Part shown: positions 1-44,293 of the stretch, piece by piece | Position numbering within the stretch: the stretch's first letter is position 1 | Layout of the letters: each line of letters opens with the position of its first letter | Sequence record: MZ234049.1 | Reading direction: 5' to 3' (one strand) | Length of the DNA stretch: 44,293 nt | Origin: Escherichia phage vB_EcoP-UTI89UKE2 | Program-made: the position numbers and the translations under genes | The notes under the pieces: generated by a model | Database searches by the model: none | What the model saw: only the letters and a program-made list of their open reading frames with translations | Told to the model about the DNA's origin: nothing

Positions 1-924
1 ATGACTACTGAAAACGTCCTCCTGTCTGTTCGTGAAGCTGCAACCGCTGAAATCAAGCAGCACTTAGACAATATCGGCACTTCTTACATCAAAGTTGGCG
101 CTTGTCTGAATGAATTACGCGGTGATTTCGAAGGTCAAAAAGACTTTTTAGCTTATGTAGAATCAGAGTTCGGCATCAAGAAAGCACAATGCTACAAGCT
201 GATGAGTGTAGCCCGTGTCTTTGAAGGGGATGAACGCTTTAAAGGTGTGGCTATGCGTGTAATGCTGGCGCTTGTTCCTTTCGCTGATGAAAATATAATC
301 ATGGAGAAGGCCGCAGAACTCGCCGCAGCTGGCAAGCTGGACACTAATGCCGTAAATGCCCTGATTGATCCTAAGAAAGAGACAAAGGCCGAGACGGTAC
401 AATCTAAGGCGGAGACAGTAAAACCGCAGGAGAACGCGACTGAGGCCGCAGAAACTATGCAAGGACATGCAACCTTTGAGGATTTCATCTTAGAGAAGGC
501 GAAAGAGGAGTTACAAAGTGTGCCGCCAGCAAGTGAGTCGGGTAACGACGAATCCGCACCGTGGGAAGATGAAAGCAAGCCGGAAGACACAAAGGCAGCG
601 CCGCTGGATAACACGGCTAATACTGAGAATGCCGCTATTGCTGGTCTGCTGGCACAAATTAAGGCACTGACTGAGCAATTACAGGCGGCTAATGACCGCA
701 TCGCCTCCTTAAGTAGCGCACGCGAAAGCAAGAAGGCAGCCGCACCTATGCTGCCGCAATTCAAATCTTCCTGCTTCTATGCTCGCTTAGGTTTAAGCGC
801 TGAGGAGGCAACGAAGAAAACAGCAGTTAACAAGGCACGCCGCGAACTGGTTAAGCTAGGCTACGGCGAAGGCCATGAAGCATGGCCCTTAATCTCTGAG
901 GCAGTAGAAGAATTAACTAAGTAA
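1..924 (+). CDS. hypothetical protein (307 aa) immediately upstream of the RNAP gene; structured N-terminal region followed by an Ala/Glu-rich low-complexity segment
   Basis: Long uninterrupted + strand ORF. ATG at position 1 is preceded across the window junction by AAGGTG (44282-44287), so the start is probably genuine in a circular record. No catalytic motifs recognised; same position as T7 gene 0.7 but no kinase motifs. Confidence 0.65.
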   Translation: MTTENVLLSVREAATAEIKQHLDNIGTSYIKVGACLNELRGDFEGQKDFLAYVESEFGIKKAQCYKLMSVARVFEGDERFKGVAMRVMLALVPFADENIIMEKAAELAAAGKLDTNAVNALIDPKKETKAETVQSKAETVKPQENATEAAETMQGHATFEDFILEKAKEELQSVPPASESGNDESAPWEDESKPEDTKAAPLDNTANTENAAIAGLLAQIKALTEQLQAANDRIASLSSARESKKAAAPMLPQFKSSCFYARLGLSAEEATKKTAVNKARRELVKLGYGEGHEAWPLISEAVEELTK

Positions 925-987
925 CCTTATCGGTGGCATCTTCTTAGGTGTCACCTATTAAGGTTTCTTTCACTAGGAGTAAACAAG

Positions 988-3615
988 ATGCAAGACCTAC
1001 ACGCTATTCAACTTCAACTTGAAGAAGAAATGTTTAACGGCGGTATCCGTCGCTTTGAAGCGGACCAACAACGCCAGATTGCATCCGGTAATGAATCAGA
1101 CACGGCATGGAATCGCCGCTTATTGTCCGAGTTAATCGCGCCAATGGCTGAAGGTATTCAGGCATACAAGGAAGAGTATGAAGGTAAAAGAGGCCGTGCA
1201 CCGCGTGCATTAGCTTTCATTAACTGCGTAGAAAACGAAGTGGCAGCATATATCACGATGAAAATCGTTATGGATATGCTGAACACGGATGTAACCTTGC
1301 AGGCTATAGCCATGAATGTAGCTGACCGCATTGAGGACCAAGTACGTTTTAGCAAGCTGGAAGGTCACGCCGCCAAATACTTTGAGAAAGTTAAGAAGTC
1401 ACTTAAGGCAAGTAAGACTAAATCATATCGCCATGCGCACAACGTAGCGGTCGTGGCTGAGAAGTCAGTAGCTGACCGTGACGCTGATTTCTCTCGCTGG
1501 GAGGCGTGGCCTAAAGATACCTTGCTACAAATTGGTATGACCTTGCTAGAAATACTGGAAAATAGTGTATTCTTCAATGGTCAGCCTGTCTTTCTTCGCA
1601 CCTTGCGCACTAATGGTGGCAAGCATGGCGTTTACTACTTACAGACTAGCGAACACGTGGGTGAATGGGTAACTGCATTTAAAGAGCACGTAGCTCAGCT
1701 GAGTCCAGCCTATGCGCCTTGCGTTATTCCTCCTCGTCCGTGGGTTTCTCCGTTTAATGGCGGCTTCCATACTGAGAAAGTAGCAAGCCGTATTCGTCTA
1801 GTAAAAGGCAATCGTGAGCACGTCCGCAAGCTGACCAAAAAGCAAATGCCAGCGGTTTACAAGGCTGTTAACGCTTTGCAGGCGACTAAGTGGCAGGTTA
1901 ATAAAGAGGTTTTGCAGGTAGTAGAGGACGTTATCCGTCTCGATCTTGGTTATGGTGTGCCTTCCTTTAAACCACTCATCGACCGTGAGAACAAGCCAGC
2001 TAATCCAGTGCCGTTAGAGTTCCAGCACCTGCGAGGCCGTGAATTGAAAGAGATGCTAACACCGGAGCAATGGCAGGCCTTCATCAACTGGAAGGGTGAA
2101 TGTACTAAGCTGTATACCGCTGAGACTAAGCGCGGCAGCAAGTCGGCGGCGACCGTCCGCATGGTAGGACAGGCCCGTAAATACAGCCAGTTTGACGCTA
2201 TTTATTTTGTATATGCACTGGATAGCCGTTCACGCGTTTATGCGCAATCTAGCACGCTCTCGCCGCAATCAAACGACTTAGGCAAGGCATTGCTCCGTTT
2301 TACCGAAGGGCAGCGTCTTGATAGCGCTGAGGCGCTTAAGTGGTTTTTGGTGAACGGGGCGAATAACTGGGGTTGGGATAAGAAAACTTTTGACGTGCGC
2401 ACCGCTAACGTGCTGGATAGTGAATTTCAAGACATGTGCCGCGACATTGCAGCGGATCCGCTGACCTTCACTCAATGGGTAAATGCCGACTCCCCTTACG
2501 GCTTCCTTGCATGGTGCTTTGAATATGCGCGTTATCTGGATGCACTGGATGAAGGCACGCAAGACCAATTCATGACGCACCTCCCAGTCCATCAAGATGG
2601 TAGTTGTTCTGGTATCCAGCACTACAGTGCTATGCTACGCGATGCAGTAGGTGCGAAAGCGGTAAACCTTAAGCCCTCTGACTCCCCTCAAGATATTTAT
2701 GGTGCCGTTGCGCAGGTAGTAATTCAGAAGAATTATGCATACATGAATGCAGAGGATGCGGAAACCTTCACTTCTGGCAGCGTGACTTTAACAGGTGCAG
2801 AACTTCGTAGCATGGCTAGTGCGTGGGATATGATAGGAATCACTCGCGGCCTGACCAAAAAGCCTGTAATGACACTACCTTATGGCAGCACACGTCTAAC
2901 CTGCCGTGAATCAGTGATTGATTATATCGTTGATTTGGAAGAAAAAGAGGCCCAACGGGCTATTGCGGAAGGGCGTACCGCCAATCCTGTACATCCTTTT
3001 GATAATGACCGCAAAGACAGCCTGACACCTAGCGCAGCTTATAACTATATGACAGCTTTAATCTGGCCTTCTATTTCGGAAGTGGTTAAAGCTCCTATAG
3101 TGGCAATGAAAATGATTCGTCAGCTTGCACGTTTCGCAGCTAAAAGAAACGAAGGCTTAGAATATCCCTTACCAACTGGCTTCATCTTGCAACAAAAGAT
3201 AATGGCTACCGATATGCTCCGCGTATCCACTTGCTTGATGGGTGAAATCAAGATGAGTCTCCAGATTGAAACAGATGTAGTTGATGAAACGGCAATGATG
3301 GGTGCGGCTGCTCCTAACTTCGTCCATGGTCACGATGCTAGCCACCTGATTCTGACTGTATGTGACCTAGTGGATAAAGGTATTACATCCATTGCAGTCA
3401 TCCATGATTCTTTCGGTACTCATGCAGGACGTACCGCAGACCTGCGGGATAGCTTAAGGGAAGAAATGGTTAAGATGTATCAAAACCATAATGCCCTGCA
3501 AAACCTGCTAGATGTGCACGAAGAGCGTTGGTTAGTAGACACCGGAATCCAAGTACCAGAGCAAGGAGAGTTTGACCTTAACGAAATCTTAGTTTCAGAC
3601 TATTGTTTCGCATAA
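988..3615 (+). CDS. single-subunit DNA-dependent RNA polymerase (T7/SP6 type; closest to SP6 RNAP by recollection)
   Basis: 875-aa ORF with RBS AGGAG at 972-976. Contains the family motifs [27 protein letters not shown] and [12 protein letters not shown], and a C-terminal DYCFA. Length and N-terminus [19 protein letters not shown] match SP6-type RNAP. Confidence 0.95.
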
Positions 3616-3622
3616 TATTAAT

Positions 3623-3652
3623 AGGCCATTCCTTAGGGAGTGGCCTTTTTCT
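3623..3652 (+). terminator. stem-loop plus T-run immediately after the RNAP gene
   Basis: GGCCATTCC-loop-GGAGTGGCC followed by TTTTTCTTT. Confidence 0.5.
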
Positions 3653-3676
3653 TTACCTACTACCTGTAACATTTCA

Positions 3677-3719
3677 TTAACATAAAAGTGTCTCACATGT
3701 GAGACTTATTTACCGGACA
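3677..3719 (+). promoter_or_regulatory. palindrome GTCTCACATGTGAGAC abutting a variant phage promoter (TATTTACCGGACACTATAGGATAG)
   Basis: 16-bp perfect palindrome at 3679-3694, directly followed by a sequence matching the phage promoter consensus except at 2-3 positions. Confidence 0.5.
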
Positions 3720-3769
3720 CTATAGGATAGCCGTCGGAGACGGGAAAGAAAGGGAAGATAAAGGATATA

Positions 3770-3830
3770 AAGGAAGTAATAGGTATTAAAGGTTATATAG
3801 GTTATCTAGGAATACCTATTACCTTCTTCC
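3770..3830. repeat. AT-rich block with four AGGT motifs at 9-bp spacing inside an inverted repeat (TAATAGGTATT / AATACCTATTA)
   Basis: AGG at about 3780, 3789, 3798 and 3807; flanking arms are reverse complements. Confidence 0.6.
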
Positions 3831-3868
3831 TTCCTCTTATTACCACTTAGAGGAAGGGCAGACCTAGG

Positions 3869-3914
3869 TTGTCTCACATGTGAGACTTCGTATTTACCGG
3901 ACAGTATAGATAAG
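3869..3914 (+). promoter_or_regulatory. second palindrome GTCTCACATGTGAGAC abutting a second variant promoter-like sequence (TATTTACCGGACAGTATAGATAAG)
   Basis: Palindrome at 3871-3886; the promoter-like sequence differs from consensus in the core (CAGTATAGA vs CACTATAGA), so activity is uncertain. Confidence 0.4.
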
Positions 3915-3940
3915 ATTAACTCACTTTTGGAGATTTAACC

Positions 3941-4069
3941 ATGCGTAACTTTGAGAAGATGGCCCGTAAAGCTAACCGTTTTGACATGGAAGAAGGGCAG
4001 AAGAAAGGCAAGAAGCTGAATAAACCTGTTCGTGACCGTGCATCTAAACGCGCTGCGTGGGAGTTCTAA
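3941..4069 (+). CDS. small basic protein (42 aa)
   Basis: ATG at 3941, in-frame TAA at 4067-4069; sits in the short gap before the primase gene. Absent from the ORF track because it is under 60 aa. Confidence 0.4.
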   Translation: MRNFEKMARKANRFDMEEGQKKGKKLNKPVRDRASKRAAWEF

Positions 4070-4072
4070 GTT

Positions 4073-6061
4073 ATGGCTATTATTCAGAATGTACCGTGTC
4101 CTGCCTGTCAAAAGAATGGACATGATATTACTGGCAACCATCTTATGATATTTGAGGATGGCGCTGGTTACTGTAACCGTGGTCACTTCCATGATAACGG
4201 CAAGCCTTATTACCATAAGCCAGAGGGTGGCATCGAGATAACCGAATTACCTATTACTGGCAATATCAAATATACACCTTCTCAGTTTAAAGAGATGGAG
4301 AAGGAAGGGAAGATTAGCGACCCTAAGCTACGCGCCATCGCACTTGGTGGTATGCGTATGAAAGACCGTTGGGAGGTCATGAATGAGCAAGAAAGGGCAG
4401 AACAAGAAGCAGAGTGGAAACTTGATGTTGAATGGTTCCTCACGCTTAAGCGTAAGAATCTTGTTTCCCGACACATTCGCGGCGACATTTGCGCATTGTA
4501 CGATGTACGTGTCGGACACGATGAAGATGGTAGAGTCTCACGGCATTACTATCCACGCTTCGAGAAAGGTGAGCTAGTAGGCGCTAAGTGTCGCACATTA
4601 CCTAAAGACTTTAAGTTTGGTCATTTAGGTAAACTCTTTGGTATGCAAGATCTTTTCGGTATGAATACTTTGTCTCACGTGTTAGACAAGGGAAGACGAA
4701 AGGATTGCTTGCTTATTGTGGGCGGCGAACTGGATGCACTAGCAGCACAGCAAATGCTCCTTGATTCTGCCAAGGGTACTAAGTGGGAAGGCCAGCCTTA
4801 CCATGTATGGTCTGTCAATAAAGGTGAGTCTTGCCTTGAAGAGATAGTACAGAACCGTGAACACATCGCCCAATTTAAGAAGATTATATGGGGTTTTGAT
4901 GGAGATGAGGTAGGGCAGAAGCAGAATCAGCAAGCGGCTCGCCTGTTTCCTGGCAAATCCTATATCCTTGAATACCCTTCTGGTTGCAAAGATGCTAACA
5001 AGGCATTGATGGCTGGCAAGGCTAAAGAGTTTGTTGATGCTTGGTTTAATGCCAAGTCATCTGATGAAGTCTTTGGTAGCCAGATTAAATCTATCGCATC
5101 TCAAAGGGATAAGCTCAAGGCTGCACGTCCAGAGCAAGGGCTATCATGGCCTTGGCCTAAGCTGAACAAGGTAACGCTAGGTATTCGTAAGAACCAGCTT
5201 ATCATTGTAGGTGCAGGTTCTGGTGTAGGTAAGACTGAGTTCCTCCGCGAAGTGGTTAAACATCTCATTGAAGAACACGGTGAATCTGTAGGCATCATTT
5301 CTACAGAAGACCCAATGGTCAAGGTGTCCCGTGCTTTTATCGGCAAGTGGATTGATAAGCGTATTGAGTTACCGCCAACCAACGACCCGAAAGAAGACGG
5401 ATACCGTGAGGTGTTCGACTACACCGAGGAAGAAGCTAACGCTGCCATTGATTATGTAGCTGATACAGGAAAGCTATTTGTGGCTGACCTAGAAGGCGAT
5501 TATTCTATGGAGAAGGTAGAGCAAACTTGCCTAGAGTTTGAGGCTATGGGCATTTCTAATATCATCATTGATAACTTAACGGGGATTAAATTAGATGAGC
5601 GTGCTTTTGGTGGGAAGGTTGGTGCACTTGATGAATGCGTCAAACGAATTGGTACTATCAAAGACCGACATGCGGTTACGATTTTCCTTGTCTCTCACCT
5701 TACACGTCCTCCGGCAAACCGTACCCAACACGAAGAAGGTGGCGAAGTTATCCTTTCTGACTTCCGAGGCTCAGGCGCTATCGGATTCTGGGCATCTTAC
5801 GCCTTGGGGATTGAGCGTAATACAAGAGCTGAAACGCTTGATGAAAGGACTACCACGTACATCTCGTGTGTCAAAGACCGCGATCAAGGTATCTACACTG
5901 GAACCAAGGTCATGCTTAAAGGTGACATTCAGACCGGACGTTTGATGGAACCACAAGCCCGTACTAAGTCATTTGATACAGGTGAAGCAAGGCAGCAAGA
6001 GGTGCCTGATTTACCGGACACTATAGAAGAGACAAACTTTGAAGATGAACAGGAGTTTTAA
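4073..6061 (+). CDS. DNA primase/helicase (T7 gp4-like)
   Basis: N-terminal Cys4 zinc ribbon (CPACQKNGHD...YCNRGH), Walker A GAGSGVGKTEF, and a C-terminal acidic tail ending FEDEQEF as in T7 gp4. Confidence 0.93.
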   Translation: MAIIQNVPCPACQKNGHDITGNHLMIFEDGAGYCNRGHFHDNGKPYYHKPEGGIEITELPITGNIKYTPSQFKEMEKEGKISDPKLRAIALGGMRMKDRWEVMNEQERAEQEAEWKLDVEWFLTLKRKNLVSRHIRGDICALYDVRVGHDEDGRVSRHYYPRFEKGELVGAKCRTLPKDFKFGHLGKLFGMQDLFGMNTLSHVLDKGRRKDCLLIVGGELDALAAQQMLLDSAKGTKWEGQPYHVWSVNKGESCLEEIVQNREHIAQFKKIIWGFDGDEVGQKQNQQAARLFPGKSYILEYPSGCKDANKALMAGKAKEFVDAWFNAKSSDEVFGSQIKSIASQRDKLKAARPEQGLSWPWPKLNKVTLGIRKNQLIIVGAGSGVGKTEFLREVVKHLIEEHGESVGIISTEDPMVKVSRAFIGKWIDKRIELPPTNDPKEDGYREVFDYTEEEANAAIDYVADTGKLFVADLEGDYSMEKVEQTCLEFEAMGISNIIIDNLTGIKLDERAFGGKVGALDECVKRIGTIKDRHAVTIFLVSHLTRPPANRTQHEEGGEVILSDFRGSGAIGFWASYALGIERNTRAETLDERTTTYISCVKDRDQGIYTGTKVMLKGDIQTGRLMEPQARTKSFDTGEARQQEVPDLPDTIEETNFEDEQEF

Positions 6062-6222
6062 TGGAAATTATTAAACCAGTATTGAATATCGGTATTGAGA
6101 TCCTATTCATGCTTGTGATCGCAGATTATGCTGCACGATATGGATTCAAGAAAGCGGTGAAACTTATCGTTGCATCTGGTTTTCTTATGTCAATGTTCTT
6201 TATTGTAACACGCCTTATCTAG
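6061..6222 (+). CDS. small hydrophobic protein (53 aa)
   Basis: ATG overlaps the primase stop (TAATG); one predicted transmembrane helix; TAG at 6220-6222. Confidence 0.4.
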   Translation: MEIIKPVLNIGIEILFMLVIADYAARYGFKKAVKLIVASGFLMSMFFIVTRLI

Positions 6223-6233
6223 TGTATTTATCA

Positions 6234-6267
6234 GGGCTTGTCTCACATGTGAGACAGGCTCTTATTA
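6234..6267 (+). terminator. palindrome hairpin (core TGTCTCACATGTGAGACA, 6239-6256) with GC clamp and U-rich tail
   Basis: 18-bp perfect palindrome extended by GGCT/AGGC and followed by TCTTATT. Confidence 0.45.
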
Positions 6268-6294
6268 AGTACATTAAATAACTGGAGATTGATT

Positions 6295-6978
6295 ATGTAT
6301 AAATTAGTATTGAATGCAGGTGATTATGTTCGTAACATCAATGCAACCTCACGTAGATATCGTTGCCGTGGTACTGTGACTAATGTAAGTGAAAACAGCT
6401 ACTATGTAGAGTACAGTAATGGTATTAGACAGGCTTATCAAAAGGAATCAGCACATAACTACCTTGAGAAGATTGGAGAGGTAAGCAATCAATGTAAGTG
6501 CGTACACGATGAGATTTGCGATAAGTGTGCCCGCCAGATGCATAAAATGCTATTATACCCTCTTCGCTATGGTGCTGGCATTCAAACCTTATCAGAGGCA
6601 TATGGCAAAGGTAAGACTACACTTAATAAAGATCGCCGCAATGTAATCACTGGTAAGACTCAAAGTGAAATGATTAAGCAATGTGGCACTGCACTAGGTG
6701 TTACGCAGTTTAACACTCGTGCTCTTGGTAAATCCACAGGACAAGCTATGGTGAAGATTGGTGAAGCCATGATGCACCCAAATGTACCTGTGCGAATCAT
6801 GGATGTTGACCATGCAATCACAGAACACGGTACACCACGACGTGTAGCTAATAAGCATTTTGCCGACACTATAGAAGGTATTATCCGTAAGCAAGGGTTG
6901 AAAGGTCTTCACCTCTTGAATGGTGAAGAATTACTGTATCTCCCTATTGTTACTGAAGAAACCTACGTGAATATTTAA
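6295..6978 (+). CDS. hypothetical protein (227 aa) with Cys cluster CKCVHDEICDKC
   Basis: ORF with RBS GGAG at 6284-6287 and ATG at 6295. The track start at 6289 is a TTG extension. Confidence 0.7.
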   Translation: MYKLVLNAGDYVRNINATSRRYRCRGTVTNVSENSYYVEYSNGIRQAYQKESAHNYLEKIGEVSNQCKCVHDEICDKCARQMHKMLLYPLRYGAGIQTLSEAYGKGKTTLNKDRRNVITGKTQSEMIKQCGTALGVTQFNTRALGKSTGQAMVKIGEAMMHPNVPVRIMDVDHAITEHGTPRRVANKHFADTIEGIIRKQGLKGLHLLNGEELLYLPIVTEETYVNI

Positions 6979-6988
6979 GGAGTTAATC

Positions 6989-7075
6989 ATGACTAAAGTT
7001 CTAATTTATAAACAACGAGGTCTTAAGGCTTATGCTATTGTAGCACCAAATGGTGTTAAAAAAAGTAAGTTGTAA
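6989..7075 (+). CDS. small ORF (28 aa)
   Basis: AGGAG RBS then ATG at 6989; TAA at 7073-7075. Confidence 0.25.
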   Translation: MTKVLIYKQRGLKAYAIVAPNGVKKSKL

Positions 7076-7100
7076 GCCTCTTGCAATAAAAGGTGCAGGT

Positions 7101-7205
7101 ATGTCTGCTAACTTACAATTGCAACTTTTTGGCAATTTCACAGAAGCGCAATTCCGCAATAAACATGAAGTTATTGGTTCTTTTATGGTGAAACATGCAG
7201 AATAA
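7101..7205 (+). CDS. small ORF (34 aa)
   Basis: AGGTG RBS at 7091-7095, ATG at 7101, TAA at 7203-7205. Confidence 0.25.
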   Translation: MSANLQLQLFGNFTEAQFRNKHEVIGSFMVKHAE

Positions 7206-7404
7206 ACACAGCCTTAAGATGTTTGATGGTCACGAAGACCTGCAAGCACACATCACTAACCAAGCCTTCCTGTTTGCACAGTTAACTATGGCTGAAGCAA
7301 AGAAGAATAGTCTGACACGTGAGCAGGTTATCAAGGAGGCAACTTGGGAGCCACACCAAGGCAAATACATGGGCCAGAGATTAACTGTAACACGCAGTCG
7401 ATAA
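7195..7404 (+). CDS. hypothetical protein (69 aa; alternative start 7219)
   Basis: ORF ending just before a palindrome hairpin; start ambiguous. Confidence 0.45.
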   Translation: MQNKHSLKMFDGHEDLQAHITNQAFLFAQLTMAEAKKNSLTREQVIKEATWEPHQGKYMGQRLTVTRSR

Positions 7405-7410
7405 GTAAAG

Positions 7411-7440
7411 GGTTGTCTCACACATGAGACAGCCTTTCAT
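7411..7440 (+). terminator. palindrome hairpin variant TGTCTCA-CACA-TGAGACA with GC clamp and U-rich tail
   Basis: Arms TGTCTCA/TGAGACA at 7414-7431, flanked by GG/CC and followed by TTTCAT. Confidence 0.4.
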
Positions 7441-7461
7441 CATATTGATTGGAGGTGCATT

Positions 7462-7569
7462 ATGTCACGTGATTATGATTCTGATTGGGACTACTATGAC
7501 TCAATGAATCCAAAACCTGAACATTCAGATGATTATTATTGGGTGGAGGAAATGTATGAAGACTGTTGA
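7462..7569 (+). CDS. small acidic, aromatic-rich protein (35 aa)
   Basis: RBS GGAGG at 7451-7455, ATG at 7462; ends 14 nt inside the DNA polymerase gene. Confidence 0.35.
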   Translation: MSRDYDSDWDYYDSMNPKPEHSDDYYWVEEMYEDC

Positions 7570-10102
7570 TTGGAAGAAGGAGGCAGAAGGCCGTATCCTC
7601 GTGATGGATGCGGAAGCTAAAGGACTCCTTGACGCTATCCGCTATGGTCATCGTGAAGATGTGCATATCATTTGCTGCATGGACTTGCTTACTACCGAGG
7701 AGTTTCTCTTCTTTGACCCGTATGAGATGCGTGACCCTGAAGCAAGAGAACACCTGAAGGAATGGGAAGGTCATCAAGATGGTGACTTGGTTGATGGTGT
7801 TAACTTCCTGAAGCACTGTGAAGCTATTGTGTCGCAGAACTTCCTAGGGTACGACGGCCTTCTATTTGAGAAAGCATTCCCTGATATCTGGAAAGGCTTT
7901 AACTATACCGAGAGACGCGGCAAGGGCAGACTCCGCGCTGACCTGTGTCCTGTACGCGTCATGGATACGCTGGTCATGAGTCGCCTGTTAAACCCCGATA
8001 GACGCCTCCCTCCGCAAGCATACGCCAAAGGCATGGGTAACGTCGCCCCTCACTCAATTGAGGCGCACGGCATCCGTATAGGCCGTTATAAGCCGGAGAA
8101 CGAGGATTGGTCTAAGCTAACTGACCACATGGTTCACCGTGTACGGGAGGACGTGGCGATAGGCCGTGACTTGTTCCTCTGGCTCTTTAACGGGGAATGG
8201 ATGGAGCACAAACGCCGTGGCGTGAATAAACGCACTGGCCTAGGTATTGAGACAGCCTTCCACATGGAGTCCATTGTGGCGCTGGAGATGAGCCGTCAGG
8301 CCGAGCGTGGATTCCGTCTGGATATAGATAAAGCATTAGCACGATGCGAGGAATTGGACGCTAAGATTGATGAGACAGTCGCAGCGTTCCGTCCGCACAT
8401 GCCTATGCGTATCAAGTCTAAACCTTTTAAACCGGAAGAAAAGAATGAAGTATGCCAACGCGCAAATGAGTATGGAGCTAGCAACAATATACCTACTGTC
8501 CTTGACCCCTCTCACTTTCTTCACGCAGAGAGACGAGGAGATCGCAAGACAGTATGGAGTGTCACTACTAAGTCTGGTGATTGGTCGGCTAGCGTCAAGA
8601 AAGACTTTCCTCACCTTAGAGGAAACCGTAATGACACGCCAAGCATCAAGTGGATTGGCGCTTACTCGCCTGTTACTTTCGAAGAGATTCCCTTGGGTAA
8701 CAGGGATACAGTTAAGCAAGTGCTCTATGATTATGGATGGAAAGGTGTTGAATTTAACGATACCGAGCAAGCGCATCTCGATGAGCATGGCGTATTACCC
8801 AAGCCTTGGAGTGGGAAGATAAATGAAAAGTCCCTTACTTTATGGCAAGAGAGAGCCGCACGTGAAGGTAAAACAGTCCCTGATTGGTGCTTGGGTATCG
8901 CTGCATGGTACATACTCGTATCCCGTCGTGGTCAGATCCTCAACCGTGGTGACGTTGAAGCCTTCGACCAGAAGGGGGTATGGCCTTCGCAAGCTGGTAT
9001 ACGAAAGTGTCGCGGCCTTGTACCTGTAGCATTTAACAAGGAGTTAGGAATCAATGCGCAGCAATACTACGAAAGGTACGGATGCTGGCCTACGTCAGAC
9101 AAGGATGACGGAGAATGGCGTGTGCCAGCTATTGCTATTAGTATTGGAACTTCTACGTTCCGTATGCGTCATCGTAACGTGGTTAATATTCCTGCCCGTG
9201 GTTTGTATCCTTTACGTGATTTATTCATAGCCGGTAAAGGTAAGCTAATCCTTGGTTGTGATGGTGCTGGTCTTGAACTACGTGTACTGTCTCACTTCAT
9301 GAATGACCCTGAATATCAAGATATTGTACTGCATGGTGACATTCACACCCATAATCAAATGAAGGCTGGTCTTCCTAAGCGTGACATGGCGAAGACATTT
9401 ATATATGCCTTCCTATATGGATCTGGTATAGCTAACCTTGCAGCAGTATGTGGTGTTACTGAGGAAGAAATGGAGGAAGTTGTGGCAAGATTTGAGGTTG
9501 AACTACCATCTCTTGCACGCCTTCGTGAGAATGTTATCGCACAAGGTAACAAGTTTGGCTACCTACAAGCACCTGATGGTCATTGGGGTCGCATCCGTAT
9601 GTCTGGTGGTGAACTTAAAGAGCACACTATGCTTAACGTACTACTCCAGATGACTGGTTCTCTGTGTATGAAATACGCATTGGTCAGAGCGTTTGCAGTG
9701 ATGCGCAAGGAAGGTGTGGCCTTAGATAGCATGGGAAACCCTTGCGGTATAGCTAACGTGCACGATGAAATCCAGATGGAAGTCCCTGAAGATGAGGTCT
9801 TGTATCTCAACTATGACTTGCCTTTCACCTTAGAAGGGTTCGAAACAGAGAAGGCTGCTGTGAAAGCAGTGTTCGATGCAGAGGAGAAACGTGTTCATGT
9901 GGATTCTGAAGGACGTATGTGGTCTGCTGCAAATCTCGTTAGCGTTGATGCTGATGCTGGTGTACTTCATTGCCAGCGTCGTTATCACCGTGCAGGGCAT
10001 ATCATTGCCGATGCAATGACTTGGGCTGGTCATTATTTGAAGATGCGTTGTCCGATGGCAGGTGAGTATAAGATTGGTGCAAGCTGGAAGGAAACACACT
10101 GA
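7556..10102 (+). CDS. DNA polymerase (family A, T7 gp5-like, with 3'-5' exonuclease domain)
   Basis: Motifs VMDAEAKGL (exo), GCDGAGLELRVLSHF (motif A), KTFIYAFLYGSG (motif B) and NVHDEIQMEV (motif C). RBS GGAGG at 7546-7550. The track start at 7529 is a non-ATG extension. Confidence 0.93.
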   Translation: MKTVDWKKEAEGRILVMDAEAKGLLDAIRYGHREDVHIICCMDLLTTEEFLFFDPYEMRDPEAREHLKEWEGHQDGDLVDGVNFLKHCEAIVSQNFLGYDGLLFEKAFPDIWKGFNYTERRGKGRLRADLCPVRVMDTLVMSRLLNPDRRLPPQAYAKGMGNVAPHSIEAHGIRIGRYKPENEDWSKLTDHMVHRVREDVAIGRDLFLWLFNGEWMEHKRRGVNKRTGLGIETAFHMESIVALEMSRQAERGFRLDIDKALARCEELDAKIDETVAAFRPHMPMRIKSKPFKPEEKNEVCQRANEYGASNNIPTVLDPSHFLHAERRGDRKTVWSVTTKSGDWSASVKKDFPHLRGNRNDTPSIKWIGAYSPVTFEEIPLGNRDTVKQVLYDYGWKGVEFNDTEQAHLDEHGVLPKPWSGKINEKSLTLWQERAAREGKTVPDWCLGIAAWYILVSRRGQILNRGDVEAFDQKGVWPSQAGIRKCRGLVPVAFNKELGINAQQYYERYGCWPTSDKDDGEWRVPAIAISIGTSTFRMRHRNVVNIPARGLYPLRDLFIAGKGKLILGCDGAGLELRVLSHFMNDPEYQDIVLHGDIHTHNQMKAGLPKRDMAKTFIYAFLYGSGIANLAAVCGVTEEEMEEVVARFEVELPSLARLRENVIAQGNKFGYLQAPDGHWGRIRMSGGELKEHTMLNVLLQMTGSLCMKYALVRAFAVMRKEGVALDSMGNPCGIANVHDEIQMEVPEDEVLYLNYDLPFTLEGFETEKAAVKAVFDAEEKRVHVDSEGRMWSAANLVSVDADAGVLHCQRRYHRAGHIIADAMTWAGHYLKMRCPMAGEYKIGASWKETH

Positions 10103-10218
10103 TGGACAGGTTTGATGTTGTTTGCCTATTCTCTATCTTCTTTCTTATATTCCTTATGCTTGCTTGCTATGGAAGTATGCGATTAGATATACCTGATGAA
10201 GAGGAGGGTTACGATTGA
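10102..10218 (+). CDS. small hydrophobic peptide (38 aa) ending EEEGYD
   Basis: ATG overlaps the DNAP stop (TGATG); one hydrophobic segment. Confidence 0.3.
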   Translation: MDRFDVVCLFSIFFLIFLMLACYGSMRLDIPDEEEGYD

Positions 10219-10316
10219 TGCAAACTGCTTTTATCATTCTTGGGATCATATTATTTATGGTAGTATTCTGGGCTTTCTCTGGCATTGACCCAGATTGTGA
10301 TGGTAACTACGATTGA
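10218..10316 (+). CDS. small hydrophobic peptide (32 aa) ending DCDGNYD
   Basis: ATG overlaps the preceding stop; same architecture as the previous peptide. Confidence 0.3.
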   Translation: MQTAFIILGIILFMVVFWAFSGIDPDCDGNYD

Positions 10317-10384
10317 GTTATACTCAAGGTCACTTACGAGTGGCCTTTATGAATAACTTATTCCTACTTATTTTGTCTAACATG

Positions 10385-10406
10385 ATTTACTGGACACTAT
10401 AGAAGG
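10385..10406 (+). promoter_or_regulatory. phage RNAP promoter (ATTTACTGGACACTATAGAAGG)
   Basis: Exact match to the consensus recurring in this genome; SP6-type core CACTATAGAAG. Confidence 0.8.
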
Positions 10407-10460
10407 AAAGCCTAGGTAATCTAGGTTTATAAGGTAGTATAGGTAATTAAGTAAATATAG
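10405..10460. repeat. phased (T)AGGT repeat array downstream of a promoter
   Basis: TAGGT/AAGGT/TAGGA motifs at about 9-bp spacing (CCTAGGTAATCTAGGTTTATAAGGTAGTATAGGTAA...). Confidence 0.6.
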
Positions 10461-10471
10461 GAGATATAAAT

Positions 10472-10849
10472 ATGTCTATGGTAACTACTCTGGTATTCGT
10501 GGCTCAATACTTTCGTGGTCTTGCTAATAAGTTCAAGTCCAAGGCTATCAAAGCTATTGAGGCTCGCATCGAAGCAGTACAGGCAGAGCAAGTTAAAGTT
10601 GAAGAACATCGTAGTTCTCAAATGATTGACTGTCATAACCGCTACTATGCATCTCGTGATGCACTAAATGCACGTCAAGTCAAAGAGGTAGAAGATATGC
10701 TGGCACGTCACCAGCAAGAGCGTGACAGCCTGAAAGCTGAATTTGAAGAGAACAAGGCATCAATTGCTCTTGTAAATCAAGCTGCATCTGACAGCCTGAA
10801 GAAAGAGATTGTTATGCTGGAAATAGAACTGGACAACTTGACTAAATAA
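10472..10849 (+). CDS. hypothetical protein (125 aa), predicted coiled coil
   Basis: RBS AGGAG then ATG at 10472; charged heptad-like sequence. Confidence 0.65.
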   Translation: MSMVTTLVFVAQYFRGLANKFKSKAIKAIEARIEAVQAEQVKVEEHRSSQMIDCHNRYYASRDALNARQVKEVEDMLARHQQERDSLKAEFEENKASIALVNQAASDSLKKEIVMLEIELDNLTK

Positions 10850-10855
10850 GGAGTT

Positions 10856-11155
10856 ATGATGGAAGAAGTGATTCAAGCTAAACATGTAGGTATCATCTTT
10901 CGTGATCTAGAGCAGCGTAAAGTTGCAGGTCACACTCGTCTGGCTAAAGAAGACGATACAGCAATCACTACTGTGGAACAAGCAGATGCCTATCGTGGGC
11001 CAGAGTTCACTCAAGGTGAAACTTGTCACCAATTGAGCCTTTCACTTTGTGATACTATGGCTAGTGTAAATGTACAAGAGGTTGAAGATGGTGAATGTGT
11101 TAGCTATGTCTACCCTCTCGACACTATTGCACGTATTAAGGTAGTTCATAAGTAA
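10856..11155 (+). CDS. hypothetical protein (99 aa; start may be ATG 10859)
   Basis: RBS AAGGAG at 10848-10853; tandem ATGs. Confidence 0.6.
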   Translation: MMEEVIQAKHVGIIFRDLEQRKVAGHTRLAKEDDTAITTVEQADAYRGPEFTQGETCHQLSLSLCDTMASVNVQEVEDGECVSYVYPLDTIARIKVVHK

Positions 11156-11176
11156 TTACTGGACACTATAGAACAA
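11153..11176 (+). promoter_or_regulatory. phage RNAP promoter (TAATTACTGGACACTATAGAACAA)
   Basis: Consensus core; overlaps the stop of the upstream ORF. Confidence 0.75.
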
Positions 11177-11226
11177 TAGGTCGGCTTAGTTCGGCCTATG
11201 ATTGTAAAGTGTTGAACCGCCTTTTG

Positions 11227-11257
11227 TGCATCTTGCACAACCCGATACTATATCGGG
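11227..11257 (+). promoter_or_regulatory. 5' leader stem-loops (GTGCATCTTGCAC and CCCGATACTATATCGGG)
   Basis: Two adjacent perfect hairpins between the promoter and the 268-aa gene; candidate RNase III site or mRNA stabiliser. Confidence 0.4.
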
Positions 11258-11319
11258 CTTTCTAGTGAGTACATGCTTGTGCTCAGTACAAAGCTAACTG
11301 ACAATAGGAGACTAAATAA

Positions 11320-12126
11320 ATGGCACGTGGTGATTTTGATTTTGGTGCTCAGGTTACTAAAGCTGAAGGTAAAGTATTTAAGAACCCTGAAGTTGGTGAT
11401 CATGAAGCAGTAATCTCTGGCATCATTCATGTTGGTTCCTTCCAAGATATCTTTAAGAAAGGTAATACCACTGAAGTTAAGAAGCCAGCAAACTTTGTTC
11501 TTGTTAAGATTGTCCTGATGGGCGACGATGATAAGAACGAAGATGACTCTCGCATGGAACAATGGATGGCTGTGCCTCTGAAGTCTGGTGATAAGGCAAC
11601 ACTAACTAAGTTCCTGAATGCAGTTGACCCTAAAGAGTTGCTGGGTGGCTTCGATGATTTTATCGGTGAATGTCTGACTGCAACTATGGTTGGCTCTGGC
11701 GACAAGAATGATGATGGTACTTTCAAGTATGTTAACTGGAAAGGCTTTGGTGGTATGCCGGATAAGCTGAAGAAACTTGTCATTGCTCAGGTTGAAGAAG
11801 AGGGTCTGTCTATGACAGGTCATATTACCTTCGACAAGCTGACCAAAGAAATCCTTGATGATATTCCTGCTAACTTGGTGCGTCAATACTTCCTGAACGA
11901 GACGCCTCGTGGCAAGAACCTGTCTGTTGCTGGCTCTCACGTAGAAGCAATCATCAAAGCTGCTCGTGAAGAAGACCCAGAGTGGAAGAAAGCTAAGAAG
12001 AAAGATGAAGAGGATGCCACTCCAGCTAATCGTAGATCTCTGGATACCGGCGAGTCTGTTCCACAGGAAGTACCTGAAGCGGAGGACAACCCTGCACCTG
12101 AAATGGATGAAGACGCGGAATACTAA
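11320..12126 (+). CDS. hypothetical protein (268 aa); candidate ssDNA-binding protein
   Basis: Strong ORF with RBS, own promoter and structured leader; acidic C-terminal tail ending EMDEDAEY, reminiscent of T7 gp2.5; N-terminal GDFDFGAQV. Function assignment is inference. Confidence 0.75.
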   Translation: MARGDFDFGAQVTKAEGKVFKNPEVGDHEAVISGIIHVGSFQDIFKKGNTTEVKKPANFVLVKIVLMGDDDKNEDDSRMEQWMAVPLKSGDKATLTKFLNAVDPKELLGGFDDFIGECLTATMVGSGDKNDDGTFKYVNWKGFGGMPDKLKKLVIAQVEEEGLSMTGHITFDKLTKEILDDIPANLVRQYFLNETPRGKNLSVAGSHVEAIIKAAREEDPEWKKAKKKDEEDATPANRRSLDTGESVPQEVPEAEDNPAPEMDEDAEY

Positions 12127-12135
12127 GGAGGGCGG

Positions 12136-12354
12136 ATGAAAGTACAAATTGTAACTCTGCATTGCAAGAAAGGCATCACCACGCTTGGCGGTGGCACTTT
12201 CCACTCCTTCTCCGAAGGAGACACATACTCTGACCTGCACTACATCTGGCGCGATGGGCAGCACGTGGTGAACTATAGTGACCCGGCTACGGGGAAGCGC
12301 CACGGCGTATCGCTTCCGGCGCATGACATTGCTCAGGTGAACACAGTTTTATAA
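12136..12354 (+). CDS. hypothetical protein (72 aa)
   Basis: RBS AGGAGGG then ATG at 12136. Confidence 0.5.
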   Translation: MKVQIVTLHCKKGITTLGGGTFHSFSEGDTYSDLHYIWRDGQHVVNYSDPATGKRHGVSLPAHDIAQVNTVL

Positions 12355-12355
12355 A

Positions 12356-12371
12356 GTCTCACGTGTGAGAC
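12356..12371. promoter_or_regulatory. palindrome variant GTCTCAC-GT-GTGAGAC
   Basis: Same arms as the other palindrome copies; sits between a gene end and a promoter. Confidence 0.5.
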
Positions 12372-12386
12372 AAATCGGTGTCCGGT

Positions 12387-12409
12387 ATTTACTGGACACT
12401 ATAGAAGAG
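12387..12409 (+). promoter_or_regulatory. phage RNAP promoter (ATTTACTGGACACTATAGAAGAG)
   Basis: Exact consensus. Confidence 0.8.
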
Positions 12410-12459
12410 AAGAATTTTAATCGGCGATAATGCCATAACCAACAAAAGGAGAATTTAAT

Positions 12460-12831
12460 ATGTTCAAGATTGAAACTATCGTAAACCGTGTTGTTAAAGG
12501 TGCTGCTCTGGTATCCGTTGAGTCTTTCATTATCGTCGATGAAGCTGATCAACTGGTAGCTGGTACTAAGGCTTACGATACCCGTGAAGAAGCTCAGGCT
12601 AAGATTGACAGCATGGGTAACTTCGCTGCTGGTCTGGAGTTCGCTCGTGCTTGCTTCCCTGAGCAGGCTGACAAAGCCCAGATCGGGAAGGCTAACATCG
12701 TAGCTGAATATCTGGATTGGATTGCTGCTGGTAAACCAGTGAAAGAAGTTAAAGCTGCTGAAGAAGCTGAAGCTCCTGCAGTAGAAGTGTCTGCACCGGA
12801 AGCTCCGGTTAGCGAAGAGGAAGAGTTTTGA
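12460..12831 (+). CDS. hypothetical protein (123 aa) with acidic C-terminal tail ending SEEEEF
   Basis: RBS AGGAG; promoter upstream and strong terminator downstream suggest a highly expressed monocistronic unit. Confidence 0.7.
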   Translation: MFKIETIVNRVVKGAALVSVESFIIVDEADQLVAGTKAYDTREEAQAKIDSMGNFAAGLEFARACFPEQADKAQIGKANIVAEYLDWIAAGKPVKEVKAAEEAEAPAVEVSAPEAPVSEEEEF

Positions 12832-12889
12832 TAATAGCAGGTGTAGCCTCTGTTAGTCCTAGTTGACTATCACGCTCACCTCATCTAAT

Positions 12890-12924
12890 GCCCTGTCTGC
12901 CTTAGTGTAGGCAGGGTCTTTTGC
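12890..12924 (+). terminator. intrinsic terminator-like hairpin (CCCTGTCTGCC-loop-GGCAGGGTC followed by TTTTG)
   Basis: GC-rich perfect stem plus U-run directly after the 123-aa gene. Confidence 0.7.
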
Positions 12925-12948
12925 GTAATAGTTATTGGAGAATGAATT

Positions 12949-13221
12949 ATGCCGACTATTGAATCTCGAATTGAACTGGACATTAGCTACAATGCAATCA
13001 CCAGACAGTATATTGGGGTTGCCTATGATTACAAAACTGGTGAGAAGCTAGTGGAGGTGAGACAATGGGATGACTATTGGTTAAGACAGAACCTCCATGA
13101 TGCGGTGTCCTCCTTCTTGAAGGAGTGGCCTACATGCGACCAAACTTCGACTTCGGAGCTACAGTATCGGAAGACAATAATCTCATCCTGTGGCCGACTG
13201 AAGGTAATCGAATCGCTTTAA
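12949..13221 (+). CDS. hypothetical protein (90 aa), overlaps the exonuclease start by about 88 nt in another frame
   Basis: RBS GGAGA then ATG at 12949. Confidence 0.4.
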   Translation: MPTIESRIELDISYNAITRQYIGVAYDYKTGEKLVEVRQWDDYWLRQNLHDAVSSFLKEWPTCDQTSTSELQYRKTIISSCGRLKVIESL

Positions 13222-14162
13222 TAGATGCTGATATGTTACCCTACATCGTAGGTTATACAATCAGTGACATGACTTATTTACGAGCCACAACTCGTGTTAA
13301 GTCAGGACAAGTCCCATCAATCAAAGATACGCCTGAGTGTAAGCAAGCGTGTGACCGTGTGAACTCCTTGCTTAACTCTTGGGTGTATGCAGCAGAATGT
13401 GATGCAGCTAAGTTATTCATGACGAAATCAGAAGCTAACTTCCGTGTCCGCCTAGCATTCACCAAGCCTTATAAAGGTCAACGTAAGACCGAGAAGCCTC
13501 CATTCTTCTATGAATTGCGAGAGCATCTCTTAGAGGTTCACGGTGCAATCTTGGCAGATGGAGAGGAAGCAGACGACCTCATGAGTATCGCACAATGGGA
13601 CAGCCACCGCCGCTTCCAGCAAGATACAGGTAACGAGTTCCCTATCGGTAGTCCAGAGCATAAAGCATTCTCTGATACTTGCATCGTTTCCTTGGATAAG
13701 GATTTGATGATTGTTCCCGGTTGGCATCTACAGCCGGGTCAAGAGAAGAAGTGGGTAGAGCCTATGGGCTGGCTTGAGTTACGCCGCAAAGCTAATGGTC
13801 AAGTCAAAGACCTAAAAGGTGCTGGCCTTATGTTCCATTATGCACAGATGATTATCGGTGATGATATTGATAACTATGCTGGCATACCTGGTCGTGGTGC
13901 TAAATATGCCTATGATCTTCTCAAAGGTTGTAAGACAGAGAAAGAATTGTACATGGCAGTGCTTGGTGCTTACAAAGCTAAGTTCGGTCATGGACAGGTT
14001 AAGATTAAGAATTACCGAGGTGGTTATCGGGTGGGCAAAGCCTTTGACCTTATGCTTGAATGCGGTCGCTTAGCTCACATGGCTAGGTTCAAAGGTGATA
14101 TATGGAGAGCCGATAAGAACCCAATCTTGTGGGGAGATGATGCGGAATGGTTAGCAAATTAA
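13134..14162 (+). CDS. 5'-3' exonuclease (T7 gp6 / FEN-like)
   Basis: Motifs IALIDADMLPY, GEEADDLMS, SLDKDLMIVPG and GDDIDNYAGIPGRG; RBS AGGAG at 13121-13125. Confidence 0.85.
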   Translation: MRPNFDFGATVSEDNNLILWPTEGNRIALIDADMLPYIVGYTISDMTYLRATTRVKSGQVPSIKDTPECKQACDRVNSLLNSWVYAAECDAAKLFMTKSEANFRVRLAFTKPYKGQRKTEKPPFFYELREHLLEVHGAILADGEEADDLMSIAQWDSHRRFQQDTGNEFPIGSPEHKAFSDTCIVSLDKDLMIVPGWHLQPGQEKKWVEPMGWLELRRKANGQVKDLKGAGLMFHYAQMIIGDDIDNYAGIPGRGAKYAYDLLKGCKTEKELYMAVLGAYKAKFGHGQVKIKNYRGGYRVGKAFDLMLECGRLAHMARFKGDIWRADKNPILWGDDAEWLAN

Positions 14163-14560
14163 AAGCATCGGAGGTGGCAGCTTATAAGAAGGAATTGCTA
14201 GATAAGCAAGGATGGAAATGCCCTCTGTGTGGTGGCAGTCTCAAAGCTGTCACACCTGTAAACCGTGTACTTGACCATGACCATGAGACAGGATTCTGCC
14301 GTGCTGTTGTATGCCGAGGTTGCAATGGTGCGGAAGGGAAGATTAAGGGTGTTATCTCTGGTTATGGCAAGGCGGGTAATAACCGTTACTTCCAGCTTCA
14401 ATGGTTAGAGAGATTGTATGAATACTGGAAGTTACATAGTACGCCTCAGACAGATAAGTTATATCACAAACATCAAACGGAGGCAGAGAAGCGCGAGGCT
14501 AAGAACCGTAAGGCACGCCTTGCTTATGCAAGAAAGAAGAAGGAGGTTAAAGTTGGGTAA
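14147..14560 (+). CDS. endonuclease VII-like Holliday junction resolvase
   Basis: CPLCGG ... DHDHETG ... CRGCNGAEGK, the zinc-binding and catalytic signature of the T4 endo VII family. Confidence 0.8.
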   Translation: MVSKLKASEVAAYKKELLDKQGWKCPLCGGSLKAVTPVNRVLDHDHETGFCRAVVCRGCNGAEGKIKGVISGYGKAGNNRYFQLQWLERLYEYWKLHSTPQTDKLYHKHQTEAEKREAKNRKARLAYARKKKEVKVG

Positions 14561-15560
14561 GCTTCGCAGCTTGTACAAAGACTCCGAGGTACTTGATGCA
14601 ATCGAGCAAGCTACCGACGAGAAAGGTAATGTTAACTACAACGAGATGGCACGGGTATTATCGTGTCACCCTGTGGGTAAGAAGATTACCCGCCAGTTGG
14701 CTCGATACTGGCATGGTCAATTCAAGAAGACCAAGAAGAATGGTGATTACTACCAGACTCTTCTGCAAGAGGATAAGCGTATCAAAGAAGAGCGTAAGCT
14801 CAGGACTCCTGACCGCTACGAGGATTTGGCTATTGTACCACTGCCTGACTCGCCTCATCGAAGTGTACTGGTAATCCCTGACACTCATGCACCTTACGAG
14901 CACCCAGATATCTTAGAGTTTCTGGCAGCGGTGGCAGCACGTTACCGTCCAGACACTGTAGTTCATCTGGGGGATGAGGCAGATAAACATGCCTTATCGT
15001 TCCACGATTCAGACCCCAATCTGGATAGTGCTGGCATGGAGTTAGAGAAGGCCCGTGTCTTTATGCATAAATTACACAAGATGTTTCCTGTGATGCGCCT
15101 GTGTCATTCTAATCACGGCTCTATGCACTTCCGTAAGGCAAGCGCTAAGGGTATCCCTGTGCAATACTTGCGTACCTATCGAGAAGTCTTCTTTCCGCAT
15201 GGGGGTGGCGACCAGTGGGATTGGCAGCATACACACGTTCTTGAGTTGCCGAATGGTGAACAGGTTGCATTTAAGCATCAACCAGCAGGCTCAGTCTTAG
15301 CAGATGCAGCGCATGAGCGTATGAACCTTGTGTGTGGTCACTTGCATGGTAAGATGTCTGTGGAGTACGCACGTAATACACATGAACAGTATTGGGCTGT
15401 GCAGGGCGGCTGTTTGATTGATGAGTCATCTCGTGCATTTGCCTATGGTCGTGAGTCCAAATACAAGCCAGCATTAGGTTGTGTGGTTATTCTGGAGGGT
15501 GTGCCGCACATTGTCCCGATGCAGACCAATAGTGACAATCGCTGGATTGGTAAGATTTAG
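14553..15560 (+). CDS. calcineurin-like metallophosphoesterase (start uncertain; TTG at 14553 after RBS AGGAGG)
   Basis: Motifs VIPDTHAPYEHPD, HLGDEADKH, CHSNHG and CGHLHG. The track start at 14418 lies inside the endonuclease gene and is unlikely. Confidence 0.75.
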   Translation: MGKLRSLYKDSEVLDAIEQATDEKGNVNYNEMARVLSCHPVGKKITRQLARYWHGQFKKTKKNGDYYQTLLQEDKRIKEERKLRTPDRYEDLAIVPLPDSPHRSVLVIPDTHAPYEHPDILEFLAAVAARYRPDTVVHLGDEADKHALSFHDSDPNLDSAGMELEKARVFMHKLHKMFPVMRLCHSNHGSMHFRKASAKGIPVQYLRTYREVFFPHGGGDQWDWQHTHVLELPNGEQVAFKHQPAGSVLADAAHERMNLVCGHLHGKMSVEYARNTHEQYWAVQGGCLIDESSRAFAYGRESKYKPALGCVVILEGVPHIVPMQTNSDNRWIGKI

Positions 15561-15600
15561 TTGACACTATAGAACAAAGGGTAGGTATTAGCTTACCCTT
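15555..15600 (+). promoter_or_regulatory. phage RNAP promoter (ATTTAGTTGACACTATAGAAC) followed by a leader hairpin (AAGGGTA-loop-TACCCTT)
   Basis: Promoter variant closest to the classical SP6 consensus ATTTAGGTGACACTATAGAAG; the hairpin begins at +1. Confidence 0.7.
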
Positions 15601-15628
15601 GATTGTATAGTGAATGGAGGAATTAATT

Positions 15629-16099
15629 ATGTCAAAGATTTATATTGGCGAATACGTCGTACGCCGTGCAGCTTACCGAGATGCCTTCTGGAATAAACTG
15701 TGTGAAAGCCTAGGCAAGAAACCAGATGGGGTATTCAAAGTATCCCGTGCAGAACCTAATTATAACTCTATTATGTTAGAAGGTGTTGAGAAGCGCGAAT
15801 GGTATGCACCTTACTTCAAGGTTGTTGACTCATTGCAAGATGAAGACCCTAGCACGTTGGACAACAATATGGTTACTAAGCCTAAGCACTATGAGTTCTT
15901 CGATGGGGTAGAGGCAATCACTATCATTGCTCGTAGTATGACCGAGAAGCAATTTGCTGGATATTGCATGGGTAATGCTTTGAAGTATCGTCTGCGTGCA
16001 GGGAAGAAATTCAACACGGAAGAAGATCTGAAGAAAGCAGACTACTACAAAGAGCTATTCCAGAAGCATCGTCACGAATGTATTGATGAGGATATTTAA
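15629..16099 (+). CDS. DUF3310-like phage protein (157 aa)
   Basis: KPKHYEF ... GVEAI ... FAGYCMGNALKYRLRAGKK signature; RBS GGAGG at 15616-15620. Confidence 0.65.
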   Translation: MSKIYIGEYVVRRAAYRDAFWNKLCESLGKKPDGVFKVSRAEPNYNSIMLEGVEKREWYAPYFKVVDSLQDEDPSTLDNNMVTKPKHYEFFDGVEAITIIARSMTEKQFAGYCMGNALKYRLRAGKKFNTEEDLKKADYYKELFQKHRHECIDEDI

Positions 16100-16100
16100 T

Positions 16101-16217
16101 ATGACTTGTCCTAATTGTGGAAGTAAAGAAACAGAACATGTAGTTATGTCAGATACTTATCATTTCTACTTCTGTCATAGCTGCGACACCACCATTGAAG
16201 AGGAAGAAGCTGTATGA
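16101..16217 (+). CDS. small zinc-ribbon protein (38 aa; CPNCG ... CHSCD)
   Basis: Two CxxC pairs; the ATG of the next gene overlaps its stop. Confidence 0.45.
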   Translation: MTCPNCGSKETEHVVMSDTYHFYFCHSCDTTIEEEEAV

Positions 16218-17161
16218 ATATATTCCAATTCCTAGGTCTTCCAGAAGACCACCGCAATCACCCATTCATGCTGGTGAAACATCGCGGTGAAGTACCTGAG
16301 AAGAAATTAACTTTTCCATGTTATGCACAGGTAAAACGAGATGGTATATTTAGTGCTGTGGTTGTTCGCAACGATGGTGTCGTTGGTATCTTTGGACGCA
16401 CTGGAAAGAAACTGGCTAACACGGAAACCTTGGAAGAATCTTATTCAGCTTTCCCTACTGGCATTTATCTCGGTGAGTTGCAATCTATGGCTATTGATGT
16501 CTACCTTGAAGCACTTTCTGGAGTAGTTAACCCTAACCGCACTGAGCCACTGGATTTCATAGGCCAGCAGATTAAAGACAACCTGTATATTGACTTCTTC
16601 GATATGTTAACTATTAAGGCATTCCATGATGGATTCACTGATGTTTCTTATCTCAAACGTTACGATGCTTTACATCGTCGCATCGGCGCTAATCTTAGCG
16701 GGTACAACGCTATCCTTCCTATTACTCCTTGCCATAATGAGCGAGAAGTTGAAGCGTTTGCGCAAGAGCAAATAGACGCAGGCCGAGAGGGTGCTGTGTT
16801 TAAACTGGACTGTGATTATGAAGCAGGCCACAAAGGTTATCGTCAGACTAAAGAAGTCCGTAAGGTAACTTATGACCTTACTTGTATTGGCTTTGAAGAA
16901 GGCAAAGGTAAGTACAAAGGTAAGGTAGCTAACCTCATTTTCAAATGGAAAGGAGGCAAGACAATCAAAGCTATGTTAGGTAAAGGGTGGACTCATGCAG
17001 ATGCAGAACAGATGTTCCACGATATTAAACATGGTGGACGATTGAATGTCATTGGTAAAATCTTTGAAGTAAAAGGTCTTCAGGATTCAAGCAAGGGCAA
17101 CATTCGTCTGCCCAAAGCGGGAGAATTAAGACATGACAAAGATGAACCAGATTTCTTTTGA
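16214..17161 (+). CDS. ATP-dependent DNA ligase
   Basis: Adenylation motif VKRDG near the N-terminus; size and position typical of T7-group ligases. Confidence 0.85.
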   Translation: MNIFQFLGLPEDHRNHPFMLVKHRGEVPEKKLTFPCYAQVKRDGIFSAVVVRNDGVVGIFGRTGKKLANTETLEESYSAFPTGIYLGELQSMAIDVYLEALSGVVNPNRTEPLDFIGQQIKDNLYIDFFDMLTIKAFHDGFTDVSYLKRYDALHRRIGANLSGYNAILPITPCHNEREVEAFAQEQIDAGREGAVFKLDCDYEAGHKGYRQTKEVRKVTYDLTCIGFEEGKGKYKGKVANLIFKWKGGKTIKAMLGKGWTHADAEQMFHDIKHGGRLNVIGKIFEVKGLQDSSKGNIRLPKAGELRHDKDEPDFF

Positions 17162-17348
17162 TAGCATGAAGGCAACTCGTGCAGTTGAGGTAGCAGAAGC
17201 TATCTTTGAAACTTTATCCTGTGGCATGGAATTGCCGTATACTTTACTGGCTGATGCAGAAGAGCTTGGTCTTTCTGTAGAAGCTATCCAAGAGAAGGTT
17301 GAAGAACTCTATGGTACAGACGAAGAAGAAACCGACGATTTCATTTGA
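17133..17348 (+). CDS. hypothetical acidic protein (71 aa) ending TDEEETDDFI
   Basis: ORF overlapping the ligase 3' end. Confidence 0.45.
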   Translation: MTKMNQISFDSMKATRAVEVAEAIFETLSCGMELPYTLLADAEELGLSVEAIQEKVEELYGTDEEETDDFI

Positions 17349-17352
17349 GGGT

Positions 17353-17481
17353 ATGGAGATGCTTGAGATGATTCTCAAGCCTTCTTCTCCGAAGGTGACT
17401 AAGACTCACGAAGAATTAATCGTAGATGAAGTGAAGCGTTACATCATGGATTGTGTCAGAGCACAACTGGTGGTCCAATGA
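17353..17481 (+). CDS. small ORF (42 aa)
   Basis: RBS GAGGG then ATG at 17353; its stop overlaps the next ATG. Confidence 0.35.
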   Translation: MEMLEMILKPSSPKVTKTHEELIVDEVKRYIMDCVRAQLVVQ

Positions 17482-17939
17482 TACGTCCAGCTTCCTTCCT
17501 AGATATTCCTGAGATTATAAACCTTGGGAATAAATATGTGGAAGAGGAAGTCAAGGTTGTAGCCCACCACTCAGCCTCATGGAATGCAGAACAAAGTGCA
17601 CATAACCTTTGTGCATCTCTTAGTAGAGAAGATTTATTCCTATGGGTGGCTGTAGATGAAGGGCAGATTGTAGGGTTCCTGTGGGCTGGCTATCACGAGT
17701 TGGCCCCTTGGACACCTGTAAGGGTTGCCTCTGACATTCTCTTTTACATTATACCAGAGAAGCGAGGGACACTACTCGGTATGCGTCTTATCAAGGCTCT
17801 TAAACAATGGGCTAATGAAAATGAATGCTCTGAGGTTCGCCTGTCTATCGCCTCTGGTATTAATGAAGAACGTGTCGGACGTATGTATAAGCGACTTGGC
17901 TTTGAACCGTTTGGCACTGTGTACAACCTGAAGTTCTAA
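17478..17939 (+). CDS. GNAT-family N-acetyltransferase
   Basis: N-terminus MIRPASFLDIPEI, acetyl-CoA binding motif IIPEKRGTLLGMRLI, C-terminal YKRLGFEPFG. Confidence 0.6.
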   Translation: MIRPASFLDIPEIINLGNKYVEEEVKVVAHHSASWNAEQSAHNLCASLSREDLFLWVAVDEGQIVGFLWAGYHELAPWTPVRVASDILFYIIPEKRGTLLGMRLIKALKQWANENECSEVRLSIASGINEERVGRMYKRLGFEPFGTVYNLKF

Positions 17940-17948
17940 GGAGATAAC

Positions 17949-18158
17949 ATGGGTGTTGTAAAGAAAGCATTTAAGGCTATCGGTCTTGCTCAAGATGCAC
18001 CACGTATTGAAGCCAAAGTCCCAGCACAGCAGCTTGAGCGTAAGCCTGAGACTGAAGCTGAAGATATTCAAATTGGTGCAGGTGGCGATGATGCGACTGC
18101 ATCTGCAAAAGGTAAGCGCGGCCTTGTCCGTCCGGTAGCTTCTAGCTTGAAGGTGTAA
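17949..18158 (+). CDS. hypothetical protein (69 aa)
   Basis: RBS AAGGAG then ATG at 17949. Confidence 0.5.
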   Translation: MGVVKKAFKAIGLAQDAPRIEAKVPAQQLERKPETEAEDIQIGAGGDDATASAKGKRGLVRPVASSLKV

Positions 18159-18159
18159 T

Positions 18160-19710
18160 ATGAAACAGAGCACAGATTTGGAGTATGGAGGTAAGCGGTC
18201 TAAGATACCTAAGCTATGGGAGAAGTTCTCCACTAAACGTAGCTCTTTCCTTGATAGGGCGAAGCATTACTCCAAATTAACCTTGCCCTATCTGATGAAT
18301 GACAAAGGTGATAACGAGACTTCGCAGAATGGATGGCAAGGTGTAGGTGCTCAGGCAACTAATCATCTAGCCAACAAGCTAGCGCAAGTACTATTCCCTG
18401 CACAGCGTTCCTTCTTCCGTGTAGACTTAACTGCACAAGGTGAGAAGGTTCTTAATCAGCGTGGCCTGAAGAAGACAGAGCTAGCTACCATCTTCGCTCA
18501 AGTGGAAACACGGGCAATGAAAGAGTTAGAGCAACGTCAATTCCGGCCTGCTGTAGTGGAAGCATTCAAGCATCTTATTGTTGCTGGTAGCTGTATGCTA
18601 TACAAGCCGAGCAAAGGTGCAATCAGTGCTATCCCAATGCATCACTATGTAGTTAACCGTGATACCAATGGCGACCTGTTAGACATTATCTTACTGCAAG
18701 AGAAAGCCTTACGCACCTTTGACCCAGCTACACGTGCTGTAGTAGAGGTTGGCCTGAAAGGTAAGAAGTGCAAGGAAGATGACAGCGTTAAGCTGTACAC
18801 ACATGCTAAGTATCTTGGTGATGGATTTTGGGAACTCAAGCAATCTGCTGATGATATCCCTGTGGGTAAGGTGAGTAAAATCAAATCAGAAAAGCTACCT
18901 TTCATCCCATTAACTTGGAAGCGAAGCTATGGTGAGGATTGGGGTCGCCCTCTTGCAGAGGATTACTCCGGTGATTTATTCGTTATCCAATTCTTATCTG
19001 AAGCGGTTGCCCGTGGTGCTGCGCTGATGGCAGATATCAAGTACCTGATTCGTCCGGGTGCTCAAACTGATGTTGACCACTTTGTTAACTCTGGCACTGG
19101 TGAGGTTGTCACTGGTGTAGAAGAAGACATCCATATTGTACAGTTAGGTAAGTACGCAGACCTCACACCTATTAGTGCGGTTCTAGAGGTATACACTCGC
19201 CGTATCGGTGTTGTCTTCATGATGGAGACAATGACACGCCGTGACGCCGAACGTGTTACTGCTGTAGAAATCCAGCGAGATGCGTTAGAGATTGAGCAGA
19301 ACATGGGTGGTGTATACTCTCTCTTTGCTACTACTATGCAATCGCCAGTAGCGATGTGGGGTCTGCTGGAGGCAGGGGAGTCCTTCACTAGTGACTTAGT
19401 GGACCCTGTGATTATCACAGGTATTGAAGCTTTAGGACGCATGGCTGAGTTGGATAAACTGGCTAACTTTGCTCAGTATATGTCACTGCCATTACAATGG
19501 CCTGAGCCTGTCCTAGCTGCTGTGAAATGGCCTGACTATATGGATTGGGTGCGTGGTCAAATCTCTGCTGAACTGCCGTTCCTTAAATCGGCTGAAGAGA
19601 TGGCACAAGAACAGGAAGCACAGATGCAAGCACAGCAAGCACAGATGCTTGAAGAAGGTGTGGCTAAGGCCGTGCCGGGTGTAATTCAACAAGAACTTAA
19701 GGAGGCGTAA
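18160..19710 (+). CDS. portal (head-tail connector) protein, T7 gp8-like
   Basis: 516 aa; NGWQGVGAQATNHLANKLAQVLFP resembles the T7 gp8 N-terminal region; gene order. Confidence 0.88.
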   Translation: MKQSTDLEYGGKRSKIPKLWEKFSTKRSSFLDRAKHYSKLTLPYLMNDKGDNETSQNGWQGVGAQATNHLANKLAQVLFPAQRSFFRVDLTAQGEKVLNQRGLKKTELATIFAQVETRAMKELEQRQFRPAVVEAFKHLIVAGSCMLYKPSKGAISAIPMHHYVVNRDTNGDLLDIILLQEKALRTFDPATRAVVEVGLKGKKCKEDDSVKLYTHAKYLGDGFWELKQSADDIPVGKVSKIKSEKLPFIPLTWKRSYGEDWGRPLAEDYSGDLFVIQFLSEAVARGAALMADIKYLIRPGAQTDVDHFVNSGTGEVVTGVEEDIHIVQLGKYADLTPISAVLEVYTRRIGVVFMMETMTRRDAERVTAVEIQRDALEIEQNMGGVYSLFATTMQSPVAMWGLLEAGESFTSDLVDPVIITGIEALGRMAELDKLANFAQYMSLPLQWPEPVLAAVKWPDYMDWVRGQISAELPFLKSAEEMAQEQEAQMQAQQAQMLEEGVAKAVPGVIQQELKEA

Positions 19711-20630
19711 TGTCTTTCTCATTTACTGAACCGTCAACCACTCACCCTACTGCTGAAGAGGGTCCGGTAGAAACCAAGGAGGTAACAACTGATGATGCTA
19801 CTACTGATGCTCCTGCTGACGCTGGCACTGCTGTACAAGATGACAATGCTGGTGCACAACCTACTGAAGACACCGGAGGAGAAGCTTCTGGACAGCCTTC
19901 AGAAAAAGGAGACAATGGCGGAGAGAATGGTGAACCTAAGCCAGATGATACCGCGACCGACACTGAGGAAGTGCAATACTTCTTCGGAGAACATGAAGTA
20001 ACAGTAGACATCCCACAGGATGTAACTGACAGCCTTAAAGAGAAAGGCATTGATGCCAAGCAGGTTGCCAAGGAACTCTATGCCAAAGATGGCAAGTTTG
20101 AGCTGTCTGATGCAACCAAGCAGAAATTGTATGATGCTTTTGGCAAGTTTGCGGTAGATGCTTACCTGTCAGGTCTTAAGGCTCAAAATGAAGCCTTCTT
20201 CCTGAAAGAAGCCAACGCAGCTAAAGAGTTGGAAGCAGCTAATACCCAGCGCTTCTCTGACATCTCTAAGGAAGTTGGTGGTGAAGAAGGGTGGTCACGT
20301 CTTGAGGCGTGGGCGCTTGAAACGCTATCCGATGACGAACTCACGGCATTCAATGCGGTGATGGAGTCTGGCAACCAGTACCTCCAGCAGTACGCTGTGC
20401 GTGAACTGGAGAGCCGCCGTAAGGCTGCACAGGGTGATGACAAACCAAACCTGATTGAACCCTCTGCACCTGCTGCTGCATCTGAAGATAATGGCCCACT
20501 CTCTCGTGAGCAGTACCTGCGTGAGATGATGACTCTTAGCTCTCGCTTCGGTACAGACAAGAAAGCTGCTGCTGAGTATCAGGCTAAACTGGATGCTCGC
20601 CGTCGTGCTGGTATGGCTCGCGGTCTGTAA
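19710..20630 (+). CDS. capsid assembly scaffolding protein
   Basis: Acidic, low-complexity 306-aa protein between portal and major capsid genes. Confidence 0.8.
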   Translation: MSFSFTEPSTTHPTAEEGPVETKEVTTDDATTDAPADAGTAVQDDNAGAQPTEDTGGEASGQPSEKGDNGGENGEPKPDDTATDTEEVQYFFGEHEVTVDIPQDVTDSLKEKGIDAKQVAKELYAKDGKFELSDATKQKLYDAFGKFAVDAYLSGLKAQNEAFFLKEANAAKELEAANTQRFSDISKEVGGEEGWSRLEAWALETLSDDELTAFNAVMESGNQYLQQYAVRELESRRKAAQGDDKPNLIEPSAPAAASEDNGPLSREQYLREMMTLSSRFGTDKKAAAEYQAKLDARRRAGMARGL

Positions 20631-20635
20631 TCAGT

Positions 20636-20658
20636 ATTTACTGGACACTATAGAAGGG
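20636..20658 (+). promoter_or_regulatory. phage RNAP promoter (ATTTACTGGACACTATAGAAGGG) for the major capsid gene
   Basis: Exact consensus 48 nt upstream of the capsid ATG. Confidence 0.85.
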
Positions 20659-20706
20659 AGAAATGTCTCCCTAAATTATCAATTTGATTTATAAGGAGGT
20701 TTATTA

Positions 20707-21909
20707 ATGAGCACCCCGAATAACCTGACCAACGTTGCAGTCTCCGCTTCCGGCGAGGTAGACAGCCTTCTCATTGAGAAATTCAATGGCAAGGTAAATG
20801 AGCAGTACCTGAAAGGTGAGAACATCATGTCCTACTTTGATGTTCAGACTGTTACTGGTACTAACACTGTAAGCAACAAATATTTGGGTGAAACCGAGTT
20901 GCAGGTTCTGGCACCGGGACAGTCTCCGGCTGCAACTTCTACTCAGGCCGATAAAAACCAACTGGTAATCGATGCCACTGTTATTGCTCGTAACACGGTT
21001 GCTCACCTGCATGATGTACAGGGTGACATTGATAGCCTGAAGCCGAAGCTGGCTACTAACCAAGCGAAGCAGCTGAAGAAGATGGAAGATGAAATGCTGA
21101 TTCAGCAGATGCTGCTGGGCGGTATTGCCAACACTCAGGCTAAGCGTACTAATCCGCGTGTTAAAGGCCATGGCTTCTCTGTCAACGTAGAAGTTGCAGA
21201 AAGTGAAGCACTGGTCAACCCGCAGTATGTAATGGCGGCTGTAGAGTTTGCTCTTGAGCAGCAGCTTGAGCAGGAAGTAGACATCTCTGATGTAGCTATC
21301 CTGATGCCGTGGCGCTACTTCAACGTACTGCGTGATGCAGACCGTATCGTTGACAAGAGCTACACCGTTAGCCAGTCTGGTGCAACCATTCAGGGTTTTG
21401 TTCTGTCTTCTTACAACTGCCCTGTTATCCCGTCTAACCGCTTCCCTAAATTCTCTGCTGGTCAGAAACATCACCTGCTGTCAAATGAAGACAACGGTTA
21501 TCGTTATGACCCGACTGCAGAAATGAATGGCGCTATCGCTGTACTGTTCACAGCTGACGCTCTTCTTGTTGGTCGTTCAATCGATGTAACCGGTGATATC
21601 TTCTATGAGAAGAAAGAGAAGACCTATTACATTGACACCTTTATGTCTGAAGGTGCAATCCCTGACCGTTGGGAGGCAGTGTCTGTAGTTACCACCAAGC
21701 GAGAGACAAATGGCACGCCTACCACTACTGCAACTCAGGCCGCACAGCATACTCAGGTTCTGAACCGTGCACAGCGTAAGGCTGTCTACGTCAAGAACGC
21801 TGCTCCGGCTGCCGCTGCTGCAAACCTGTCAGCTGAAGACTTGGTTGCTGCTGTTCGTGCTGTCATGGCTAATGACATTAAGCCGACTGCAATGAAGCCT
21901 GCTGAGTAA
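20707..21909 (+). CDS. major capsid protein
   Basis: 400-aa ORF with strong RBS AGGAGG, own promoter and downstream terminator; codon usage typical of a highly expressed gene. Confidence 0.9.
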   Translation: MSTPNNLTNVAVSASGEVDSLLIEKFNGKVNEQYLKGENIMSYFDVQTVTGTNTVSNKYLGETELQVLAPGQSPAATSTQADKNQLVIDATVIARNTVAHLHDVQGDIDSLKPKLATNQAKQLKKMEDEMLIQQMLLGGIANTQAKRTNPRVKGHGFSVNVEVAESEALVNPQYVMAAVEFALEQQLEQEVDISDVAILMPWRYFNVLRDADRIVDKSYTVSQSGATIQGFVLSSYNCPVIPSNRFPKFSAGQKHHLLSNEDNGYRYDPTAEMNGAIAVLFTADALLVGRSIDVTGDIFYEKKEKTYYIDTFMSEGAIPDRWEAVSVVTTKRETNGTPTTTATQAAQHTQVLNRAQRKAVYVKNAAPAAAAANLSAEDLVAAVRAVMANDIKPTAMKPAE

Positions 21910-21916
21910 TACCTAT

Positions 21917-21952
21917 GCCCTATCTACCTTGCGTAGGTAGGGTTCTTTTTTG
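21917..21952 (+). terminator. T-phi-like intrinsic terminator (CCCTATCTACC-loop-GGTAGGG followed by TTCTTTTTTG)
   Basis: Perfect GC-containing stem plus U-run directly after the capsid gene. Confidence 0.8.
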
Positions 21953-21964
21953 TTAGGAGGATTC

Positions 21965-22702
21965 ATGCCTGTTATTAAACAACAAAGTTACACTGGCTAT
22001 ACTGTCTCAGATGTAGCCTTTCAAGTGATTGATAGTAAGCTGGAGGCTGTTAACCTTTGTATGCGAGCCATTGGTCGTGAGGGTGTGGATTCTCTCGACT
22101 CAGGCGACCTTGATGCTGAAGATGCTAGCAAAATGATTGATATCGTCTCCCAACGTTTCCAATACAACAAAGGAGGTGGTTGGTGGTTTAACCGTGAGCC
22201 TAACTGGCAGCTTGCACCAGATACTAATGGTGAGGTTAATCTACCTAATAACTGCCTAGCTGTATTGCAGTGCTACGCATTGGGTGAGAAGAAAGTTCCT
22301 ATGACTATGCGTGCAGGTAAGCTTTACTCCACATGGAGTCACACCTTTGATATGCGCAAGCATGTTAATGCTAATGGCATGATTCGTCTTACCTTACTTA
22401 CCTTACTACCCTACGAGCATCTACCTACAAGTGTAATGCAGGCTATTGCCTATCAAGCTGCTGTAGAGTTTATTGTGTCTAAGGATGCAGATCAGACTAA
22501 GCTAGCCACTGCGCAGCAGATAGCCACTCAGCTTCTTATGGATGTACAATCTGAGCAAATGTCACAGAAGCGATTAAACATGCTGGTACATAACCCCACT
22601 CAGCGACAGTTTGGCATCATGGCTGGTGGCTCTCAGAATGTACCTGCTTACTCTCATTCACCTTATGGTAGTTGGGCGCTCCGTCCGTGGGAGGATCGTT
22701 AA
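21965..22702 (+). CDS. tail tubular protein A (gp11-like)
   Basis: RBS AGGAGG at 21955-21960, ATG at 21965; position between capsid and gp12-like gene. Confidence 0.75.
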   Translation: MPVIKQQSYTGYTVSDVAFQVIDSKLEAVNLCMRAIGREGVDSLDSGDLDAEDASKMIDIVSQRFQYNKGGGWWFNREPNWQLAPDTNGEVNLPNNCLAVLQCYALGEKKVPMTMRAGKLYSTWSHTFDMRKHVNANGMIRLTLLTLLPYEHLPTSVMQAIAYQAAVEFIVSKDADQTKLATAQQIATQLLMDVQSEQMSQKRLNMLVHNPTQRQFGIMAGGSQNVPAYSHSPYGSWALRPWEDR

Positions 22703-25104
22703 TGGAAGTACAAGGTTCATTAGGTAGACAAATCCAAGGCATTAGCCAGCAGCCGCCAGCGGTACGCTTGGATGGTCAGTGCACAGCCATGATTAATATG
22801 ATACCTGATGTAGTGAATGGTACTCAATCACGCATGGGTACAACTCATATTGCAAAGATACTTGATGCGGGGACTGATGACATGGCTACTCATCATTATC
22901 GCAGAGGTGATGGTGATGAAGAGTATTTCTTCACGTTGAAGAAAGGACAAGTTCCTGAGATATTTGATAAGTATGGGCGCAAATGTAATGTGACTTCACA
23001 AGATGCACCTATGGCTTACTTGGCTGAGGTGATAAACCCAAGAGAAGATGTACAATTCATGACGATAGCTGATGTTACTTTCATGCTTAATCGTAGGAAA
23101 GTAGTTAAAGCTAGTAACAGGAAGTCACCTAAAGTTGGAAACAAAGCCATTGTGTTTTGTGCGTATGGTCAATATGGTACATCTTATTCCATTGTAATTA
23201 ATGGGACCAACGCTGCTAGTTTTAAAACACCGGATGGTGGAAGTGCAGACCATGTTGAACAAATTCGAACTGAACGTATCACTTCTGAATTATACTCTAA
23301 GTTGCAGCAATGGAGCGGTGTGAGTGACTATGAAATACAAAGAGACGGTACTAGTATATTTATCGAGAGACGGGATGGTGCTAGCTTTACAATAACAACC
23401 ACCGATGGTGCAAAAGGTAAGGACTTAGTGGCTATCAAGAATAAAGTTAGCTCTACTGACCTACTCCCGTCTCGTGCGCCTGCGGGTTATAAAGTGCAAG
23501 TGTGGCCTACTGGCAGCAAACCTGAGTCTCGTTACTGGCTGCAAGCTGAGCCTAAAGAGGGAAACCTTGTATCTTGGAAAGAAACAATAGCTGCCGATGT
23601 ATTACTTGGGTTTGATAAAGGCACAATGCCTTATATCATTGAACGTACAGGTATCGTAGACGGCATAGCTCAATTCAAGATAAGACAAGGCGATTGGGAA
23701 GATCGTAAAGTAGGGGATGACTTGACTAACCCTATGCCCTCTTTTATTGATGAGGAAGTACCCCAGACAATAGGTGGAATGTTCATGGTGCAGAACCGCC
23801 TATGCTTTACAGCAGGTGAAGCGGTTATTGCTTCTCGTACATCATACTTCTTCGATTTCTTTCGTTATACGGTTATCTCTGCATTGGCAACTGACCCATT
23901 TGATATTTTCTCAGATGCTAGTGAAGTCTACCAGCTAAAACATGCAGTGACCTTAGATGGCGCTACCGTGTTGTTCTCTGATAAGTCACAATTCATACTG
24001 CCAGGCGATAAGCCTTTAGAGAAGTCAAATGCATTGCTTAAGCCTGTTACAACATTTGAAGTGAACAATAAAGTGAAGCCAGTAGTAACTGGTGAATCGG
24101 TAATGTTTGCCACTAATGATGGTTCTTACTCTGGTGTACGAGAGTTCTATACAGACTCTTATAGTGACACTAAGAAGGCACAAGCAATCACAAGTCATGT
24201 GAATAAACTCATCGAAGGTAACATTACCAACATGGCAGCAAGCACCAATGTCAACAGGTTACTTGTCACTACCGATAAGTATCGTAACATAATCTACTGC
24301 TACGATTGGTTATGGCAAGGAACAGACCGTGTACAATCAGCATGGCATGTGTGGAAGTGGCCTATAGGTACAAAGGTGCGAGGTATGTTTTATTCTGGCG
24401 AATTACTTTACCTGCTCCTTGAGAGAGGCAATGGTGTCTATCTGGAGAAGACGGATATGGGTGATGCATTAACCTATGGTTTAAATGATCGCATCCGAAT
24501 GGATAGACAGGCAGAGTTAATCTTCCAGCATTTCGAAGCAGAAGATGAATGGGTATCTGAACCGCTACCTTGGGTTCCTACTAACCCAGAACTTTTAGAT
24601 TGCATCTTAATCGAGGGTTGGGATTCATATATTGGTGGTTCTTTCCTATTCAAATACAACCCCGGTGATAACACCTTGTCTACAACCTTTGATATGCATG
24701 ATGATAGCCACGTAAAAGCGAAGGTTATTGTTGGTCAGATTTACCCTCAAGAGTTTGAACCAACACCTGTAGTTATCAGAGATAGGCAAGACCGTGTATC
24801 CTATATTGATGTACCTGTTGTGGGATTAGTTCACCTTAATCTTGATATGTATCCTGATTTCTCCGTGGAGGTTAAGAATGTGAAGAGTGGTAAAGTACGC
24901 AGGGTGCTAGCGTCAAACCGTATAGGTGGTGCTCTCAACAATACAGTAGGTTATGTTGAACCAAGAGAAGGTGTCTTCAGATTCCCACTGAGAGCTAAGA
25001 GTACGGATGCTGTTTATCGTATTATTGTAGAATCACCTCACACATTCCAGCTTCGTGATATTGAGTGGGAAGGGAGCTACAATCCAACCAAAAGGAGGGT
25101 CTAA
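22702..25104 (+). CDS. tail tubular protein B (gp12-like)
   Basis: N-terminal IQGISQQPP matches the T7 gp12 GISQQPD motif; ATG overlaps the upstream stop (TAATG). Confidence 0.88.
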   Translation: MEVQGSLGRQIQGISQQPPAVRLDGQCTAMINMIPDVVNGTQSRMGTTHIAKILDAGTDDMATHHYRRGDGDEEYFFTLKKGQVPEIFDKYGRKCNVTSQDAPMAYLAEVINPREDVQFMTIADVTFMLNRRKVVKASNRKSPKVGNKAIVFCAYGQYGTSYSIVINGTNAASFKTPDGGSADHVEQIRTERITSELYSKLQQWSGVSDYEIQRDGTSIFIERRDGASFTITTTDGAKGKDLVAIKNKVSSTDLLPSRAPAGYKVQVWPTGSKPESRYWLQAEPKEGNLVSWKETIAADVLLGFDKGTMPYIIERTGIVDGIAQFKIRQGDWEDRKVGDDLTNPMPSFIDEEVPQTIGGMFMVQNRLCFTAGEAVIASRTSYFFDFFRYTVISALATDPFDIFSDASEVYQLKHAVTLDGATVLFSDKSQFILPGDKPLEKSNALLKPVTTFEVNNKVKPVVTGESVMFATNDGSYSGVREFYTDSYSDTKKAQAITSHVNKLIEGNITNMAASTNVNRLLVTTDKYRNIIYCYDWLWQGTDRVQSAWHVWKWPIGTKVRGMFYSGELLYLLLERGNGVYLEKTDMGDALTYGLNDRIRMDRQAELIFQHFEAEDEWVSEPLPWVPTNPELLDCILIEGWDSYIGGSFLFKYNPGDNTLSTTFDMHDDSHVKAKVIVGQIYPQEFEPTPVVIRDRQDRVSYIDVPVVGLVHLNLDMYPDFSVEVKNVKSGKVRRVLASNRIGGALNNTVGYVEPREGVFRFPLRAKSTDAVYRIIVESPHTFQLRDIEWEGSYNPTKRRV

Positions 25105-25850
25105 TGGCTATAGGTTCAGCCGTTATGGCTGGTATGTCTTCTATTGGTAGTATGTTTGCAGGTAGCGGTGCAGCGGCCGCTGCTGGGGGTACTGCCGCAG
25201 CAGCAGGAGGGACAGCCGCCGCAGGTGGCGGAGGTTTGCTTGGCTCCCTTGGTAGTTTCTTAGGAGGTTCTTCTGCTGGCTTCTCTAATGCAGGACTGCT
25301 TAGTGCAGGTATGCAAGGTCTTGGGCTTCTAGGCAATCTTTTTGGTGGAAGTGATGAAGCCAAAGCTATGAAGAAAGCTCAGGAGGAGCAATGGCGGCAG
25401 CAGTTAATTGCTACACAAGAAGCATATAAGACAGTAGCAGATGCAGAACGCTCTGCTGCTAAACAGTATCATGCGGATGCAATAAGCAATCAGGCTTCAC
25501 TGCTACAGCAAAGAGCGCAGGTTGCACTACTTGCAGGTGCAACTGGCACTGGTGGTAACTCTGTATCTTCTATGCTGAATGACTTAGCAGCAGAGGGCGG
25601 GAGGAACCAGAGTACAATTATTGATAACTATGAGAATCAGAAGATTAACTTCACCAATCAGCTTAAGTCTATCCAGCGAGGTGGACAGATGCAGATGCGT
25701 GAGTTTAAGAAGCCTTCTGCCGTGAGCACCTTGGTGCAAGGTATACCGAGTCTGGCATCTGCCTATGTAACAGGTAGTAAGTCCGGCATGGCTTTAGGTA
25801 AAGCTTTAACTGATTCTCGTACATATTCATCTGGAACAAGAGGTATTTAA
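25104..25850 (+). CDS. internal virion protein (Gly/Ala-rich N-terminus)
   Basis: ATG overlaps the gp12 stop; low-complexity GGTAAAAGG repeats. Confidence 0.65.
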   Translation: MAIGSAVMAGMSSIGSMFAGSGAAAAAGGTAAAAGGTAAAGGGGLLGSLGSFLGGSSAGFSNAGLLSAGMQGLGLLGNLFGGSDEAKAMKKAQEEQWRQQLIATQEAYKTVADAERSAAKQYHADAISNQASLLQQRAQVALLAGATGTGGNSVSSMLNDLAAEGGRNQSTIIDNYENQKINFTNQLKSIQRGGQMQMREFKKPSAVSTLVQGIPSLASAYVTGSKSGMALGKALTDSRTYSSGTRGI

Positions 25851-28798
25851 TGGCAATTGAGCGACAAGCAGTACAAGGTCTGCCACAAGTGCAGGCCACT
25901 TCTCCTAATGTCATGACCTTTGCACCTCAACAAGTGGGAGGTGTGGAGGCTGGCGTGGCTTCTACCTCCGGTAGTAGATTTATCGAAGACCTTATTCGTG
26001 CAGCAAGCAGCGTGGCTGATGTTACCACTGGTATCCTTAATCAGAAGATTGAGGAAGATAAGGTTATTCAAATGGAGCGGGCATATAATGGATTAATGCC
26101 TTCTGAGGATGCAACTCGTGGTGGCGCTCGTGCTAACATGCTTGTCAAAGCTCAACTGCTAGCTAATGATGAAGCAGCACGAATGAAAGACATGGCTACT
26201 CGTTTCCAAGGAACGGATGATGAGTGGACACAACTTATGGTTGACTCTCGTAATGAGATGCAGAATAAGCTGTTCCAGCAATACCCTGAGTTGCAAGGTG
26301 ACAAAGATACTATGCGTATGGTCACTAATGTCTTCCAAGAACAGCAGCCTCAGATTTGGGCTACACGAACCCAGCATAAACTTGACCGTGAACAAGCAGA
26401 CCGTGAGGATACCTTTGACGGGCGAGTGGCTTCTACTTGGGATTCTAATATTGACCCTGAAGCCTCTGGCTATGCTTTACAGGAACGAATCCGCGAAGGT
26501 CTTACTCAAGGATTACTACCGGAACAGATGCACAAGAAGTTAGTCCAGCGAGCAATTTCACTTGCACAAGGCGGTGATGTTAGCATGGCTGAAGCCCTGA
26601 AGTATGTGAAGGACGATAAGGGTGTTTCTGTTTATGCTAAGAATCCACAGCTTATCACAGCCATCACTAGTGGTAATGCAGTTTGGGCTAGGAATAATGT
26701 AGCTGATGTAACTCGTATGTCTTTCGAAGTTAAAGAATCCTACCTTGCAGGTGATTTAACTGATGAAGAACTGTTGGAACGAGCACAGCACATTAATAAT
26801 CTGACAGGTAACTCTGTCTTCTCTAATCCAGAGCTAGAGGCACTGATGCGCCAACGGGCTAAGCAGAATGCAGAGCTAGGTGCAATGCAGGATATGCGAC
26901 GTGAGCTTTACTCCGACCGCCTGACTGGCTTCCAAGGTAAGACTGATAAAGAGAAGAAGGCTTACATTGATGTTATCAAACAGGATAGCCAACTTTATGC
27001 AGACCAGCAAATCAAACAACGTGGCTTGGACCCTTACAGTCAAGAGGCTGAAGCTATTCGTGGTGCAGTGGAAGTGCAGCGCCTGCAATTCATGAACTCC
27101 AAAGGCTTAGTGGATGATACCTTTGAGTCTCGTATCAAAGCCATGGAATCTATGCTATCGCCTGAGCACTTTGCCAAGGGCGAACCACAGGAGTTGATGA
27201 CTATTCGCCAGTTGTGGGAACAGTTGCCAGAAGAGAGCCGAGGTGTCTTTGGTGACACGGTGAATGGCTACATGGATAACTACAACACTGCACTACAAAT
27301 GGGAGAGACACCTTTGCAGGCTGCAAGGTTTGCGCGTGAAGCACAGCAGAAATTCTCTCGTACTGAGAAGGAAACCAAGAAGTTCAACTCAGCTATTGGA
27401 GATGCACTGGATGAGGTATCTGGTGCTGGCTGGTTTGATGGTAAAACCGAAGTGTCAGACTTAGGTAAAGCTATTGCGGAAGAAGAGTTACGAGCTAAGG
27501 CCAATATGTTGTGGTCTAGTGGTATGCGTAACATGGATTCTATCAAGAAGGCTTTAATTACTTGGGGCAATAAACGCTACACTCAAACAGAGGATGCAAA
27601 GACTTCCGGTGGCTATTTCATTAAAGGTGATTACACTTCTGCATCTGATATGCTTATGTCAGTTGGGAAAGGCGTAAACCCTACCGATGTACCTCTGGCG
27701 CTTGGTAGGTATGTAGAAACACAGATGCCAGAATTGAAGAAGGAGCTTCAAGAGTGGGAAACTAAAGATGATATATACATTGATTACAATGAACAGAAAG
27801 GAACTTTTGTGATTCGTGCTGGTGCAGCAGGTCGACCTCTTTCTGGAGTAATCCCTGTAACCTCTTTAGATACCACTTCACTACTAGATTCTGCCTATCA
27901 GAAGAAAGTAGAGGAACGAGATAAAGGCGAGTATGTTCACCCGTATCGTACAGATATTGGTGCACAAGAGCCTATGCCAGCTAAACCAACTGCCAAAGAT
28001 ATTGGTAAATTTGGACTAGCTAACTTCCTCATGTCTTCTGCTTTTGCTTCTGGTGAGAATCTGCCTTCTAACTTCGAGATTAACTATCGAGGTAATATGC
28101 AACAATTCTATGACAAGCTAGCTATGGATGAGAATAAAGATAAAGTTGGCTTTAATAAGGCAACTGGAACCTTTACTCCATATAAAGACGCTCGCGGTGA
28201 GTCTATCGGTTACGGTCATTTCTTAACGGAAGAAGAGAAGCGAAACGGGTATATTAAGATTGGTGATGAACTAGTTCCCTATCGAGGGTCTATGTCTCAG
28301 CTTACAGAGAGCAAGGCTCGCGCTCTTATGGAGCAAGATGCTAAGAAGCATGTGCCTCCTACTCGTGACTGGAAGATTCCGTTTGACCAGATGCATCCTG
28401 CACAGCAACGTGGCTTGATGGATTTAACCTACAATTTAGGTAAAGGTGGAATCCAGAACTCACCGCGTGCTCTTGCTGCATTCAAAGCTGGTAAGCTTAC
28501 GGAAGGCTTTATCGAAATGCTGGGCACTGCATCAAGTGAAGGTAAGCGTATTCCTGGCCTACTGAAGCGACGCGCTGAGGCATACAATATGGCATCTGCT
28601 GGTGGTGTGCCTAAGATTACCGAAGTGGAGACTCGTGAAGATGGCTCCATGTGGGTTAGGTTTGGTGGACCTATGCCAGCAGGTTCTGTCTCGGCATGGA
28701 CTCATAAACGTATTGGCGCGGATGGTTGGTATCAGGTTTATGAGGCTGCACCTACCAAGTTAGCTAAAGGTTCTAAGGTAGGTAAAGTTAAGTTGTAG
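25850..28798 (+). CDS. internal virion (ejection) protein with C-terminal T4-lysozyme-like muramidase domain
   Basis: 982 aa; residues encoded around 28150-28600 carry MDENKDK ... YKDARGESIGYGHFLTE ... MDLTYNLG ... LLKRRAEAYNM, resembling the T4 lysozyme fold with Glu/Asp catalytic positions retained. Confidence 0.8.
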   Translation: MAIERQAVQGLPQVQATSPNVMTFAPQQVGGVEAGVASTSGSRFIEDLIRAASSVADVTTGILNQKIEEDKVIQMERAYNGLMPSEDATRGGARANMLVKAQLLANDEAARMKDMATRFQGTDDEWTQLMVDSRNEMQNKLFQQYPELQGDKDTMRMVTNVFQEQQPQIWATRTQHKLDREQADREDTFDGRVASTWDSNIDPEASGYALQERIREGLTQGLLPEQMHKKLVQRAISLAQGGDVSMAEALKYVKDDKGVSVYAKNPQLITAITSGNAVWARNNVADVTRMSFEVKESYLAGDLTDEELLERAQHINNLTGNSVFSNPELEALMRQRAKQNAELGAMQDMRRELYSDRLTGFQGKTDKEKKAYIDVIKQDSQLYADQQIKQRGLDPYSQEAEAIRGAVEVQRLQFMNSKGLVDDTFESRIKAMESMLSPEHFAKGEPQELMTIRQLWEQLPEESRGVFGDTVNGYMDNYNTALQMGETPLQAARFAREAQQKFSRTEKETKKFNSAIGDALDEVSGAGWFDGKTEVSDLGKAIAEEELRAKANMLWSSGMRNMDSIKKALITWGNKRYTQTEDAKTSGGYFIKGDYTSASDMLMSVGKGVNPTDVPLALGRYVETQMPELKKELQEWETKDDIYIDYNEQKGTFVIRAGAAGRPLSGVIPVTSLDTTSLLDSAYQKKVEERDKGEYVHPYRTDIGAQEPMPAKPTAKDIGKFGLANFLMSSAFASGENLPSNFEINYRGNMQQFYDKLAMDENKDKVGFNKATGTFTPYKDARGESIGYGHFLTEEEKRNGYIKIGDELVPYRGSMSQLTESKARALMEQDAKKHVPPTRDWKIPFDQMHPAQQRGLMDLTYNLGKGGIQNSPRALAAFKAGKLTEGFIEMLGTASSEGKRIPGLLKRRAEAYNMASAGGVPKITEVETREDGSMWVRFGGPMPAGSVSAWTHKRIGADGWYQVYEAAPTKLAKGSKVGKVKL

Positions 28799-28810
28799 TA
28801 CCTAACTCAA

Positions 28811-28840
28811 GGCTTGTCTCACATGTGAGACAGGTCTTTA
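28811..28840 (+). terminator. palindrome hairpin (core TGTCTCACATGTGAGACA, 28815-28832) with GC clamp and U-rich tail
   Basis: Same 18-bp palindrome as at 6239, between two internal virion protein genes. Confidence 0.45.
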
Positions 28841-28862
28841 TGATAGGCACTATGGAGGAATT

Positions 28863-31800
28863 ATGGAACAAGACATTAAGACTAATTGGGCTGGATATGT
28901 CCAGTCTACTCCTGAGCCGTTTTCTATTGAGGCGGCTCCGGTATCGGCTCCTACGATACGCCAGCGTAATGAGTTACAAGAGCAAGTTCTTGAAGCTAAA
29001 GCTGACGCTGATATTTTAGGTGCTGTAGGTGCTGCCTTCCAGAATGAGTGGTTGGCATTCGGAGGCAAGCGGTGGTATGACCGTGCCACTGCTGATTTCA
29101 CACCTCAACCAGACTTTGAGATACAACCTGAGCAACGTGAAGCACTACGTTTCAAATATGGTACGGATATGATGCAGACAATCACTGAGGGTGTTCGTTC
29201 TGAGGATGAATTGAACTTCCGTATTCAGAATGCTGATGAAGACCTTGAGCGCAATAAGCGCATTGCTCAGGCTGGCTGGGTTGGCTCTGTGGCGACGATT
29301 GGCGCTGCTGTGCTTGACCCTGTGGGATGGGTTGCCTCTATTCCAACCGGTGGTGCCGCTAAAGTTGGACTCGTAGGACGTGCTGTGCGTGGCGCTATCG
29401 CCGCTGGCGTGAGTAATGCCGCTATTGAATCCGTATTGGTCCAAGGTGACATGACTCGTGATTTAGATGACATTATGGTAGCACTAGGTTCCGGTATGGC
29501 GATGGGTGGCGTTATTGGCGCTGTAGCGCGTGGTAGGGCCACTAAGCTCAGTGAGCAAGGGGATGACAGGGCTGCGAGCATTGTGCGCAGTGCAGACGCA
29601 GGGGACCGCTATGTGCGTGCTGTTGCTGATGATAGTATCGGTGCGATGCGTGTTAAGGGTGAAGAGGTACTCACGGAGGGTGCATTTGATGTCTCTAGCA
29701 AAGGTGAAGATTTGCTGAAAACCCTACAGCGGGAAGGTAATGCAATTGATATGACCCCTCGCCGCTGGGCCGGAACTCTGTCTGCCCTTGGTACTGTCGT
29801 ACATTCCTCTCAGGATGCAAGTGTACGCGGCCTTGGTGCTCGCCTGTTTGAGTCCCCCCAAGGCTTAGGTATGCAGAAGGCATCTGCTAGTCTCATGCAG
29901 AATACTAACTTGAACCGTCTGAAATCTGCTGATATGAATCGTTTCAACGATGGGTTCGATTTATGGCTCAAAGAGAATAATATCAACCCGGTTGCAGGTC
30001 ATACTAACTCTCACTATGTGCAGCAATATAATGAGAAGGTATGGGAAGCTGTACGCATCGGTATGGACGAGTCTACGCCTAAGTCTATCCGTATGGCAGC
30101 AGAGGGGCAGCAAGCTATGTATCGTGAAGCATTAGCATTACGTCAACGCTCTGGTGAAGCTGGGTTTGAAAAGGTTAAAGCAGATGATAAGTACATGCCT
30201 GATATTTTTGACAGTATGAAGGCTCGTCGTCAATTCAGTATGCACGATAAAGAGGACATCATTGAGTTATTCTCTCGTGCATACCAGAATGGTTCTCGTA
30301 AGGTTCCAAAGGAAGTGGCTGATGATATTGCACGAGCACAAGTAAACCGCGTTGCTGATGCCACCTTGACCGGACAGCTTAGCTTTGAAAAGGCTATGTC
30401 TGGTCAAACCAAAGCAGAATATGAAGCACTCATGCGCAAAGCAGGCTTTAGTGATGAAGAGATTGAAAAGATGGTAGAAGCTCTGGATAATAAAGAAACC
30501 AGAGATAATATCTCTAACCGAGCTAAGATGAGTTTAGGCTTAGATGTTACTCAAGAGTACAATGGTATTCGTATGCGTGACTTTATGAACACTAACGTGG
30601 AAGAGTTAACAGATAACTACATGAAGGAAGCGGCAGGTGGTGCTGCCTTGGCTCGTCAAGGTTTCTCTACCTATCAGGCTGCACTTAATGCAATTGATCT
30701 TGTAGAGCGAAATGCACGAAATGCAGCTAAAGATACAAAAGCACACGCACAATTTGAAGCGGAGTCGGCTAAGATCCGTCAATCAGAGCCTGATTACAAG
30801 AAGGCACAAGAGAAGATTGAAGAGTTAAAGAAGCGACTTAAATTGAAAGAGAAAGATGAAGCAGCAGGTCTGGCTATTGATGAAGAAATCCGTCAGATGC
30901 GAGAGGGGCTTCGCTTGATTATGGGTAAATCTATCGATTCAAACCCACAAGATTTGTCTACTAAAATGCTGCGTCGTGGGCGTGACATTACAGGCGTACT
31001 TCGCTTAGGTCAGATGGGCTTCGCACAGCTAGGTGAACTTGCTAACTTCATGGGTGAGTTTGGTATTGCTGCCACCACTATGGCTTTAGGTAAGCAATTC
31101 CGCTTCACCTCTAAGGCGTTGCGTAATGGCGATGGCTTCTTTCGAGATAAGAATTTAGCTGAGGTTGAGCGAATGGTAGGTTACATTGGTGAAGACAACT
31201 GGCTAACAACTAAGGGTGCGCGTCCAGATGAGTTTGGTGATGTAACCACAGTGCGAGGTATGATGGCCCATTTTGACCAGTCCATGAACTCTATACGACG
31301 TGCTCAGACAAACCTATCCCTCTTCCGCATGGCACAGGGTTCTCTGGAGCGAATGACCAATAGGCAAATAGCTTTGTCTTTCATTGACCACCTTGAAGGC
31401 AAGAAGATTATCCCTCAGAAGAAACTGGAGGAACTTGGTCTTACTCAGGGGTTCATGACTAACCTACAGAAGCACTATGATGCTAACTCTAAAGGTTCTG
31501 GCTTGCTTGGCTTTGATACAATGCCTTATGCCATGGGTGAAACTTTAGCTAATGCTATTCGTCGTAAGTCAGGTCTAATTATCCAACGTAACTTCATTGG
31601 TGATGAAGGTATCTGGATGAACAAAGCACTAGGTAAGACATTTGCACAGCTTAAGTCATTCTCTCTTGTATCTGGTGAGAAGCAATTTGGTCGAGGGATT
31701 CGACACGATAAAATTGGTCTTGCTAAGAAGACAGCTTACGGGTTTGCTTTGGGTTCAATAGTGTATGCGGCAAAAGCCTATGTGAACTCTATTGGGCGAG

Positions 31801-32171
31801 AAGACCAAGATGAATATTTGGAAGAGAAGTTATCGCCTAAAGGGTTGGCCTTTGGTGCAATGGGTATGATGAGTACAACTGCTGTATTTAGTCTAGGTGG
31901 AGATTTCTTAGGTGGCCTAGGTGTTCTACCTTCTGAGTTAGTACAATCCCGTTATGAGGCTGGCTTTCAGACTAAGGGTTTGATAGACCAAATACCACTA
32001 GTAGGTGTTGGTCAAGATGCATATCGTTTAGCAGATTCTATAACTAAATATGCAGAGGGTGATACAGAAGGTGTAGATGTGGCACGTAGGGCTTTACGCT
32101 TAGTGCCTCTAACTAATGTAATAGGAATCCAGAACGCATTGCGTTATGGCTTAGATGAACTGGAGGATTGA
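28863..32171 (+). CDS. large internal virion protein (1102 aa; gp16-like core/ejection protein)
   Basis: RBS GGAGG; size and position. Confidence 0.8.
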   Translation: MEQDIKTNWAGYVQSTPEPFSIEAAPVSAPTIRQRNELQEQVLEAKADADILGAVGAAFQNEWLAFGGKRWYDRATADFTPQPDFEIQPEQREALRFKYGTDMMQTITEGVRSEDELNFRIQNADEDLERNKRIAQAGWVGSVATIGAAVLDPVGWVASIPTGGAAKVGLVGRAVRGAIAAGVSNAAIESVLVQGDMTRDLDDIMVALGSGMAMGGVIGAVARGRATKLSEQGDDRAASIVRSADAGDRYVRAVADDSIGAMRVKGEEVLTEGAFDVSSKGEDLLKTLQREGNAIDMTPRRWAGTLSALGTVVHSSQDASVRGLGARLFESPQGLGMQKASASLMQNTNLNRLKSADMNRFNDGFDLWLKENNINPVAGHTNSHYVQQYNEKVWEAVRIGMDESTPKSIRMAAEGQQAMYREALALRQRSGEAGFEKVKADDKYMPDIFDSMKARRQFSMHDKEDIIELFSRAYQNGSRKVPKEVADDIARAQVNRVADATLTGQLSFEKAMSGQTKAEYEALMRKAGFSDEEIEKMVEALDNKETRDNISNRAKMSLGLDVTQEYNGIRMRDFMNTNVEELTDNYMKEAAGGAALARQGFSTYQAALNAIDLVERNARNAAKDTKAHAQFEAESAKIRQSEPDYKKAQEKIEELKKRLKLKEKDEAAGLAIDEEIRQMREGLRLIMGKSIDSNPQDLSTKMLRRGRDITGVLRLGQMGFAQLGELANFMGEFGIAATTMALGKQFRFTSKALRNGDGFFRDKNLAEVERMVGYIGEDNWLTTKGARPDEFGDVTTVRGMMAHFDQSMNSIRRAQTNLSLFRMAQGSLERMTNRQIALSFIDHLEGKKIIPQKKLEELGLTQGFMTNLQKHYDANSKGSGLLGFDTMPYAMGETLANAIRRKSGLIIQRNFIGDEGIWMNKALGKTFAQLKSFSLVSGEKQFGRGIRHDKIGLAKKTAYGFALGSIVYAAKAYVNSIGREDQDEYLEEKLSPKGLAFGAMGMMSTTAVFSLGGDFLGGLGVLPSELVQSRYEAGFQTKGLIDQIPLVGVGQDAYRLADSITKYAEGDTEGVDVARRALRLVPLTNVIGIQNALRYGLDELED

Positions 32172-33133
32172 TGAGTTATACTTTCACAGAACATATAGCC
32201 AACGGTACGCAAGTAACCTATCCCTTTAGATTTGCTGGCAGGGATAAAGGCTATCTTCGTGCCTCAGATGTGATAGTGGAATCTCTTCAAGGTAACACTT
32301 GGATTGAGGTTACATCTGGCTGGCAATTAACTGGTACGCATCAAATCACTTTTGATGTAGCACCTGTTGCAGGTTTGAAGTTCCGTATTCGAAGGGAAGT
32401 ACAAAAGGAGTATCCATACGCTGAGTTTGACCGTGGTGTTACCTTGGATATGAAGTCTTTAAATGGTTCTTTCATTCATATACTGGAGATTACACAGGAG
32501 TTACTTGATGGGTTTTATCCAGAAGGATACTTCATTAAGCAGAATGTAAGCTGGGGCGGCAATAAGATTACTGACCTAGCTGATGGTGAGAATCCAAAAG
32601 ATGCAGTAAATAAGTCACAGCTAGATGCTATCGACAAGAAGCATACTGATTGGAACTCTGCACAAGATATAGAGATTGCTGGTATTAAGAGAGGAATGGT
32701 GTCTGGTGTATCTCATCGCACTATTCCTTGGTATATGGTCGCCTCCGGTGGAGAGCAAATCATTCGACCACCTTACTCATTTGATGATGCTATGGTGTTT
32801 ATAAACGGTGTATTCCAGCATGAACTAGCAGGTGCAGTATCAGTGGGGTATAATGTTATAACCCTGTCCGAGCCATTACAGGCTGGGGATGAAGTTTATG
32901 TGCTTATCGGTAGTCGCTTAACCCCACCTACAAGTGCGGATACTATCCTCTTTACACAAGCAGTGAGTGAAGGTACACAATCTATCGACATTGTAACGGC
33001 TTTCCAACGTCTTGATGTATACTTGGATGGCCTGTATCAACCTAATAATGCTTATGAAATCGTAGGGTCTACTATCACTTTCAGTGAGCCATTACCTGAG
33101 TGTGTCGTAAGTATGAAGCTACAACTAGTGTAA
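32171..33133 (+). CDS. tail fiber/tailspike adaptor protein (T7 gp17 N-terminal domain-like)
   Basis: N-terminal MSYTFTEHIANGTQVTYPFRF resembles the gp17 tail-attachment domain; no long fibre shaft. Confidence 0.7.
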   Translation: MSYTFTEHIANGTQVTYPFRFAGRDKGYLRASDVIVESLQGNTWIEVTSGWQLTGTHQITFDVAPVAGLKFRIRREVQKEYPYAEFDRGVTLDMKSLNGSFIHILEITQELLDGFYPEGYFIKQNVSWGGNKITDLADGENPKDAVNKSQLDAIDKKHTDWNSAQDIEIAGIKRGMVSGVSHRTIPWYMVASGGEQIIRPPYSFDDAMVFINGVFQHELAGAVSVGYNVITLSEPLQAGDEVYVLIGSRLTPPTSADTILFTQAVSEGTQSIDIVTAFQRLDVYLDGLYQPNNAYEIVGSTITFSEPLPECVVSMKLQLV

Positions 33134-33142
33134 GGAGGTGAG

Positions 33143-33337
33143 ATGATTAACTCCGAACTGGTAGATAGTGGTGTGAAGCTTGCGCCACCTGCATTAGTCT
33201 CAGGTGGGTACTTCCTCGGTATCAGTTGGGATAATTGGGTGTTAATAGCAACATTCATTTATACCGTGTTGCAAATTGGAGACTGGTTTTATACCAAGAT
33301 TAAACTATGGAGGAAGAATCGTGAGCGTCCACAATAA
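33143..33337 (+). CDS. putative holin (64 aa)
   Basis: RBS AAGGAGG; hydrophobic segment plus charged C-terminus KLWRKNRERPQ; position equivalent to T7 gp17.5. Confidence 0.55.
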   Translation: MINSELVDSGVKLAPPALVSGGYFLGISWDNWVLIATFIYTVLQIGDWFYTKIKLWRKNRERPQ

Positions 33338-33620
33338 ACATGCAGCTACGGAAGATGAGGTTGGCATCCTGCATGGTGCTATTACCAAAATCTTTAATAA
33401 GAAAGCACAGGCAATACTGGACACTATAGAAGAAGACCCAGATGCAGCACTGCATTTAGTCTCTGGTAAAGACATTGGAGCTATGTGTAAGTGGGTTCTT
33501 GATAATGGTATTACCGCTACACCTGCTGCACAGCAGGAGGAGTCCAAGCTATCTAAGCGCCTCAAGGCTATCCGAGAGGCATCAAGTGGCAAGATTATTC
33601 AATTCACTAAGGAGGATTGA
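33321..33620 (+). CDS. terminase small subunit (gp18-like); GTG start after RBS GGAGG
   Basis: Immediately upstream of, and overlapping, the large terminase gene. Confidence 0.5.
   Translation: MSVHNKHAATEDEVGILHGAITKIFNKKAQAILDTIEEDPDAALHLVSGKDIGAMCKWVLDNGITATPAAQQEESKLSKRLKAIREASSGKIIQFTKED
33413..33435 (+). promoter_or_regulatory. phage promoter-like sequence (AATACTGGACACTATAGAAGAAG) inside the small terminase gene
   Basis: One mismatch to the consensus, embedded in coding sequence (encodes ILDTIEED). Confidence 0.55.
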
Positions 33621-35518
33621 TGGCTAAGGCAAGAGAATCACAAGCGGAGGCTCTTGCCAGATGGGAGATGCTACAGGAGTTACAGCAGACCTTTCCTTAC
33701 ACAGCGGAAGGTTTGCTTCTCTTTGCAGATACAGTTATTCATAACTTAATTGCAGGCAACCCTCATCTGATTCGTATGCAGGCGGATATCTTGAAGTTCC
33801 TATTTTACGGACACAAGTACCGCCTCATCGAAGCGCCTCGTGGTATCGCTAAGACAACACTATCAGCAATCTATACGGTATTCCGTATTATTCATGAACC
33901 ACATAAGCGTATCATGGTTGTGTCCCAAAACGCCAAGCGAGCAGAGGAAATCGCAGGTTGGGTAGTTAAAATCTTCCGTGGCTTAGACTTTCTTGAGTTT
34001 ATGCTGCCGGATATCTACGCTGGGGACCGTGCATCCGTTAAGGCGTTTGAGATTCATTACACCCTACGTGGTAGTGATAAGTCTCCTTCTGTATCCTGTT
34101 ACTCAATCGAAGCAGGTATGCAGGGTGCTCGTGCTGATATTATTCTAGCGGATGACGTAGAGTCGATGCAGAATGCTCGTACGGCAGCGGGCCGTGCCTT
34201 GCTTGAGGAACTGACTAAGGAGTTTGAATCTATCAACCAGTTTGGGGATATCATTTACCTTGGTACACCTCAGAACGTAAACTCTATCTACAACAACCTG
34301 CCTGCTCGTGGTTACTCTGTTCGTATCTGGACTGCGCGTTACCCTTCAGTAGAGCAAGAGCAATGTTATGGCGACTTCCTTGCACCTATGATTGTTCAAG
34401 ATATGAAGGACAACCCAGCACTTCGCTCAGGGTACGGGTTGGATGGTAATAGTGGTGCACCTTGTGCCCCTGAAATGTATGATGATGAAGTCCTGATTGA
34501 GAAGGAAATCTCTCAGGGTGCTGCTAAGTTCCAGCTTCAGTTCATGCTTAACACTCGCATGATGGATGCTGACAGATACCCATTACGCCTGAACAATCTA
34601 ATCTTCACCTCGTTTGGTACAGAGGAAGTCCCTGTGATGCCTACGTGGAGTAATGATTCCATAAACATCATTGGTGATGCACCTAAGTATGGTAACAAGC
34701 CTACGGATTTCATGTACAGACCTGTAGCTCGCCCATACGAATGGGGTGCTGTCTCCCGCAAGATTATGTATATTGACCCTGCGGGTGGTGGTAAGAACGG
34801 AGATGAGACGGGTGTAGCCATCGTATTCCTGCACGGCACATTCATTTATGTGTATCAGTGCTTTGGTGTACCTGGCGGATACCGAGAGTCGTCCCTGAAT
34901 CGCATTGTGCAGGCCGCAAAGCAGGCGGGTGTTAAAGAGGTATTCATTGAGAAGAACTTTGGTCATGGCGCGTTTGAGGCGGTAATTAAGCCGTACTTTG
35001 AACGAGAGTGGCCTGTAACTCTGGAAGAGGATTACGCCACCGGACAGAAAGAGTTGCGTATCATTGAGACGCTGGAGCCGCTCATGGCAGCCCATAGGCT
35101 TATCTTCAATGCAGAGATGGTGAAGTCAGACTTTGAGTCGGTACAGCACTATCCGCTTGAACTACGCATGTCCTACAGTCTTTTCAATCAAATGTCGAAC
35201 ATAACGATTGAGAAGAACAGCCTCCGGCACGATGACCGCCTAGACGCCCTGTATGGCGCTATACGGCAATTAACTTCTCAGATAGACTATGACGAGGTTA
35301 CACGGATTAATCGCCTCAGAGCGCAGGAGATGCGCGATTACATCCATGCTATGAATACACCTCATCTACGCAGGGCAATGCTATATGGAGATTACGGTAC
35401 TGAGCGAAGAGTGACCAACACTTCCGTAGCGATGCAGCAGCGAGTTTACGGGCAGAACTACCGAAATAAATCGGCAAGCAGAAATACACTTTCTGCAAGG
35501 ATTTCAAGGACTTATTAA
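33620..35518 (+). CDS. terminase large subunit (gp19-like)
   Basis: Walker A-like RGIAKTT ... ILADDVE (Walker B) and C-terminal nuclease region. The track start at 33617 is a TTG. Confidence 0.9.
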   Translation: MAKARESQAEALARWEMLQELQQTFPYTAEGLLLFADTVIHNLIAGNPHLIRMQADILKFLFYGHKYRLIEAPRGIAKTTLSAIYTVFRIIHEPHKRIMVVSQNAKRAEEIAGWVVKIFRGLDFLEFMLPDIYAGDRASVKAFEIHYTLRGSDKSPSVSCYSIEAGMQGARADIILADDVESMQNARTAAGRALLEELTKEFESINQFGDIIYLGTPQNVNSIYNNLPARGYSVRIWTARYPSVEQEQCYGDFLAPMIVQDMKDNPALRSGYGLDGNSGAPCAPEMYDDEVLIEKEISQGAAKFQLQFMLNTRMMDADRYPLRLNNLIFTSFGTEEVPVMPTWSNDSINIIGDAPKYGNKPTDFMYRPVARPYEWGAVSRKIMYIDPAGGGKNGDETGVAIVFLHGTFIYVYQCFGVPGGYRESSLNRIVQAAKQAGVKEVFIEKNFGHGAFEAVIKPYFEREWPVTLEEDYATGQKELRIIETLEPLMAAHRLIFNAEMVKSDFESVQHYPLELRMSYSLFNQMSNITIEKNSLRHDDRLDALYGAIRQLTSQIDYDEVTRINRLRAQEMRDYIHAMNTPHLRRAMLYGDYGTERRVTNTSVAMQQRVYGQNYRNKSASRNTLSARISRTY

Positions 35519-35538
35519 TTACTGGACACTATAGAAGG
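35517..35538 (+). promoter_or_regulatory. phage RNAP promoter (AATTACTGGACACTATAGAAGG)
   Basis: Consensus; starts immediately after the terminase stop. Confidence 0.8.
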
Positions 35539-35544
35539 AAGGCC

Positions 35545-35630
35545 CGGATAATAAGATAAATAATAGGTAATATATAGGTTAACCTAGGTTATATAGGTAT
35601 GCATTAGTATGGGTGTACTCCTGTACACCC
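35545..35630. repeat. phased TAGGT repeat array (4 copies, 9-11 bp spacing) followed by leader hairpin GGGTGTAC-TCCT-GTACACCC
   Basis: AATAGGTAATATATAGGTTAACCTAGGTTATATAGGTATG, then a perfect 8-bp stem at 35611-35630. Confidence 0.6.
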
Positions 35631-35677
35631 CCCTATTCCTTACTTCCTTACTATATTTACATAATAGGAGAGAGACA

Positions 35678-35953
35678 ATGGCTAATGATTATAGTAGTCA
35701 ACCATTAACAGGTAAGTCTAAGAGAAAGCAGGTACAACCTGTAAGTGAAGCACTAATGCTTCCGGTAATCTCGAAAGAGGAAGCTAGTAAGAAAAGCAAT
35801 GTTATTAATGATGCCACCAAATCAGGTAAACAGAAAGGGGCCATGGTATGCCTTGAAGTGGATGGTGCATTGAAGATTGCTATCGCTGTTGATGGCAAAG
35901 AAGATTCAGAGTGGAAGTTAGTGACAGGGGAACCCACTATTACCCCAGTTTAA
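35678..35953 (+). CDS. hypothetical protein (91 aa), paralog 1 of a tandem family
   Basis: RBS AGGAGAG then ATG at 35678. Shares SGKQxGAMV ... IAVA ... W with the next two ORFs. The track start at 35609 lies in the leader hairpin. Confidence 0.6.
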   Translation: MANDYSSQPLTGKSKRKQVQPVSEALMLPVISKEEASKKSNVINDATKSGKQKGAMVCLEVDGALKIAIAVDGKEDSEWKLVTGEPTITPV

Positions 35954-35971
35954 GAGAAGGAGGAAGATTAC

Positions 35972-36259
35972 ATGGCTAAATATGGTACTACAGGTTCTGT
36001 TACGGGTCAGGCTTTTCGAGTGAAAGCAGTACAAACTATTGCAACGGCAATTCCTATGCCTGTTGTTGCTGAAGAAGACCTTAAGAAGAAAGATCATCCT
36101 ATCAACATCAAATATTTATCAGGTAAACAGAGAGGTGCAATGGTTGTTATTTCGAGAGCGGACACAACCGTGCATATTGCTGTTGCACGTGGTAGTGAGC
36201 CCACCGACGTTTGGGATGTAACTGCTATGGACTCCCTTGCTGTTACACCAGGGGAGTGA
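35972..36259 (+). CDS. hypothetical protein (95 aa), paralog 2
   Basis: RBS AAGGAGG; motif KYLSGKQRGAMVVISRA ... HIAVARGSEPTDVWDV. Confidence 0.6.
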   Translation: MAKYGTTGSVTGQAFRVKAVQTIATAIPMPVVAEEDLKKKDHPINIKYLSGKQRGAMVVISRADTTVHIAVARGSEPTDVWDVTAMDSLAVTPGE

Positions 36260-36266
36260 TATTATC

Positions 36267-36944
36267 GTGTTAGGTATTACAGGACAACGAAGTGTAAGTC
36301 ATCAAGCTAAGGTTGCCACGGAAGTGGCTCCTATCGTTGATATCTCAGATGTGTCTGACGTTAACTCTTATCTAAACCAAAAGTACCTATCAGGTAAACA
36401 GGAAGGATATACTGTTCTGACTAAGAAAGGTTCACGTTATTCATTGTATGCTGCAACAGGTTCTAAGCCAGAAGATAAGTGGTTGCCTTTAGAGCAAGCA
36501 ACCCTACCTGATTCGAGTGCATTAGAGCTAATTGACACCATCGATGTTGAAGTTGCAAGTGCAAGCGACACAGTAGAGGTTAATGTAACCAAAGAGAGGA
36601 CTGTGTGCATCCAGACGCCTATGAAGGACTTAGCAGGTGATACAGTTTACCGGCAAGAATTGACTGCCAACATTAACCTTACCATTAATGAAAACGGAAG
36701 CCCAAGCGATACGGTTAAATTAAACATATCAATTCCTAATTTGCCAGGAACATCTAGTGGGTCTTACTATACAGTTGACAATGTGCTGTGTACTTCTTTT
36801 GGAGACGACAGTCCTGTTATTGCCAATATAGATGTCGATAAGGCTACCACTAACTTGATTGCTGTTACACTTCGTAAAGAGACGGCAACAGATATTAGGC
36901 TGTCTCTTGTAATTAGGTGGTCAATGCCAGTGGAGATTGTATAA
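36267..36944 (+). CDS. hypothetical protein (about 225 aa), paralog 3 with C-terminal extension; GTG start inferred
   Basis: Motif KYLSGKQEGYTVL ... YAATGSKPEDKWLPL; start codon uncertain (TTG 36237 or GTG 36267). Confidence 0.55.
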   Translation: MLGITGQRSVSHQAKVATEVAPIVDISDVSDVNSYLNQKYLSGKQEGYTVLTKKGSRYSLYAATGSKPEDKWLPLEQATLPDSSALELIDTIDVEVASASDTVEVNVTKERTVCIQTPMKDLAGDTVYRQELTANINLTINENGSPSDTVKLNISIPNLPGTSSGSYYTVDNVLCTSFGDDSPVIANIDVDKATTNLIAVTLRKETATDIRLSLVIRWSMPVEIV

Positions 36945-37288
36945 TGCTTAACAAATACTTCAAGCGTAAAGAGTTCGCTTGCCGTTGTGGGTGCGGTACA
37001 TCCACTGTTGATGCTGAATTACTGCAGGTAGTCACAGATGTGCGTGAGCACTTTGGTACTCCTGTTGTTATCACTTCTGGTCATCGCTGTGCTAAGCACA
37101 ATGCTAATGTAGGTGGAGCTAAGAACTCTATGCATCTTACTGGTAAGGCTGCTGACATTAAGGTACGAGGCATCTTACCTTCTGATGTACATAAGTACCT
37201 TACTGATAAGTACCAAGGCAAGTATGGTATTGGTAAATATACCTCCTTTACTCATATTGATGTACGTGACGGGTGTGCACGATGGTAG
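36944..37288 (+). CDS. endolysin, peptidase M15 family (zinc peptidase)
   Basis: FACRCGCG ... SGHRCAKHNANVGGAKNSMHLTGKAADI ... HIDVRDG; ATG overlaps the upstream stop. Confidence 0.8.
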   Translation: MLNKYFKRKEFACRCGCGTSTVDAELLQVVTDVREHFGTPVVITSGHRCAKHNANVGGAKNSMHLTGKAADIKVRGILPSDVHKYLTDKYQGKYGIGKYTSFTHIDVRDGCARW

Positions 37289-37396
37289 GTTGTGTTGCAT
37301 GGTGTGAACGCATGGTTGCTAAGGCTTCAGAGGAAGGCAACTATGAAGATTGGCAGAACTACTCAACTTTATTAGCTCAATGGAAAGGGAGATGCA

Positions 37397-37546
37397 ATGA
37401 AAAAGCTGTTCAAATCTAAGAAGGTTGTAGGTGCACTAGTTGCATTGGCAATTGCTCTTGTTTCTGTAGGTCTTGGTGTAGACCTTGGCTCTGGCACGGA
37501 ATCCTCTGTGACAGATGTGGTATGCCAAGTAATCACCTGTGAATAA
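37397..37546 (+). CDS. small membrane protein (49 aa), possible lysis-associated protein
   Basis: N-terminal MKKLFKSKK followed by a hydrophobic helix; lies between endolysin and spanins. Confidence 0.35.
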   Translation: MKKLFKSKKVVGALVALAIALVSVGLGVDLGSGTESSVTDVVCQVITCE

Positions 37547-37760
37547 GGTGCTTGAGGTGGTGGCAGGTCTTATTGGCCTGCTGCTTGCCGCTAAGAAGAA
37601 GAAGGAAGAGAAGGAGGTACAAAGTGAGGCGAATCATGCTAGCGACAATCCTGCTGATTGGTTCGCTGATCACTTCAGGGTGTCAGACGGCGTTACCAGA
37701 GAATCCAAAGGTGAAACCTCTGAAGCCGACGCTTACGGCAGTCTACGAGGTGGACGATAG
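37539..37760 (+). CDS. putative i-spanin (Rz-like; start codon ambiguous, GTG candidates at 37539-37560)
   Basis: N-terminal TM segment VLEVVAGLIGLLLAA followed by a charged periplasmic region; overlaps the o-spanin gene. Confidence 0.45.
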   Translation: MNKVLEVVAGLIGLLLAAKKKKEEKEVQSEANHASDNPADWFADHFRVSDGVTRESKGETSEADAYGSLRGGR

Positions 37761-37833
37761 AGTCTGCTTCAGTAAACCTGACGCTACAAAATTGGGTCTG
37801 TACATTCTCTCGCTAGAACGCGGATATAATTAA
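37636..37833 (+). CDS. putative o-spanin lipoprotein (Rz1-like)
   Basis: Signal plus lipobox-like LITSGC, then a Pro-rich mature part with a second Cys; gene starts inside the i-spanin gene in another frame and extends past it. Confidence 0.55.
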   Translation: MLATILLIGSLITSGCQTALPENPKVKPLKPTLTAVYEVDDRVCFSKPDATKLGLYILSLERGYN

Positions 37834-37862
37834 TACATAGTTTTATGTATCAGTGTCTTACG

Positions 37863-37885
37863 ATTTACTGGACACTATAGAAGAG
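37863..37885 (+). promoter_or_regulatory. phage RNAP promoter (ATTTACTGGACACTATAGAAGAG) for the tailspike module
   Basis: Exact consensus. Confidence 0.8.
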
Positions 37886-37964
37886 ATGAGATAGTGCCGT
37901 TCTTTTGAGCGGCCTATTACTAGCCAATCTTCATAGGGAGGATTGGGAAGTAATAGGAGAGTAT

Positions 37965-38300
37965 ATGGCTAAGTTAACTAAACCCAAGACAACGGGCTTA
38001 CTACATAGAGATACTGTACTAGCTAACTTATTAGATAATTTACTATCTAAAAGGCGTGTTACATTTGAAGGTGTAGCTCCAAGTGAAGATACTAAAATTG
38101 AGATAGAAGTACCTGTGACAGGAGACTTAGATTCTTCGTGGGCATCAATTGTATCATTAAGTACACCTGCACTTTGTACAGCTTGGATCACTAAACTGTC
38201 AGATACTACTTTAGAGATTCATGTATTTCATACAGCACAAGTAGAAATAGACATAGAGGTAGATGTTTACGTTCTAGGTAAGCACACTGTCAGTGCGTAA
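37965..38300 (+). CDS. hypothetical protein (111 aa) preceding the tailspike gene
   Basis: RBS GGAG then ATG at 37965. A 111-aa ORF at this position is recalled for K1E-type phages, where K1-5 carries a second tailspike instead. Confidence 0.6.
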   Translation: MAKLTKPKTTGLLHRDTVLANLLDNLLSKRRVTFEGVAPSEDTKIEIEVPVTGDLDSSWASIVSLSTPALCTAWITKLSDTTLEIHVFHTAQVEIDIEVDVYVLGKHTVSA

Positions 38301-38366
38301 GCACTGCTTTTCGCGCAACTTTTCTTAAAGGTTATCATGATGGTAGCCTTTCAGAAAGGAGGTTAC

Positions 38367-40802
38367 ATGATTCAAAGACTAGGTTCTTCATTAGTTAAAT
38401 TCAAGAGTAAAATAGCAGGTGCAATCTGGCGTAACTTGGATGACAAGCTCACCGAGGTTGTATCGCTTAAAGATTTTGGAGCCAAAGGTGATGGTAAGAC
38501 AAACGACCAAGATGCAGTAAATGCAGCGATGGCTTCAGGTAAGAGAATTGACGGTGCTGGTGCTACTTACAAAGTATCATCTTTACCTGATATGGAGCGA
38601 TTCTATAACACCCGCTTCGTATGGGAACGTTTAGCAGGTCAACCTCTTTACTATGTGAGTAAAGGTTTTATCAATGGTGAACTCTATAAAATCACGGACA
38701 ACCCTTATTACAATGCTTGGCCTCAAGACAAGGCGTTTGTATATGAGAATGTGATATATGCACCCTACATGGGTAGCGACCGTCATGGTGTTAGTCGTCT
38801 GCATGTATCATGGGTTAAGTCTGGTGACGATGGTCAAACATGGTCTACTCCAGAGTGGCTAACTGATCTGCATCCAGATTACCCTACAGTGAACTATCAT
38901 TGTATGAGTATGGGTGTATGTCGCAACCGTCTGTTTGCCATGATTGAAACACGTACTTTAGCCAAGAACGCACTAACCAATTGTGCATTGTGGGATCGCC
39001 CTATGTCTCGTAGTCTGCATCTTACTGGTGGTATCACTAAGGCTGCAAATCAGCGTTATGCAACAATCCATGTACCTGATCACGGATTATTCGTGGGCGA
39101 TTTTGTTAGCTTCTCTAATTCTGCGGTAACAGGTGTAACTGGTGATATGAAAGTTGCAACAGTTATAGATAAGGACAACTTCACGGTTCTTACAGCCAAT
39201 CAGCAGACCTCTGATTTGAACAATGCTGGAAAGAATTGGCACATGGGTACTTCCTTCCATAAGTCTCCATGGCGTAAGACAGATCTTGGCCTGATACCTC
39301 GTGTTACTGAAGTTCATAGCTTTGCTACTATTGATAACAATGGCTTTGTTATGGGTTATCACCAAGGCGACGTAGCTCCACGCGAAGTTGGTCTTTTCTA
39401 CTTCCCTGATGCTTTTAACAATCCATCTAATTATGTTCGTCGTCAGATACCATCTGAGTACGAACCGGGTGCTGCAGAGCCATGCATCAAGTACTATGAC
39501 GGTGTATTATACCTTATCACTCGTGGTACTCGTGGCGACCGACTAGGAAGCTCTTTGCATCGTAGTAGAGATATAGGTCAGACTTGGGAGTCACTGAGAT
39601 TTCCACATAATGTTCATCATACTACCTTACCTTTTGCTAAAGTAGGAGATGACCTTATTATGTTTGGTTCAGAACGTGCAGAAAATGAATGGGAAGCAGG
39701 TGCACCAGATGATCGTTACAAGGCATCTTATCCTCGTACCTTCTATGCACGATTGAATGTAAACAATTGGAATGCAGATGATATTGAATGGGTTAACATC
39801 ACAGACCAAATCTATCAAGGTGACATTGTGAACTCTAGTGTAGGTGTAGGTTCTGTTGTAGTTAAAGACAGCTACATTTACTATATCTTTGGTGGTGAAA
39901 ACCATTTCAACCCAATGACTTATGGTGACAACAAAGATAAAGACCCATTTAAAGGTAATGGACACCCTACTGATATATACTGCTATAAGATGCAGATTGC
40001 AAATGACAGTCGTGTATCTCGTAAGTTTACATATGGTGCAACTCCTGGTCAGGCTATACCTACTTTCATGGGTACTGATGGTATTCGCACTATTCCTGCT
40101 CCACTTCACTTATCAGGAGAGGTAGTTGCCGCAGATATGACTGTCGAACACCTTACCTTGAAGGCAAGTACAAGTGCTAATATTCGCTCAGAGATGCTGA
40201 TGGAGGGTGAATATGGGTTCATTGGTAAGACTATACCAACGGATAACCCAACCGCCCAACGTGTTATCATCTCTGGTGGAGAGGGTACAGCAGCAGATAC
40301 CGGTGCGCAAATTACCTTACACGGAGCAGGTTCTAGCACTTCTAGACGCGCAGTATATAATGCCAATGAGCACTTGTTCCAAAGTGGAGCTATCATGCCA
40401 TACAATGATAACGTGTATCCTGCTGGTGGCCCTCGTAATAGATTCACTACTATCCATCTTACAAGTGACCCTATTATTACGTCGGATGCCACTCATAAGT
40501 ATGGATCACAAGGTATTGATGAGAGTGTACTAAAGGCATGGGGTAAGGTTAGCTTCAAGCAGTACAAGTTGATTGGTGAGATGTCTCGTGGTGTGCACCA
40601 CACTCACTTTGGTGTATTGGCACAAGACATTGTAGCTGCTTTTGCATCCGAAGGGTTAGATGCAATCGACTTCGGCATTGTCTCCTTCGAAGAAGGTCAG
40701 TTTGGTGTTAGATATAGTGAAATCTTAATCTTGGAGGCTGCTTATACTCGCTATCGTTTAGACAAGTTAGAGGAGATGTATGCCACTAATAAAATCAGTT
40801 AA
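38367..40802 (+). CDS. tailspike endo-N-acetylneuraminidase (endosialidase) with C-terminal intramolecular chaperone domain
   Basis: 811 aa from ATG 38367 (RBS AAGGAGG). Sequence recognised from memory as K1-phage endosialidase, including the C-terminal block ending YATNKIS. Confidence 0.88.
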   Translation: MIQRLGSSLVKFKSKIAGAIWRNLDDKLTEVVSLKDFGAKGDGKTNDQDAVNAAMASGKRIDGAGATYKVSSLPDMERFYNTRFVWERLAGQPLYYVSKGFINGELYKITDNPYYNAWPQDKAFVYENVIYAPYMGSDRHGVSRLHVSWVKSGDDGQTWSTPEWLTDLHPDYPTVNYHCMSMGVCRNRLFAMIETRTLAKNALTNCALWDRPMSRSLHLTGGITKAANQRYATIHVPDHGLFVGDFVSFSNSAVTGVTGDMKVATVIDKDNFTVLTANQQTSDLNNAGKNWHMGTSFHKSPWRKTDLGLIPRVTEVHSFATIDNNGFVMGYHQGDVAPREVGLFYFPDAFNNPSNYVRRQIPSEYEPGAAEPCIKYYDGVLYLITRGTRGDRLGSSLHRSRDIGQTWESLRFPHNVHHTTLPFAKVGDDLIMFGSERAENEWEAGAPDDRYKASYPRTFYARLNVNNWNADDIEWVNITDQIYQGDIVNSSVGVGSVVVKDSYIYYIFGGENHFNPMTYGDNKDKDPFKGNGHPTDIYCYKMQIANDSRVSRKFTYGATPGQAIPTFMGTDGIRTIPAPLHLSGEVVAADMTVEHLTLKASTSANIRSEMLMEGEYGFIGKTIPTDNPTAQRVIISGGEGTAADTGAQITLHGAGSSTSRRAVYNANEHLFQSGAIMPYNDNVYPAGGPRNRFTTIHLTSDPIITSDATHKYGSQGIDESVLKAWGKVSFKQYKLIGEMSRGVHHTHFGVLAQDIVAAFASEGLDAIDFGIVSFEEGQFGVRYSEILILEAAYTRYRLDKLEEMYATNKIS

Positions 40803-40929
40803 GCAATCTGCTGTACGCCAGAACACAGAAGAACTTATTCAATCAGGACGTGACCCTAAGCAGGCATATGCCATTGCCAAGGATGTACAACGTCGTGACT
40901 TGAAGAAACCTTCTGCATCTTCTGCTTAA
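40780..40929 (+). CDS. small basic ORF (49 aa) overlapping the 3' end of the tailspike gene
   Basis: ATG at 40780 in the +1 frame after GGAG; TAA at 40927-40929. Confidence 0.25.
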   Translation: MPLIKSVKQSAVRQNTEELIQSGRDPKQAYAIAKDVQRRDLKKPSASSA

Positions 40930-40939
40930 GCAGGTTAAT

Positions 40940-41100
40940 ATCTTAGTGTACACAAGGGCAGACCTAGGTTTGCTCTTAGTGCCATCAAAGGAGGGTGTAG
41001 GTATGTTATCTTTGTTGTGTATACTCAGTGATGTCCTAGGTCGTAAGAGGTACATTCTTAGTGAAGACCAAATAAGGGACGAGAAGATACGGAGGTCGCT
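40940..41100. repeat. CTTAGT(G) repeat copies to the left of the GC-rich terminal segment
   Basis: CTTAGTG at about 40942, 40975 and 41057; the 17-mer AAGGGCAGACCTAGGTT (40954-40970) also occurs at 3854-3870. Confidence 0.5.
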
Positions 41101-41139
41101 CACAAAGTAACCAAAGTCAAAATTTTGATATAGGCGTGT

Positions 41140-41460
41140 GTGAGGTGTCTCGCCCTCGCCCTCGCCGGATTTCCCCCATATGGGGCCGCGCTGCGGTTGG
41201 CTTGGGAATTGGGCTGGGCTGGTCCGTCTTCGACGGGTGGCCTAGGGCTTGCCGAGGTCTGCTCTTAGTGGCTGCACAAGGAGAACGCCTAGGAAGCGCT
41301 AGGGCACGCCTTAGTATTGGACAAGGTGATTGCCTTAGTGCAATCGCTTAGGGCTTACACAGGGCGTTTTAGGGCCATTCCTGAGCGTTTGACAGGGTGT
41401 GAGGGCGTGGGCTATCTGTTCGTTTCGTTCACTACGCTTGCGCTCCGTTCACTCGCTCAC
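41140..41460. other. GC-rich non-coding segment, probable genome terminus / direct terminal repeat region
   Basis: No credible ORF; CGCCCT x3 and the palindrome CCCCATATGGGG (41174-41185), which resembles the CCCCCATAGGGGG element near the T7 left end; flanked by heptamer repeat arrays as the T7 terminal repeat is flanked by CCTAAAG arrays. Confidence 0.5.
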
Positions 41461-41465
41461 GTGTA

Positions 41466-41595
41466 CCTTAGGTTATTACTTGATGGATAGCTTAGGTTAA
41501 CCTTAGTGGAATGCCTTAGTTAAAGACTTAGTGCTTATCTTAGTAACAGCTTAGTAGTGTACCTTAGTTGGTCTTAGTGAATAGCCTTAGTGATT
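41466..41595. repeat. dense array of about 11 C/T-TTAG-G/T-T/G heptamer repeats at 10-13 bp spacing
   Basis: CCTTAGGTT, GCTTAGGTT, CCTTAGTGG, GCCTTAGTT, ACTTAGTGC, TCTTAGTAA, GCTTAGTAG, CCTTAGTTG, TCTTAGTGA, CCTTAGTGA, with more copies out to 41915. Confidence 0.75.
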
Positions 41596-41788
41596 GCACA
41601 TGCAAGCATGTAAGATGCCAATAGGTCGCGGTCGGTAGACCGCTAAAGAAAGAGAATAGTAATAAGATGCAGTAGGAGGAACACCAGAAACCTAGCCAAC
41701 CTAGCCTATCCTAGCTCTGTATCTATTGCTTTTCCTTAGTCTAACATGTGAGACAACCTAGATTTATCTTAGTGATGATAGCTTAGTG

Positions 41789-41817
41789 TTGACAAGGCCG
41801 TCTCAATGTAATACTAT
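41789..41817 (+). promoter_or_regulatory. candidate host sigma70 early promoter (-35 TTGACA, 17-bp spacer, -10 TACTAT)
   Basis: Hexamer match and spacing; upstream of the first early gene. Confidence 0.4.
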
Positions 41818-41884
41818 TCATCGCGTAGGCAGCACTGAGGTGCTTAGTAGCCAGCTAGTAAGGCATACGAAGAGACTAGCGCTT

Positions 41885-41915
41885 ACATTGCTCTTTAACA
41901 ATTTGCTTAGTGTAA
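41885..41915 (+). promoter_or_regulatory. early leader module 1 containing CTCTTTAACAATTTG
   Basis: First of five copies of a CTCTTTAACAAT-containing element before early genes; the same core is recalled from the T7 gene 0.3 leader (RNase III site R0.3). Confidence 0.45.
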
Positions 41916-41960
41916 CCTATGTATGCCGTGGTTAATTACTTATTGAATGAGGGATTAACT

Positions 41961-42188
41961 ATGAAAGTACAAGTAAAAGCGTACAACATGCCAGTTGATG
42001 AGATTCAGCACTTCCTCGATAAAGGTTATGACTTATGTAAGATGCGCACACCAGATAACTATGATTATTCGCCTAAGTATCTGCACTATATTGATCTTAA
42101 GATGGGTAATAAATTAGTTATAACTGGTACAGCATATAACCGCATTATCAAAACTCTTAAAGAGGGTGCTAATCATGACATTAAATAA
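41961..42188 (+). CDS. early protein (75 aa)
   Basis: RBS GAGGGA then ATG at 41961. Confidence 0.55.
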   Translation: MKVQVKAYNMPVDEIQHFLDKGYDLCKMRTPDNYDYSPKYLHYIDLKMGNKLVITGTAYNRIIKTLKEGANHDIK

Positions 42189-42354
42189 CCGTGAACTGTC
42201 CGTTCTCTTCACCCTGTTATGTTACATGATTCGTAACAACGAATTACTTACAGATGATGAGTTAGCCTTGTATCACCGCTTTCTTAACGAAGGTTGGACC
42301 GATACGGTTAATCAATACCGTAACATGATAGATGAGTTGAGGGAGGGTAAATAA
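42175..42354 (+). CDS. early protein (59 aa)
   Basis: RBS AGAGGG then ATG at 42175; overlaps the upstream gene by 14 nt. Confidence 0.5.
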   Translation: MTLNNRELSVLFTLLCYMIRNNELLTDDELALYHRFLNEGWTDTVNQYRNMIDELREGK

Positions 42355-42578
42355 TGTATCAACATGAGGTATTCTTTGAATCAGCTAGCGAAGCTATTCG
42401 CTTCCACGATGATATGCTACAAACTGGCGTAGGTGTTGATGTACATCACTTCCTACTAGATTACGACACTGAATATCACCGAGTTACCTTAGTATCTGAG
42501 TATGACAACCAAGTCATTACTGAGTATCTAGGTAGTGAAGATTATGATTACGATGAAGTAATCACGACAAATCTCTAA
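42354..42578 (+). CDS. early acidic protein (74 aa)
   Basis: TAATG overlap start; RBS GAGGGAGGG; strongly acidic C-terminal half. Confidence 0.55.
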   Translation: MYQHEVFFESASEAIRFHDDMLQTGVGVDVHHFLLDYDTEYHRVTLVSEYDNQVITEYLGSEDYDYDEVITTNL

Positions 42579-42586
42579 ATTAACTA

Positions 42587-42615
42587 TTGACAACCACGGC
42601 ATACAAGGTTACATT
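42587..42615 (+). promoter_or_regulatory. candidate sigma70 promoter (-35 TTGACA, 17-bp spacer, -10 TACATT)
   Basis: TTGACAAC start resembles the T7 A2/A3 -35 regions. Confidence 0.35.
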
Positions 42616-42644
42616 AAGCATCAAGACGGCGACGTCTTTAAACA

Positions 42645-42665
42645 TCACGCTCTTTAACAATAGAG
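42645..42665 (+). promoter_or_regulatory. early leader module 2 (CGCTCTTTAACAATAGAG)
   Basis: Repeat copy inside a roughly 280-bp non-coding stretch. Confidence 0.4.
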
Positions 42666-42802
42666 ATTAGGCCGGCAGTATCGGTGTGAGGGACAAGGAG
42701 GCTTTCCCACAATTAAACTGGTGGCAAAAGGATTGCCCAGCTTTATAGCCCAGTTATGGATAGCAATAGCGTAAGGATGGCAGCACACCCGCGAGTCTAA
42801 TC

Positions 42803-42850
42803 TCTAGCTCTTTAACAATCTGGCTAGTGCCTTGGTAGGCTAACTACTTA
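42803..42850 (+). promoter_or_regulatory. early leader module 3 (AGCTCTTTAACAATCTGG)
   Basis: About 40 nt upstream of the 70-aa gene. Confidence 0.45.
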
Positions 42851-42862
42851 CTAAGGTGAACT

Positions 42863-43075
42863 ATGAACTACTGCGACATCGCTCACGAATTACGCATGGA
42901 ACGTGAGAAACAAGAAAGGCGGATTATCAAGAAGATGGCTGTACTGCTTGCACACTATAAGGCAGACAAACAGCCAACACATGATGAGTTCGTGGACTTC
43001 TGTAACATGTATCTTAATGTGAGTAAGGCCACTGGTTACAGATGGCTTAAAGCACTGAATGATGGAGAATTGTAG
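42863..43075 (+). CDS. early protein (70 aa), possible helix-turn-helix
   Basis: RBS AAGGTG; C-terminal VSKATGYRWLKAL resembles an HTH recognition helix. Confidence 0.55.
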   Translation: MNYCDIAHELRMEREKQERRIIKKMAVLLAHYKADKQPTHDEFVDFCNMYLNVSKATGYRWLKALNDGEL

Positions 43076-43078
43076 CAA

Positions 43079-43165
43079 TAAGCCAGCTTAATAGCTGGCC
43101 TATCAAGGCACTAACCTAGCCCTTTAACAATCTGGTTTGTGTCTTGATAGGCTTACTAACAGAAA
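43079..43165 (+). promoter_or_regulatory. early leader module 4: hairpin GCCAGCTTAATAGCTGGC, then CCTATCAAGGCAC ... CCCTTTAACAATCTGG ... GTGTCTTGATAGG
   Basis: Long imperfect stem enclosing the conserved core; structure typical of RNase III processing sites. Confidence 0.5.
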
Positions 43166-43176
43166 GGTAAATTATC

Positions 43177-43344
43177 ATGGAAACTTTAATCGTTACCACT
43201 ACAATCAACGGCGTAAGTATCAGCATAACTAAGTATTCTTCCGAAGAGTATGAAGTGAATCACGGAATAGCTGCTATGGTGTATGACAACTTGGCAGATG
43301 CCGTGGAGCATTGGATACAGTCATGTAAGGCTGCAATTAAGTAG
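43177..43344 (+). CDS. early protein (55 aa)
   Basis: RBS AGAAAGG then ATG at 43177; TAG at 43342-43344. Under 60 aa, so absent from the ORF track. Confidence 0.45.
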   Translation: METLIVTTTINGVSISITKYSSEEYEVNHGIAAMVYDNLADAVEHWIQSCKAAIK

Positions 43345-43460
43345 GAAAGATAAGGCTGGCACTAGCCAGCCTATCAAGGCACAAGCCACGCTCTTTAACA
43401 ATATGGGTAGTCGCTTCTTAGTCTGGATAGGTTAAACCTAGGAGATTCTCTTGAGTCTCC
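43345..43460 (+). promoter_or_regulatory. early leader module 5: hairpin GGCTGGCACTAGCCAGCC, CGCTCTTTAACAATATGG, and hairpin GGAGATTCTCTTGAGTCTCC before ocr
   Basis: Same arrangement as module 4; a perfect TATAAT sits at 43461-43466. Confidence 0.5.
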
Positions 43461-43498
43461 TATAATGTAACCTAACTAACTAAATGAGGATTAATAAC

Positions 43499-43852
43499 AT
43501 GGCTATGTCTAATATGACTTACTCTCAGGTTTACAACACCGCTCATGCTGCATTAGTTGAACGTGTCTGGGATGATGCTATTGATTGTATCGATAACGCA
43601 CATGATGCAATCCATGAGGTGGCGGATAGTGCTGTACCAATCTATTATGCTGACATCTTCTCGGTGATGGCCAGTGAAGGAATCGACCACTTCTTCGAGG
43701 ATTCTGGCTTAATGCCAGACACTAAGGATGTGACTGTCGTACTACAAGCCCGTATTTATGAACAACTCACCATTGATTTATGGGAACGTGTTCAAGATAT
43801 GATTGATGAGTACATCGATTCCGCTGAGGATTCAGAAGAAGAGGAAGAATAA
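43499..43852 (+). CDS. ocr: Ocr-like DNA-mimic anti-restriction protein (T7 gene 0.3 homologue)
   Basis: MAMSNMTY ... [13 protein letters not shown] ... [11 protein letters not shown] ... [14 protein letters not shown] and an acidic C-terminus closely follow T7 Ocr as recalled. RBS GAGGA; the track start at 43484 is an extension. Confidence 0.85.
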
Positions 43853-43854
43853 GG

Positions 43855-43968
43855 ATGGAAAAGCAATATAACTTTATCTTTTCAGACGGTGTAACCCTGA
43901 AGTGTTCCCTACGATTCGCTCAGATTCGTGAGGAAGTGCTAGGTACTACATACAAACTATTTAGCTGA
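43855..43968 (+). CDS. small early ORF (37 aa)
   Basis: ATG 3 nt after the ocr stop; TGA at 43966-43968. Confidence 0.35.
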   Translation: MEKQYNFIFSDGVTLKCSLRFAQIREEVLGTTYKLFS

Positions 43969-43983
43969 CACTATAAGAGAAGG
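43962..43983 (+). promoter_or_regulatory. degenerate phage promoter-like sequence (TAGCTGACACTATAAGAGAAGG)
   Basis: Core CACTATA retained but downstream AGAGAAG instead of GAAG; may be the weak first phage promoter. Confidence 0.3.
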
Positions 43984-44044
43984 CTTAACAAGGCGTTGCT
44001 ACGGTAGCGCCTGATTAAACTTTCACTTACTAGGAGTTGAGATT

Positions 44045-44230
44045 ATGAAAACCTTGATTGGATGCTTCTTGTTGGCTTCTCTTGCTCTGGCATTTACCGC
44101 TAAAGCTGGTTATGACGCTTATAAAGTAGAACAAGCCCAGCAAGACTGGGCCAAAAAGTTCAACTTGTGTAGCAAGAGCAACACCTACGAGTATTGCAAC
44201 AAAACACTAAGACACTTATGGAAAGAGTAA
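44045..44230 (+). CDS. small secreted protein (61 aa) with N-terminal signal peptide
   Basis: RBS AGGAG; MKTLIGCFLLASLALAFTAKA is a signal-peptide-like N-terminus with AKA cleavage motif; mature part has two Cys. Confidence 0.55.
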   Translation: MKTLIGCFLLASLALAFTAKAGYDAYKVEQAQQDWAKKFNLCSKSNTYEYCNKTLRHLWKE

Positions 44231-44264
44231 CTAGCCTATAGCCTACCTGAGTGGGCTATGTGAT

Positions 44265-44287
44265 ATTTACTTACACTATATAAGGTG
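44265..44287 (+). promoter_or_regulatory. degenerate promoter-like sequence (ATTTACTTACACTATATAAGGTG) at the window end, upstream of the ORF starting at position 1
   Basis: Partial match to the phage promoter consensus; its 3' end provides the AAGGTG RBS for the position-1 ATG if the record is circular. Confidence 0.3.
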
Positions 44288-44293
44288 ATTACT

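Follow-up and report, generated by a model that had tools for sequence, protein, structure and literature searches.

Phage T7, in the account attributed to Dunn and Studier in 1983, reportedly carries a short exact direct terminal repeat with flanking short repeat arrays; its early host promoters are said to lie just inside the left end, and its genes all on one strand. K1E and K1-5 belong to the genus Vectrevirus and are SP6-like phages of the 'T7 supergroup'. The K1E record (NC_007637.1 / AM084415) begins at the physical left end and holds both copies of an exact 288-bp terminal repeat. The record of vB_EcoP_KAW1A4500 (MK373773.1) was likewise deposited end to end with both repeat copies, the repeat being given as 266 bp (PMC6563267), while that of AAPEc6 is 261 bp long (PMC5543629). 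The SP6-like phage UAB_Phi78 has a 179-bp repeat, and its fixed ends were proven by Bal31 digestion and run-off sequencing (PMC4837284).

Loose et al. reported in 2021 the Escherichia phages vB_EcoP-UTI89UKE2, with a length of 44,293 bp (Table 1), and vB_EcoP-UTI89UKE3 (PMC8614997). Both are Vectrevirus phages (Autographiviridae, Molineuxvirinae). The stretch analysed here, referred to as the window, is the whole UTI89UKE2 record MZ234049.1 at its full 44,293 nucleotides. It is separated from UTI89UKE3 (MZ234050.1, itself classed as Vectrevirus) by one indel, an A7/A8 run at 7058-7065, and one SNP, G/A at 39469; the opening points are identical and nothing of substance differs. K1E is colinear with the rotated window throughout at 76-98% nucleotide identity per aligned segment, or about 83-98% once one divergent early-region segment is set aside. 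The two share gene order, endosialidase tailspike, promoter type, and the sequence and boundaries of the terminal repeat. They differ in accessory content, namely in early genes, a 145-nt module at 42662-42806 and a gene at 36267-36944, and K1E has a homing endonuclease in the terminase gene, which the window does not. In layout, a rotation of 3,146 bp sets the window apart from the K1E record, which has two 288-bp repeat copies where the window has one of 267 bp. Considered jointly with a collapsed terminal repeat and fixed virion ends, the window very probably represents the entire unique sequence of a K1E-like Vectrevirus, a strictly lytic, K1-capsule-specific E. coli podophage. Its genes are arranged as follows.

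1..924, + strand: K1E gene 6 homolog, phrog_4571 (unknown function; E=3.6e-130), aligning from K1E 3156
988..3615, + strand: single-subunit DNA-directed RNA polymerase, K1E gene 7 (PF00940, E=3.9e-89; PF14700, E=2.7e-31; MZ234050.1 annotation)
4073..17161, + strand: DNA metabolism block, including a nucleotide kinase (MZ234050.1 annotation, PHROG matches, K1E colinearity)
4073..6061, + strand: primase/helicase, in the DNA metabolism block
7556..10102, + strand: DNA polymerase, same block
13134..14162, + strand: exonuclease, same block
14147..14560, + strand: endonuclease VII, same block
16214..17161, + strand: ligase, same block
18160..33133, + strand: virion block with portal, scaffold, tail tubular proteins A and B and three internal virion proteins (relatives' annotations)
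20707..21909, + strand: major capsid protein, in the virion block
32171..33133, + strand: tail fibre/adaptor (PF03906)
33321..35518, + strand: terminase, small subunit 33321-33620 and large subunit 33620-35518 (NF033889 termin_lrg_T7)
36944..37288, + strand: endolysin (lysis genes 36944..37833 supported by phrog_894/phrog_8971)
37636..37833, + strand: Rz-like spanin (same support)
38367..40802, + strand: endosialidase tailspike, K1 capsule-specific (PF12217, E=1.5e-221; PF12219, PF12195, PF12218, PF13884)
41961..44230, + strand: early genes (PHROG match in 8 of 8 ORFs tested, 7 strong and 1 weak, the latter at 43177-43344, E=5.6e-4)
43499..43852, + strand: ocr-like anti-restriction protein (phrog_2568, E=2.7e-49)

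PF00959 was also found at 25850-28798 in the virion block, and the early-gene start is placed at 41961 where the PHROG alignment begins, at residue 15 of the 41919 ORF. A preliminary description of the window had stated that the full T7-group gene order is present once. The single copy holds, and the order is more exactly that of SP6/K1E (Molineuxvirinae), marked by a ligase after the DNA polymerase and by lysis genes and tailspike after the terminase; a T7 gp3.5-type lysozyme is absent from the annotation of MZ234050.1. The likeness to T7 lies in the terminal repeat, the flanking arrays, the left-end early promoters, the one-strand genes and the T7-type terminase. The differences are no detectable DNA similarity, the SP6/K1E variant of the gene order, a repeat unit (CTTAGT) that is not T7's, and a terminal repeat of 267 bp as compared with 160 bp in T7.

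The description of all supported genes as lying on the + strand is borne out. A PHROG family match was obtained for 29 of 30 small or hypothetical + strand ORFs and, on the minus strand, for none of three Prokka calls and none of the seven longest ORFs; GC skew is positive in all 2-kb bins. ARAGORN found no tRNA or tmRNA in the window. SP6-type phage promoters are predicted to be present: the ACACTATA core occurs 14 times, always on the + strand, vs. 1.9 expected, and 13 of the 14 copies stand in promoter-like context. Eleven consensus sites ATTTACTGGACACTATAGAAG, again all on the + strand, lie downstream of the first phage-RNAP promoter-like site. The putative transcription signals of the early region are listed below.

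41789..41817, + strand: host sigma-70-type early promoter, TTGACA-17-TACTAT (10/12 matches; predicted function)
42587..42615, + strand: second host sigma-70-type early promoter (10/12 matches; predicted function)
43959..43979, + strand: first phage-RNAP promoter-like site, SP6 type, ATTTAGCTGACACTATAAGAG (sequence motif)
44265..44293, + strand: degenerate promoter-like motif (44265-44280) and Shine-Dalgarno sequence AGGTGAT (44283-44289) for the ATG at position 1 (sequence read directly)

Transcription would run from left to right. Host RNA polymerase would start at the sigma-70-type promoters at 41789 and 42587 and read without interruption over the file break at 44293/1, from the early genes into gene 6 and the RNAP gene, after which the phage RNAP would use about 12 promoters of the form ATTTACTGGACACTATAGAAG. 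The motif at 44265-44280 was considered as a proven promoter; it lacks 1 nt of the promoter consensus, its +1 base is T, and it is treated as degenerate.

The file break itself was examined by joining the last 700 and the first 700 bases and searching the product against a phage collection. In 35 phage records at least 80% of the join is covered in one place. The match of PQ476009.1 is unbroken over positions 1-1400 of it, at 99.9%; that of OR424384.1 is likewise unbroken, at 96.1% (record positions 1484-2885). K1E is colinear across the junction, its coordinates 1, 3156 (the start of gene 6) and 45251 corresponding to window 41148, 1 and 41414, respectively. The 44293/1 junction is real contiguous phage DNA, and the proposal that early genes 41961-44230 continue into the position-1 gene and then the RNAP gene is confirmed, as is that of a whole phage genome, in terms of unique content, opened inside the early region. 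The window terminates in ...TATAAGGTGATTACT, where AGGTGAT, complementary over 7 nt to the 16S 3' end, lies 4 nt ahead of the position-1 ATG; this ATG is thus served by a ribosome-binding site at the window end, as had been suggested, and joining the ends, the check then recommended, bears this out. In the joined ends the position-1 reading frame reaches back no further than 44264; apart from a 45-aa minus-strand ORF, they are crossed by no further ORF of substantial size. The position-1 gene has no Pfam match, no significant PDB sequence match (best E=0.82) and only a sub-threshold, coiled-coil-like SMC match. Because MZ234050.1 and MZ234012.1 from the same study likewise begin at the gene-6 ATG, the start there is a depositor convention. 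Since 44293/1 is internal DNA, reads spanning it are uninformative, and the informative sites are 41148 and 41414.

These two positions delimit the segment that corresponds to the termini of the relatives.

41148..41414, no strand: collapsed single copy of the direct terminal repeat, 267 bp, with a predicted left end at 41148 and right end at 41414
41502..41591, + strand: CTTAGT array, 8 repeats at a spacing of about 12 nt, immediately inward of the left end, within the CTTAGT-rich zone 40900-41950

The records of K1E, mutPK1A2, KAW1A4500, fTuEco01 and Mt1B1_P10 (n=5) all begin at window 41148/41149, and those of K1E, mutPK1A2, KAW1A4500 and Mt1B1_P10 finish at 41414. Exact or annotated direct terminal repeats of 267-288 bp are found in four of the five: besides K1E, an annotated 286-bp repeat in mutPK1A2, which starts one base later (CTCGCC...), an annotated 267-bp repeat in Mt1B1_P10, and in KAW1A4500 an exact 267-bp repeat that is identical to window 41148-41414 at 259/267 positions (97%), ungapped and with the same flanks. 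Both ends of K1E and of KAW1A4500 align to window 41148-41414, which has the right-end flank upstream and the left-end flank downstream. The CTTAGT zone surrounds the terminal repeat, and 19 of the 30 + strand CTTAGT copies fall within 1,050 nt, as compared to 0.28 expected. No terminal self-overlap of 8-3000 nt was detected in the window, so the repeat is not duplicated in the file; nor does the window hold any repeat of at least 30 nt besides promoter, hairpin and processing-site motifs. No PHROG family was matched by the terminal-repeat ORF at 41136-41351, which corresponds to K1E gene 48, and it was left out of the supported genes.

On this comparison the window reads as a collapsed concatemer junction, that is, a right-end flank, one repeat copy and then a left-end flank. 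The placement of the ends is based on homology, and many related records are also rotated, so that database starts alone are no proof of physical ends. The ends might be fixed, yet at positions or with a repeat length other than 41148-41414, if the relatives' records had been trimmed by analogy to K1E. Repeat length does vary, being 261, 266/267, 286 and 288 bp among relatives and 179 bp in UAB_Phi78, but the differences among relatives come from an internal 22-nt indel with the ends unshifted, and KAW1A4500 has the 267-bp form of the window. Furthermore, the repeat is bounded by TCTCGCCCTCGCC... and ...GTGGGCTA in both K1E and KAW1A4500, the window has these two sequences without change, and the annotated repeat of mutPK1A2 has the same boundaries (ends compared by direct reading). 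Ends situated elsewhere are considered very unlikely.

The claim that the genome is circularly permuted is true of the file coordinates only. It would apply to the DNA itself if the virion population were permuted and terminally redundant owing to headful packaging of the P22 or T4 kind, in which case no part would be missing from the record and it could be opened equally well anywhere. The large terminase argues against this, as it scores 558.8 bits against the NF033889 termin_lrg_T7 equivalog (cutoff 150), not a headful type, and belongs to the T7 type, in which packaging leaves fixed ends and short direct repeats. In assembly the sequence behaves as circular, but a collapsed terminal repeat also gives a circular contig, and the circular assembly cannot tell headful packaging from fixed ends. 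That many related records start at different points and read straight through 41148-41414 is in line with permutation; against it stand the five common starts and four common ends, the repeats at identical homologous positions in close relatives, and the fixed ends of SP6-like UAB_Phi78 (PMC4837284). Headful packaging thus seems highly improbable. From the relatives' fixed termini and repeats, the T7-type terminase and the proven ends of UAB_Phi78, the virion DNA is most likely linear and non-permuted, with a length of 44,560 bp (44,293 + 267), and window position 1 would be virion coordinate 3,147. The record is accordingly complete, as had been stated, for the unique sequence, and lacks the second 267-bp repeat copy.

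According to PMC8614997, Illumina reads were assembled with SPAdes; the paper was not found to mention terminal repeats or any determination of the ends. The short-read assembly would have collapsed the two 267-bp direct terminal repeat copies into one, giving a circle-like contig that the depositors would then have opened at the start codon of the gene that precedes the RNA polymerase gene. The virion molecule would run from window 41148 through 44293/1 to 41414, with 41148-41414 at either end. If T7 is a guide, replication would produce head-to-tail concatemers in which neighbouring genomes share a single repeat copy, and the T7-type terminase would cut them at fixed sites, with duplication of the repeat during packaging.

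It was also considered whether the window is only part of some larger replicon, such as a prophage or a plasmid-borne element, or a genome missing unique sequence. Every K1E segment maps once and colinearly onto the rotated window, the unaligned gaps being only short divergent or indel segments (e.g., K1E 38557-39302, which carries the homing-endonuclease gene). In 35 independent genomes the two window ends adjoin directly, a length of 44,560 bp fits the relatives at 44.2-45.3 kb, with only the second repeat copy missing, and megablast of the window halves against 5,426 complete E. coli genomes returned no match for either half. The possibility is effectively refuted, and the view of the record as a whole genome and not an excerpt stands. 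Integrase, repressor and excisionase genes were found neither in the annotations of three relatives nor in PHROG, Pfam and NCBIfam scans. With the megablast result, this agrees with the earlier statements that the window contains no integrase, repressor or host flank and that the phage is strictly lytic.

One early-region segment distinguishes the window from the K1E reference. The 145-nt non-coding module at 42662-42806 lies between two early-region CTCTTTAACAAT boxes, is closed by an 11-bp stem, is not in K1E and is at least 98.7% identical in eight Vectrevirus records. The CTCTTTAACAAT box resembles a processing site for RNase III. The boxes at 43120 and 43391 fold convincingly, and are the only two to do so; those at 41891, 42650 and 42808 show no significant fold. 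Rfam gave no matches at gathering thresholds over the whole window and, in E-value mode over 41100-44293, only chance miRNA matches far below threshold. It is doubtful that the module is cut out of the early transcript to form a separate small phage RNA with its own function.

In general, the topology of this genome is already known and holds nothing new; its presentation in the record is an ordinary database artefact. It matters for bookkeeping only, to users of the record for genome-end, packaging or synteny analyses, for whom the file is rotated by 3,146 bp with respect to the predicted virion DNA and is without the second copy of the 267-bp terminal repeat. When an SP6/T7-like phage assembles as 'circular', this reflects terminal repeats collapsed into one and not permutation. 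The lytic, integrase-free status of the phage fits the phage-therapy context of its isolation.

The last 700 and first 700 bases of the window were joined and searched against the phage collection. Thirty-five phage records cover at least 80% of the joined query in one place, and it is matched as a single piece by Phi100-A (PQ476009.1) at 99.9% and by vB-Eco-KMB14 at 96.1% (record positions 1484-2885). Since the joined ends match contiguously in phage records, 44293/1 is ordinary internal phage DNA, in agreement with the continuity claimed in a preliminary description. Across the join, the reading frame of the first gene opens only at 44264; its first ATG, at position 1, is also where K1E gene 6 and its homologs have their annotated start. 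Direct reading shows AGGTGAT at 44283-44289, a 7-nt complement to the 16S rRNA 3' end with a 4-nt spacer before this ATG, so the start does take its ribosome binding site from the window end, as had been proposed. No other substantial ORF crosses the junction in the joined ends. A variant phage-promoter-like motif (44265-44280) abuts the window end; it looks degenerate because of a 1-nt deletion relative to the consensus and a T at +1. Failure of reads to span 44293/1 had been offered as a refutation of the complete, permuted genome; spanning reads cannot discriminate, because the junction is internal DNA. The sites informative on genome ends are 41148 and 41414.

The record of K1E (NC_007637.1), which has an exact direct repeat at its ends, follows the rotated window colinearly: its base 1 corresponds to window 41148, the start of gene 6 (3156) to window 1, and its last base to window 41414. 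Five records start at window 41148/41149 (K1E, KAW1A4500, fTuEco01, mutPK1A2 and Mt1B1_P10), and four end at 41414 (K1E, mutPK1A2, KAW1A4500 and Mt1B1_P10).

Terminal repeats, exact or annotated, in related phage records
K1E: 288 bp
KAW1A4500: 267 bp
mutPK1A2: 286 bp
Mt1B1_P10: 267 bp

Published lengths are 266 bp for KAW1A4500 (PMC6563267) and 261 bp for AAPEc6 (PMC5543629). In the alignment, window 41100-41450 begins with the right-end flank of the relatives, ...AACCAAAGTCAAAATTTTGATATAGGCGTGTGTGAGGTG, followed by one repeat copy, TCTCGCCCTCGCCCTCGCC...GTGGGCTA, and then by their left-end flank, TCTGTTCGTTTCG... By sequence comparison, this flank-repeat-flank layout is that of a concatemer junction, which amounts to a terminal repeat collapsed into one copy. 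The 267 bp at 41148-41414 are identical to the KAW1A4500 repeat at 259/267 positions, ungapped. A 71-aa ORF with a GTG start (41136-41351), the counterpart of K1E gene 48, begins 12 nt before the repeat and stops within it; no PHROG family matches it, and it is probably not a gene.

The relatives' ends thus lie at fixed homologous positions (41148/41149 and 41414), which does not bear out the description of the genome as circularly permuted. Bal31 digestion and run-off sequencing established that the SP6-like phage UAB_Phi78 has fixed ends and an exact repeat of 179 bp, and the authors explicitly set such ends apart from those of P22-like phages, which they call "circularly permuted" (PMC4837284). 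The large terminase of the window matches the NCBIfam equivalog of the T7-type terminase with 558.8 bits against a cutoff of 150. The motif CTTAGT has 19 of its 30 plus-strand copies within 40900-41950 (0.28 expected), eight of them tightly arrayed at intervals of about 12 nt (41502-41591), just within the inferred left end. The T7 terminal repeat is flanked by short repeat arrays, which the CTTAGT array recalls; this concentration may, like the T7 SRL/SRR arrays, act as a signal for packaging or at the concatemer junction. Following the T7 paradigm, concatemers would form and terminase cutting would duplicate the repeat.

Megablast of both window ends against 50,697 phage records identified Escherichia phage vB_EcoP-UTI89UKE3 (MZ234050.1; 44,294 bp; Autographiviridae, Molineuxvirinae, Vectrevirus), 100% identical over the queried parts. 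Base-by-base comparison gives two differences in total:
7058-7065, intergenic: A7/A8 homopolymer
39469: G versus A (Gly368 to Asp, beta-propeller of the endosialidase tailspike)

The paper describing UTI89UKE3 and its sibling UTI89UKE2 (PMC8614997) reports SPAdes assembly from Illumina reads and annotation with Prokka; terms for terminal repeats or for any determination of the ends were looked for in its text and gave no hit. During short-read assembly the two copies of the repeat would have merged into one, and the contig would have been opened by its depositors at the start codon of the gene preceding RNAP, an ATG at which UTI89UKE3 and 101101UKE1 of the same study both begin. Rotation is a common deposition artefact: many further records of Vectrevirus are rotated as well, their sequence running through the repeat without a break. 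The "complete" genome has all of its unique sequence, with one of the two repeat copies missing.

The claim that all supported genes lie on the plus strand held up: PHROG families match 29 of 30 small or hypothetical plus-strand ORFs, all 14 ACACTATA cores are on this strand (1.9 expected, both strands together), and GC skew is positive in 22/22 bins of 2 kb. On the minus strand, neither the three Prokka calls nor the seven longest ORFs have a PHROG family. These three calls (3595-3696, 3916-4011 and 42654-42788) are tiny CDS of 31-44 aa in the near-identical GenBank record; they are missing from the K1E and mutPK1A2 annotations and are likely spurious. The window has neither terminal overlap nor long internal repeats, so the gene set is present once, as had been stated. 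Its order follows the T7 plan in the SP6/K1E variant, with ligase after DNA polymerase, and endolysin, spanin and endosialidase tailspike after terminase. The reported lack of integrase, repressor and host flank was confirmed: no integrase, repressor or excisionase appears in the MZ234050.1, mutPK1A2 and K1E annotations or the window family scans, and megablast of either window half against 5,426 complete E. coli genomes gave no match.

The early region contains the following features:
41789 and 42587: predicted sigma-70-type promoters with perfect TTGACA boxes
41961-44230, plus strand: early genes, including an ocr-like anti-restriction gene (43499-43852)
42662-42806: 145-nt non-coding module between two CTCTTTAACAAT boxes

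From family knowledge, the host would transcribe the early genes, gene 6 (1-924) and the RNAP gene (988-3615) from these promoters, and the phage RNAP would then use about 12 SP6-type promoters; 11/14 ACACTATA cores fit the SP6-type promoter ATTTACTGGACACTATAGAAG. Another variant phage-promoter-like motif (43959-43979), with an A at +1, resembles the SP6 consensus more closely. The conserved box CTCTTTAACAAT occurs five times between early genes (41891, 42650, 42808, 43120 and 43391; 0.43 expected). At 43080-43160 (z = -6.1) and 43352-43432 (z = -2.6), it lies in the internal loop of a long hairpin preceded by a short GC hairpin, a layout resembling the sites at which RNase III processes early T7 mRNA. 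The module, which an 11-bp stem closes (z = -1.95), has at least 98.7% identity across eight Vectrevirus records and is absent in the K1E reference; it has no Rfam match, and the 44-aa minus-strand Prokka CDS in its region has no PHROG family. A perfect or near-perfect palindrome, TGTCTCACATGTGAGACA, has five intergenic copies (3691, 3872, 6241, 7416 and 28817), two directly upstream of phage promoters; these may be terminator, pause or RNA-stability hairpins.

In general, the window is a known phage with a known genome architecture. It is whole, unidirectional and lytic, as interpreted earlier, but "circularly permuted" and fully complete do not stand as biology: circular permutation belongs to the deposited file rather than to the virus. 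Homology lends good support to the inferred placement of the physical ends of UTI89UKE2, which puts window position 1 at virion coordinate 3,147. Most likely, the virion carries linear, non-permuted DNA of 44,560 bp that begins at window 41148, continues through 44293 into 1, finishes at 41414 and has 41148-41414 at both ends.

Follow-up and report, generated by a model that had tools for sequence, protein, structure and literature searches.

A candidate T7-type origin layout with a conserved, phased AGGT repeat in the gap that separates RNA polymerase from primase in an SP6-group phage

The non-coding gap behind the RNA polymerase (RNAP) gene of Escherichia phage vB_EcoP-UTI89UKE2 (MZ234049.1) has, judged from its sequence, the features that define a T7-type origin, and the same applies to two other places in the genome that score higher. 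By analogy with T7, it is probably one of three modules of this kind, located at 3.7, 10.4 and 35.5 kb. The layout is of a kind already known, that of the T7-type origin, and its unexplained conserved part is an AGGT repeat. An initial annotation had described in this gap two tandem promoter-like sequences, each preceded by a palindrome and separated by an AT-rich block with an inverted repeat and phased AGGT motifs, and had proposed it as the primary replication origin. Every element so described was confirmed and is non-random, although two coordinates had to be corrected, and the origin interpretation as a whole is partly supported.

The window, i.e., the whole stretch of DNA that was analysed (44,293 nucleotides), is 100% identical to the record of Escherichia phage vB_EcoP-UTI89UKE3 (MZ234050.1), which was used for gene annotation. 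The phage is a Vectrevirus of the K1E/K1-5/SP6 group (Autographiviridae, Molineuxvirinae), with genome averages of 45% GC and 53% purine. Since the record is permuted, with the early genes (Ocr at 43500) at the right side of the window, the physical left end should lie near 41.6-41.8 kb.

Layout of the gap

The gap extends from 3616 to 3940 (325 bp), between the stop codon of the RNAP gene (3615) and an ATG at 3941. It is non-coding as first described, although its extent had been given as 3655-3940 (290 bp). It holds ORFs of 23-33 amino acids and nothing longer, and a search for sigma-70 promoters in it found none. From left to right, it contains an R1.1-like hairpin, a palindrome, promoter 1, a 5' hairpin, the AGG(T) block, two inverted repeats, a second palindrome and promoter 2, followed by a homologue of T7 gene 1.1 (Table 1). 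This small gene is gene 8 in the K1-5 annotation and is absent from MZ234050.1, which has two small minus-strand ORFs instead; these are probably spurious.

Table 1. Coordinates of the gap elements, their flanking genes and the two sister modules
Feature	Coordinates	Strand	Basis
Phage RNA polymerase gene (T7 gene 1 homologue), left gap boundary	988..3615	+	875-aa ORF; MZ234050.1: DNA-directed RNA polymerase
GC-rich hairpin (3623-3646) and T run (GGCCATTCC..GGAGTGGCCTTTTT)	3623..3655	+	Intrinsic-terminator-like; resembles T7 RNase III site R1.1
Conserved spacer (..ACCTGTAACATTTCATTAACA..)	3656..3689	+	Nearly invariant over three genera (alignment of 12 relatives)
Palindrome 1, GTCTCACATGTGAGAC	3690..3705	.	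Ends 2 nt before promoter 1
Promoter 1 (ATTTACCGGACACTATAGGATAG), +1 = G3725	3708..3730	+	Exact pattern match; conserved in all relatives examined
5' hairpin CCGTC-GGA-GACGG, +7 to +19 of the promoter-1 transcript	3731..3743	+	Predicted in every fold
Purine-rich, AT-rich block, AGG(T/A) every 9 bp	3744..3811	+	Composition, repeat chains, duplex stability
Inverted repeat A, arms 3770-3787 / 3811-3828	3770..3828	.	18-nt arms, 89% complementary; AGGT repeats in 23-nt loop
Inverted repeat B, CCTTCCTCT / AGAGGAAGG, arms 3829-3837 / 3849-3857	3829..3857	.	9-nt arms, 100% complementary; 11-nt loop
Palindrome 2, GTCTCACATGTGAGAC	3871..3886	.	End lies 5 nt from promoter 2; no variation in 13 Vectrevirus sequences
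Promoter 2 (ATTTACCGGACAGTATAGATAAG), +1 = G3909, conserved weakened variant	3892..3914	+	Pattern match, G at -5
42-aa ORF, T7 gene 1.1 homologue	3941..4069	+	BLASTP vs T7 gp1.1: 54% identity, E = 6e-12
Primase/helicase gene, right-hand context	4073..6061	+	ORF; MZ234050.1 annotation
10.4-kb module: R1.1-like hairpin 10327-10346, promoter 10385-10407, 9-bp TAGGTAATA array 10413-10461	10321..10461	+	Least stable 60-bp window
35.5-kb module: promoter, AGGT array 35565-35599, GC hairpin, pyrimidine tract	35517..35660	+	Second least stable 60-bp window

Transcription signals

The first element of the gap is a GC-rich hairpin (10-bp stem with 6 GC pairs, followed by TTTTTCTTT) that scored as a Rho-independent terminator in the terminator scan and, folded as DNA, gave z = -3.7. 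Because it carries a T run, it probably ends host transcription. In T7, the early terminator comes after gene 1.3, whereas here the terminator-like hairpin stands directly after the RNAP gene. The same segment aligns with GAGTGGCCTTTATGATTGACCTTCTTCCGGT of T7, i.e., the R1.1 hairpin and its 3' flank, with a score reached by 7 of 300 shuffles. The window has just two exact copies of GAGTGGCCTT (3638 and 10338) and T7 just three (1456, 5875 and 6436); we take the T7 positions to adjoin the RNase III sites R0.5, R1.1 and R1.3 (Dunn and Studier coordinates). This GAGTGGCCTT core is carried by the hairpins at 3623-3646 and 10327-10346 and stands next to the three T7 sites, and the hairpin at 10327-10346 is nearly identical to T7 R1.1 over ~45 nt. 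The 3.6-kb hairpin differs from the T7 sites in being followed by a T run and classed by the scan as an intrinsic terminator, and RNase III cleavage here is putative.

Phage promoters were recognised by their sequence. The pattern has 12 sites in the window, all 12 on the plus strand, against 0.03 expected. The core of promoter 1 (ATTTACCGGACACTATAG, 3708-3725) has no mismatches, and that of promoter 2 (ATTTACCGGACAGTATAG, 3892-3909) is the only one of the 12 with a G at -5. Many of the lineages compared likewise have an off-consensus second promoter, the substitution differing from one lineage to the next. In the phage studied here, just 31 nt separate promoter 2 from the ATG. Both tandem promoter-like sites of the initial annotation are thus present; the one at 3891-3914 was placed correctly, but the one given as 3696-3719 lay about 12 nt too far to the left and covered half of the palindrome.

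A palindrome does precede each of the two promoters, as had been claimed, and eight copies are found in the window (allowing up to 3 mismatches) against 0.25 expected. SP6 carries it as GTCYAACRTGTTGGAC at the same eight syntenic places, and GTCCAACGTGTTGGAC is the syntenic counterpart of palindrome 1 in SP6 and Klebsiella phages. The copies at 6240, 7415 and 28816 are the tips of 13-bp hairpins whose flanks vary among phages yet remain complementary, and most SP6 copies have a T/G pair that can wobble on the plus strand only. The two gap copies score only as weak 6-bp versions in the terminator scan, palindrome 2 forming a weak terminator-like hairpin with the downstream TTCGTATTT. Altogether, these features point to an RNA hairpin that would mark transcript ends and that, in the gap, is placed just before each promoter, although such a role does not account for the uniformity of the palindrome sequence within a genome.

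Another conserved structure is the hairpin at the 5' end of the promoter-1 transcript. Its third pair is G-C here, A-U in CrRp3, P433.1 and phD2B, and U-A in Kp7, and such compensatory changes indicate selection on the transcript as RNA.

These signals could also mean that the gap serves transcription and the mRNA alone, with replication starting elsewhere. It would then consist of a site where early transcripts are terminated or processed, a pair of middle promoters unequal in strength, and a long leader. The 5' hairpin and the other hairpins of this leader would stabilise or attenuate the primase-operon mRNA. The strong terminator-like hairpin directly after the RNAP gene, the place of promoters 1 and 2 as the first phage promoters ahead of gene 1.1 and primase, and the preserved pairing of the 5' hairpin are all consistent with such a role. 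In the sister modules, the array also leads into a GC hairpin with its pyrimidine tract, behind which come a ribosome-binding site and a gene. However, this does not explain why a full promoter and a 184-nt leader stand ahead of the second promoter, why the three leaders are the least stable duplexes of the genome by the measure that picks the T7 origins (see below), or why the AGGT motif is phased. We consider it possible, while leaning against it. As the same DNA in T7 is both leader and origin, this explanation leaves room for an origin role.

The AGG(T) block and the inverted repeats

Between the promoters, the AT-rich block with an inverted repeat was found as initially described. Positions 3745-3811 have 28% GC and 75% purine, and the 70-nt window from 3746 is the only one in the whole genome with GC of 0.30 or less and purine of 0.70 or more. 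AGGT occurs at 3781, 3790 and 3799 and AGGA at 3808, with AGG also at 3762 and 3771. The 9-bp phasing that had been noted was reproduced by Tandem Repeats Finder (period 9 over 3758-3810), and chains of at least three AGGT spaced 8-11 bp are far more frequent than in shuffled sequences, with four on the plus strand and none on the minus strand against 0.06 expected.

The arms of inverted repeat A can pair purine-rich with pyrimidine-rich sequence, and inverted repeat B sits inside the pyrimidine-rich arm. Folded as DNA, the inverted-repeat region gave z = -2.4 on the plus strand and -3.3 on the minus strand, and as RNA z = -1.8. The pairing register of inverted repeat A differs between genera. 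A conserved long-range RNA structure was rejected, since RNAalifold over three genera retains the 5' hairpin and two 4-5-bp stems, and the arms pair in different registers. Rfam 15 gave no match at gathering score in the whole window, with sub-threshold matches to hairpin models in 3560-4000. The 35.5-kb leader folds like shuffled sequences (z = -0.18).

Could the inverted repeat between the promoters (3770-3828 plus 3829-3857) be the RNase III site that corresponds to T7 R1.1? The latter lies between phi1.1A and phi1.1B, i.e., likewise between two promoters, and the purine arm can be folded against the pyrimidine arm in an imperfect stem of ~20 bp in all genera. A 10-mer, ACCTTCTTCC, is also found on the 3' side of T7 R1.1. 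However, the hairpin at 3623-3646 is clearly related to R1.1 in sequence, and the hairpin at 10327-10346 even more so; both have the AAGGNC...GAGTGGCCTT hairpin core, which is missing from 3770-3828. Besides, the pairing is out of register between genera, RNAalifold keeps the two short stems, and the fold z-scores are modest (-1.5 to -2.2). This correspondence seems very unlikely to us.

Conservation among relatives

The gap layout is conserved across the Molineuxvirinae in the sequences compared. It is 93-98% identical within Vectrevirus and ~70% in SP6 (Zindervirus) and Klebsiella phages. The order of terminator, palindrome, promoter, (hairpin) and AGGT array recurs in Proteus Pm5460, Lelliottia phD2B, Klebsiella Kp7, Erwinia Era103, Pantoea Nifs112 and Vibrio BD5. 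A search of IMG/VR with the primase yielded close relatives only, and the distant ones were taken from the phage collection. Within Vectrevirus, variation is lowest in the palindromes and promoters, in the core of the array and in the pyrimidine arm. In several relatives, HNH endonuclease genes follow the module, which is itself undisturbed.

The arrays themselves occur at the same two or three syntenic sites downstream of promoters in SP6, Pm5460 and Era103, and their copy number ranges from 3 to 22. Era103 lacks AT-richness in its arrays, and the array behind its terminase gene consists of 6.5 copies of a perfect, GC-rich 27-bp repeat (3 x 9), with 22 AGGT. At the place corresponding to the gap, there are ten copies of NAGTAGNNN in Pseudomonas phage Achelous. 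In view of Era103, it is the motif with its phasing that is conserved rather than meltability, and conservation of AGGT without AT-richness is not predicted by the T7 origin model.

This situation raises another possibility, that the arrays are sequence-specific repeated sites, either iteron-like DNA for a phage or host protein or a short repeat RNA running from promoter 1 to the downstream hairpins. They would function independently of AT-richness and could mark origins or serve something unrelated. The motif is kept across genera whose promoters and palindromes differ, at the same few syntenic sites and with a widely varying copy number, and the arrays are strand specific and far above chance; those of Era103 and Achelous also speak for it. 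Against this stand the absence of any known binding factor, the lack of an Rfam match or a conserved long-range RNA structure, and the shuffle-like folding of the 35.5-kb leader. The perfect repeat of Era103 may also reflect recent slippage rather than selection. A role of the arrays as Shine-Dalgarno-like ribosome sponges was rejected, as their pairing to the 3' end of 16S rRNA is ordinary and no array is in the top ten windows. We rate the repeated-site explanation as somewhat unlikely. A further proposition is that the arrays, always found just behind two or three particular phage promoters, are a previously undescribed sequence-specific element of the Molineuxvirinae, recognised by a factor of its own either on the DNA, like iterons, or on a repeat RNA; in our judgement, this is rather unlikely.

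Duplex stability and the three modules

Nearest-neighbour duplex stability was computed in 60-bp windows, using the T7 genome as a positive control. The four least stable windows of T7 start at 417, 5931, 18561 and 39248, just downstream of phiOL (which we assume to be origin-associated), phi1.1B, phi6.5 and phiOR, respectively. In the phage studied here, the three least stable segments start, in this order, at 10413, 35549 and 3754. Each of them contains an AGGT array and is found 12-30 nt beyond the start of a phage promoter, these starts being 10385, 35517 and 3708. The 35.5-kb promoter overlaps the end of the large terminase gene, which is the position of phiOR in T7. In SP6 and Pm5460, the block homologous to the one at 3.7 kb ranks fifth in the same scan.

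Two other measures were discarded. By R-loop propensity (RNA:DNA hybrid minus duplex energy), 3723-3782 was the second most favourable window, but the measure failed the T7 control, as it ranks the real origins of T7 among the least favourable. The GC, AT, purine and keto skews were tried as origin markers, and the cumulative GC skew rises monotonically with no turn at 3.8 kb. Skew is somewhat lower to the left of 3.3 kb, but other low stretches are present as well, so that it is uninformative on the origin.

In the papers searched, no experimentally mapped origin was found for phages of the SP6, K1E and K1-5 type, the one lead being second-hand. In 2004, Dobbins et al. reportedly suggested an origin of bidirectional replication of SP6 at the DNA polymerase gene, which lies just upstream of the module corresponding to that at 10.4 kb. 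As far as this second-hand statement goes, it also fits a gap at 3.7 kb devoted to transcription only. With the 10.4- and 35.5-kb modules scoring higher and the SP6 hint pointing elsewhere, the term "primary," used initially for the 3.7-kb module, is not justified.

Comparison with T7 and other origins

In T7, phi1.1A and phi1.1B are the primary origins and phiOR and phi6.5 secondary ones, and an origin requires only a phage promoter (PMC8373140), whose transcript primes the DNA polymerase (PMC8373140; bioRxiv 10.1101/2024.07.25.605042). The T7 order is gene 1, phi1.1A, the R1.1 hairpin, phi1.1B, an AT-rich stretch and gene 1.1. The primary-origin region of T7 and the gap occupy the same site, between the RNAP gene and gene 1.1 or its homologue, and both have two tandem rightward promoters, an R1.1-type hairpin upstream of a promoter and, downstream of it, an easily melted AT-rich block with a short repeated motif. 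However, the hairpin of T7 is between the promoters and its AT block after both, whereas here the hairpin comes before both promoters and the block between them. The likeness to the T7 primary origin claimed in the initial annotation is real and, given the gp1.1 homologue, the R1.1-like hairpin and the unstable block after promoter 1, stronger than first described, but it does not extend to the position of the block. The best correspondence appears to be that of R1.1, phi1.1B and the AT-rich stretch of T7 with the hairpin, promoter 1 and the AGG block, the extra promoter being upstream in T7 and downstream here. Also unlike T7, the block here is made up of ~68 bp of 9-bp AGG(T) repeats, rich in purines, followed by a pyrimidine arm able to pair with it, and a 16-bp palindrome, which T7 lacks, stands ahead of each promoter.

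The secondary origins of T7 (phiOR, phi6.5, together with phiOL) likewise combine a promoter with an unstable block; T7 has four such regions and this phage three. Here, the modules share the AGGT repeat, and two of them share the R1.1-like hairpin. By the stability measure, no module comparable to phiOL is present at the left end.

Iteron origins, as in plasmids and phage lambda, also have short direct repeats phased near one helical turn beside an easily melted stretch. However, the units here are 9 bp with a 4-5-bp core instead of 17-22 bp, and the arrays are on one strand only, just downstream of a phage promoter. No gene for an iteron-type initiator was recognised in the MZ234050.1 annotation, and the arrays do not class as an iteron origin. 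The primase site of SP6 is 5'-GCA-3' (PMC2034472). The gap has one GCA on the plus strand, at 3858, and none on the minus strand; it is located outside the block and absent in the Klebsiella relatives, and a trinucleotide carries little information.

Proposed role of the gap

The gap is certainly the boundary between early and middle transcription, and it is also the leader of the primase operon, laid out like the interval between genes 1 and 1.1 of T7. Transcripts of the host polymerase would end or be cleaved at the R1.1-like hairpin, which has a T run. The phage RNAP would then start at promoter 1 and produce a transcript with the 5' hairpin, followed by the easily melted AGG(T) block. The weakened promoter 2, behind a palindrome able to form a hairpin, would act just ahead of the gene 1.1 homologue and the primase/helicase gene. 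By analogy with T7, promoter 1 and the unstable block may work as a transcription-primed origin, in which the phage polymerase would open the duplex, the 3' end of the RNA would be extended by the phage DNA polymerase, and the primase/helicase would load onto the displaced strand. The same DNA would double as promoter and leader for the primase operon.

We tentatively put forward the gap as such a T7-type transcription-primed origin, with a confidence that falls a little short of even. In its favour, we counted the synteny of RNAP gene, gap and gp1.1 homologue with T7, the R1.1-like hairpin directly upstream of promoter 1, the consensus promoter followed by a block of such low GC and high purine content, a stability measure that recovers the origin regions of T7, the 35.5-kb module placed like phiOR directly after the large terminase gene, and the conservation of the layout across relatives. 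Against it, we counted that the 3.7-kb module is the third of three in the stability scan, that the homologous block of SP6 and Pm5460 ranks fifth, that the second-hand statement on SP6 points to the DNA polymerase gene, that the cumulative GC skew does not turn at 3.8 kb, that 5' leaders are AT-rich in general (Era103), that the arrays of Era103 are not AT-rich, that the 5' hairpin seems to be selected as RNA, and that the sole GCA of the gap falls outside the block.

Implications

SP6, K1E and K1-5-type phages are widely used, the first as the source of SP6 RNA polymerase and others in therapy against bacteria with the K1 capsule. For this group, a calibrated sequence criterion yields three short origin candidates, at 3.7, 10.4 and 35.5 kb. 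If the origin were confirmed, it would help in building SP6-based orthogonal replicons akin to those of T7, and it would tell how far the design of promoter plus meltable DNA extends across the Autographiviridae. If a dedicated factor does read the AGGT repeats, SP6-like phages would have a step of repeat recognition, absent from T7, by which their origins are specified or regulated. The conservation of this repeat beyond AT-richness could thus reveal an extra layer of control.

Replication origin-like modules

The likeness to the T7 origin region is closer in sequence for the 10.4-kb module than for the one in the gap between the RNAP and primase genes at 3.7 kb. At 10.4 kb, ACTCAAGGTCACTTACGAGTGGCCTTTATGAATAACTTATTCC is nearly identical to R1.1, the T7 RNase III site, and is followed by a promoter and by the least stable 9-bp-repeat block in the genome. 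A further module, at 35.5 kb, occupies the position of the T7 promoter phiOR; its GC hairpin reads GGGTGTAC..GTACACCC, and it has counterparts in SP6 (37773), Pm5460 (38781) and Era103 (40222).

Features of the window discussed in this section
Feature	Position	Strand	Remarks
Minus-strand ORFs	3595-3696, 3916-4011	-	Listed in MZ234050.1, in the gap
Gene 1.1 homologue	3941-4069	+	42 aa
R1.1-like site ACTCAAGGTCACTTACGAGTGGCCTTTATGAATAACTTATTCC	10321-10365
Promoter	10385		3' of R1.1-like site
9-bp-repeat block	10413-10461		Downstream of R1.1-like site and promoter
35.5-kb module	35517-35660		Promoter overlapping the end of the large terminase gene, then AGGT array, GC hairpin, pyrimidine tract
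9-bp-period repeat, AACCTAGCC-like	41689-41715		2.8 copies
Ocr	43500-43853
16-bp palindromes GTCTCACATGTGAGAC	3690, 3871, 4672, 6240, 7415, 12356, 28816, 41739		Eight sites

The AGGT array, in which an AGG(T) motif recurs every 9 bp downstream of a phage promoter, can be compared with repeats elsewhere. Behind the terminase gene of Era103 and directly 3' of a phage promoter, there is a perfect tandem repeat, GTCTATAGGTAGGCCCAGGTTATCCAG (40265-40440; 27 bp, 6.5 copies, 100% identity), which represents the array in expanded and GC-rich form. In Pseudomonas phage Achelous, the first promoter that follows the RNAP gene has ten NAGTAGNNN units in strict 9-bp phasing downstream of it (ca. 645-735), at the same place and with the same period as the AGGT arrays but with a different motif. 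In T7 itself, the AT-rich stretches after phiOL and phi1.1B (405-480 and 5923-6006) have their own short repeat, ACTTAAAG / CTTAAG, spaced at 10 to 13 bp, that is similar to the motif in the leaders preceding strong ribosome-binding sites of this phage.

Palindromes and genome ends

The palindromes, uniform in sequence within a genome, are probably RNA hairpins. Three of the eight, located after stop codons, cap longer hairpins whose flanks covary, and one lies inside the primase gene. SP6 has eight syntenic copies of GTCYAACRTGTTGGAC, the one matching position 41739 being found at 493. The AACCTAGCC-like repeat is next to the 41739 palindrome, close to where the physical left end of the genome is presumed to be. 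The record is circularly permuted with respect to K1-5 (window coordinate equal to the K1-5 coordinate minus ca. 2313), with the early region, including Ocr, at its right end. Regarding the records of relatives, that of ULINTec4 contains, 3' of the terminator T run (ca. 640-855), an insertion of >200 nt that consists almost entirely of T and is most likely an artefact of sequencing or assembly.

Annotation and insertions between the RNAP and primase genes

The gene 1.1 homologue, with 54% identity to T7 gp1.1, is not annotated in MZ234050.1, and the two minus-strand ORFs listed there are probably spurious. HNH homing-endonuclease genes were found repeatedly between the RNAP and primase genes, before or after the gene 1.1 homologue (UAB_Phi78, BP12B, PM 93, phD2B and Nifs112). 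This interval is a hot spot for insertion.

What the first reader, a model, noticed from the sequence alone, without database searches (positions are those of the whole stretch)
3677..28840. Conserved palindrome TGTCTCA-N4-TGAGACA at six loci
The 18-bp perfect palindrome TGTCTCACATGTGAGACA occurs at 6239-6256 and 28815-28832, 16-17 bp of it at 3679-3694 and 3871-3886, and arm-conserved variants at 7414-7431 and 12356-12371; a half-site is at 41746. Chance recurrence is negligible. Intrinsic terminators conserve structure, not sequence, so an added sequence-specific role is likely: a binding site for a dimeric protein, an RNase III-type site, or an RNAP pause/termination signal. Three copies have GC clamps and U-rich tails after gene ends; two sit directly upstream of variant promoters after the RNAP gene.
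Basis: seen in the sequence. Interest (0 to 1): 0.72.

Follow-up and report, generated by a model that had tools for sequence, protein, structure and literature searches.

The report
Phage operator palindrome and its reader protein
The repeated 18-base palindrome is most likely the DNA docking site of an unannotated early phage protein (gp6), and three of its eight copies also cap ordinary T7-type RNase III RNA-processing hairpins, giving a testable new regulator and operator pair in the SP6/K1E phage group.

Summary
The window is Escherichia phage vB_EcoP-UTI89UKE3, a K1E-like member of Vectrevirus. The palindrome is real. There are eight copies, not six (0.03 expected by chance), and one reported coordinate is off by 10 nt.

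The motif is conserved across the subfamily Molineuxvirinae as two 9-nt half-sites, TGTC-Y-M-AC-R. They sit at syntenic places: the left end, upstream of the first phage promoters, inside the primase-helicase gene and in intergenic hairpins.

Two layers emerge.

1. **RNase III hairpins.** Copies 6239, 7414 and 28815 cap ~57-63-nt two-helix hairpins. These carry the flank pattern found at the T7 sites I recall as RNase III sites (ACUCAAGG...CCUUUAU|GAU) and show strong covariation. They are T7-type RNase III sites.

2. **A protein-read DNA site.** The gene at window 1-924 (gp6, "hypothetical") is predicted to have a KorB/ParB-like helix-turn-helix. Residue 66 covaries with base pair 6 of each half-site: K/R goes with C:G and N/H with A:T. 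This holds across about 26 genomes with at least 4 independent switches, one of them in a relative ~87% identical in DNA. Distant gp6 homologues sit beside or contain the same 18-mer in unrelated genomes.

The termination or pause reading is not supported. What gp6 binding achieves is inferred, not shown. A KorB-like role in promoter or origin control is my best guess.

The parts
1..924 (+). gp6 gene (307 aa), the proposed reader of the palindrome. Layout: N-terminal KorB/ParB-like HTH domain (aa ~10-122, recognition helix 61-74 with K66), disordered acidic linker, coiled coil 205-247, and a J-like C-domain 248-307.
3689..3706 (.). Site S1, TGTCTCACATGTGAGACT. It lies 1 nt upstream of the first phage promoter (3708-3730) and after the early terminator.
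3870..3887 (.). Site S2, TGTCTCACATGTGAGACT. It lies 4 nt upstream of the second, variant phage promoter (3892-3914).
4671..4688 (.). Site S3, inside the primase-helicase gene, encoding L-S-H-V-L-D. Synonymous positions are frozen, and the H/N codon tracks the motif variant.
6220..6276 (+). Class A two-helix RNA hairpin (T7-type RNase III site) between gp9.5 and gp10. Palindrome S4 (6239-6256) is its apex.
7395..7451 (+). Class A two-helix RNA hairpin (T7-type RNase III site) upstream of the DNA polymerase operon. Palindrome S5 (7414-7431) is its apex.
12355..12372 (.). Site S6, AGTCTCACGTGTGAGACA. It starts right after the gp17 stop codon, 14 nt upstream of the promoter at 12387-12409.
28793..28855 (+). 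Class A two-helix RNA hairpin (T7-type RNase III site, AACUCAAGG...GGUCUUUAUGAU) between gp35 and gp36. Palindrome S7 (28815-28832) is its apex.
41738..41755 (.). Site S8, AGTCTAACATGTGAGACA. It lies ~325 bp right of the terminal repeat and 33 bp upstream of a sigma-70-like early promoter (41789-41817).

Best explanation
The palindrome is a double-stranded DNA operator made of two 9-nt half-sites (TGTC-Y-M-AC-R), separated by 0 or 1 bp.

**Reader.** It is read by the early phage protein gp6 (window 1-924). gp6 probably dimerises through its coiled coil. It contacts each half-site with a KorB/ParB-type helix-turn-helix, and residue 66 of the recognition helix reads base pair 6.

**Placement.**
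- Four copies lie directly upstream of promoters: one host-type early promoter and three phage-RNAP promoters.
- One copy lies inside the primase-helicase gene.
- Three copies are lodged in the apical stem of T7-type RNase III processing hairpins. That part of the RNA structure is free to vary, so a DNA palindrome can sit there without disturbing mRNA processing.

**Status of each step.**
- Shown: the recurrence, the conservation, the RNA structure with covariation, and the protein-to-site covariation.
- Inferred: physical binding.
- Inferred more weakly: the consequence of binding. I favour a KorB-like global control of early and first middle promoters and/or of the origin-like region after the RNAP gene.
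For: **Recurrence and conservation**
- There are 8 copies against 0.03 expected.
- Most of the nine other Molineuxvirinae genomes compared carry 8-9 copies at syntenic places.

**Half-site symmetry**
- All 98 two-nt centres are R-Y. All seven 3-nt centres are A-N-T. That is a symmetric 9-nt half-site, which a hairpin loop has no need for.

**In-gene copy**
- Third-codon-position entropy is 0.40 bits in the motif against 1.20 in the flanks.
- The H/N codon follows the motif variant.

**Covariation of gp6 residue 66 with base pair 6**
- N/H genomes have 100% A at position 6. K/R genomes have mostly C.
- An NJ tree built without the recognition helix needs at least 4 independent switches.
- L190 is ~87% identical to the window in DNA, has N66, and all six of its sites are CCAAC/GTTGG.
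- K/R pairing with G and N pairing with A fits ordinary major-groove contacts.

**Unrelated contigs found by the 18-mer alone**
- L163 carries a 4-site array beside a gp6-like ORF and a ParA-like ORF. Pairwise BLASTP to gp6 gives E = 4e-6.
- In L160 the site lies inside the gp6-like gene.
- L037, L040 and L045 show the same layout with weaker protein matches.

**Structure**
- The AF2 N-domain has pLDDT 78-95, with helix 46-57, a turn, then helix 61-74.
- Pfam DUF3102 is hit below threshold by 13 of 56 orthologues and 14 of 40 distant homologues.

**RNase III layer**
- In alignment A1, 98.1% of cells pair against 34-43% in the slid controls.
- 13 of 23 pairs carry double changes, and the covariation score is 0.585 against at most 0.134.
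- The flanks match T7 R0.3, R0.5, R1.1, R4.7 and R18.5.
Against: - There is no binding experiment.
- No curated family passes threshold.
- The centre is 3 nt at five PM85 sites and two L187 sites. A rigid dimer would not tolerate that, so it needs loosely coupled half-site binding.
- K-type genomes keep some A-type half-sites or whole sites: K1-5 at S5 and ACG-C91 at S7.
- L186 has R66 but an AGTCTACC-GT-GGTAGACA site.
- The arms also stay complementary, so an RNA-level constraint cannot be separated from DNA symmetry. T.G hybrids slightly outnumber C.A hybrids, 10 against 6.
- The biological consequence of binding is unknown.
Confidence: 0.7

Rival explanations
1. A purely RNA element. All eight copies act only as RNA hairpins, as RNase III sites, 3'-end stabilisers or processing signals. 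Their shared sequence would reflect RNase III determinants or common descent by duplication, with no DNA-binding protein involved.
For: - All copies lie on the transcribed strand.
- Three are demonstrably parts of T7-type RNase III hairpins.
- The arms always stay complementary.
- The centre length varies between 2 and 3 nt, as a loop could.
- G.U cells far outnumber A.C cells in alignment A1 (my tally of the per-pair tables: ~68 against ~4).
Against: - The five T7 hairpins aligned here have unrelated apical stems, so the conserved apex is not a shared feature of these hairpins.
- Five copies form only 6-8 bp helices with no second helix. E. coli RNase III substrates typically need about two helical turns (PMC1540722).
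- The loop is constrained symmetrically to R-Y.
- Genome-wide variant switches track one residue of gp6.
- The same 18-mer occurs as a parS-like array next to a gp6 homologue in an actinobacterial contig.
Confidence: 0.15
2. A transcription termination or pause signal for the phage or host RNA polymerase.
For: - S1 and S2 are flagged as weak terminator-like sites, with a 6-bp stem followed by the promoter's AT-rich start.
- The literature counts 'seven SP6 RNAP terminators' (PMC11347151). Some of those could be these hairpins.
Against: - The early terminator is a distinct hairpin at 3623-3646.
- The characterised SP6 t5 terminator has a different sequence.
- The class A hairpins lack the T run the scan requires.
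- S6 and S8 have no U tract.
- Copies inside the primase-helicase gene, and inside the RNAP gene in other genera, would abort essential mRNAs.
- ATCTGTT is not associated with the sites.
Confidence: 0.05
3. A recombination linker or mobile regulatory cassette. On this view the conserved hairpins persist and homogenise because they mediate module shuffling between co-infecting phages, with no dedicated reader.
For: - Flanks diverge exactly at the hairpin boundary. At S4 the upstream sequence differs between K1E and K1-5 while the hairpin is identical.
- Single sites flip variant between near-identical genomes.
Against: - It does not explain the frozen synonymous sites in genes.
- It does not explain the R-Y centre rule.
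- It does not explain the covariation with gp6 residue 66 across at least 4 switches.
- It could be a by-product of conserved sites rather than their purpose.
Confidence: 0.07

Closest known systems
Bacteriophage T7 RNase III processing sites (R0.3, R0.5, R1.1, R4.7, R18.5)
   Same: Window hairpins 6220-6276, 7395-7451 and 28793-28855 share these features:
- a two-helix architecture with an asymmetric internal loop;
- the conserved flanks (A)CUCAAGG ... CCUUUAUGAU;
- a similar lower stem (AGTG..ATAC / ..CAYT.);
- an intercistronic position about 20 nt before the next ribosome-binding site.

T7 also places such hairpins next to promoters (R1.1 with phi1.1B, R4.7 with phi4.7).
   Different: In T7 the apical stem differs from site to site. 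Here the top 8 bp and the loop are the same 18-mer at every site and across genera. The same 18-mer also occurs without any RNase III context. Cleavage has not been shown here.
KorB and its OB operators on IncP-1 plasmid RK2
   Same: - Both read about 8-12 copies of a short palindrome scattered over one small genome.
- In both, some copies abut promoters, some lie at a distance, and some are far from any promoter (RK2 details from my own knowledge).
- One copy here lies upstream of the promoter region that drives the regulator's own transcription unit.
   Different: - gp6 has no ParB/Srx CTPase N-domain and no ParA partner in the phage.
- It carries a coiled coil and a J-like C-domain instead.
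- The replicon is a lytic phage, and some target promoters are for a single-subunit RNAP.
- Repression is not shown.
ParB-parS and SopB centromeres, including the dispersed centromere sites of linear plasmid-prophage N15
   Same: - All use palindromic sites of 16-18 bp. The half-site TGTCTCAC resembles the parS half-site TGTTTCAC (from memory).
- Sites can lie inside the binding protein's own gene in distant homologues (L160, L037, L040, L045), as the first parS found lies in spo0J (from memory).
- L163 has a par-locus layout: ParA-like ORF, gp6-like ORF, then the site array.
   Different: - The window has no ParA and no plasmid lifestyle.
- There are two extra central base pairs relative to parS.
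- gp6 shows no detectable sequence similarity to ParB.
KfrA-type plasmid proteins (N-terminal HTH plus a long coiled coil)
   Same: Size and layout are similar: about 300 aa, an N-terminal site-specific DNA-binding domain, an alanine- and glutamate-rich helical tail, and a site near the protein's own promoter (from my own knowledge). One distant homologue gives a weak KfrA_N hit (E = 0.0087).
   Different: gp6 itself gives no significant KfrA_N match. The C-terminal J-like domain is not a KfrA feature.

Membership tests
T7-type RNase III processing site | About two helical turns of dsRNA interrupted by an internal loop that restricts cleavage to one bond | tested here: met
   Sites 6239, 7414 and 28815 have a lower helix of ~10 bp, a 2x3-nt internal loop and a 13-14 bp upper helix. 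In alignment A1, 98.1% of cells pair and 13 of 23 pairs carry compensatory changes. The length rule comes from PMC1540722.
T7-type RNase III processing site | Conserved flanks shared with the T7 RNase III sites (ACUCAAGG ... CCUUUAU|GAU) | tested here: met
   Alignment A3 compares five T7 sites with window and SP6 hairpins, and the T7 regions were folded. Site 28815 matches almost exactly. Sites 6239 and 7414 are variants (AUCAGGG...CUCUUAUUAAG and GUAAAGGG...CCUUUCAUCAU). The T7 site coordinates are from my memory of Dunn and Studier 1983.
T7-type RNase III processing site | The same architecture at the other five copies (3689, 3870, 4671, 12355, 41738) | tested here: not met
   These form only 6-8 bp helices, with the outermost pair broken in four of them. 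They have no second helix and no CAAGG/CCUUUAUGA flanks.
T7-type RNase III processing site | Cleavage by host RNase III in vivo or in vitro | not testable with these tools
   This needs 5'/3'-end mapping in rnc+ and rnc- hosts, or cleavage of in vitro transcripts.
ParB/KorB-type operator-regulator pair | A cognate protein with a ParB-fold HTH DNA-binding domain | tested here: inconclusive
   [not shown]
ParB/KorB-type operator-regulator pair | Specific pairing of protein and site (co-variation or co-occurrence) | tested here: met
   Residue 66 tracks base pair 6 across about 26 genomes with at least 4 independent switches. The 18-mer co-occurs with gp6 homologues in the unrelated contigs L163 and L160, and more weakly in L037, L040 and L045.
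ParB/KorB-type operator-regulator pair | ParB/Srx-like N-terminal CTPase domain and a ParA partner | tested here: not met
   gp6 and 55 orthologues give no ParBc or ParB-N Pfam hit. None of the 10 window proteins scanned matched a ParA-type family, and the record annotates none. gp6 therefore works like, but is not a member of, canonical ParB.
ParB/KorB-type operator-regulator pair | Demonstrated DNA binding and a regulatory effect | not testable with these tools
   This needs EMSA, ChIP and reporter or phage genetics.
Intrinsic (class I) terminator | A stable GC-rich hairpin immediately followed by a U run | tested here: not met
   Only S1 and S2 are flagged. Both are weak (6 pairs), and their T-rich tail is the promoter's ATTTA. 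The class A hairpins are not flagged. The real early terminator is at 3623-3646.
Class II T7-RNAP pause/termination signal | ATCTGTT in the non-template strand | tested here: not met
   There are six ATCTGTT in the window against 8.3 expected, and none lies at a palindrome. The single + strand copy is at 41414, near the terminal-repeat end.

The most novel reading that the evidence does not exclude
gp6 is a KorB-like global organiser of SP6/K1E-type phages. It is made early from host-RNAP transcripts and binds about eight operators. Through them it would time the hand-over from host to phage RNA polymerase and/or license the origin-like two-promoter region after the RNAP gene. Three operators are deliberately embedded in RNase III hairpins, so DNA occupancy and mRNA processing are coupled at the same nucleotides. 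That would be the first sequence-specific DNA-binding regulator described for a T7-supergroup lytic phage, and it carries a J-like domain that may recruit a host chaperone.
Probability: 0.3. Interest if true: 0.82.

Novelty: new variant of a known kind. Interest (0 to 1): 0.68.

Why it matters
To my knowledge, the T7 supergroup is taught as needing no sequence-specific DNA-binding regulators beyond its RNA polymerase. A conserved early protein with its own eight-site operator set would add a missing control layer to the SP6/K1E phages. These phages supply SP6 RNA polymerase and several therapy candidates.

It would give a function to a universally conserved "hypothetical" gene next to the RNAP gene. 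It would explain why two essential proteins carry an S-(N/H)-V-L-D peptide dictated by DNA rather than by protein needs. It also offers a natural specificity code (K/R with G, N with A) that can be tested with one point mutation.

The RNase III layer shows that T7-type processing sites are shared by a subfamily long regarded as estranged from T7.

Tried and rejected
- **Rfam scan of the window.** Nothing relevant.
- **Full-text searches for the 18-mer and its variants.** No paper. The SP6 and K1-5 genome papers (Dobbins 2004, Scholl 2004) are not held, so I cannot exclude that they mention these hairpins.
- **Pfam and PHROGs on ten unknown early and middle proteins.** No DNA-binding annotation.
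- **Partition-column screen.** It flagged gp35 and gp36 strongly. I judged this a long-branch or module-swap artefact, because phD2B scored as high in gp35. It also flagged gp6 K66, which held up.
- **The 3-nt centre in PM85.** I first took it as evidence against any dsDNA reader. I revised this when the R..Y rule showed independent 9-nt half-sites and gp6 turned out to have a long flexible linker before its coiled coil.
- **Strand asymmetry.** SP6's T.G arrangement suggested RNA only. Across 106 sites the bias is small, 10 T.G against 6 C.A.
- **Ideas considered from memory and dropped for lack of fit.** These were CRP, LexA, matS, SlmA, FabR and LacI-like sites, primase recognition (GTC), half-promoter mimicry, and a single-strand promoter hairpin as in N4 or M13.
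- **SP6 terminator t5 (PMC11347151 supplement).** It is a different sequence.
- **Homologue search with the Bailinhaonella protein.** It returned only itself.


Full report
**Identity of the window.** The window is 100% identical over the tested 5 kb to Escherichia phage vB_EcoP-UTI89UKE3 (MZ234050.1). This is a K1E-like Vectrevirus in Autographiviridae, subfamily Molineuxvirinae. The sequence is a circular permutation of the virion genome. The K1-5 left end maps to about 41150, and the K1-5 terminal repeat is 234 bp. All genes run on the + strand. The RNA polymerase gene is 988-3615.

**The observation.** TGTCTCACATGTGAGACA with up to 3 mismatches occurs 8 times against 0.03 expected. The sites are:

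| Site | Coordinates |
|---|---|
| S1 | 3689-3706 |
| S2 | 3870-3887 |
| S3 | 4671-4688 |
| S4 | 6239-6256 |
| S5 | 7414-7431 |
| S6 | 12355-12372 |
| S7 | 28815-28832 |
| S8 | 41738-41755 |

The 'half-site' is a nearly full site. The copy inside the primase-helicase gene was missed.

**Three contexts.**
- *Class A (S4, S5, S7).* Each site sits in a small intergenic region and has complementary flanks.
- *Class B (S1, S2, S6, S8).* These form only a 6-7 bp stem, with the outermost pair broken. S1, S2 and S6 lie 1, 4 and 14 nt upstream of phage promoters. S8 lies 33 bp upstream of a sigma-70-like early promoter.
- *Class C (S3).* This copy is inside a gene.

**Conservation.** I compared K1-5, K1E, SP6, Klebsiella K1-ULIP33 and Kp7, Lelliottia phD2B, Proteus PM85, Pectobacterium PP1 and Erwinia phiEa100. 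Most carry 8-9 copies at syntenic positions. Those positions are:
- the left end;
- after the RNAP gene, upstream of the first promoter or promoters;
- inside the helicase gene;
- after the helicase gene;
- before the DNA polymerase gene;
- before the gene-18 promoter;
- between the two large internal virion protein genes.

In several genera there are also copies inside the RNAP, kinase or ligase genes.

The general form is TGTC[C/T][A/C]AC-RY-GT[T/G][G/A]GACA. Three variants occur:
- CCAAC/GTTGG in most genera;
- CTCAC/GTGAG in Vectrevirus and the Erwinia phages;
- CTAAC/GTTGG in SP6.

PM85 has a 3-nt centre (ACT or AGT) at five sites. Across 106 oriented sites, every 2-nt centre is R-Y and every 3-nt centre is A-N-T. 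The unit is therefore a 9-nt half-site, TGTCYMACR, on each strand.

**RNA layer.** Class A sites fold into ~57-63-nt hairpins: a lower helix of ~10 bp, an internal loop (5' UC, 3' UAU or CAU) and an upper helix of 13-14 bp capped by the palindrome.

I aligned 28 distinct sequences drawn from the three paralogous sites in many genomes.
- 98.1% of cells pair, against 34-43% when the partners are slid.
- 13 of 23 pairs carry compensatory double changes.
- The covariation score is 0.585, against at most 0.134 in the controls.
- By my tally of the per-pair tables, G.U cells (~68) far outnumber A.C cells (~4), so the folded strand is the mRNA-sense strand.

I then folded the T7 genome around the RNase III sites as I remember them from Dunn and Studier 1983. 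The result is the same architecture and nearly the same flanks: ACUCAAGG[variable stem]CCUUUAU|GAU. In a direct alignment, window 28815 reads AACUCAAGGCU[palindrome]GGUCUUUAUGAUAGG, and even the lower-stem sequences resemble T7 R18.5.

E. coli RNase III substrates typically have two helical turns. Internal loops restrict cleavage to one bond, which leaves a protective 3' hairpin (PMC1540722). I conclude that S4, S5 and S7 are T7-type RNase III sites. Cleavage itself is not shown.

**Why that is not the whole answer.**
- T7's apical stems differ from site to site, so RNase III does not demand this sequence.
- Five copies lack the second helix.
- The loop obeys a symmetric rule.
- The in-gene copy S3 keeps third-codon positions frozen: entropy is 0.40 bits against 1.20 in the flanks across 23 diverged sequences. 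Val is always GTG and Asp always GAC. The His/Asn codon follows the local motif variant.
- Whole genomes switch variant in concert.

A column screen of conserved proteins picked out gp6 residue 66. It asked which residues separate CTCAC-type from CCAAC-type genomes. The answer was K in the first group, N in the second and H in SP6.

An independent route led to the same protein. A scan of IMG/VR for the 18-mer alone found an actinobacterial contig, L163, from Bailinhaonella thermotolerans. It carries four tandem TGTCTCACGCGTGAGACA copies beside a ParA-like ORF and a 334-aa ORF. That ORF aligns with gp6 residues 9-73 at 33% identity, pairwise E = 4e-6, and has R at the equivalent position.

A profile search of all fetched loci found further gp6-like ORFs that contain the 18-mer inside their own gene: L160 (E = 3e-21), and more weakly L037, L040 and L045.

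**Testing the rule.** I predicted that K/R would go with C:G and N/H with A:T at position 6, then fetched contigs for orthologues chosen by residue 66 alone.

| Orthologue | Residue 66 | Sites found |
|---|---|---|
| P0150 | K | CTCAC-type |
| P0164 | K | CTCAC-type |
| P0128 | R | TGTCCCAC-N3-GTGGGACA |
| P0130 | N | CTAAC/GTTAG |
| P0135 | N | CCAAC/GTTGG |
| P0175 (locus L190) | N | all six sites CCAAC/GTTGG, including the in-gene one |

P0175 sits on a Vectrevirus backbone ~87% identical in DNA to the window.

Over 25 genomes, N/H genomes have only A at position 6 and K/R genomes mostly C. An NJ tree built without the helix needs at least 4 switches.

There are exceptions. P0138 has R66 with other helix changes, and its site is AGTCTACCGTGGTAGACA. 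A few A-type sites persist in K-type genomes.

**What gp6 looks like.** Every database record calls it hypothetical and it has no Pfam domain.

The AlphaFold2 model, built on 56 sequences, gives this layout:
- a confident N-domain (residues ~10-122, pLDDT 78-95) with helix 46-57, a turn, then helix 61-74;
- a disordered acidic linker (126-204);
- a coiled coil (205-247);
- a conserved C-domain (248-307).

Structure comparisons:
- The C-domain matches J-domains.
- Foldseek gives no significant hit but lists VirB and KorB.
- Sequence profiles find nothing among solved structures.

Family-level results:
- Sub-threshold DUF3102 hits occur in 13 of 56 orthologues and 14 of 40 distant homologues.
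- DnaJ hits occur in 8 of 40, without an HPD motif.
- The family is small: 98 representative clusters among 1.84 billion proteins.

**Model.** gp6 is an early protein. It binds the 18-bp operators as a loosely coupled dimer.
- *Shown:* site recurrence and conservation, the RNA structure with covariation, and the protein-to-site covariation and co-occurrence.
- *Inferred:* binding to duplex DNA.
- *Inferred weakly:* the consequence of binding.

Four sites abut promoters, including the early promoter region upstream of gp6's own transcription unit. Sites cluster between the RNAP and DNA polymerase genes, where T7 has its primary origin with two promoters (from my own knowledge). I therefore favour a KorB-like global control of promoter use and/or origin function.

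The apical position in RNase III hairpins is best explained by economy. It is the only part of these tight intergenic regions where an 18-bp palindrome is harmless. Where no such space exists, the site is written into codons.

**Not supported.** The termination or pause reading fails for these reasons:
- The early terminator is a separate hairpin.
- SP6 t5 has a different sequence.
- ATCTGTT is unrelated to the sites.

**Novelty.** T7-type RNase III sites are textbook. I cannot check whether Scholl 2004 or Dobbins 2004 already noted such hairpins in SP6 and K1-5, because neither paper is held. I found no trace of the gp6-palindrome pairing in the searchable literature or in annotations.

Noticed in passing
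window 12377-12400: The inverted repeat GGTGTCCGGT-ATTT-ACTGGACACT pairs positions -13..-4 of the phage promoter at 12387 with an upstream complement. The arms covary with promoter type in SP6 (GTGTC/GACAC), PP1 (GCCC/GGGC), phD2B (GCCCC/GGGGC) and PM85 (GGTGGTCT/AGACCAC). So a promoter-sequestering hairpin is conserved next to site S6.
   Followed up: partly
[not shown]
   Followed up: partly
L163 2060-2160 (IMGVR_UViG_2861773553_000003, Bailinhaonella thermotolerans): Four tandem copies of TGTCTCACGCGTGAGACA lie beside a gp6-like ORF and a ParA-like ORF. This is a par-locus layout using the same 18-mer in an unrelated high-GC genome. L177 (a 129-kb contig) has three copies of TGTCTCACATGTGAGACA with extended arms and no gp6-like ORF in the fetched 9.6 kb.
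   Followed up: partly
window 41414-41420: This is the only + strand ATCTGTT (the T7-RNAP class II pause/termination motif) in the window. It lies at about the inner end of the terminal-repeat region, reminiscent of the T7 concatemer-junction pause site.
   Followed up: no
window 3623-3646: A strong intrinsic terminator (10-bp stem followed by TTTTCTTT) sits directly after the RNAP gene. It is the likely early (host RNAP) terminator and is separate from palindrome S1, which lies 43 nt downstream.
   Followed up: partly
window 25850-32171: The two large internal virion proteins (gp35 and gp36) are only 37-42% identical to those of SP6 and K1-ULIP33, while most other proteins are 80-90% identical. 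This indicates a swapped module, bounded on its inner junction by hairpin S7.
   Followed up: no
L005 ~665-680 and L004 ~525-540: K1E and SP6 carry TGTGACATGTATCACA, a match to the CRP consensus TGTGA-N6-TCACA, about 15 nt to the right of the left-end palindrome. The window lacks it.
   Followed up: no
L010 5621, L007 4900, L011 5799, L184 11480, L185 12379, L188 12676, L189 12354: Many genera carry an extra copy inside the RNA polymerase gene, encoding V-S-(N/H)-V-L-D. It tracks the genome's variant, as the helicase copy does. The Vectrevirus genomes, SP6 and K1-ULIP33 have no such copy.
   Followed up: partly
sites S4, S5 and S7 in L099, L003, L106, L027 and L029: At single sites in near-identical genomes, the core flips between CTCAC/GTGAG and CCAAC/GTTGG while the flanks stay unchanged. 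Upstream flanks also diverge exactly at the hairpin boundary. Both point to short-patch exchange or module shuffling at these elements.
   Followed up: partly

Follow-up and report, generated by a model that had tools for sequence, protein, structure and literature searches.

Bacteriophage T7 provides the closest described systems for the elements reported here. Its primary replication origin has the layout phi1.1A-R1.1-phi1.1B, and phiOR is a secondary origin (PMC8373140); the T7 origin is said to contain an A/T-rich cluster of 61 bp, which holds a primase site that is reportedly not used for priming (PMC12839067). The window analyzed here (the 44,293-nt sequence of Escherichia phage vB_EcoP-UTI89UKE2, MZ234049.1) is the whole, permuted genome of a K1E-like coliphage (44 kb). 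We know of no mapped replication origin in an SP6/K1E-type phage. The literature searched, which did not extend to the SP6, K1-5, and K1E genome papers, contains no description of the arrays presented below and no SP6-like origin or replication data. Judging from their conservation, their positions relative to the T7 origins, and their ease of melting, these three promoter-proximal arrays are probably origin or leader modules of undescribed design.

The arrays are built from AGG(T/A) units (AGGU accounts for 70% of units), and a chain was defined as at least four AGG[TA] words at steps of 8-11 nt, with both strands scanned. Only three such chains occur in the window, at 3762-3808, 10404-10441, and 35565-35595 (six, five, and four units, respectively), each on the + strand and downstream of a phage promoter; the minus strand has zero. 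The original prediction of non-random arrays is thereby confirmed, given that 100 first-order Markov genomes yielded an expectation of 0.02 chains per genome and a longest chain of four units, seen in two of the 100. Its link to promoters is likewise borne out: transcription starts inferred by a consensus search for GGACA(C/G)TATAG promoters fall at 3725, 10402, and 35534, and all three arrays begin +3 to +38 from these starts. Against the expected 4-5 copies of TAGGT or AAGGT per array, array 1 has only three strict (T/A)AGGT copies. Non-coding DNA, 8.2% of the genome, contains 20 of the 77 TAGGT copies (p = 3e-6). Among the matches listed from ∼100 matching GenBank records, the array elements are unannotated in all, and in several GenBank records spurious small ORFs overlie them.

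Array 1 is located 3′ of the RNA polymerase gene. Phage promoter 1 (ATTTACCGGACACTATAGGAT; 3708..3728, + strand; inferred start 3725), which corresponds in position to T7 phi1.1A, is followed by a 5′-proximal hairpin, CCGTCGGAGACGG (3731..3743, +; +7 to +19), whose stem covaries in 12 relatives. By direct reading, array 1 itself (3752..3812, +) has seven AGG(G/A/T) units, with AGGG at 3752, AGGA at 3762 and 3771, AGGT at 3781, 3790, and 3799, and AGGA at 3808 (steps of 10, 9, 10, 9, 9, and 9 nt); there is a single C in its 61 nt, and 72% of its bases are purines. Beyond it are a pyrimidine (CCT-rich) tract (3812..3857, +) that pairs with the 5′ units of the array in RNA folds, a terminator-like palindrome with a T-rich tail, GTCTCACATGTGAGAC (3871..3886, +), and phage promoter 2 (ATTTACCGGACAGTATAGATA; 3892..3912, +; consensus search), the positional analogue of T7 phi1.1B. 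An unannotated 42-aa ORF (3941..4069, +) then encodes a T7 gp1.1 homologue (BLASTP 54% identity, E = 6e-12; PHROG 2490). Because the next element downstream of array 1 is a promoter and not a gene, its transcript has no obvious coding role.

Array 2 (10404..10462, +; direct reading) adjoins a phage promoter at 10385..10405 (+; consensus search; start 10402), upstream of which is a sequence resembling the T7 R1.1 RNase III site (10323-10352). Its units, AGGA at 10404 and AGGT at 10414, 10423, 10432, and 10441, are all separated by 9-10 nt, and are continued by a degenerate AGTA at 10450 and by AGGAG at 10459, which is in array phase and is the true Shine-Dalgarno of a 125-aa gene starting at 10472. 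The product of this gene is small, is hydrophobic at its N-terminus, and contains a coiled coil. A different leader precedes the likely SSB gene (11320-12126). Array 3 (35536..35599, +; direct reading) follows a promoter (35517..35537, +; start 35534) that overlaps the large terminase stop codon and is the positional analogue of T7 phiOR. It comprises AGGA at 35536 and TAGGT at 35565, 35576, 35586, and 35595 (steps among the TAGGT words of 11, 10, and 9 nt), and its gap at 35546-35556 is filled by extra AGGA units in relatives. On its 3′ side are a GC hairpin, GGGTGTAC-TCCT-GTACACCC (35611..35630, +), with compensatory changes at five of nine pairs across 10 relatives, a pyrimidine tract, CCTATTCCTTACTTCCTTAC (35632..35651, +; direct reading), and a Shine-Dalgarno with ATG (35666-35680).

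The arrays are kept in K1E, K1-5, SP6, and relatives infecting Proteus, Pectobacterium, Klebsiella, and Erwinia, while the promoter sequences differ. The comparison with SP6, K1-5, and K1E, proposed with the expectation that absence from relatives would speak against the arrays, thus finds them present there and well beyond. Across the Molineuxvirinae the array word is invariant, in contrast to the strong drift of the RNA polymerase promoters; spacers diverge around a conserved core word, and some relatives have CAGGAAG units. Identity of array 2 is 84-100% in its 103 matching phage records, and between SP6 and the window phage it is 91%, compared with about 70-72% for the other two arrays. 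In Aeromonas phage MJG, from another subfamily, promoter-hairpin-array modules occur at the same three places (after the RNA polymerase, DNA polymerase, and terminase genes) with the unit TAGTAG; these arrays are not purine-rich and contain no GG, and the CCGTCGGAGACGG hairpin sequence recurs at two of them. A scan of viral contigs with the hairpin 14-mer returned nearly all chance matches, with true relatives at 3/120. Two explanations of the word as promoter mimicry were discarded. SP6 promoters contain TAGGT, which would make the units half-promoter decoys, but the K1E, Proteus, Pectobacterium, and Klebsiella relatives keep the arrays with promoters lacking TAGGT; units as mimics of the TATAGG initiation region show no covariation in Pseudomonas phage uligo.

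The reading we prefer, at a probability of roughly 40%, is that the arrays serve as the readily melting DNA next to the promoter in transcription-dependent replication origins of the T7 type. Anatomy, statistics, conservation, synteny, and duplex instability are direct results; origin function, priming, and the identity of a lattice reader belong to the proposal. Duplex stability was calculated from nearest-neighbour energies in windows of 40, 50, 60, 80, and 100 bp over the genome. The three arrays take the first three places in instability at 40, 60, 80, and 100 bp (array 2 being the least stable) and rank first, second, and fourth at 50 bp (array 2 a near-tie second, array 1 fourth), with array 3 first to third at all five sizes, although this ranking cannot separate a DNA from an RNA role because AU-rich unstructured 5′ leaders also score as unstable. 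As a positive control, the four least stable windows of T7 lie directly downstream of phiOL, phi1.1B, phi6.5, and phiOR, and in an independent replicate, the three windows of lowest stability in the MJG genome are again those of its arrays. In an AT-richer Proteus phage the arrays are not top-ranked, and adjacent segments are fifth and seventh least stable.

The resemblance to the T7 origins (phi1.1A/phi1.1B, phiOR, and phi6.5) extends to a phage promoter immediately upstream and directed into the element, an adjoining unstable A/T-rich segment of ∼60 bp that is the least stable duplex of the genome, and, for arrays 1 and 3, genome position. Array 1 is flanked by tandem promoters, with the RNA polymerase gene directly upstream and the gp1.1 homologue downstream, as in the T7 primary origin, which likewise has an RNA hairpin between its promoters; the promoter ahead of array 3 sits where the large terminase gene ends, comparable to phiOR. 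High expression by itself does not account for the arrays: behind the major capsid promoter, which presumably ranks with the most active late promoters, there is a plain hairpin leader but no array. GC- and AT-skew profiles of the genome gave no usable inflection and were uninformative on origins. There are also differences: the A/T-rich part of the T7 origin follows the second promoter, whereas array 1 follows the first, and the T7 segments have scattered CTTAAG-like words but no comparable periodic word, so the T7 precedent leaves the defining periodicity unexplained.

In the proposed origin mechanism, array 1, with its tandem promoters, would be the primary origin, and arrays 2 and 3 secondary origins. 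The phage RNA polymerase would initiate at the adjoining promoter, pass the small 5′ hairpin, and traverse a 60-nt AT-rich stretch whose non-template strand is nearly C-free in this subfamily; the duplex would melt most readily at the array, and the nascent RNA would serve the phage DNA polymerase as primer. The TAGG(T/A) words at 9-10 nt may then act as a lattice read on a single strand (the displaced + strand or the nascent RNA) by an oligomeric replication protein, e.g., the ring primase-helicase or SSB, which would fit the 5-8 units per array. Low-C non-template strands with positive GC skew are generally associated with persistent RNA:DNA hybrids, and in both respects arrays 1 and 2 are extreme (top 0.01-0.2% of windows). 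The hybrid-minus-duplex energy of the arrays is favourable and not extreme (2.5th-7th percentile). Since the MJG arrays are not purine-rich, this R-loop-favouring composition is not universal; those same arrays, which also lack GG, weaken two further ideas, a G-quadruplex and a GG "staple" for R-loops.

The arrays are three precise candidate origin sites for SP6/K1E-type phages, and they add a conserved periodic code and a conserved hairpin, which no current model explains, to the T7 paradigm of a promoter plus AT-rich DNA. K1E/K1-5-type phages are in therapeutic use and SP6 RNA polymerase is a laboratory enzyme; in genome engineering of these phages, the array elements would be best left intact.

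The SP6 primase site is 5′-GCA-3′ (PMC2034472). Neither GCA nor TGC occurs in arrays 1 and 2, and array 3 has a single TGCA at its 3′ edge (∼35600), so the idea that the units are priming sites was ruled out. In this the arrays differ from the T7 segment, which contains a primase site; such a site may be dispensable, as the one in the T7 cluster is reportedly unused for priming (PMC12839067).

More speculatively, the arrays could belong to a conserved promoter-hairpin-lattice module of the Autographiviridae, a proposal that we advance tentatively and regard as doubtful. In this module, a 5′ hairpin of conserved sequence, CCGUCGGAGACGG, would nucleate an oligomeric single-strand-binding machine on 5-8 words at 9-10 nt spacing. 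Candidates for this machine include a hexameric or heptameric primase-helicase that loads on the displaced strand and an RNA-binding ring, of phage or host origin, that loads on the transcript. If true, the module would amount to a helicase-loading pad encoded in sequence, or else to a cis-acting phage RNA of a new class, sited at three fixed positions per genome in at least two subfamilies and with a co-evolving word (TAGGT or TAGTAG). Were the lattice to recruit the primase-helicase or some other oligomer, this would explain how a ring helicase without a loader locates an origin; action in RNA would make the array a new phage leader element.

The spacing of the units bears on whether they are read in duplex DNA. 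Steps over 187 units at 34 non-redundant loci are mostly 9 nt (54 times) or 10 nt (74 times), with 8 and 11 nt occurring seven times each. The mean of 9.57 nt corresponds to about -32 degrees per unit on 10.5-bp B-DNA; as the steps of arrays 1 and 2 in the window run 9/9/9, the first and last units of these arrays are on opposite faces. The supposition of units one helical turn apart on the same face is therefore not supported as stated, steps of 8-11 nt being mixed within single arrays, and one array 3 spacer, which varies by (TA)n, is 9, 11, 15, or 29 nt among relatives, which is at odds with fixed phasing. The main idea of the original prediction was a protein on phased duplex sites. Iteron-like sites of this kind for a cooperative protein (origin-binding, roadblock, or regulatory) downstream of selected promoters are unlikely: 4-8 direct repeats with a period near 10 bp, a core word kept while spacers diverge, and the exchange of TAGGT for TAGTAG between subfamilies, as expected with a co-evolving phage-encoded partner, are in keeping with such sites, but the arrays keep neither integral helical turns nor a fixed register, the word is invariant in the Molineuxvirinae despite promoter drift, and no candidate for a cognate protein was identified. 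Some factor may still bind cooperatively. The flexible spacing, strict strand asymmetry, and covarying flanking hairpins point to single-stranded reading (of RNA or a displaced DNA strand) rather than to one duplex face.

Intrinsic curvature from phased words, the other proposal made for the arrays, is scarcely credible. In a rough wedge-model calculation, array 3 reaches the 98th percentile of the genome with a low end-to-end ratio, but arrays 1 and 2 are ordinary (90th-92nd percentile, mean curvature near the genome mean), the repeat period is off the helical repeat, and no phased A-tracts were found in arrays 1-3; predicted curvature is unremarkable.

Single-stranded reading would also suit a role in the transcript. 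The main rival of the origin reading, possible though less than an even bet, is that the array is an RNA leader or non-coding RNA module, consisting of the 5′ hairpin, a C-poor unstructured UAGG(U/A) run, and a downstream CCU tract, which would bind several copies of a phage or host RNA-binding protein or set mRNA stability or processing; for array 1, the product may be a separate RNA of ∼160 nt whose 3′ end lies at the 3871-3886 hairpin. In agreement with such a module, all arrays begin at set distances from the transcription start and are confined to the sense strand, that terminator-like hairpin stands behind array 1, and the steps of 8-11 nt with (TA)n expansions suit a single-stranded ligand. 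The covarying flanking hairpins, together with the run of array 2 in 9-nt phase into a real Shine-Dalgarno (in the array with 91% SP6 identity), indicate RNA-level selection and count against a pure origin model. In predicted folds, the purine units of array 1 pair with the downstream pyrimidine tract (z-scores of -1 to -5.4 across 13 sequences, the window and 12 relatives), with a perfect 12-bp stem (3776-3787 with 3811-3822) and a second hairpin within the CCT-rich tract (3829-3837 with 3849-3857). At array 3, the CCTATTCCTTACTTCCTTAC tract is predicted to pair with the purine-rich transcript 5′ end in many relatives, and a closing stem of the 5′ end with the CCUU tract appears in several. 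Consensus structure over array 1, however, supports the 5′ hairpin only, as indels break the alignment, and in the window, arrays 2 (z = -0.55) and 3 fold no better than shuffled sequence. A whole-window search of the Rfam 15 covariance models gave no match at gathering score, and relaxed thresholds gave hairpin matches at chance level only; a sigma-70 scan found no promoter within the arrays. The leader reading identifies no candidate binding protein, the genes behind the three arrays are functionally unrelated, and the synteny with T7 origins is left unexplained. A leader is compatible with the origin model, since T7 too has an RNase III site within its origin.

That the arrays are themselves RNase III processing sites, with array 1 and its CCT tract as the T7 R1.1 counterpart and AGG/CCT building a long irregular duplex, is decidedly unlikely. 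Array 1 and R1.1 both sit between tandem promoters and share an AAGGU:ACCUU lower stem and the 10-mer ACCTTCTTCC (in the CCT tract and the R1.1 3′ arm), and the folds of all relatives show array 1 as an imperfect hairpin of 25-35 bp. This hairpin is longer than R1.1, with extra periodic units running on into the loop, where pairing is irrelevant. The two-turn irregular duplex is absent at array 2, which has no partner strand, and array 3 has short closing stems only; a sequence much nearer the T7 R-site consensus is elsewhere (10323-10352).

Because AGGU and AGGA both pair with the 16S anti-Shine-Dalgarno, we also considered standby sites recruiting 30S subunits, or a CsrB-like sponge titrating the GGA-binding CsrA. 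All units are contained in UAAGGAGGU as 4-nt words, the phase of array 2 carries on into its true Shine-Dalgarno, and CAGGAAG units occur in some relatives. Such functions are nonetheless very improbable: U precedes 64% of units and A follows 68%, where G would lengthen anti-Shine-Dalgarno pairing, GGU predominates over GGA so that the arrays are not multi-GGA elements, no start codon lies behind array 1, and the syntenic MJG arrays (UAGUAG) lack GG.

The T4 gene 32 mRNA operator consists of a structured 5′ element followed by an unstructured UUAAA-repeat leader that is cooperatively coated by the single-strand-binding protein. Array 2 has the same layout, with a structured 5′ nucleation element and a C-poor repeat leader up to the ribosome-binding site. 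Its gene product, however, is not an SSB, the likely SSB gene has another leader, and the three arrays precede unrelated genes; autoregulation of this kind at array 2 was dropped, as the protein encoded downstream resembles a coiled coil anchored in the membrane.

Of the 13 copies of CCTAGG, eight are in non-coding DNA (3863, 10411, 35583, 40963, 41035, 41241, 41288, and 43437; p = 2e-6), in agreement with the claimed non-coding enrichment of CCTAGG(T), although two of the four coordinates given for it were ∼10 nt off. Between 40.9 and 41.8 kb, the dominant repeat is CTTAGT(G), not CCTAGG. T7 carries CCTAAAG heptamers by its terminal repeat (SRL/SRR), at irregular steps of 10-13 nt. These and the TAGGT arrays are alike in having short words at irregular steps in non-coding DNA of T7-supergroup genomes, but differ in location (genome ends versus promoter-proximal), word, and step (10-13 versus 9-10 nt), and the TAGGT arrays are a family separate from SRL/SRR-type end repeats. 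The true SRL/SRR counterpart in the window comprises ATCTGTT (41414) and, behind it, CTTAG(G)T repeats (41469-41592). This end array starts with two CTTAGGT units, and array 3 ends in a CCTTAGT word.

The 44,293-base window covers the whole genome of Escherichia phage vB_EcoP-UTI89UKE3 (MZ234050.1) and departs from that record by a single A in a homopolymer run; the record is a circular permutation relative to K1E, with the true genome ends near 41.2 kb. The phage belongs to Vectrevirus (Molineuxvirinae) and is of the K1E, K1-5, and SP6 type. All credible genes are carried on the plus strand, as are all 10 phage-polymerase promoters located by searching the window for GGACA(C/G)TATAG. Downstream of such promoters, three periodic runs of AGG(T/A) words were read directly from the plus strand. 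Array 1, after the RNA polymerase gene (inferred transcription start, 3725), has AGG units at 3752, 3762, 3771, 3781, 3790, 3799, and 3808; array 2, in the leader of a 125-aa gene (inferred start, 10402), has units at 10404, 10414, 10423, 10432, and 10441, plus one degenerate copy at 10450 ahead of the genuine Shine-Dalgarno at 10459; and array 3, after the large terminase gene (inferred start, 35534), has units at 35536, 35565, 35576, 35586, and 35595. It is very improbable that the units are themselves Shine-Dalgarno or CsrA-like words. Runs of four or more AGG(T/A) units at steps of 8–11 nt occur only in these three arrays genome-wide, with none on the minus strand, against 0.02 expected per genome in first-order Markov simulated genomes, so the non-random arrays after promoters in the original prediction are real. 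A bare AGGT cluster also occurs in coding DNA (5168–5226), and clusters without a period can be chance; for the periodic chains, chance clustering of AGGT is no explanation.

All three arrays are present and nearly unchanged in K1E and K1-5. In SP6 (∼75% overall identity), array 1 has six units, array 3 has seven, and array 2 is almost identical, so that absence from close relatives, which would have counted against the arrays, is not borne out. Arrays also occur at the RNA polymerase and terminase gene sites of Proteus phage Pm5460 (eight and up to seven units, respectively), Pectobacterium phage PP1, a Klebsiella lineage (Kp7), and Erwinia phage phiEa100. The RNA polymerase promoters of array-bearing lineages diverge strongly (ATTTACYGGACACTATAG, ATTTAGGTGACACTATAG, TTAAAGACCACTATAG, TTAGGGCGGACTATAG, and TGTGGCGAGTATAG), as do the spacers; the array word is constant, (A/C)T-AGG-(T/A)-A. 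Array 2 is limited to the SP6/K1E group: in PP1 the gene downstream is present, but a hairpin leader replaces the array, and Pm5460 lacks the gene. Each array region matches 94–103 GenBank phage records, and among the matches listed the array is never annotated as a feature. We found no published description of the arrays; a passing mention is possible in the papers that first described the SP6, K1-5, and K1E genomes. Across the promoters and arrays, MZ234050 annotates small, probably spurious ORFs at 3916–4011 (minus strand), 10314–10403, and 35614–35709.

A more distant homolog of the module, comprised of promoter, hairpin, and periodic array, is found in Aeromonas phage MJG (Colwellvirinae; promoter consensus, TAGGTTGCATAATAGA) after the RNA polymerase, DNA polymerase, and large terminase genes, which are also the three array positions of the window, with a pyrimidine tract completing the module at two sites. 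The MJG unit is TAGTAG, at steps of 9–10 nt, and two of the hairpins are CCGTCGGAGACGG, identical to the hairpin preceding array 1. The MJG capsid promoter has a plain hairpin leader, and Pseudomonas phage uligo has a looser form of the module. The module therefore predates the subfamily, and its word is changeable.

The region of array 1 is syntenic with phi1.1A-R1.1-phi1.1B of T7, given that a 42-aa ORF at 3941–4069, absent from the MZ234050 GenBank annotation, is a homolog of T7 gp1.1 (54% identity): the window segment runs from the RNA polymerase gene to gene 1.1, with a promoter, the hairpin and array, and a second promoter in between. The T7 segment is the primary origin and phiOR a secondary origin (PMC8373140); the counterpart of phiOR is the promoter of array 3, where the terminase gene ends. 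By nearest-neighbor energies, the arrays are the three least stable duplex segments of the whole genome at lengths of 40, 60, 80, and 100 bp, and rank first, second, and fourth at 50 bp. The same calculation in T7 places the segments just downstream of phiOL, phi1.1B, phi6.5, and phiOR as the four least stable, and in MJG the arrays again fill the three lowest ranks. In both the window and SP6, arrays 1 and 2 are further the genome extremes for scarcity of C and for positive GC skew, as measured on the non-template strand; this does not hold for the MJG arrays. We tentatively favor, at a probability of roughly 40%, a reading of the arrays as promoter-proximal segments of T7-type transcription-dependent origins, which would unwind and serve in priming, with the periodic words forming a lattice whose reader may act on the displaced strand or on nascent RNA. 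What the analysis establishes is the anatomy, statistics, conservation, synteny, and duplex instability of the arrays; origin activity, priming, and a reader of the lattice are what we infer. Set against the T7 origin design as known, three things are new: a periodic word, a conserved hairpin, and conservation at three sites across subfamilies. The units are ruled out as primase sites because SP6 primase recognizes 5′-GCA-3′ (PMC2034472); the primase-helicase of the window is encoded at 4073–6061. T7 itself has one AGGT 13–19 nt past the start sites of phi1.1A, phi1.1B, and phiOR (5848–5945 and 39229–39260), and none so placed after phi6.5, phi13, phi2.5, or phiOL; this AGGT could be a vestige of the array module, or chance.

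The original prediction took the phasing to suggest cooperative same-face protein binding or intrinsic curvature, and both readings are weak. Across 187 units from 34 non-redundant loci, steps of 9 nt (54 times) and 10 nt (74 times) predominate over 8 and 11 nt (seven times each), besides multiples left by decayed units. The mean of 9.57 nt gives a rotation of about −32 degrees per unit on 10.5-bp B-DNA, placing the first and last units of arrays 1 and 2 on opposite helix faces. In array 3, the first two TAGGT units are separated by a (TA)n tract (35569–35575) whose length varies among close relatives, including K1-5, giving unit-to-unit distances of 9, 11, 15, and 29 nt, in what looks like microsatellite-type slippage within the array. 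Given this variable spacing and the strict strand asymmetry, recognition of a single strand fits better than same-face binding or curvature, and duplex-DNA iterons are unlikely. Curvature as the explanation is scarcely credible: in a rough wedge-model calculation, array 3 reaches the 98th percentile, and arrays 1 and 2 are ordinary.

The main rival to a transcription-dependent origin places the role of the arrays purely at the RNA level: as a leader or a non-coding RNA, they would either bind an oligomeric protein or determine processing and stability. This is possible but somewhat less likely than the origin reading. In the array 1 transcript, the hairpin spanning +7 to +19 shows covariation, and the 5′ units of the array pair, in the window as in 12 relatives, with a downstream CCT-rich tract to form a long imperfect hairpin (fold z-scores, −1 to −5.4), including a perfect 12-bp stem in the window (3776–3787 with 3811–3822). 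A GC hairpin 3′ of array 3 shows covariation in five of nine pairs, and in many relatives a CCUU tract at array 3 can pair with the purine-rich 5′ end. For arrays 2 and 3 themselves, predicted structure does not exceed that of shuffled sequence, and no Rfam family was matched. The T7 R1.1 RNase III site occupies the same position as the array 1 hairpin and has ACCTTCTTCC in common with its 3′ arm; RNase III sites as the entire explanation are quite improbable. The origin and RNA-leader readings are compatible: T7, too, has an RNase III site within its origin. A near-match to the upper stem of R1.1, CTCAAGGTCACTTACGAGTGGCCTTTATGA, lies at 10323–10352, adjoining the array 2 promoter on its upstream side; SP6, K1E, and K1-5 have it too. 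In a second leader family (15561–15628 and 11156–11200), a promoter and a GC hairpin are followed by GATTGTATAGTGAAT (or GATTGTAAAGTG); PP1 and Pm5460 also use this leader type, so a few modular leader types accompany phage promoters.

Other repeats were also observed. The 16-bp palindrome GTCTCAC(A/G)(T/C)(G/A)TGAGAC occurs six times (3690–3705, 3871–3886, 6240–6255, 7415–7430, 12356–12371, and 28816–28831), at least three times just upstream of a phage promoter (3690, 3871, and 12356) and at least twice with a T-rich tail. In the SP6, Proteus, and Pectobacterium relatives it is replaced by GTCCAACGTGTTGGAC, with both arms altered; the Erwinia, Aeromonas, and Pseudomonas relatives retain GTCTCAC..GTGAGAC. 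The palindrome might act as a hairpin in termination or processing, or as an operator recognized by a dimeric protein. The 15-mer GGGCAGACCTAGGTT occurs in two identical copies, one (3856–3870) preceding the palindrome upstream of the second promoter after array 1 (3892–3912) and the other (40956–40970) at the right genome end, near the terminal repeat.

Non-coding DNA is enriched in both TAGGT and CCTAGG (p about 1e-6), which upholds the CCTAGG enrichment originally predicted, but in the concatemer-junction region cited for it a different repeat family, CTTAGT(G), dominates. There, an ATCTGTT resembling class II pause/termination sites (41414) precedes two CTTAGGT words and eight CTTAGT(G) words, which are spaced at steps of 10–13 nt and extend to 41592; together these are the counterpart of the T7 concatemer-junction ATCTGTT and SRL CCTAAAG array. 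Non-coding DNA holds 18 of the 30 CTTAGT (p = 1e-12). The arrangement is kept in K1E, SP6, and Pm5460; PP1 retains the CTTAGT array, with ATCTGTC instead of ATCTGTT. Finally, a 268-aa protein with no assigned function (11320–12126; PHROG 862) has an acidic C-terminal tail whose last residue is aromatic (...EMDEDAEY), as in the T7 gp2.5 single-strand-binding protein, making it a candidate SSB of SP6-like phages.

What the first reader, a model, noticed from the sequence alone, without database searches (positions are those of the whole stretch)
3854..40970. 17-bp exact repeat AAGGGCAGACCTAGGTT in two distant intergenic regions
The same 17-mer occurs at 3854-3870, just before the second palindrome and promoter after the RNAP gene, and at 40954-40970, just after the tailspike gene near the genome end. 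Both copies are adjacent to putative origin or terminus regions, suggesting a shared recognition element or a footprint of recombination.
Basis: seen in the sequence. Interest (0 to 1): 0.38.

Follow-up and report, generated by a model that had tools for sequence, protein, structure and literature searches.

The report
Phage hairpin arm repeated once elsewhere
The repeated 17-mer is real, but one copy is half of a conserved RNA hairpin that closes the tailspike gene module of this K1E/SP6-like phage, and the other is a hairpin-less, dispensable partial copy behind the RNA polymerase gene, so it is an ordinary piece of phage intergenic "vocabulary" rather than a new recognition system.

Summary
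The window is Escherichia phage vB_EcoP-UTI89UKE3 (Vectrevirus, K1E/K1-5/SP6-like), deposited circularly permuted. AAGGGCAGACCTAGGTT occurs exactly twice (3854-3870, 40954-40970); the flanks share no similarity.

Copy 2 is the 5' arm, tetraloop and first two bases of the 3' arm of a stem-loop (40951-40981). It lies 21 nt after the gp48 stop and 178 bp left of the 267-bp direct terminal repeat (41148-41414). In 12 sequence variants from Vectrevirus, SP6-like and Proteus phages, all 120 stem positions pair and 7 of 10 pairs vary. A quarter are G.U wobbles that work only on the transcribed strand. The hairpin borders a slot of variable small ORFs and has moved, with gp48, into an unrelated Schitoviridae phage.

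Copy 1 lies between the two tandem phage promoters after the RNA polymerase gene. It has no 3' arm and scores 7.8 bits against the hairpin model, versus 53.8 for copy 2. It varies as much as its flanks, changes independently of copy 2, and is deleted or absent in several relatives.

Best reading: a conserved mRNA hairpin at a module junction, plus an old partial paralogue. A shared recognition site is not excluded but is less likely. Interest is low to moderate.

The parts
3854..3870 (+). Copy 1 of the 17-mer AAGGGCAGACCTAGGTT. It has no complementary 3' arm, and its first 4 nt form the end of the 3' arm of an upstream hairpin.
   Evidence: Exact match. Fold of 3725-3895. Only 7.8 bits, E about 8, against the copy-2 hairpin model. 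Conserved with 0-3 changes in Vectrevirus, 1-nt insertion in SP6, deleted in L128-L130.
3829..3857 (+). Predicted hairpin CCUUCCUCU / AGAGGAAGG in the transcript from promoter 1; it overlaps the first 4 nt of copy 1.
   Evidence: MFE and centroid fold of 3725-3895. A shorter equivalent pairing (UCCUUC/GAAGGG) can be read by eye in the SP6 sequence; it was not folded.
3871..3886 (+). Palindrome GTCTCACATGTGAGAC (second of two after the RNAP gene), directly abutting copy 1.
   Evidence: 8 copies in the window against 0.25 expected. Replaced by GTCCAACGTGTTGGAC at both sites in SP6-like relatives.
3892..3914 (+). Phage-RNAP promoter 2 (ATTTACCGGACAGTATAGATAAG) upstream of gene 8 and the primase-helicase gene.
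   Evidence: Promoter repeat family.
3708..3730 (+). Phage-RNAP promoter 1, preceded by palindrome 1 (3690-3705). Copy 1 lies in the spacer between promoters 1 and 2.
   Evidence: architecture conserved across genera.
40954..40970 (+). Copy 2 of the 17-mer: the 5' arm (AAGGGCAGAC), loop (CUAG) and first bases of the 3' arm of a hairpin.
40951..40981 (+). Conserved stem-loop CAC-AAGGGCAGAC-CUAG-GUUUGCUCUU-a-GUG (about -16 kcal/mol), 21 nt after the gp48 stop and 8 nt before the Shine-Dalgarno sequence of ORF 41003-41110.
   Evidence: Folds. 12 variants, 120/120 cells paired, 7/10 pairs vary, 2 pairs with changes on both sides. Covariance model 53.8 bits on the + strand against 17.2 on the - strand. 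+ strand mean -16.0 against - strand -9.8 kcal/mol.
40942..40948 (+). CTTAGTG unit flanking the hairpin on the left. A second unit (40975-40981) forms the end of the hairpin's 3' arm.
   Evidence: 18 CTTAGTG on the + strand (3 expected), 12 of them within 40942-41906.
41243..41283 (+). Third, degenerate paralogue (AGGGCTTGCCGAGGTCTGCTCTTAGTG...) inside the terminal repeat.
   Evidence: (family D12). A homologous copy occupies the corresponding position just after the terminal-repeat start motif in contig L047.
41148..41414 (.). Direct terminal repeat of the physical genome (267 bp, present once in this permuted record).
   Evidence: K1E and KAW1A4500 records start at window 41148. The K1-5 record ends at window 41414. 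Their own repeats are 288, 267 and 234 bp. Mt1B1_P10 has an annotated 267-bp repeat.
40780..40929 (+). gp48 (49 aa, PHROG 2423, unknown function), the gene that the hairpin follows and travels with.

Best explanation
The 17-mer is not a free-standing element. At 40954 it is the 5' arm plus loop of a 10-13-bp stem-loop (40951-40981). This stem-loop forms in the rightward (+) late transcript just after the tailspike-gp48 genes. It most likely acts at the RNA level as a 3'-end protecting, processing or pausing hairpin (inferred; no RNA ends were mapped). It also marks the junction between the conserved late module and a slot of interchangeable small ORFs next to the terminal repeat, where recombination repeatedly joins different modules. 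At 3854 the same 17 bases are an old partial paralogue, with 5' arm and loop only. This copy sits in the spacer between the two promoters after the RNAP gene and is built from words (AAGG.., CCTAGGTT) that are generally enriched in this phage's intergenic DNA. It has a different local fold, is not specially conserved and is dispensable in relatives. The exact identity of the two copies in this genome is therefore inherited similarity, kept by the hairpin constraint at copy 2 and by slow drift at copy 1. It is not evidence that the two sites share a function.
For: Shown:
- The hairpin exists and is conserved with compensation. All 120 cells pair in 12 distinct variants; pairs include C-G<->U-A and A-U<->U-G; 0 of 500 shuffles reach the observed pairing or covariation score; slid controls give 27-60% pairing.
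- 30 of 120 cells are G.U wobbles, and these would be A.C mismatches on the other strand. All 12 variants fold better on the + strand, mean -16.0 against -9.8 kcal/mol. The model scores 53.8 bits on + and 17.2 on -.
- The loop varies (CUAG, UUAG, UUAU, UUGG), which breaks the DNA palindrome ACCTAGGT.
- A 62-nt insertion in the loop of ACG-C91-type phages preserves and extends the stem.
- At least five different small ORFs follow the hairpin in different phages.
- The gp48-plus-hairpin block is also found between two tailspike genes of the Gamaleyavirus ShWW44.
- Copy 1 scores only 7.8 bits (E about 8) against the hairpin model, and part of it pairs with upstream CU-rich sequence instead.
- Within 14 distinct Vectrevirus sequences copy 1 varies at 3 positions, like its flanks, while the adjacent palindrome is invariant and the promoter varies at a single position.
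- Copy 1 is deleted in L128-L130 and absent in Pm5460 (L132) and Klebsiella phage pKV-BS375-3.1, which keep copy 2.
- The two copies change independently. K1E and K1-5 have CCTAGG at copy 1 and CTTAGG at copy 2. Mt1B1_P10 has CCTAAGCT and CCTAGGTT. SP6 has AAGGGCAGACaCTAGGTT and AAGGGTTGGCTTAGGTT.
- CCTAGG, ACCTAG, CTTAGT and TAGGTT are 5-8 times enriched in intergenic DNA.
- An SP6-like genome paper reports a TransTerm-predicted terminator after the tailspike genes (PMC4837284).
Against: - The flanks of the two copies share nothing. A plain duplication would therefore have had sharp ends, or its flanks have decayed completely while the core stayed 17/17 identical, which hints at some constraint on copy 1.
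- The block AGGAAGGGCAGAC(A)CTAGGTTGTCT is one of the better conserved stretches of that spacer between SP6 and this phage.
- Klebsiella relatives keep AAGGGCAGACCTAGG at the right end with a different pairing partner and carry one or two further GGCAGA-containing partial copies nearby. That looks like conservation of sequence rather than of structure.
- The hairpin has no U-run and is not picked up by the terminator scan or by Rfam, so its RNA function is inferred, not shown.
- Half of the 12 variants were also retrievable by a pattern that fixed AAGGG...YYCTT, which biases the basal pairs.
Confidence: 0.55

Rival explanations
1. Shared sequence-specific recognition element. A phage protein or host factor (for example small terminase, a replication or packaging factor, or a nicking enzyme) binds the core AAGGG-N5-6-YTAGGTT both in the origin-like spacer after the RNAP gene and next to the terminal repeat.
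For: The 17-bp identity has sharp edges and unrelated flanks. Both copies are retained in Vectrevirus and in SP6-type Zindervirus. The 15-mer AAGGGCAGACCTAGG is kept in Klebsiella relatives whose hairpin partner differs, and extra GGCAGAC-YTAGG partial copies lie just left of their terminal repeat. The copy-2 element is embedded in an array of CTTAG(TG) units flanking the terminal repeat; from general knowledge this resembles repeated terminase-binding motifs at other phages' pac/cos sites. The positions match the T7 primary-origin and right-end regions (analogy).
Against: There are no correlated changes between the two copies. Copy 1 is lost in L128-L130, Pm5460 and the Klebsiella phage, all apparently complete 43-46-kb genomes. 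Copy 1 is no more conserved than its flanks within the genus. At copy 2 the middle of the motif changes freely as long as pairing is kept (CAGAC -> CUGGC, UUGGC), and the strict + strand G.U pattern points to RNA, not duplex DNA. The window holds only two or three copies.
Confidence: 0.2
2. Both copies are leader remnants of decayed phage promoter-leader modules of the P10385 type (TATAG-AAGGAAAG-CCTAGGT...). Copy 1 would be a dead third promoter in the post-RNAP cluster. Copy 2 would be a dead or converted right-end promoter (the T7 phiOR position) whose leader hairpin was kept.
For: Gapped similarity to promoter 10385 plus its leader: copy 1 scores 26 (z 3.8, 8/2000 shuffles), copy 2 scores 25 (z 2.6), and the L131 variant of copy 1 matches ATAG(G)AAGGAAAG(T)CCTAGG with score 28 (1/2000). 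Several promoters are followed by AAGG-initiated leader hairpins and then SD plus ATG, the same layout as copy 2 followed by ORF 41003. The model of the copy-2 hairpin weakly hits the leader hairpin of promoter 15563 (14.5 bits, E 0.05). CTTAGTGTACAC resembles the SP6-type -16..-5 region TTTAGGTGACAC (read from the sequence).
Against: The scores sit only at about the 96th-99th percentile of random coding 61-mers, and five comparisons were tried. The TATAG melting region is missing in every relative examined, so no intermediate supports the descent. The similarity may simply reflect the shared intergenic vocabulary.
Confidence: 0.15
3. The copy-2 near-palindrome works as single-stranded DNA. 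It would be a hairpin used when concatemers are processed and the terminal repeat is duplicated, as proposed for T7 hairpin ends. Copy 1 would be incidental.
For: The element lies 178 bp left of the terminal repeat, and only about 14 nt from the conserved pre-repeat block in Proteus phage Pm5460. That block (41101-41147) and the hairpin are both conserved across genera. The T7 hairpin-intermediate model is recalled from memory (Chung, Nardone and Hinkle 1990) and was not checked here.
Against: The distance to the repeat varies from about 70 to more than 300 nt because ORFs are inserted between them. The hairpin travels with gp48 and tailspike genes into a Schitoviridae phage, where it is internal to the genome. 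G.T mismatches weaken a DNA hairpin.
Confidence: 0.06
4. Pure coincidence: two unrelated intergenic sequences happen to share 17 bases.
For: 9% of shuffled windows contain some exact 17-mer repeat. The 3' half of the 17-mer is made of words that are common in intergenic DNA. The flanks are unrelated.
Against: Both copies lie in the 3.6 kb of intergenic DNA, where the expectation for any shared 17-mer is about 4e-4 by arithmetic. Both are conserved at orthologous positions in two genera. A third paralogue exists.
Confidence: 0.04

Closest known systems
Intercistronic and 3'-terminal mRNA stem-loops of T7-group phages (terminator T-phi, 3' hairpins left by RNase III cuts)
   Same: A stable hairpin immediately after a late gene, on the transcribed strand, maintained by compensatory and G.U changes, and followed by the next gene's ribosome-binding site.
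   Different: There is no U-run (so not a class I terminator). The stem of 10-13 bp is too short for a canonical RNase III site. No Rfam family matches. The function has not been tested.
Short repeat arrays flanking the T7 terminal repetition (SRL/SRR, Dunn and Studier 1983; from memory)
   Same: A short unit (here CTTAG/CTTAGTG, in T7 CCTAAAG) is clustered on both sides of the direct terminal repeat. The copy-2 hairpin sits among these units, and one unit forms the end of its 3' arm.
   Different: The unit sequence differs. In Klebsiella relatives the unit is CATAGTG. The function is unknown in both systems.
Module-boundary or 'linker' sequences of mosaic phage genomes (Susskind-Botstein modular theory; boundary sequences in lambdoid phages such as HK620; from memory)
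   Same: A short conserved non-coding block lies between interchangeable modules: variable tailspikes upstream and at least five different small ORFs downstream. It is also present in an unrelated phage family.
   Different: Here the block is also a structured RNA element. Whether it promotes recombination or merely survives it is not known.
T7 primary origin region (tandem promoters phi1.1A/phi1.1B after gene 1)
   Same: Copy 1 lies between two tandem phage promoters directly downstream of the RNAP gene, in a repeat-rich spacer.
   Different: Origin function has not been shown for SP6-like phages in anything examined here. The 17-mer is absent from that spacer in several relatives.

Membership tests
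Conserved structured RNA hairpin | Base pairs maintained across relatives through compensatory or wobble changes | tested here: met
   For copy 2, 120/120 cells pair, 7/10 pairs vary and 2 pairs change on both sides; 0/500 shuffles reach the observed values. For copy 1 this is not met: there is no 3' arm and the score is 7.8 bits.
Conserved structured RNA hairpin | Strand asymmetry (G.U only on the transcribed strand) | tested here: met
   30/120 cells are G.U on the + strand. The + strand is more stable in 12/12 variants. The model scores 53.8 bits on + against 17.2 on -.
Intrinsic (class I) transcription terminator | G+C-rich stem-loop followed by a run of U | tested here: not met
   The stem is present but is followed by AGUGCC. 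The terminator-like scan does not list the site.
RNase III processing site of the T7 type | About 20 bp or more of double-stranded RNA, usually with an internal loop | tested here: not met
   The stem is 10 bp, or 13 bp with one bulge. Cleavage cannot be tested with these tools.
Dispersed recognition element (protein-binding repeat) | All copies retained and co-conserved in relatives | tested here: not met
   Copy 1 is lost in L128-L130, Pm5460 and the Klebsiella phage, while copy 2 is kept. There are no correlated substitutions.
Dispersed recognition element (protein-binding repeat) | Sequence conserved beyond what structure or neighbouring DNA explains | tested here: inconclusive
   Within the genus copy 1 varies like its flanks. 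However, the 15-mer is kept in Klebsiella relatives with a different fold, and copy 1 is well kept between SP6 and Vectrevirus.
Dispersed recognition element (protein-binding repeat) | Demonstrated binding or cleavage | not testable with these tools
   Needs EMSA, footprinting or nick mapping.
SP6/K1E-type phage promoter | Match to the 23-bp consensus including the TATAG initiation region | tested here: not met
   No promoter-family member lies at either copy. Only gapped, weak similarity with TATAG missing.
Terminal short-repeat array (T7 SRL/SRR-like) | Short unit clustered on both sides of the direct terminal repeat | tested here: met
   12 of 18 + strand CTTAGTG lie within 40942-41906. There are 10 CTTAG units in 41467-41586. 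Copy 2 is flanked by two units.
Module-boundary (linker) sequence | Conserved block with non-homologous sequence on either side in different genomes | tested here: met
   This holds for copy 2 and is not seen for copy 1.

The most novel reading that the evidence does not exclude
AAGGGCAGAC-YTAGG(TT) is a sequence-specific site, read by a phage protein or cut as a localized nick, that links the origin-like promoter cluster after the RNAP gene with the packaging end. Alternatively, together with the CTTAGTG units, it is a promoter-derived half-site that positions the phage RNA polymerase next to the terminal repeat for terminase recruitment.
Probability: 0.12. Interest if true: 0.6.

Novelty: new member of a known kind. 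Interest (0 to 1): 0.25.

Why it matters
If the reading is right, the practical value is modest. It supplies a defined, conserved 3' boundary (a hairpin plus CTTAGTG units) for the tailspike/gp48 cassette of K1E/K1-5/SP6-like phages. That boundary is useful for annotating these genomes and for choosing junctions when swapping tailspikes in phage engineering. It is also a clean example of a structured RNA element that coincides with a recombination junction and crosses phage families. It would matter more only if the minority reading (a shared protein recognition or nick site tying the origin-like region to the packaging end) proved true, because cis-acting replication and packaging signals of SP6-like phages are essentially uncharted.

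Tried and rejected
- Extension of the repeat: local alignment of 60-nt and 40-nt flanks found nothing beyond the 17-mer.
- Further copies: none at 2 mismatches or fewer. At 3 mismatches the only extra hit is the reverse reading of copy 2. GGCAGAC and related words show no further intergenic copies.
- Known RNA families: no Rfam hit anywhere in the window.
- Intrinsic terminator: not listed by the scan.
- Host or plasmid origin: no match in 5,426 E. coli genomes or in PLSDB plasmids.
- A mis-specified pattern scan of IMG/VR (one N too many) returned mostly unrelated hits and was discarded. The corrected scan also pulled in an unrelated terminator family (AAGGGGTTTCTTCGGAAGCCCCTT followed by a T-run), which was excluded.
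- Literature: searches found no description of this 17-mer or hairpin. The only related statement is that a TransTerm terminator follows the tailspike genes in SP6-like UAB_Phi78. Dobbins et al. 2004 (PMC374404) is not held.
- Consensus RNA structure for the copy-1 region: RNAalifold supports the 5' leader hairpin, the long AG/CU hairpin and the palindrome, but no pairs involving the 17-mer.
- Promoter-derived origin: only weakly supported, so it is kept as a rival, not as the main account.
- Coding potential: ORFs overlapping copy 2 (40946-41110 on +, 40843-41103 on -) are not the annotated genes, and the sequence there is non-coding in relatives.
Full report
**What the window is.** The window is 100% identical to Escherichia phage vB_EcoP-UTI89UKE3 (MZ234050.1; Autographiviridae, Molineuxvirinae, Vectrevirus), a relative of K1E, K1-5 and SP6. 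The record is circularly permuted. It starts one gene before the RNA polymerase gene (988-3615). The physical genome end lies inside the window. The K1E and KAW1A4500 records begin at window 41148 (TCTCGCCCTCGCC...), and the K1-5 record ends at window 41414. Their own terminal repeats are 288, 267 and 234 bp, and Mt1B1_P10 carries an annotated 267-bp repeat. The direct terminal repeat is therefore 41148-41414.

**The observation.**
- AAGGGCAGACCTAGGTT occurs exactly at 3854-3870 and 40954-40970 on the + strand, and nowhere else at up to 2 mismatches.
- The statistics need care. 27 of 300 dinucleotide-preserving shuffles of the window contain some exact 17-mer direct repeat, so the repeat is not significant on length alone.
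- The 40-60 nt on either side of the two copies share nothing.
- It is not chance, for three reasons. Both copies lie in the 8.2% of the window that is intergenic. All other repeats of 17 bp or more in the window belong to just three regulatory-looking families: promoters, the GTCTCACATGTGAGAC palindrome, and an early-region repeat. Both copies also recur at orthologous places in relatives. The 81 nt around copy 1 match 75 phage records, and the 81 nt around copy 2 match 89.
- A third, degenerate paralogue of copy 2 lies inside the terminal repeat at 41243-41283 (score 33 against shuffles of 18.1 +/- 2.2).

**Copy 2 is half of a conserved hairpin.**
- The + strand reads CAC-AAGGGCAGAC-CTAG-GTTTGCTCTT-A-GTG (40951-40981). 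It folds into a 10-bp stem, or 13 bp with one bulge, with a tetraloop at about -16 kcal/mol. The 17-mer is the 5' arm, the loop and the first bases of the 3' arm.
- I collected the homologous site from loci found through the terminase and RNAP genes and through pattern scans of IMG/VR, plus fetched GenBank genomes.
- Twelve distinct variants came from Vectrevirus, SP6 and other SP6-like contigs, Citrobacter phage CrRp3 and Proteus phage Pm5460. In these, all 120 stem cells form standard pairs and 7 of 10 pairs vary. One pair switches C-G to U-A and another A-U to U-G (6 of 12 sequences). No shuffle out of 500 reaches the observed pairing or covariation, and sliding the partner by one to three columns drops pairing to 27-60%.
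- A quarter of the cells are G.U wobbles, which would be A.C mismatches on the other strand. Accordingly all 12 variants fold better on the + strand (mean -16.0 against -9.8 kcal/mol). A covariance model built from them scores copy 2 at 53.8 bits on the + strand and 17.2 on the - strand.
- The loop varies (CUAG, UUAG, UUAU, UUGG). This destroys the ACCTAGGT DNA palindrome in most relatives and argues against a symmetric duplex-DNA site.
- In ACG-C91-type phages a 62-nt insertion sits in the loop yet preserves and extends the stem.
- Caveat: part of the set could also be retrieved by a pattern that fixed AAGGG...YYCTT, which biases the basal pairs. The informative changes are in the unconstrained middle.

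**Context of copy 2.**
- The hairpin starts 21 nt after the stop of gp48 (40780-40929; PHROG 2423, unknown function). It ends 8 nt before the Shine-Dalgarno sequence of a 35-codon ORF (41003-41110).
- Upstream, about 70 nt including the gp48 end are conserved. Downstream, at least five unrelated small ORFs occur in different phages, each with its own ribosome-binding site. In Pm5460 there is no ORF, and the hairpin almost abuts the strongly conserved block that precedes the terminal repeat (window 41101-41147). The hairpin is thus the left border of a variable slot.
- The same gp48-plus-hairpin block (the loop-insertion form) lies between two tailspike genes of Escherichia phage ShWW44, a Gamaleyavirus of the unrelated family Schitoviridae. 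The block therefore moves horizontally with tailspike modules.
- The hairpin is flanked by CTTAGTG units (40942, 40975). 12 of the 18 + strand CTTAGTG in the window (3 expected) lie within 40942-41906, including a dense CTTAG array at 41467-41586 just right of the terminal repeat. From my knowledge of T7, this resembles the SRL/SRR arrays that flank its terminal repetition.
- The hairpin has no U-run, is not reported by the terminator scan and matches no Rfam family. It is absent from E. coli genomes and plasmids.
- A paper on the SP6-like phage UAB_Phi78 mentions a TransTerm-predicted terminator after the tailspike genes (PMC4837284). This is probably the same element, though I did not check it.

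**Copy 1 is something else.**
- It lies in a conserved arrangement after the RNAP gene. In order: a host-type terminator; palindrome 1 plus promoter 1 (3690-3730); an invariant 5' leader hairpin CCGTCGGAGACGG (3731-3743); a long purine-rich/pyrimidine-rich inverted repeat; the 17-mer; and palindrome 2 plus promoter 2 (3871-3914).
- There is no complementary 3' arm. Against the hairpin model it scores 7.8 bits (E about 8) as a 10-nt fragment.
- In the predicted fold its first four bases end a different hairpin, CCUUCCUCU/AGAGGAAGG (3829-3857). RNAalifold places no conserved pair on the 17-mer.
- Among 14 distinct Vectrevirus sequences it varies at three positions, like the spacer around it, whereas the adjacent palindrome is invariant and the promoter varies at a single position.
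- Across genera copy 1 reads as follows:
  - SP6: AAGGGCAGACaCTAGGTT.
  - L125 and L127: AAGGGAGGACCTAGGTT and AAGGGAAGACCTAGGTT.
  - L131: AAGGAAAGTCCTAGGCT.
  - L128-L130 (three 43-45-kb SP6-like contigs): largely deleted.
  - Pm5460 and Klebsiella phage pKV-BS375-3.1: absent.
- All of these keep copy 2.
- The two copies never change together. K1E and K1-5 have CCTAGG at copy 1 and CTTAGG at copy 2. Mt1B1_P10 has CCTAAGCT and CCTAGGTT. SP6 differs at six positions.

**What it most likely is.**
- I commit to the following reading, at a confidence of 0.55. Copy 2 is a functional stem-loop of the late + strand transcript. It closes the tailspike-gp48 unit, probably protecting or defining an mRNA 3' end or pausing the polymerase (inferred). 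It also coincides with a recombination junction (shown).
- Copy 1 is an old partial paralogue, present at least since the Vectrevirus-Zindervirus ancestor. It has no shared function with copy 2 and is dispensable.
- Part of the resemblance comes from a shared intergenic vocabulary. CCTAGG, ACCTAG, CTTAGT and TAGGTT are 5-8 times enriched in intergenic DNA, and TAGGT-rich leaders follow promoters 3708, 10385 and 35517.

**Rivals.**
- *Shared recognition site (0.2).* It is favoured by the sharp edges of the identity, by the good conservation of copy 1 between SP6 and this phage, and by Klebsiella relatives that keep AAGGGCAGACCTAGG with a different pairing partner and extra partial copies near the repeat. 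It is disfavoured by the loss of copy 1 in several lineages, the lack of correlated change, and the free compensated change in the middle of copy 2.
- *Descent of both copies from promoter-leader modules of the 10385 type (0.15).* Support is only weak gapped similarity.
- *A single-stranded DNA hairpin used in concatemer processing (0.06).*
- *Pure chance (0.04).*

**Verdict.** This is a new member of a known kind (a conserved intercistronic or 3' hairpin at a module boundary, with a relic copy). It is of low to moderate interest.

Noticed in passing
window 3690, 3871, 4672, 6240, 7415, 12356, 28816, 41739 (16-mers): The palindrome GTCTCACATGTGAGAC occurs 8 times (0.25 expected). At 6231, 7406 and 28807 it is the tip of 13-bp hairpins with G.U wobbles and a U-rich tail (z -4 to -7.5). 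Two copies sit directly upstream of promoters. In SP6-like relatives both post-RNAP copies are replaced by a different palindrome, GTCCAACGTGTTGGAC, so the change is concerted and genus-specific, which may point to a dedicated binding protein or RNA signal.
   Followed up: partly
window 41414-41420: ATCTGTT occurs only once on the + strand, and it straddles the right edge of the direct terminal repeat (...GGGCTA|TCTGTTCG). From memory, this heptamer is the class II pause/termination signal of T7 RNA polymerase at the concatemer junction.
   Followed up: partly
window 41467-41586 and 40942-41906: There is a dense array of CTTAG(T/G) units with a period of about 11-13 bp just right of the terminal repeat, and scattered units left of it and inside it. 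In a Klebsiella relative the corresponding unit is CATAGTG.
   Followed up: partly
window 41101-41147: The block CACAAAGTAACCAAAGTCAAAATTTTGATATAGGCGTGTGTGAGGTG immediately left of the terminal repeat is nearly invariant across Vectrevirus, SP6-like, Proteus and Klebsiella relatives. It is a candidate cleavage or packaging signal.
   Followed up: no
L145 (PQ900156.1 ShWW44) 3354-3620; L038 (ACG-C91) about 15668-15760: A gp48 homologue plus the hairpin block is present in a Gamaleyavirus (Schitoviridae) between two tailspike genes. In this phage and in ACG-C91-type Vectrevirus the hairpin loop carries a 62-nt insertion (TGATAGCTCACAGCACACCTATGAGTGCCGCTCTGGAG...). The core of that insertion also occurs downstream of the tailspike gene in Klebsiella Molineuxvirinae.
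   Followed up: partly
window 3731-3743 and 3745-3850: An invariant hairpin CCGTCGGAGACGG lies at the 5' end of the promoter-1 transcript in all ten aligned relatives. It is followed by a long purine-rich/pyrimidine-rich inverted repeat rich in TAGGT words. Similar TAGGT-rich leaders follow promoters at 10385 and 35517.
   Followed up: partly
window 42646-42662, 43387-43403 (and families at 41890, 42780-43424): A second non-promoter exact 17-mer repeat, CACGCTCTTTAACAATA, and related 60-nt repeats spaced about 270-310 bp apart lie in the early region.
   Followed up: no
window about 7000-7200 versus MZ234050.1: The window is 44,293 nt and the GenBank record 44,294 nt. Annotated coordinates are offset by one from about position 7100 onward.
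   Followed up: no
L007, L009-L012 (IMG/VR): The exact 17-mer also occurs in unrelated viral contigs, apparently inside genes (context reads like ...ccaAAGGGCAGACCTAGGTTt...). These are probably chance or codon-driven matches in a very large database.
   Followed up: no

Follow-up and report, generated by a model that had tools for sequence, protein, structure and literature searches.

The closest described relatives of the locus studied here are two small genes of K1E/K1-5 type phages, gene 13.5 and gene 14. In K1-5, gene 13.5 encodes a product of 38 aa (gp13.5, AAR90054). Gene 14 of K1E and K1-5 is SP6 gene 15 (SP6_15), and both K1-5 gp14 and the SP6 gene 15 product are 32 aa long and encoded directly before a hairpin. 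The genome paper of UAB_Phi78 enters the gene as 'Unknown', a literature search gave no functional data on either gene, and the two corresponding protein families, PHROG 15860 and PHROG 4539, are both recorded as being of unknown function.

The DNA analysed, referred to below as the window, is a stretch of 44,293 nucleotides from Escherichia phage vB_EcoP-UTI89UKE2 (MZ234049.1). Downstream from its DNA polymerase gene (DNAP), and on the same + strand, lie two very small open reading frames, ORF1 (10102..10218, 38 aa, MDRFDVVCLFSIFFLIFLMLACYGSMRLDIPDEEEGYD) and ORF2 (10218..10316, 32 aa, MQTAFIILGIILFMVVFWAFSGIDPDCDGNYD). The Vectrevirus Escherichia phage vB_EcoP-UTI89UKE3 is 100% identical to the window, and both ORFs are annotated there as hypothetical proteins (UTI89UKE3_012 and UTI89UKE3_013). 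ORF1 is 95% identical to K1-5 gp13.5, of the same size and position, and ORF2 is 91% identical to K1-5 gp14 and to the SP6 gene 15 product, with its length and its place before the hairpin also shared; no difference was noted in either comparison. Profile matches give the same assignment: phrog_15860 matched ORF1 with an E value of 1.9e-29, residues 1-38 aligning on profile positions 1-38 of 38, and phrog_4539 matched ORF2 with an E value of 2.9e-17. We conclude that both ORFs are already annotated genes of a well-known phage group, and not new ones. Profiles from Pfam, NCBIfam and PADLOC (known anti-phage defence components) yielded no significant family for either peptide, with no match at E ≤ 1. 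Two NhaA antiporters found in the 90% identity cluster of ORF1 are a clustering artefact, as BLASTP gives no alignment with them.

The initial annotation had read the two ORFs as coding for peptides, with frames expected to be intact in relatives, and this expectation held. ORF1 was found in 67 phage records and was full length in 66 of them, the exception being a frameshift in ULINTec6; ORF2 was full length in all 68 records that carry it. Amino-acid identity among these records ranges from 68 to 100%. Pooled dN/dS ratios were 0.17 for ORF1 and 0.19 for ORF2, with a pS of about 0.33. When only the 23 haplotypes having both genes were used, the ratios were 0.18 and 0.12 respectively, and the last 150 codons of the polymerase gave 0.18. 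The constraint is unevenly spread: dN/dS is 0.08 (ORF1) and 0.07 (ORF2) in the C-terminal halves, versus 0.29-0.34 in the N-terminal halves. The alternative frames of the same strand contain, for both ORFs, many stops across relatives. ORF1 and ORF2 are real genes under purifying selection.

Comparison of the relatives revealed four states with exact junctions, namely both genes, ORF1 only, ORF2 only, or neither. ORF2 is present without ORF1 in SP6, UAB_Phi78 and mutPK1A2, and ORF1 without ORF2 in CrRp3, R4596 and NTNC80A. Phages with neither gene include some that are 90-97% identical to the window in the polymerase C-terminal region. Where a homing endonuclease gene lies between the polymerase gene and ORF1, the latter is still intact. 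The two genes are separate accessory cassettes, gained or lost precisely at the stop/start junctions. Since some relatives carry neither, both are dispensable, and because such relatives are many, any benefit that they bring is conditional, and may be small. Their range is narrow: no relatives of the peptides were found outside the lytic Molineuxvirinae, nor among 185,579 bacterial or archaeal species genomes, and a phmmer search with ORF2 against 1.84 billion representatives retrieved its own cluster only. All ORF2-bearing contigs are at most 50 kb long, and in the ten contigs listed ORF2 is always just 3′ of a PF00476 polymerase gene, either directly or after ORF1.

The overlapping stop and start codons reported initially after the DNAP gene are present at both junctions, and both read TGATG, the final A of the stop doubling as the first base of the ATG (a one-base overlap). 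At the DNAP/ORF1 junction (10086..10104, + strand), the polymerase stop TGA is at 10100-10102 and the ORF1 ATG at 10102-10104, preceded by a Shine-Dalgarno (SD)-like GGAAGGA at 10086-10092. At the ORF1/ORF2 junction (10201..10220, + strand), the ORF1 stop TGA is at 10216-10218, the ORF2 ATG at 10218-10220, and the SD-like GAGGAGGG at 10201-10208, within the EEEG codons of ORF1. Each SD-like motif is 9 nt 5′ of its ATG. A TTG at 10215 varies among relatives, and the start of ORF2 was therefore placed at the ATG at 10218. Relatives keep the overlap itself even with a different stop codon: it reads CTGATG, CTAATG or, with a GTG start, CTAGTG between DNAP and ORF1, and GATTGATG or GACTAATG between ORF1 and ORF2. 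At the level of the nucleotide sequence, the conserved overlap and the SD-like motifs are compatible with translational coupling. Expression of ORF1 as a frameshift fusion to the polymerase was discarded, as no slippery heptamer is found 5′ of the stop codon.

At the ORF2 stop begins a predicted two-tier RNA hairpin (10314..10360, + strand), with a lower stem UGAGUUAU/AUAACUUA and an upper stem AAGGUCACU/AGUGGCCUU. Its folding energy is -17.3 kcal/mol, with z = -2.3 for the surrounding region, and Rfam gave no match for it or anywhere in the window. In relatives, the hairpin abuts whichever stop is last, that of DNAP, ORF1 or ORF2. We take the predicted hairpin as the 3′ boundary of the polymerase transcription unit, where it is a candidate weak terminator or processing site. 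A scan for SP6-type phage RNA polymerase promoters detected 9 sites in the window, when 0 were expected by chance. One of them, at 10385..10407 (+ strand, an exact match to ATTTACTGGACACTATAGAAGGA), opens the next transcription unit, and the nearest one upstream is at 6009..6031 (+ strand). Judging by its position, the latter likely starts a transcript with the polymerase gene and both micro-ORFs, which sit between these two promoters in a replication-phase unit. Three other ORFs that overlap this region were set aside. Many residues of the first (10196-10288, + strand) change at places where ORF2 stays the same, and SP6, which has ORF2 only, lacks the start of this frame. The second (10154-10285, - strand) was rejected from context alone. 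The third, an annotated ORF of 29 aa (10313-10402), spans the hairpin as well as the promoter; some relatives, L043 and L046 among them, lack part of it or differ there.

The description of each peptide as one hydrophobic helix followed by an acidic tail ending in YD was borne out by the sequences, by hydrophobicity sums and by structure prediction. Summed over 19 residues on the Hessa scale, the two ORFs reach -4.7 and -4.2 kcal/mol respectively, that is, a favourable predicted insertion energy for both, in line with the transmembrane character suggested initially. They rank as the two most hydrophobic of the 111 ATG-initiated ORFs of 28-45 aa found in the six frames of the whole window, and are the only ones with a sum below -3 kcal/mol. 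AlphaFold2, run on single sequences, places a helix at residues 3-28 of ORF1 and 2-20 of ORF2, each followed by a coil tail. Both products are thus predicted to be single-pass membrane microproteins. The positive-inside rule is of no help with their topology: ORF2 is devoid of K, R and H, as are some ORF1 variants. Invariant columns concentrate in the C-terminal half of both peptides, and comprise LMLACYGS (ORF1) and VVFWAFSG (ORF2), at the end of the helix, plus the acidic tail, DEEEGYD in ORF1 and DPD(C/Y)DGNYD in ORF2 (DPDCDGNYD in this phage). Because they are invariant, the C-terminal third of the helix and the acidic tail appear to be the working part; in its N-terminal half, the apolar helix would need no more than to stay hydrophobic.

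We tentatively propose that the two products act as accessory microproteins of the inner membrane and, through the acidic tail and the invariant segment next to the membrane, bind a partner in the host membrane, a reading whose probability we place a little short of even. ORF1 would be translated by ribosomes that finish the polymerase gene and ORF2 by those that finish ORF1, probably by termination-reinitiation, with the SD-like sequence of each ORF helping reinitiation. Given such reinitiation and the 3′-terminal location of the genes on the DNA-metabolism transcript, the peptides would be made in the replication phase. Each would then insert in the host inner membrane, where the acidic tail and the conserved face close to the membrane would bind and modulate a host membrane protein. 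The outcome could be a host-dependent gain in fitness, for example if the physiology of the envelope or of ions were altered, superinfection excluded, or a membrane-bound defence blocked.

Alternatively, the peptides could perturb the membrane by themselves, either as a cation-leaking oligomer similar to viroporins or type I toxins, or as holin/antiholin partners tuning the timing of lysis. Their size and single apolar helix are indeed like those of viroporins, of type I toxins (TisB, DinQ) and of holins, acidic tails set in a ring would favour cations, and non-significant Pfam matches were obtained to Vpu (E 0.22, with the UAB_Phi78 variant) and to other small membrane subunits. Compared with these proteins, ORF1 and ORF2 are nevertheless without a polar helix face, a basic C-terminus, an antisense RNA context or a position in a lysis cassette. 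Holins are expected in a late lysis cassette beside endolysin and spanin genes, whereas the two ORFs are in the replication-phase unit, and the late lysis genes are far away. The constraint is also strongest on the tail and the membrane-proximal segment, and not on one face of the helix. Partner binding is weakly preferred to a pore because the helices contain no charged or strongly polar residue that could line one, and because the hydrophobic moment of ORF2 is 0.02, a measure that fails to separate known channel helices from these or from non-channel helices. All in all, we consider membrane perturbation unlikely.

The tail of ORF2 evokes another activity. The ORF2 helix could be the entering helix of half an EF-hand, with DPDxDGNYD as loop positions 1-9, so that the peptide would bind Ca2+ or Mg2+ at the membrane, probably as an oligomer; extended to ORF1, this reading would have the DEEEGYD cluster act similarly. 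In the PDB, ORF2 (residues 19-32, AFSGIDPDCDGNYD) matched by sequence only lanmodulin, in all four of its EF-hand loops (AFDKLDPDKDGTLD; PDB 6mi5), where AF-SG-I-DPDCDGNYD of ORF2 parallels AF-DK-L-DPDKDGTLD, with Asp at positions 1, 3, 5 and 9, Gly at 6 and Pro at 2. Residues D24, P25, D26, D28, G29, N30, Y31 and D32 are invariant, and the lone variable tail residue, C/Y27, falls on the non-ligand loop position 4. These matches to lanmodulin are, however, not significant (E 0.8 and 1.1), and the Pfam EF-hand models are silent even at E ≤ 10. Measured against PROSITE PS00018, ORF2 has the ligands at loop positions 1, 3 and 5 and the glycine at 6, but position 8 is Tyr and not Ile, Leu or Val, and the peptide ends at position 9, which leaves the loop with no bidentate Glu12 and the motif with neither exiting helix nor paired hand. 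Isolated EF loops bind Ca2+ weakly, which also counts against a half EF-hand, and the ORF1 tail does not match DxDxDG. This reading we regard as quite improbable.

The initial annotation had also seen in the two ORFs a duplicated pair, and one may imagine paralogous peptides working together as a heteromer. In favour of this, the two neighbours are built alike and both close with P-D...G-(x)-Y-D-stop, and the last 9 nt of the two genes are identical in the window (TACGATTGA). The resemblance did not withstand analysis: hhalign of the ORF1 and ORF2 profiles returned a probability of 1.4% and an E value of 0.038 over 8 columns, shuffling the sequences while keeping helix and tail segments apart gave p = 0.14 for their similarity, and ORF1 was not retrieved by the phmmer search with ORF2 against 1.84 billion representatives. 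Moreover, either gene can be found by itself in several lineages, where it is still under constraint. The duplicated-pair idea was therefore dropped, and we leave only a small chance to a paralogous heteromer.

The link with the polymerase suggests yet another role. The acidic C-terminal tails of T7 gp2.5 and gp4 bind T7 DNA polymerase, and cytoplasmic tails of the two peptides could likewise dock the phage DNA polymerase, or another replisome protein, on the inner membrane, by imitating the acidic ends of the helicase and the SSB-like proteins of the phage, as in T7-type replisomes. If true, such a tether would be a dedicated and optional membrane-attachment device for replication in a phage of the T7 supergroup. 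Both genes are linked to the polymerase gene physically and, it seems, translationally, probably on the same mRNA, and in this phage the helicase-primase and other replisome proteins, of 268, 123 and 315 aa, have acidic ends with a terminal aromatic residue (NFEDEQEF, EMDEDAEY, SEEEEF and DEPDFF). As in gp2.5 and gp4, the C-termini of ORF1 and ORF2 are short and acidic, have an aromatic residue near the end and belong to a replication module. They differ in that this residue is penultimate (Y-D) rather than terminal, and in that the peptides are predicted to be membrane-anchored. A tether is also difficult to reconcile with relatives whose polymerase C-terminal regions are 90-97% identical and which carry neither gene, and with the intact ORF1 uncoupled from its polymerase gene by the homing endonuclease; its likelihood seems to us slimmer still.

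Finally, that the ORFs are non-functional, being either chance frames held open by a nucleic-acid element or spacers carrying ribosomes to the hairpin, is barely credible: both are very short, the last stop codon sits in the base of the conserved hairpin and some relatives do without the genes, but synonymous sites vary freely (pS 0.16-0.34) whereas the protein sequence is preserved (dN/dS 0.07-0.19), stops block the remaining frames, and in relatives without the ORFs the hairpin works equally well straight after the polymerase stop.

As the outcome of a genome scan, this locus is an ordinary one, consisting of annotated hypothetical genes with no unusual mechanism shown. What is gained is that the duplication has been set aside, that the functional part has been narrowed down to the acidic tail and the segment next to the membrane, and that the EF-loop-like tail of gp14 provides a lead that is cheap to test. 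Small phage membrane proteins are a poorly studied class, and as ORF1 and ORF2 are conserved, constrained, confined to one lytic lineage and easily deleted, they are tractable candidates for new phage-host membrane interactions.

For the preferred reading, the binding of a host membrane partner, models exist among small proteins. The bacterial AcrZ, MgtS, MgrB and KdpF, and the eukaryotic sarcolipin, are regulators that bind membrane proteins and modulate them. Together with phospholamban, also eukaryotic, they would resemble ORF1 and ORF2 by analogy, with a length of 30-50 aa, one transmembrane helix and a short conserved flank contacting a larger protein. There is no sequence relationship between them and the two peptides, which are phage-encoded, have strongly acidic tails, and are missing the usual basic residues.

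The DNA polymerase (DNAP) gene ends with a TGA at 10100-10102, whose A also begins the ATG of ORF1, a 38-aa micro-ORF (MDRFDVVCLFSIFFLIFLMLACYGSMRLDIPDEEEGYD, 10102-10218). ORF1 ends in turn with a TGA at 10216-10218, whose A opens the ATG of ORF2 (32 aa, MQTAFIILGIILFMVVFWAFSGIDPDCDGNYD, 10218-10316). All are on the plus strand, and an SD-like sequence lies 9 nt 5′ of each ATG, GGAAGGA (10086-10092) for ORF1 and GAGGAGGG (10201-10208) for ORF2. The sequence therefore matches exactly the initial annotation, which had described ORFs of 38 and 32 aa with overlapping stop and start codons after the DNAP gene. A TTG at 10215, offered by ORF listing as the start of ORF2, was rejected in favour of the ATG because it is not conserved among relatives (junction GACTAATG). 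Across relatives, the polymerase/ORF1 junction reads CTGATG, CTAATG or CTAGTG (the last with a GTG start), and the ORF1/ORF2 junction GATTGATG or GACTAATG. The stop codon varies, yet the one-base overlap is kept, a pattern that selection for termination-reinitiation would give.

Conservation of intact frames, a check proposed with the initial annotation, was examined by tblastn against 50,697 phage records. ORF1 was found in 67 records, full length in 66 of the 67 (68-100% identity), and ORF2 in 68, all full length (75-100% identity). The sole disrupted copy seen is ORF1 of ULINTec6 (MZ997840.1, about 13943-14062), frameshifted by a 4-nt insertion in the TTCTTTCTT tract, which could reflect sequencing error or genuine loss; both micro-ORFs are unannotated there. 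Pooled dN/dS (Nei-Gojobori) was 0.17 over 18 unique DNA versions of ORF1 and 0.19 over 13 of ORF2, with pS about 0.33. In the 23 haplotypes with both genes, values were 0.18 for ORF1, 0.12 for ORF2, and 0.18 for the last 150 polymerase codons. The two remaining same-strand frames contain many stops. Constraint is uneven: N-terminal halves have a dN/dS of 0.29-0.34, with only hydrophobic-for-hydrophobic changes, and C-terminal halves 0.07-0.08. Invariant residues are A21-C22-Y23-G24-S25 and D32-E33-E34-E35-G36-Y37-D38 in ORF1 (I30 and P31 being present in at least 90% of variants), and V15, V16, W18, F20-S21-G22, D24-P25-D26 and D28-G29-N30-Y31-D32 in ORF2. Among the 111 ATG-ORFs of 28-45 aa in the six frames of the window, ORF1 and ORF2 rank as the top two in hydrophobicity, and only they have a 19-residue Hessa-scale sum below -3 kcal/mol. 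We conclude that both are genuine genes, encoding small, predicted membrane peptides.

These genes had been annotated before. The region is 100% identical to that of Escherichia phage vB_EcoP-UTI89UKE3, a Vectrevirus (Autographiviridae, Molineuxvirinae) of the SP6/K1E/K1-5 group, whose record lists both ORFs as hypothetical proteins. They correspond to genes 13.5 and 14 in K1-5 and K1E, while SP6 has only the 32-aa gene, named 15 or 14 by annotation. Both fall in PHROG families of unknown function (ORF1, phrog_15860, E 1.9e-29; ORF2, phrog_4539, E 2.9e-17). The feature is thus an already known pair of uncharacterised genes (13.5 and 14 in K1-5/K1E, 15 in SP6). Searching representative genomes from 185,579 species of bacteria and archaea yielded no relative of either ORF, and scans of IMG/VR and metagenomes matched only near-identical Molineuxvirinae contigs. 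The assembly collection has the exact ORF2 sequence in 130 blocks, with no carrier contig above 50 kb; in the ten contigs listed, ORF2 closely follows a polymerase gene (PF00476), either immediately or with ORF1 in between. Two NhaA Na+/H+ antiporters (P0007 and P0008, 437 and 465 aa) in the 90% identity cluster of ORF1 gave no BLASTP alignment and were discarded as a clustering artefact.

A consensus scan of the window found 9 phage promoters, against 0 expected by chance. The nearest one 5′ of the micro-ORFs is at 6009 and the next, just 3′ of them, at 10385; the latter is separated from ORF2 by a hairpin of two tiers (10314-10360, -17.3 kcal/mol), and the ORF2 stop is part of its lower stem. 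From these positions, we infer that the micro-ORFs close the replication-phase transcript carrying the polymerase gene, as its last cistrons. With a tail of only UUUAU, the hairpin could act as a weak terminator or be an RNase III-type processing site; it has no Rfam match. It is partly matched even in an Aeromonas phage (H60). A 29-aa TTG-start ORF (10313-10402), annotated in GenBank as UTI89UKE3_014, falls wholly on the hairpin and the 10385 promoter; some of its sequence is missing or altered in relatives (e.g. L043, L046), and the ORF is probably a spurious call. Elsewhere, a GC-rich hairpin with a U-run behind it (3620-3655, AGGCCATTCCTTAGGGAGTGGCCTTTTTCTTT), just 3′ of the gene for the phage RNA polymerase, looks like the host-polymerase early terminator.

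The proposal that the two ORFs are a duplicated pair found no support. Profile-profile comparison of the two families gave a probability of 1.4%, over the last 8 columns only (PDxxxxYD). A Smith-Waterman shuffle test gave p = 0.02 when shuffling was free and p = 0.14 when helix and tail were shuffled separately, and a phmmer search of 1.84 billion cluster representatives with ORF2 as query returned its own cluster only. More telling against an obligate pair is independent inheritance. K1E/K1-5-type phages have both genes; SP6, UAB_Phi78, Kenya-K30, GRNsp51, mutPK1A2 and some metagenomic contigs have ORF2 alone; CrRp3, R4596, Raoultella phage P3a, LF31P3 and NTNC80A have ORF1 alone; relative loci L009, L011, L012-14 and L026 have neither. 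Approximate counts are 55 records with both, a dozen with one or the other, and 26 with neither among 106 relatives detectable by flanking DNA. The conserved hairpin adjoins whichever stop is last, that of ORF2, ORF1 or the polymerase gene, and this stop is followed at once by GTTATACTCAAGG..., the hairpin start, so that cassette boundaries are exact. In NTNC80A (OP018999.1, 13566-14097), the polymerase gene and ORF1 are separated by a homing endonuclease gene, whose 3′ end shares 14 nt with the beginning of ORF1; ORF1 itself is retained, with MSTS as its new N-terminus. Given this independent presence and the exact boundaries, ORF1 and ORF2 are dispensable, separately selected cassettes.

The hydrophobic helix and acidic tail initially ascribed to each peptide were borne out. 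Single-sequence AlphaFold2 predicts a helix (3-28 in ORF1, 2-20 in ORF2) followed by a coil tail, Hessa-scale sums of -4.7 and -4.2 kcal/mol respectively predict membrane insertion, and the acidic residues of the tails are invariant. Basic residues are lacking in all ORF2 variants and in some ORF1 variants. Since neither helix contains charged or strongly polar residues, and selection is concentrated in the tail and the final third of the helix, we favour, with moderate-to-low confidence, a model in which the peptides would be accessory inner-membrane microproteins that are made in the replication phase and act by binding and modulating a membrane protein of the host. A pore-lining helix fits these same two features less well.

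That the peptides tether the polymerase to the membrane is speculative. Their tails are acidic with a penultimate Tyr, and acidic tails ending in F or Y are found in the helicase-primase and three more replication-module proteins (4073-6061, NFEDEQEF; 11320-12126, EMDEDAEY; 12460-12831, SEEEEF; 16214-17161, DEPDFF), resembling the polymerase-binding tails of T7 gp4 and gp2.5; however, both genes are missing in relatives whose polymerase C-terminal regions are 90-97% identical to that of this phage. An EF-hand loop in the ORF2 tail is not established: in the PDB, ORF2 has sequence matches to lanmodulin alone, in its four EF-hand loops, aligning AFSGIDPDCDGNYD with AFDKLDPDKDGTLD places the tail at loop positions 1-9, and its sole variable residue (C/Y) falls at non-ligand position 4, but these matches are not significant (E 0.8-1.1), Pfam EF-hand models do not match, position 12 and the exiting helix are absent, and ORF1 does not fit the motif.

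In an uncultured clade (L030-L035, polymerase C-terminal region 53-55% identical), two tandem hydrophobic ORFs of 28-32 aa with good SD sequences lie +10 to +204 after the polymerase stop. Unrelated in sequence to ORF1 and ORF2 and devoid of acidic tails, they could be positional analogues, or there by coincidence.

An accessory role agrees with the neighbourhood, as the site directly after the hairpin is in relatives a hot spot for optional genes, none of which is in the window. One encodes a nucleotidyltransferase of 177-194 aa, which has a PolyA_pol head domain and weakly matches the anti-Gabija Gad2 family; the others encode an HNH homing endonuclease and a PDDEXK-like protein of 86 aa (insertions at L012 2136-2720, L079 3159-3716, L018 2105-2575 and L007 2376-2636). 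AcrZ, MgtS, MgrB, KdpF and sarcolipin are small proteins that dock onto larger membrane proteins, and an uncharged helix with a constrained last third and tail, as in the two micro-ORFs, is what one would expect of such docking proteins.
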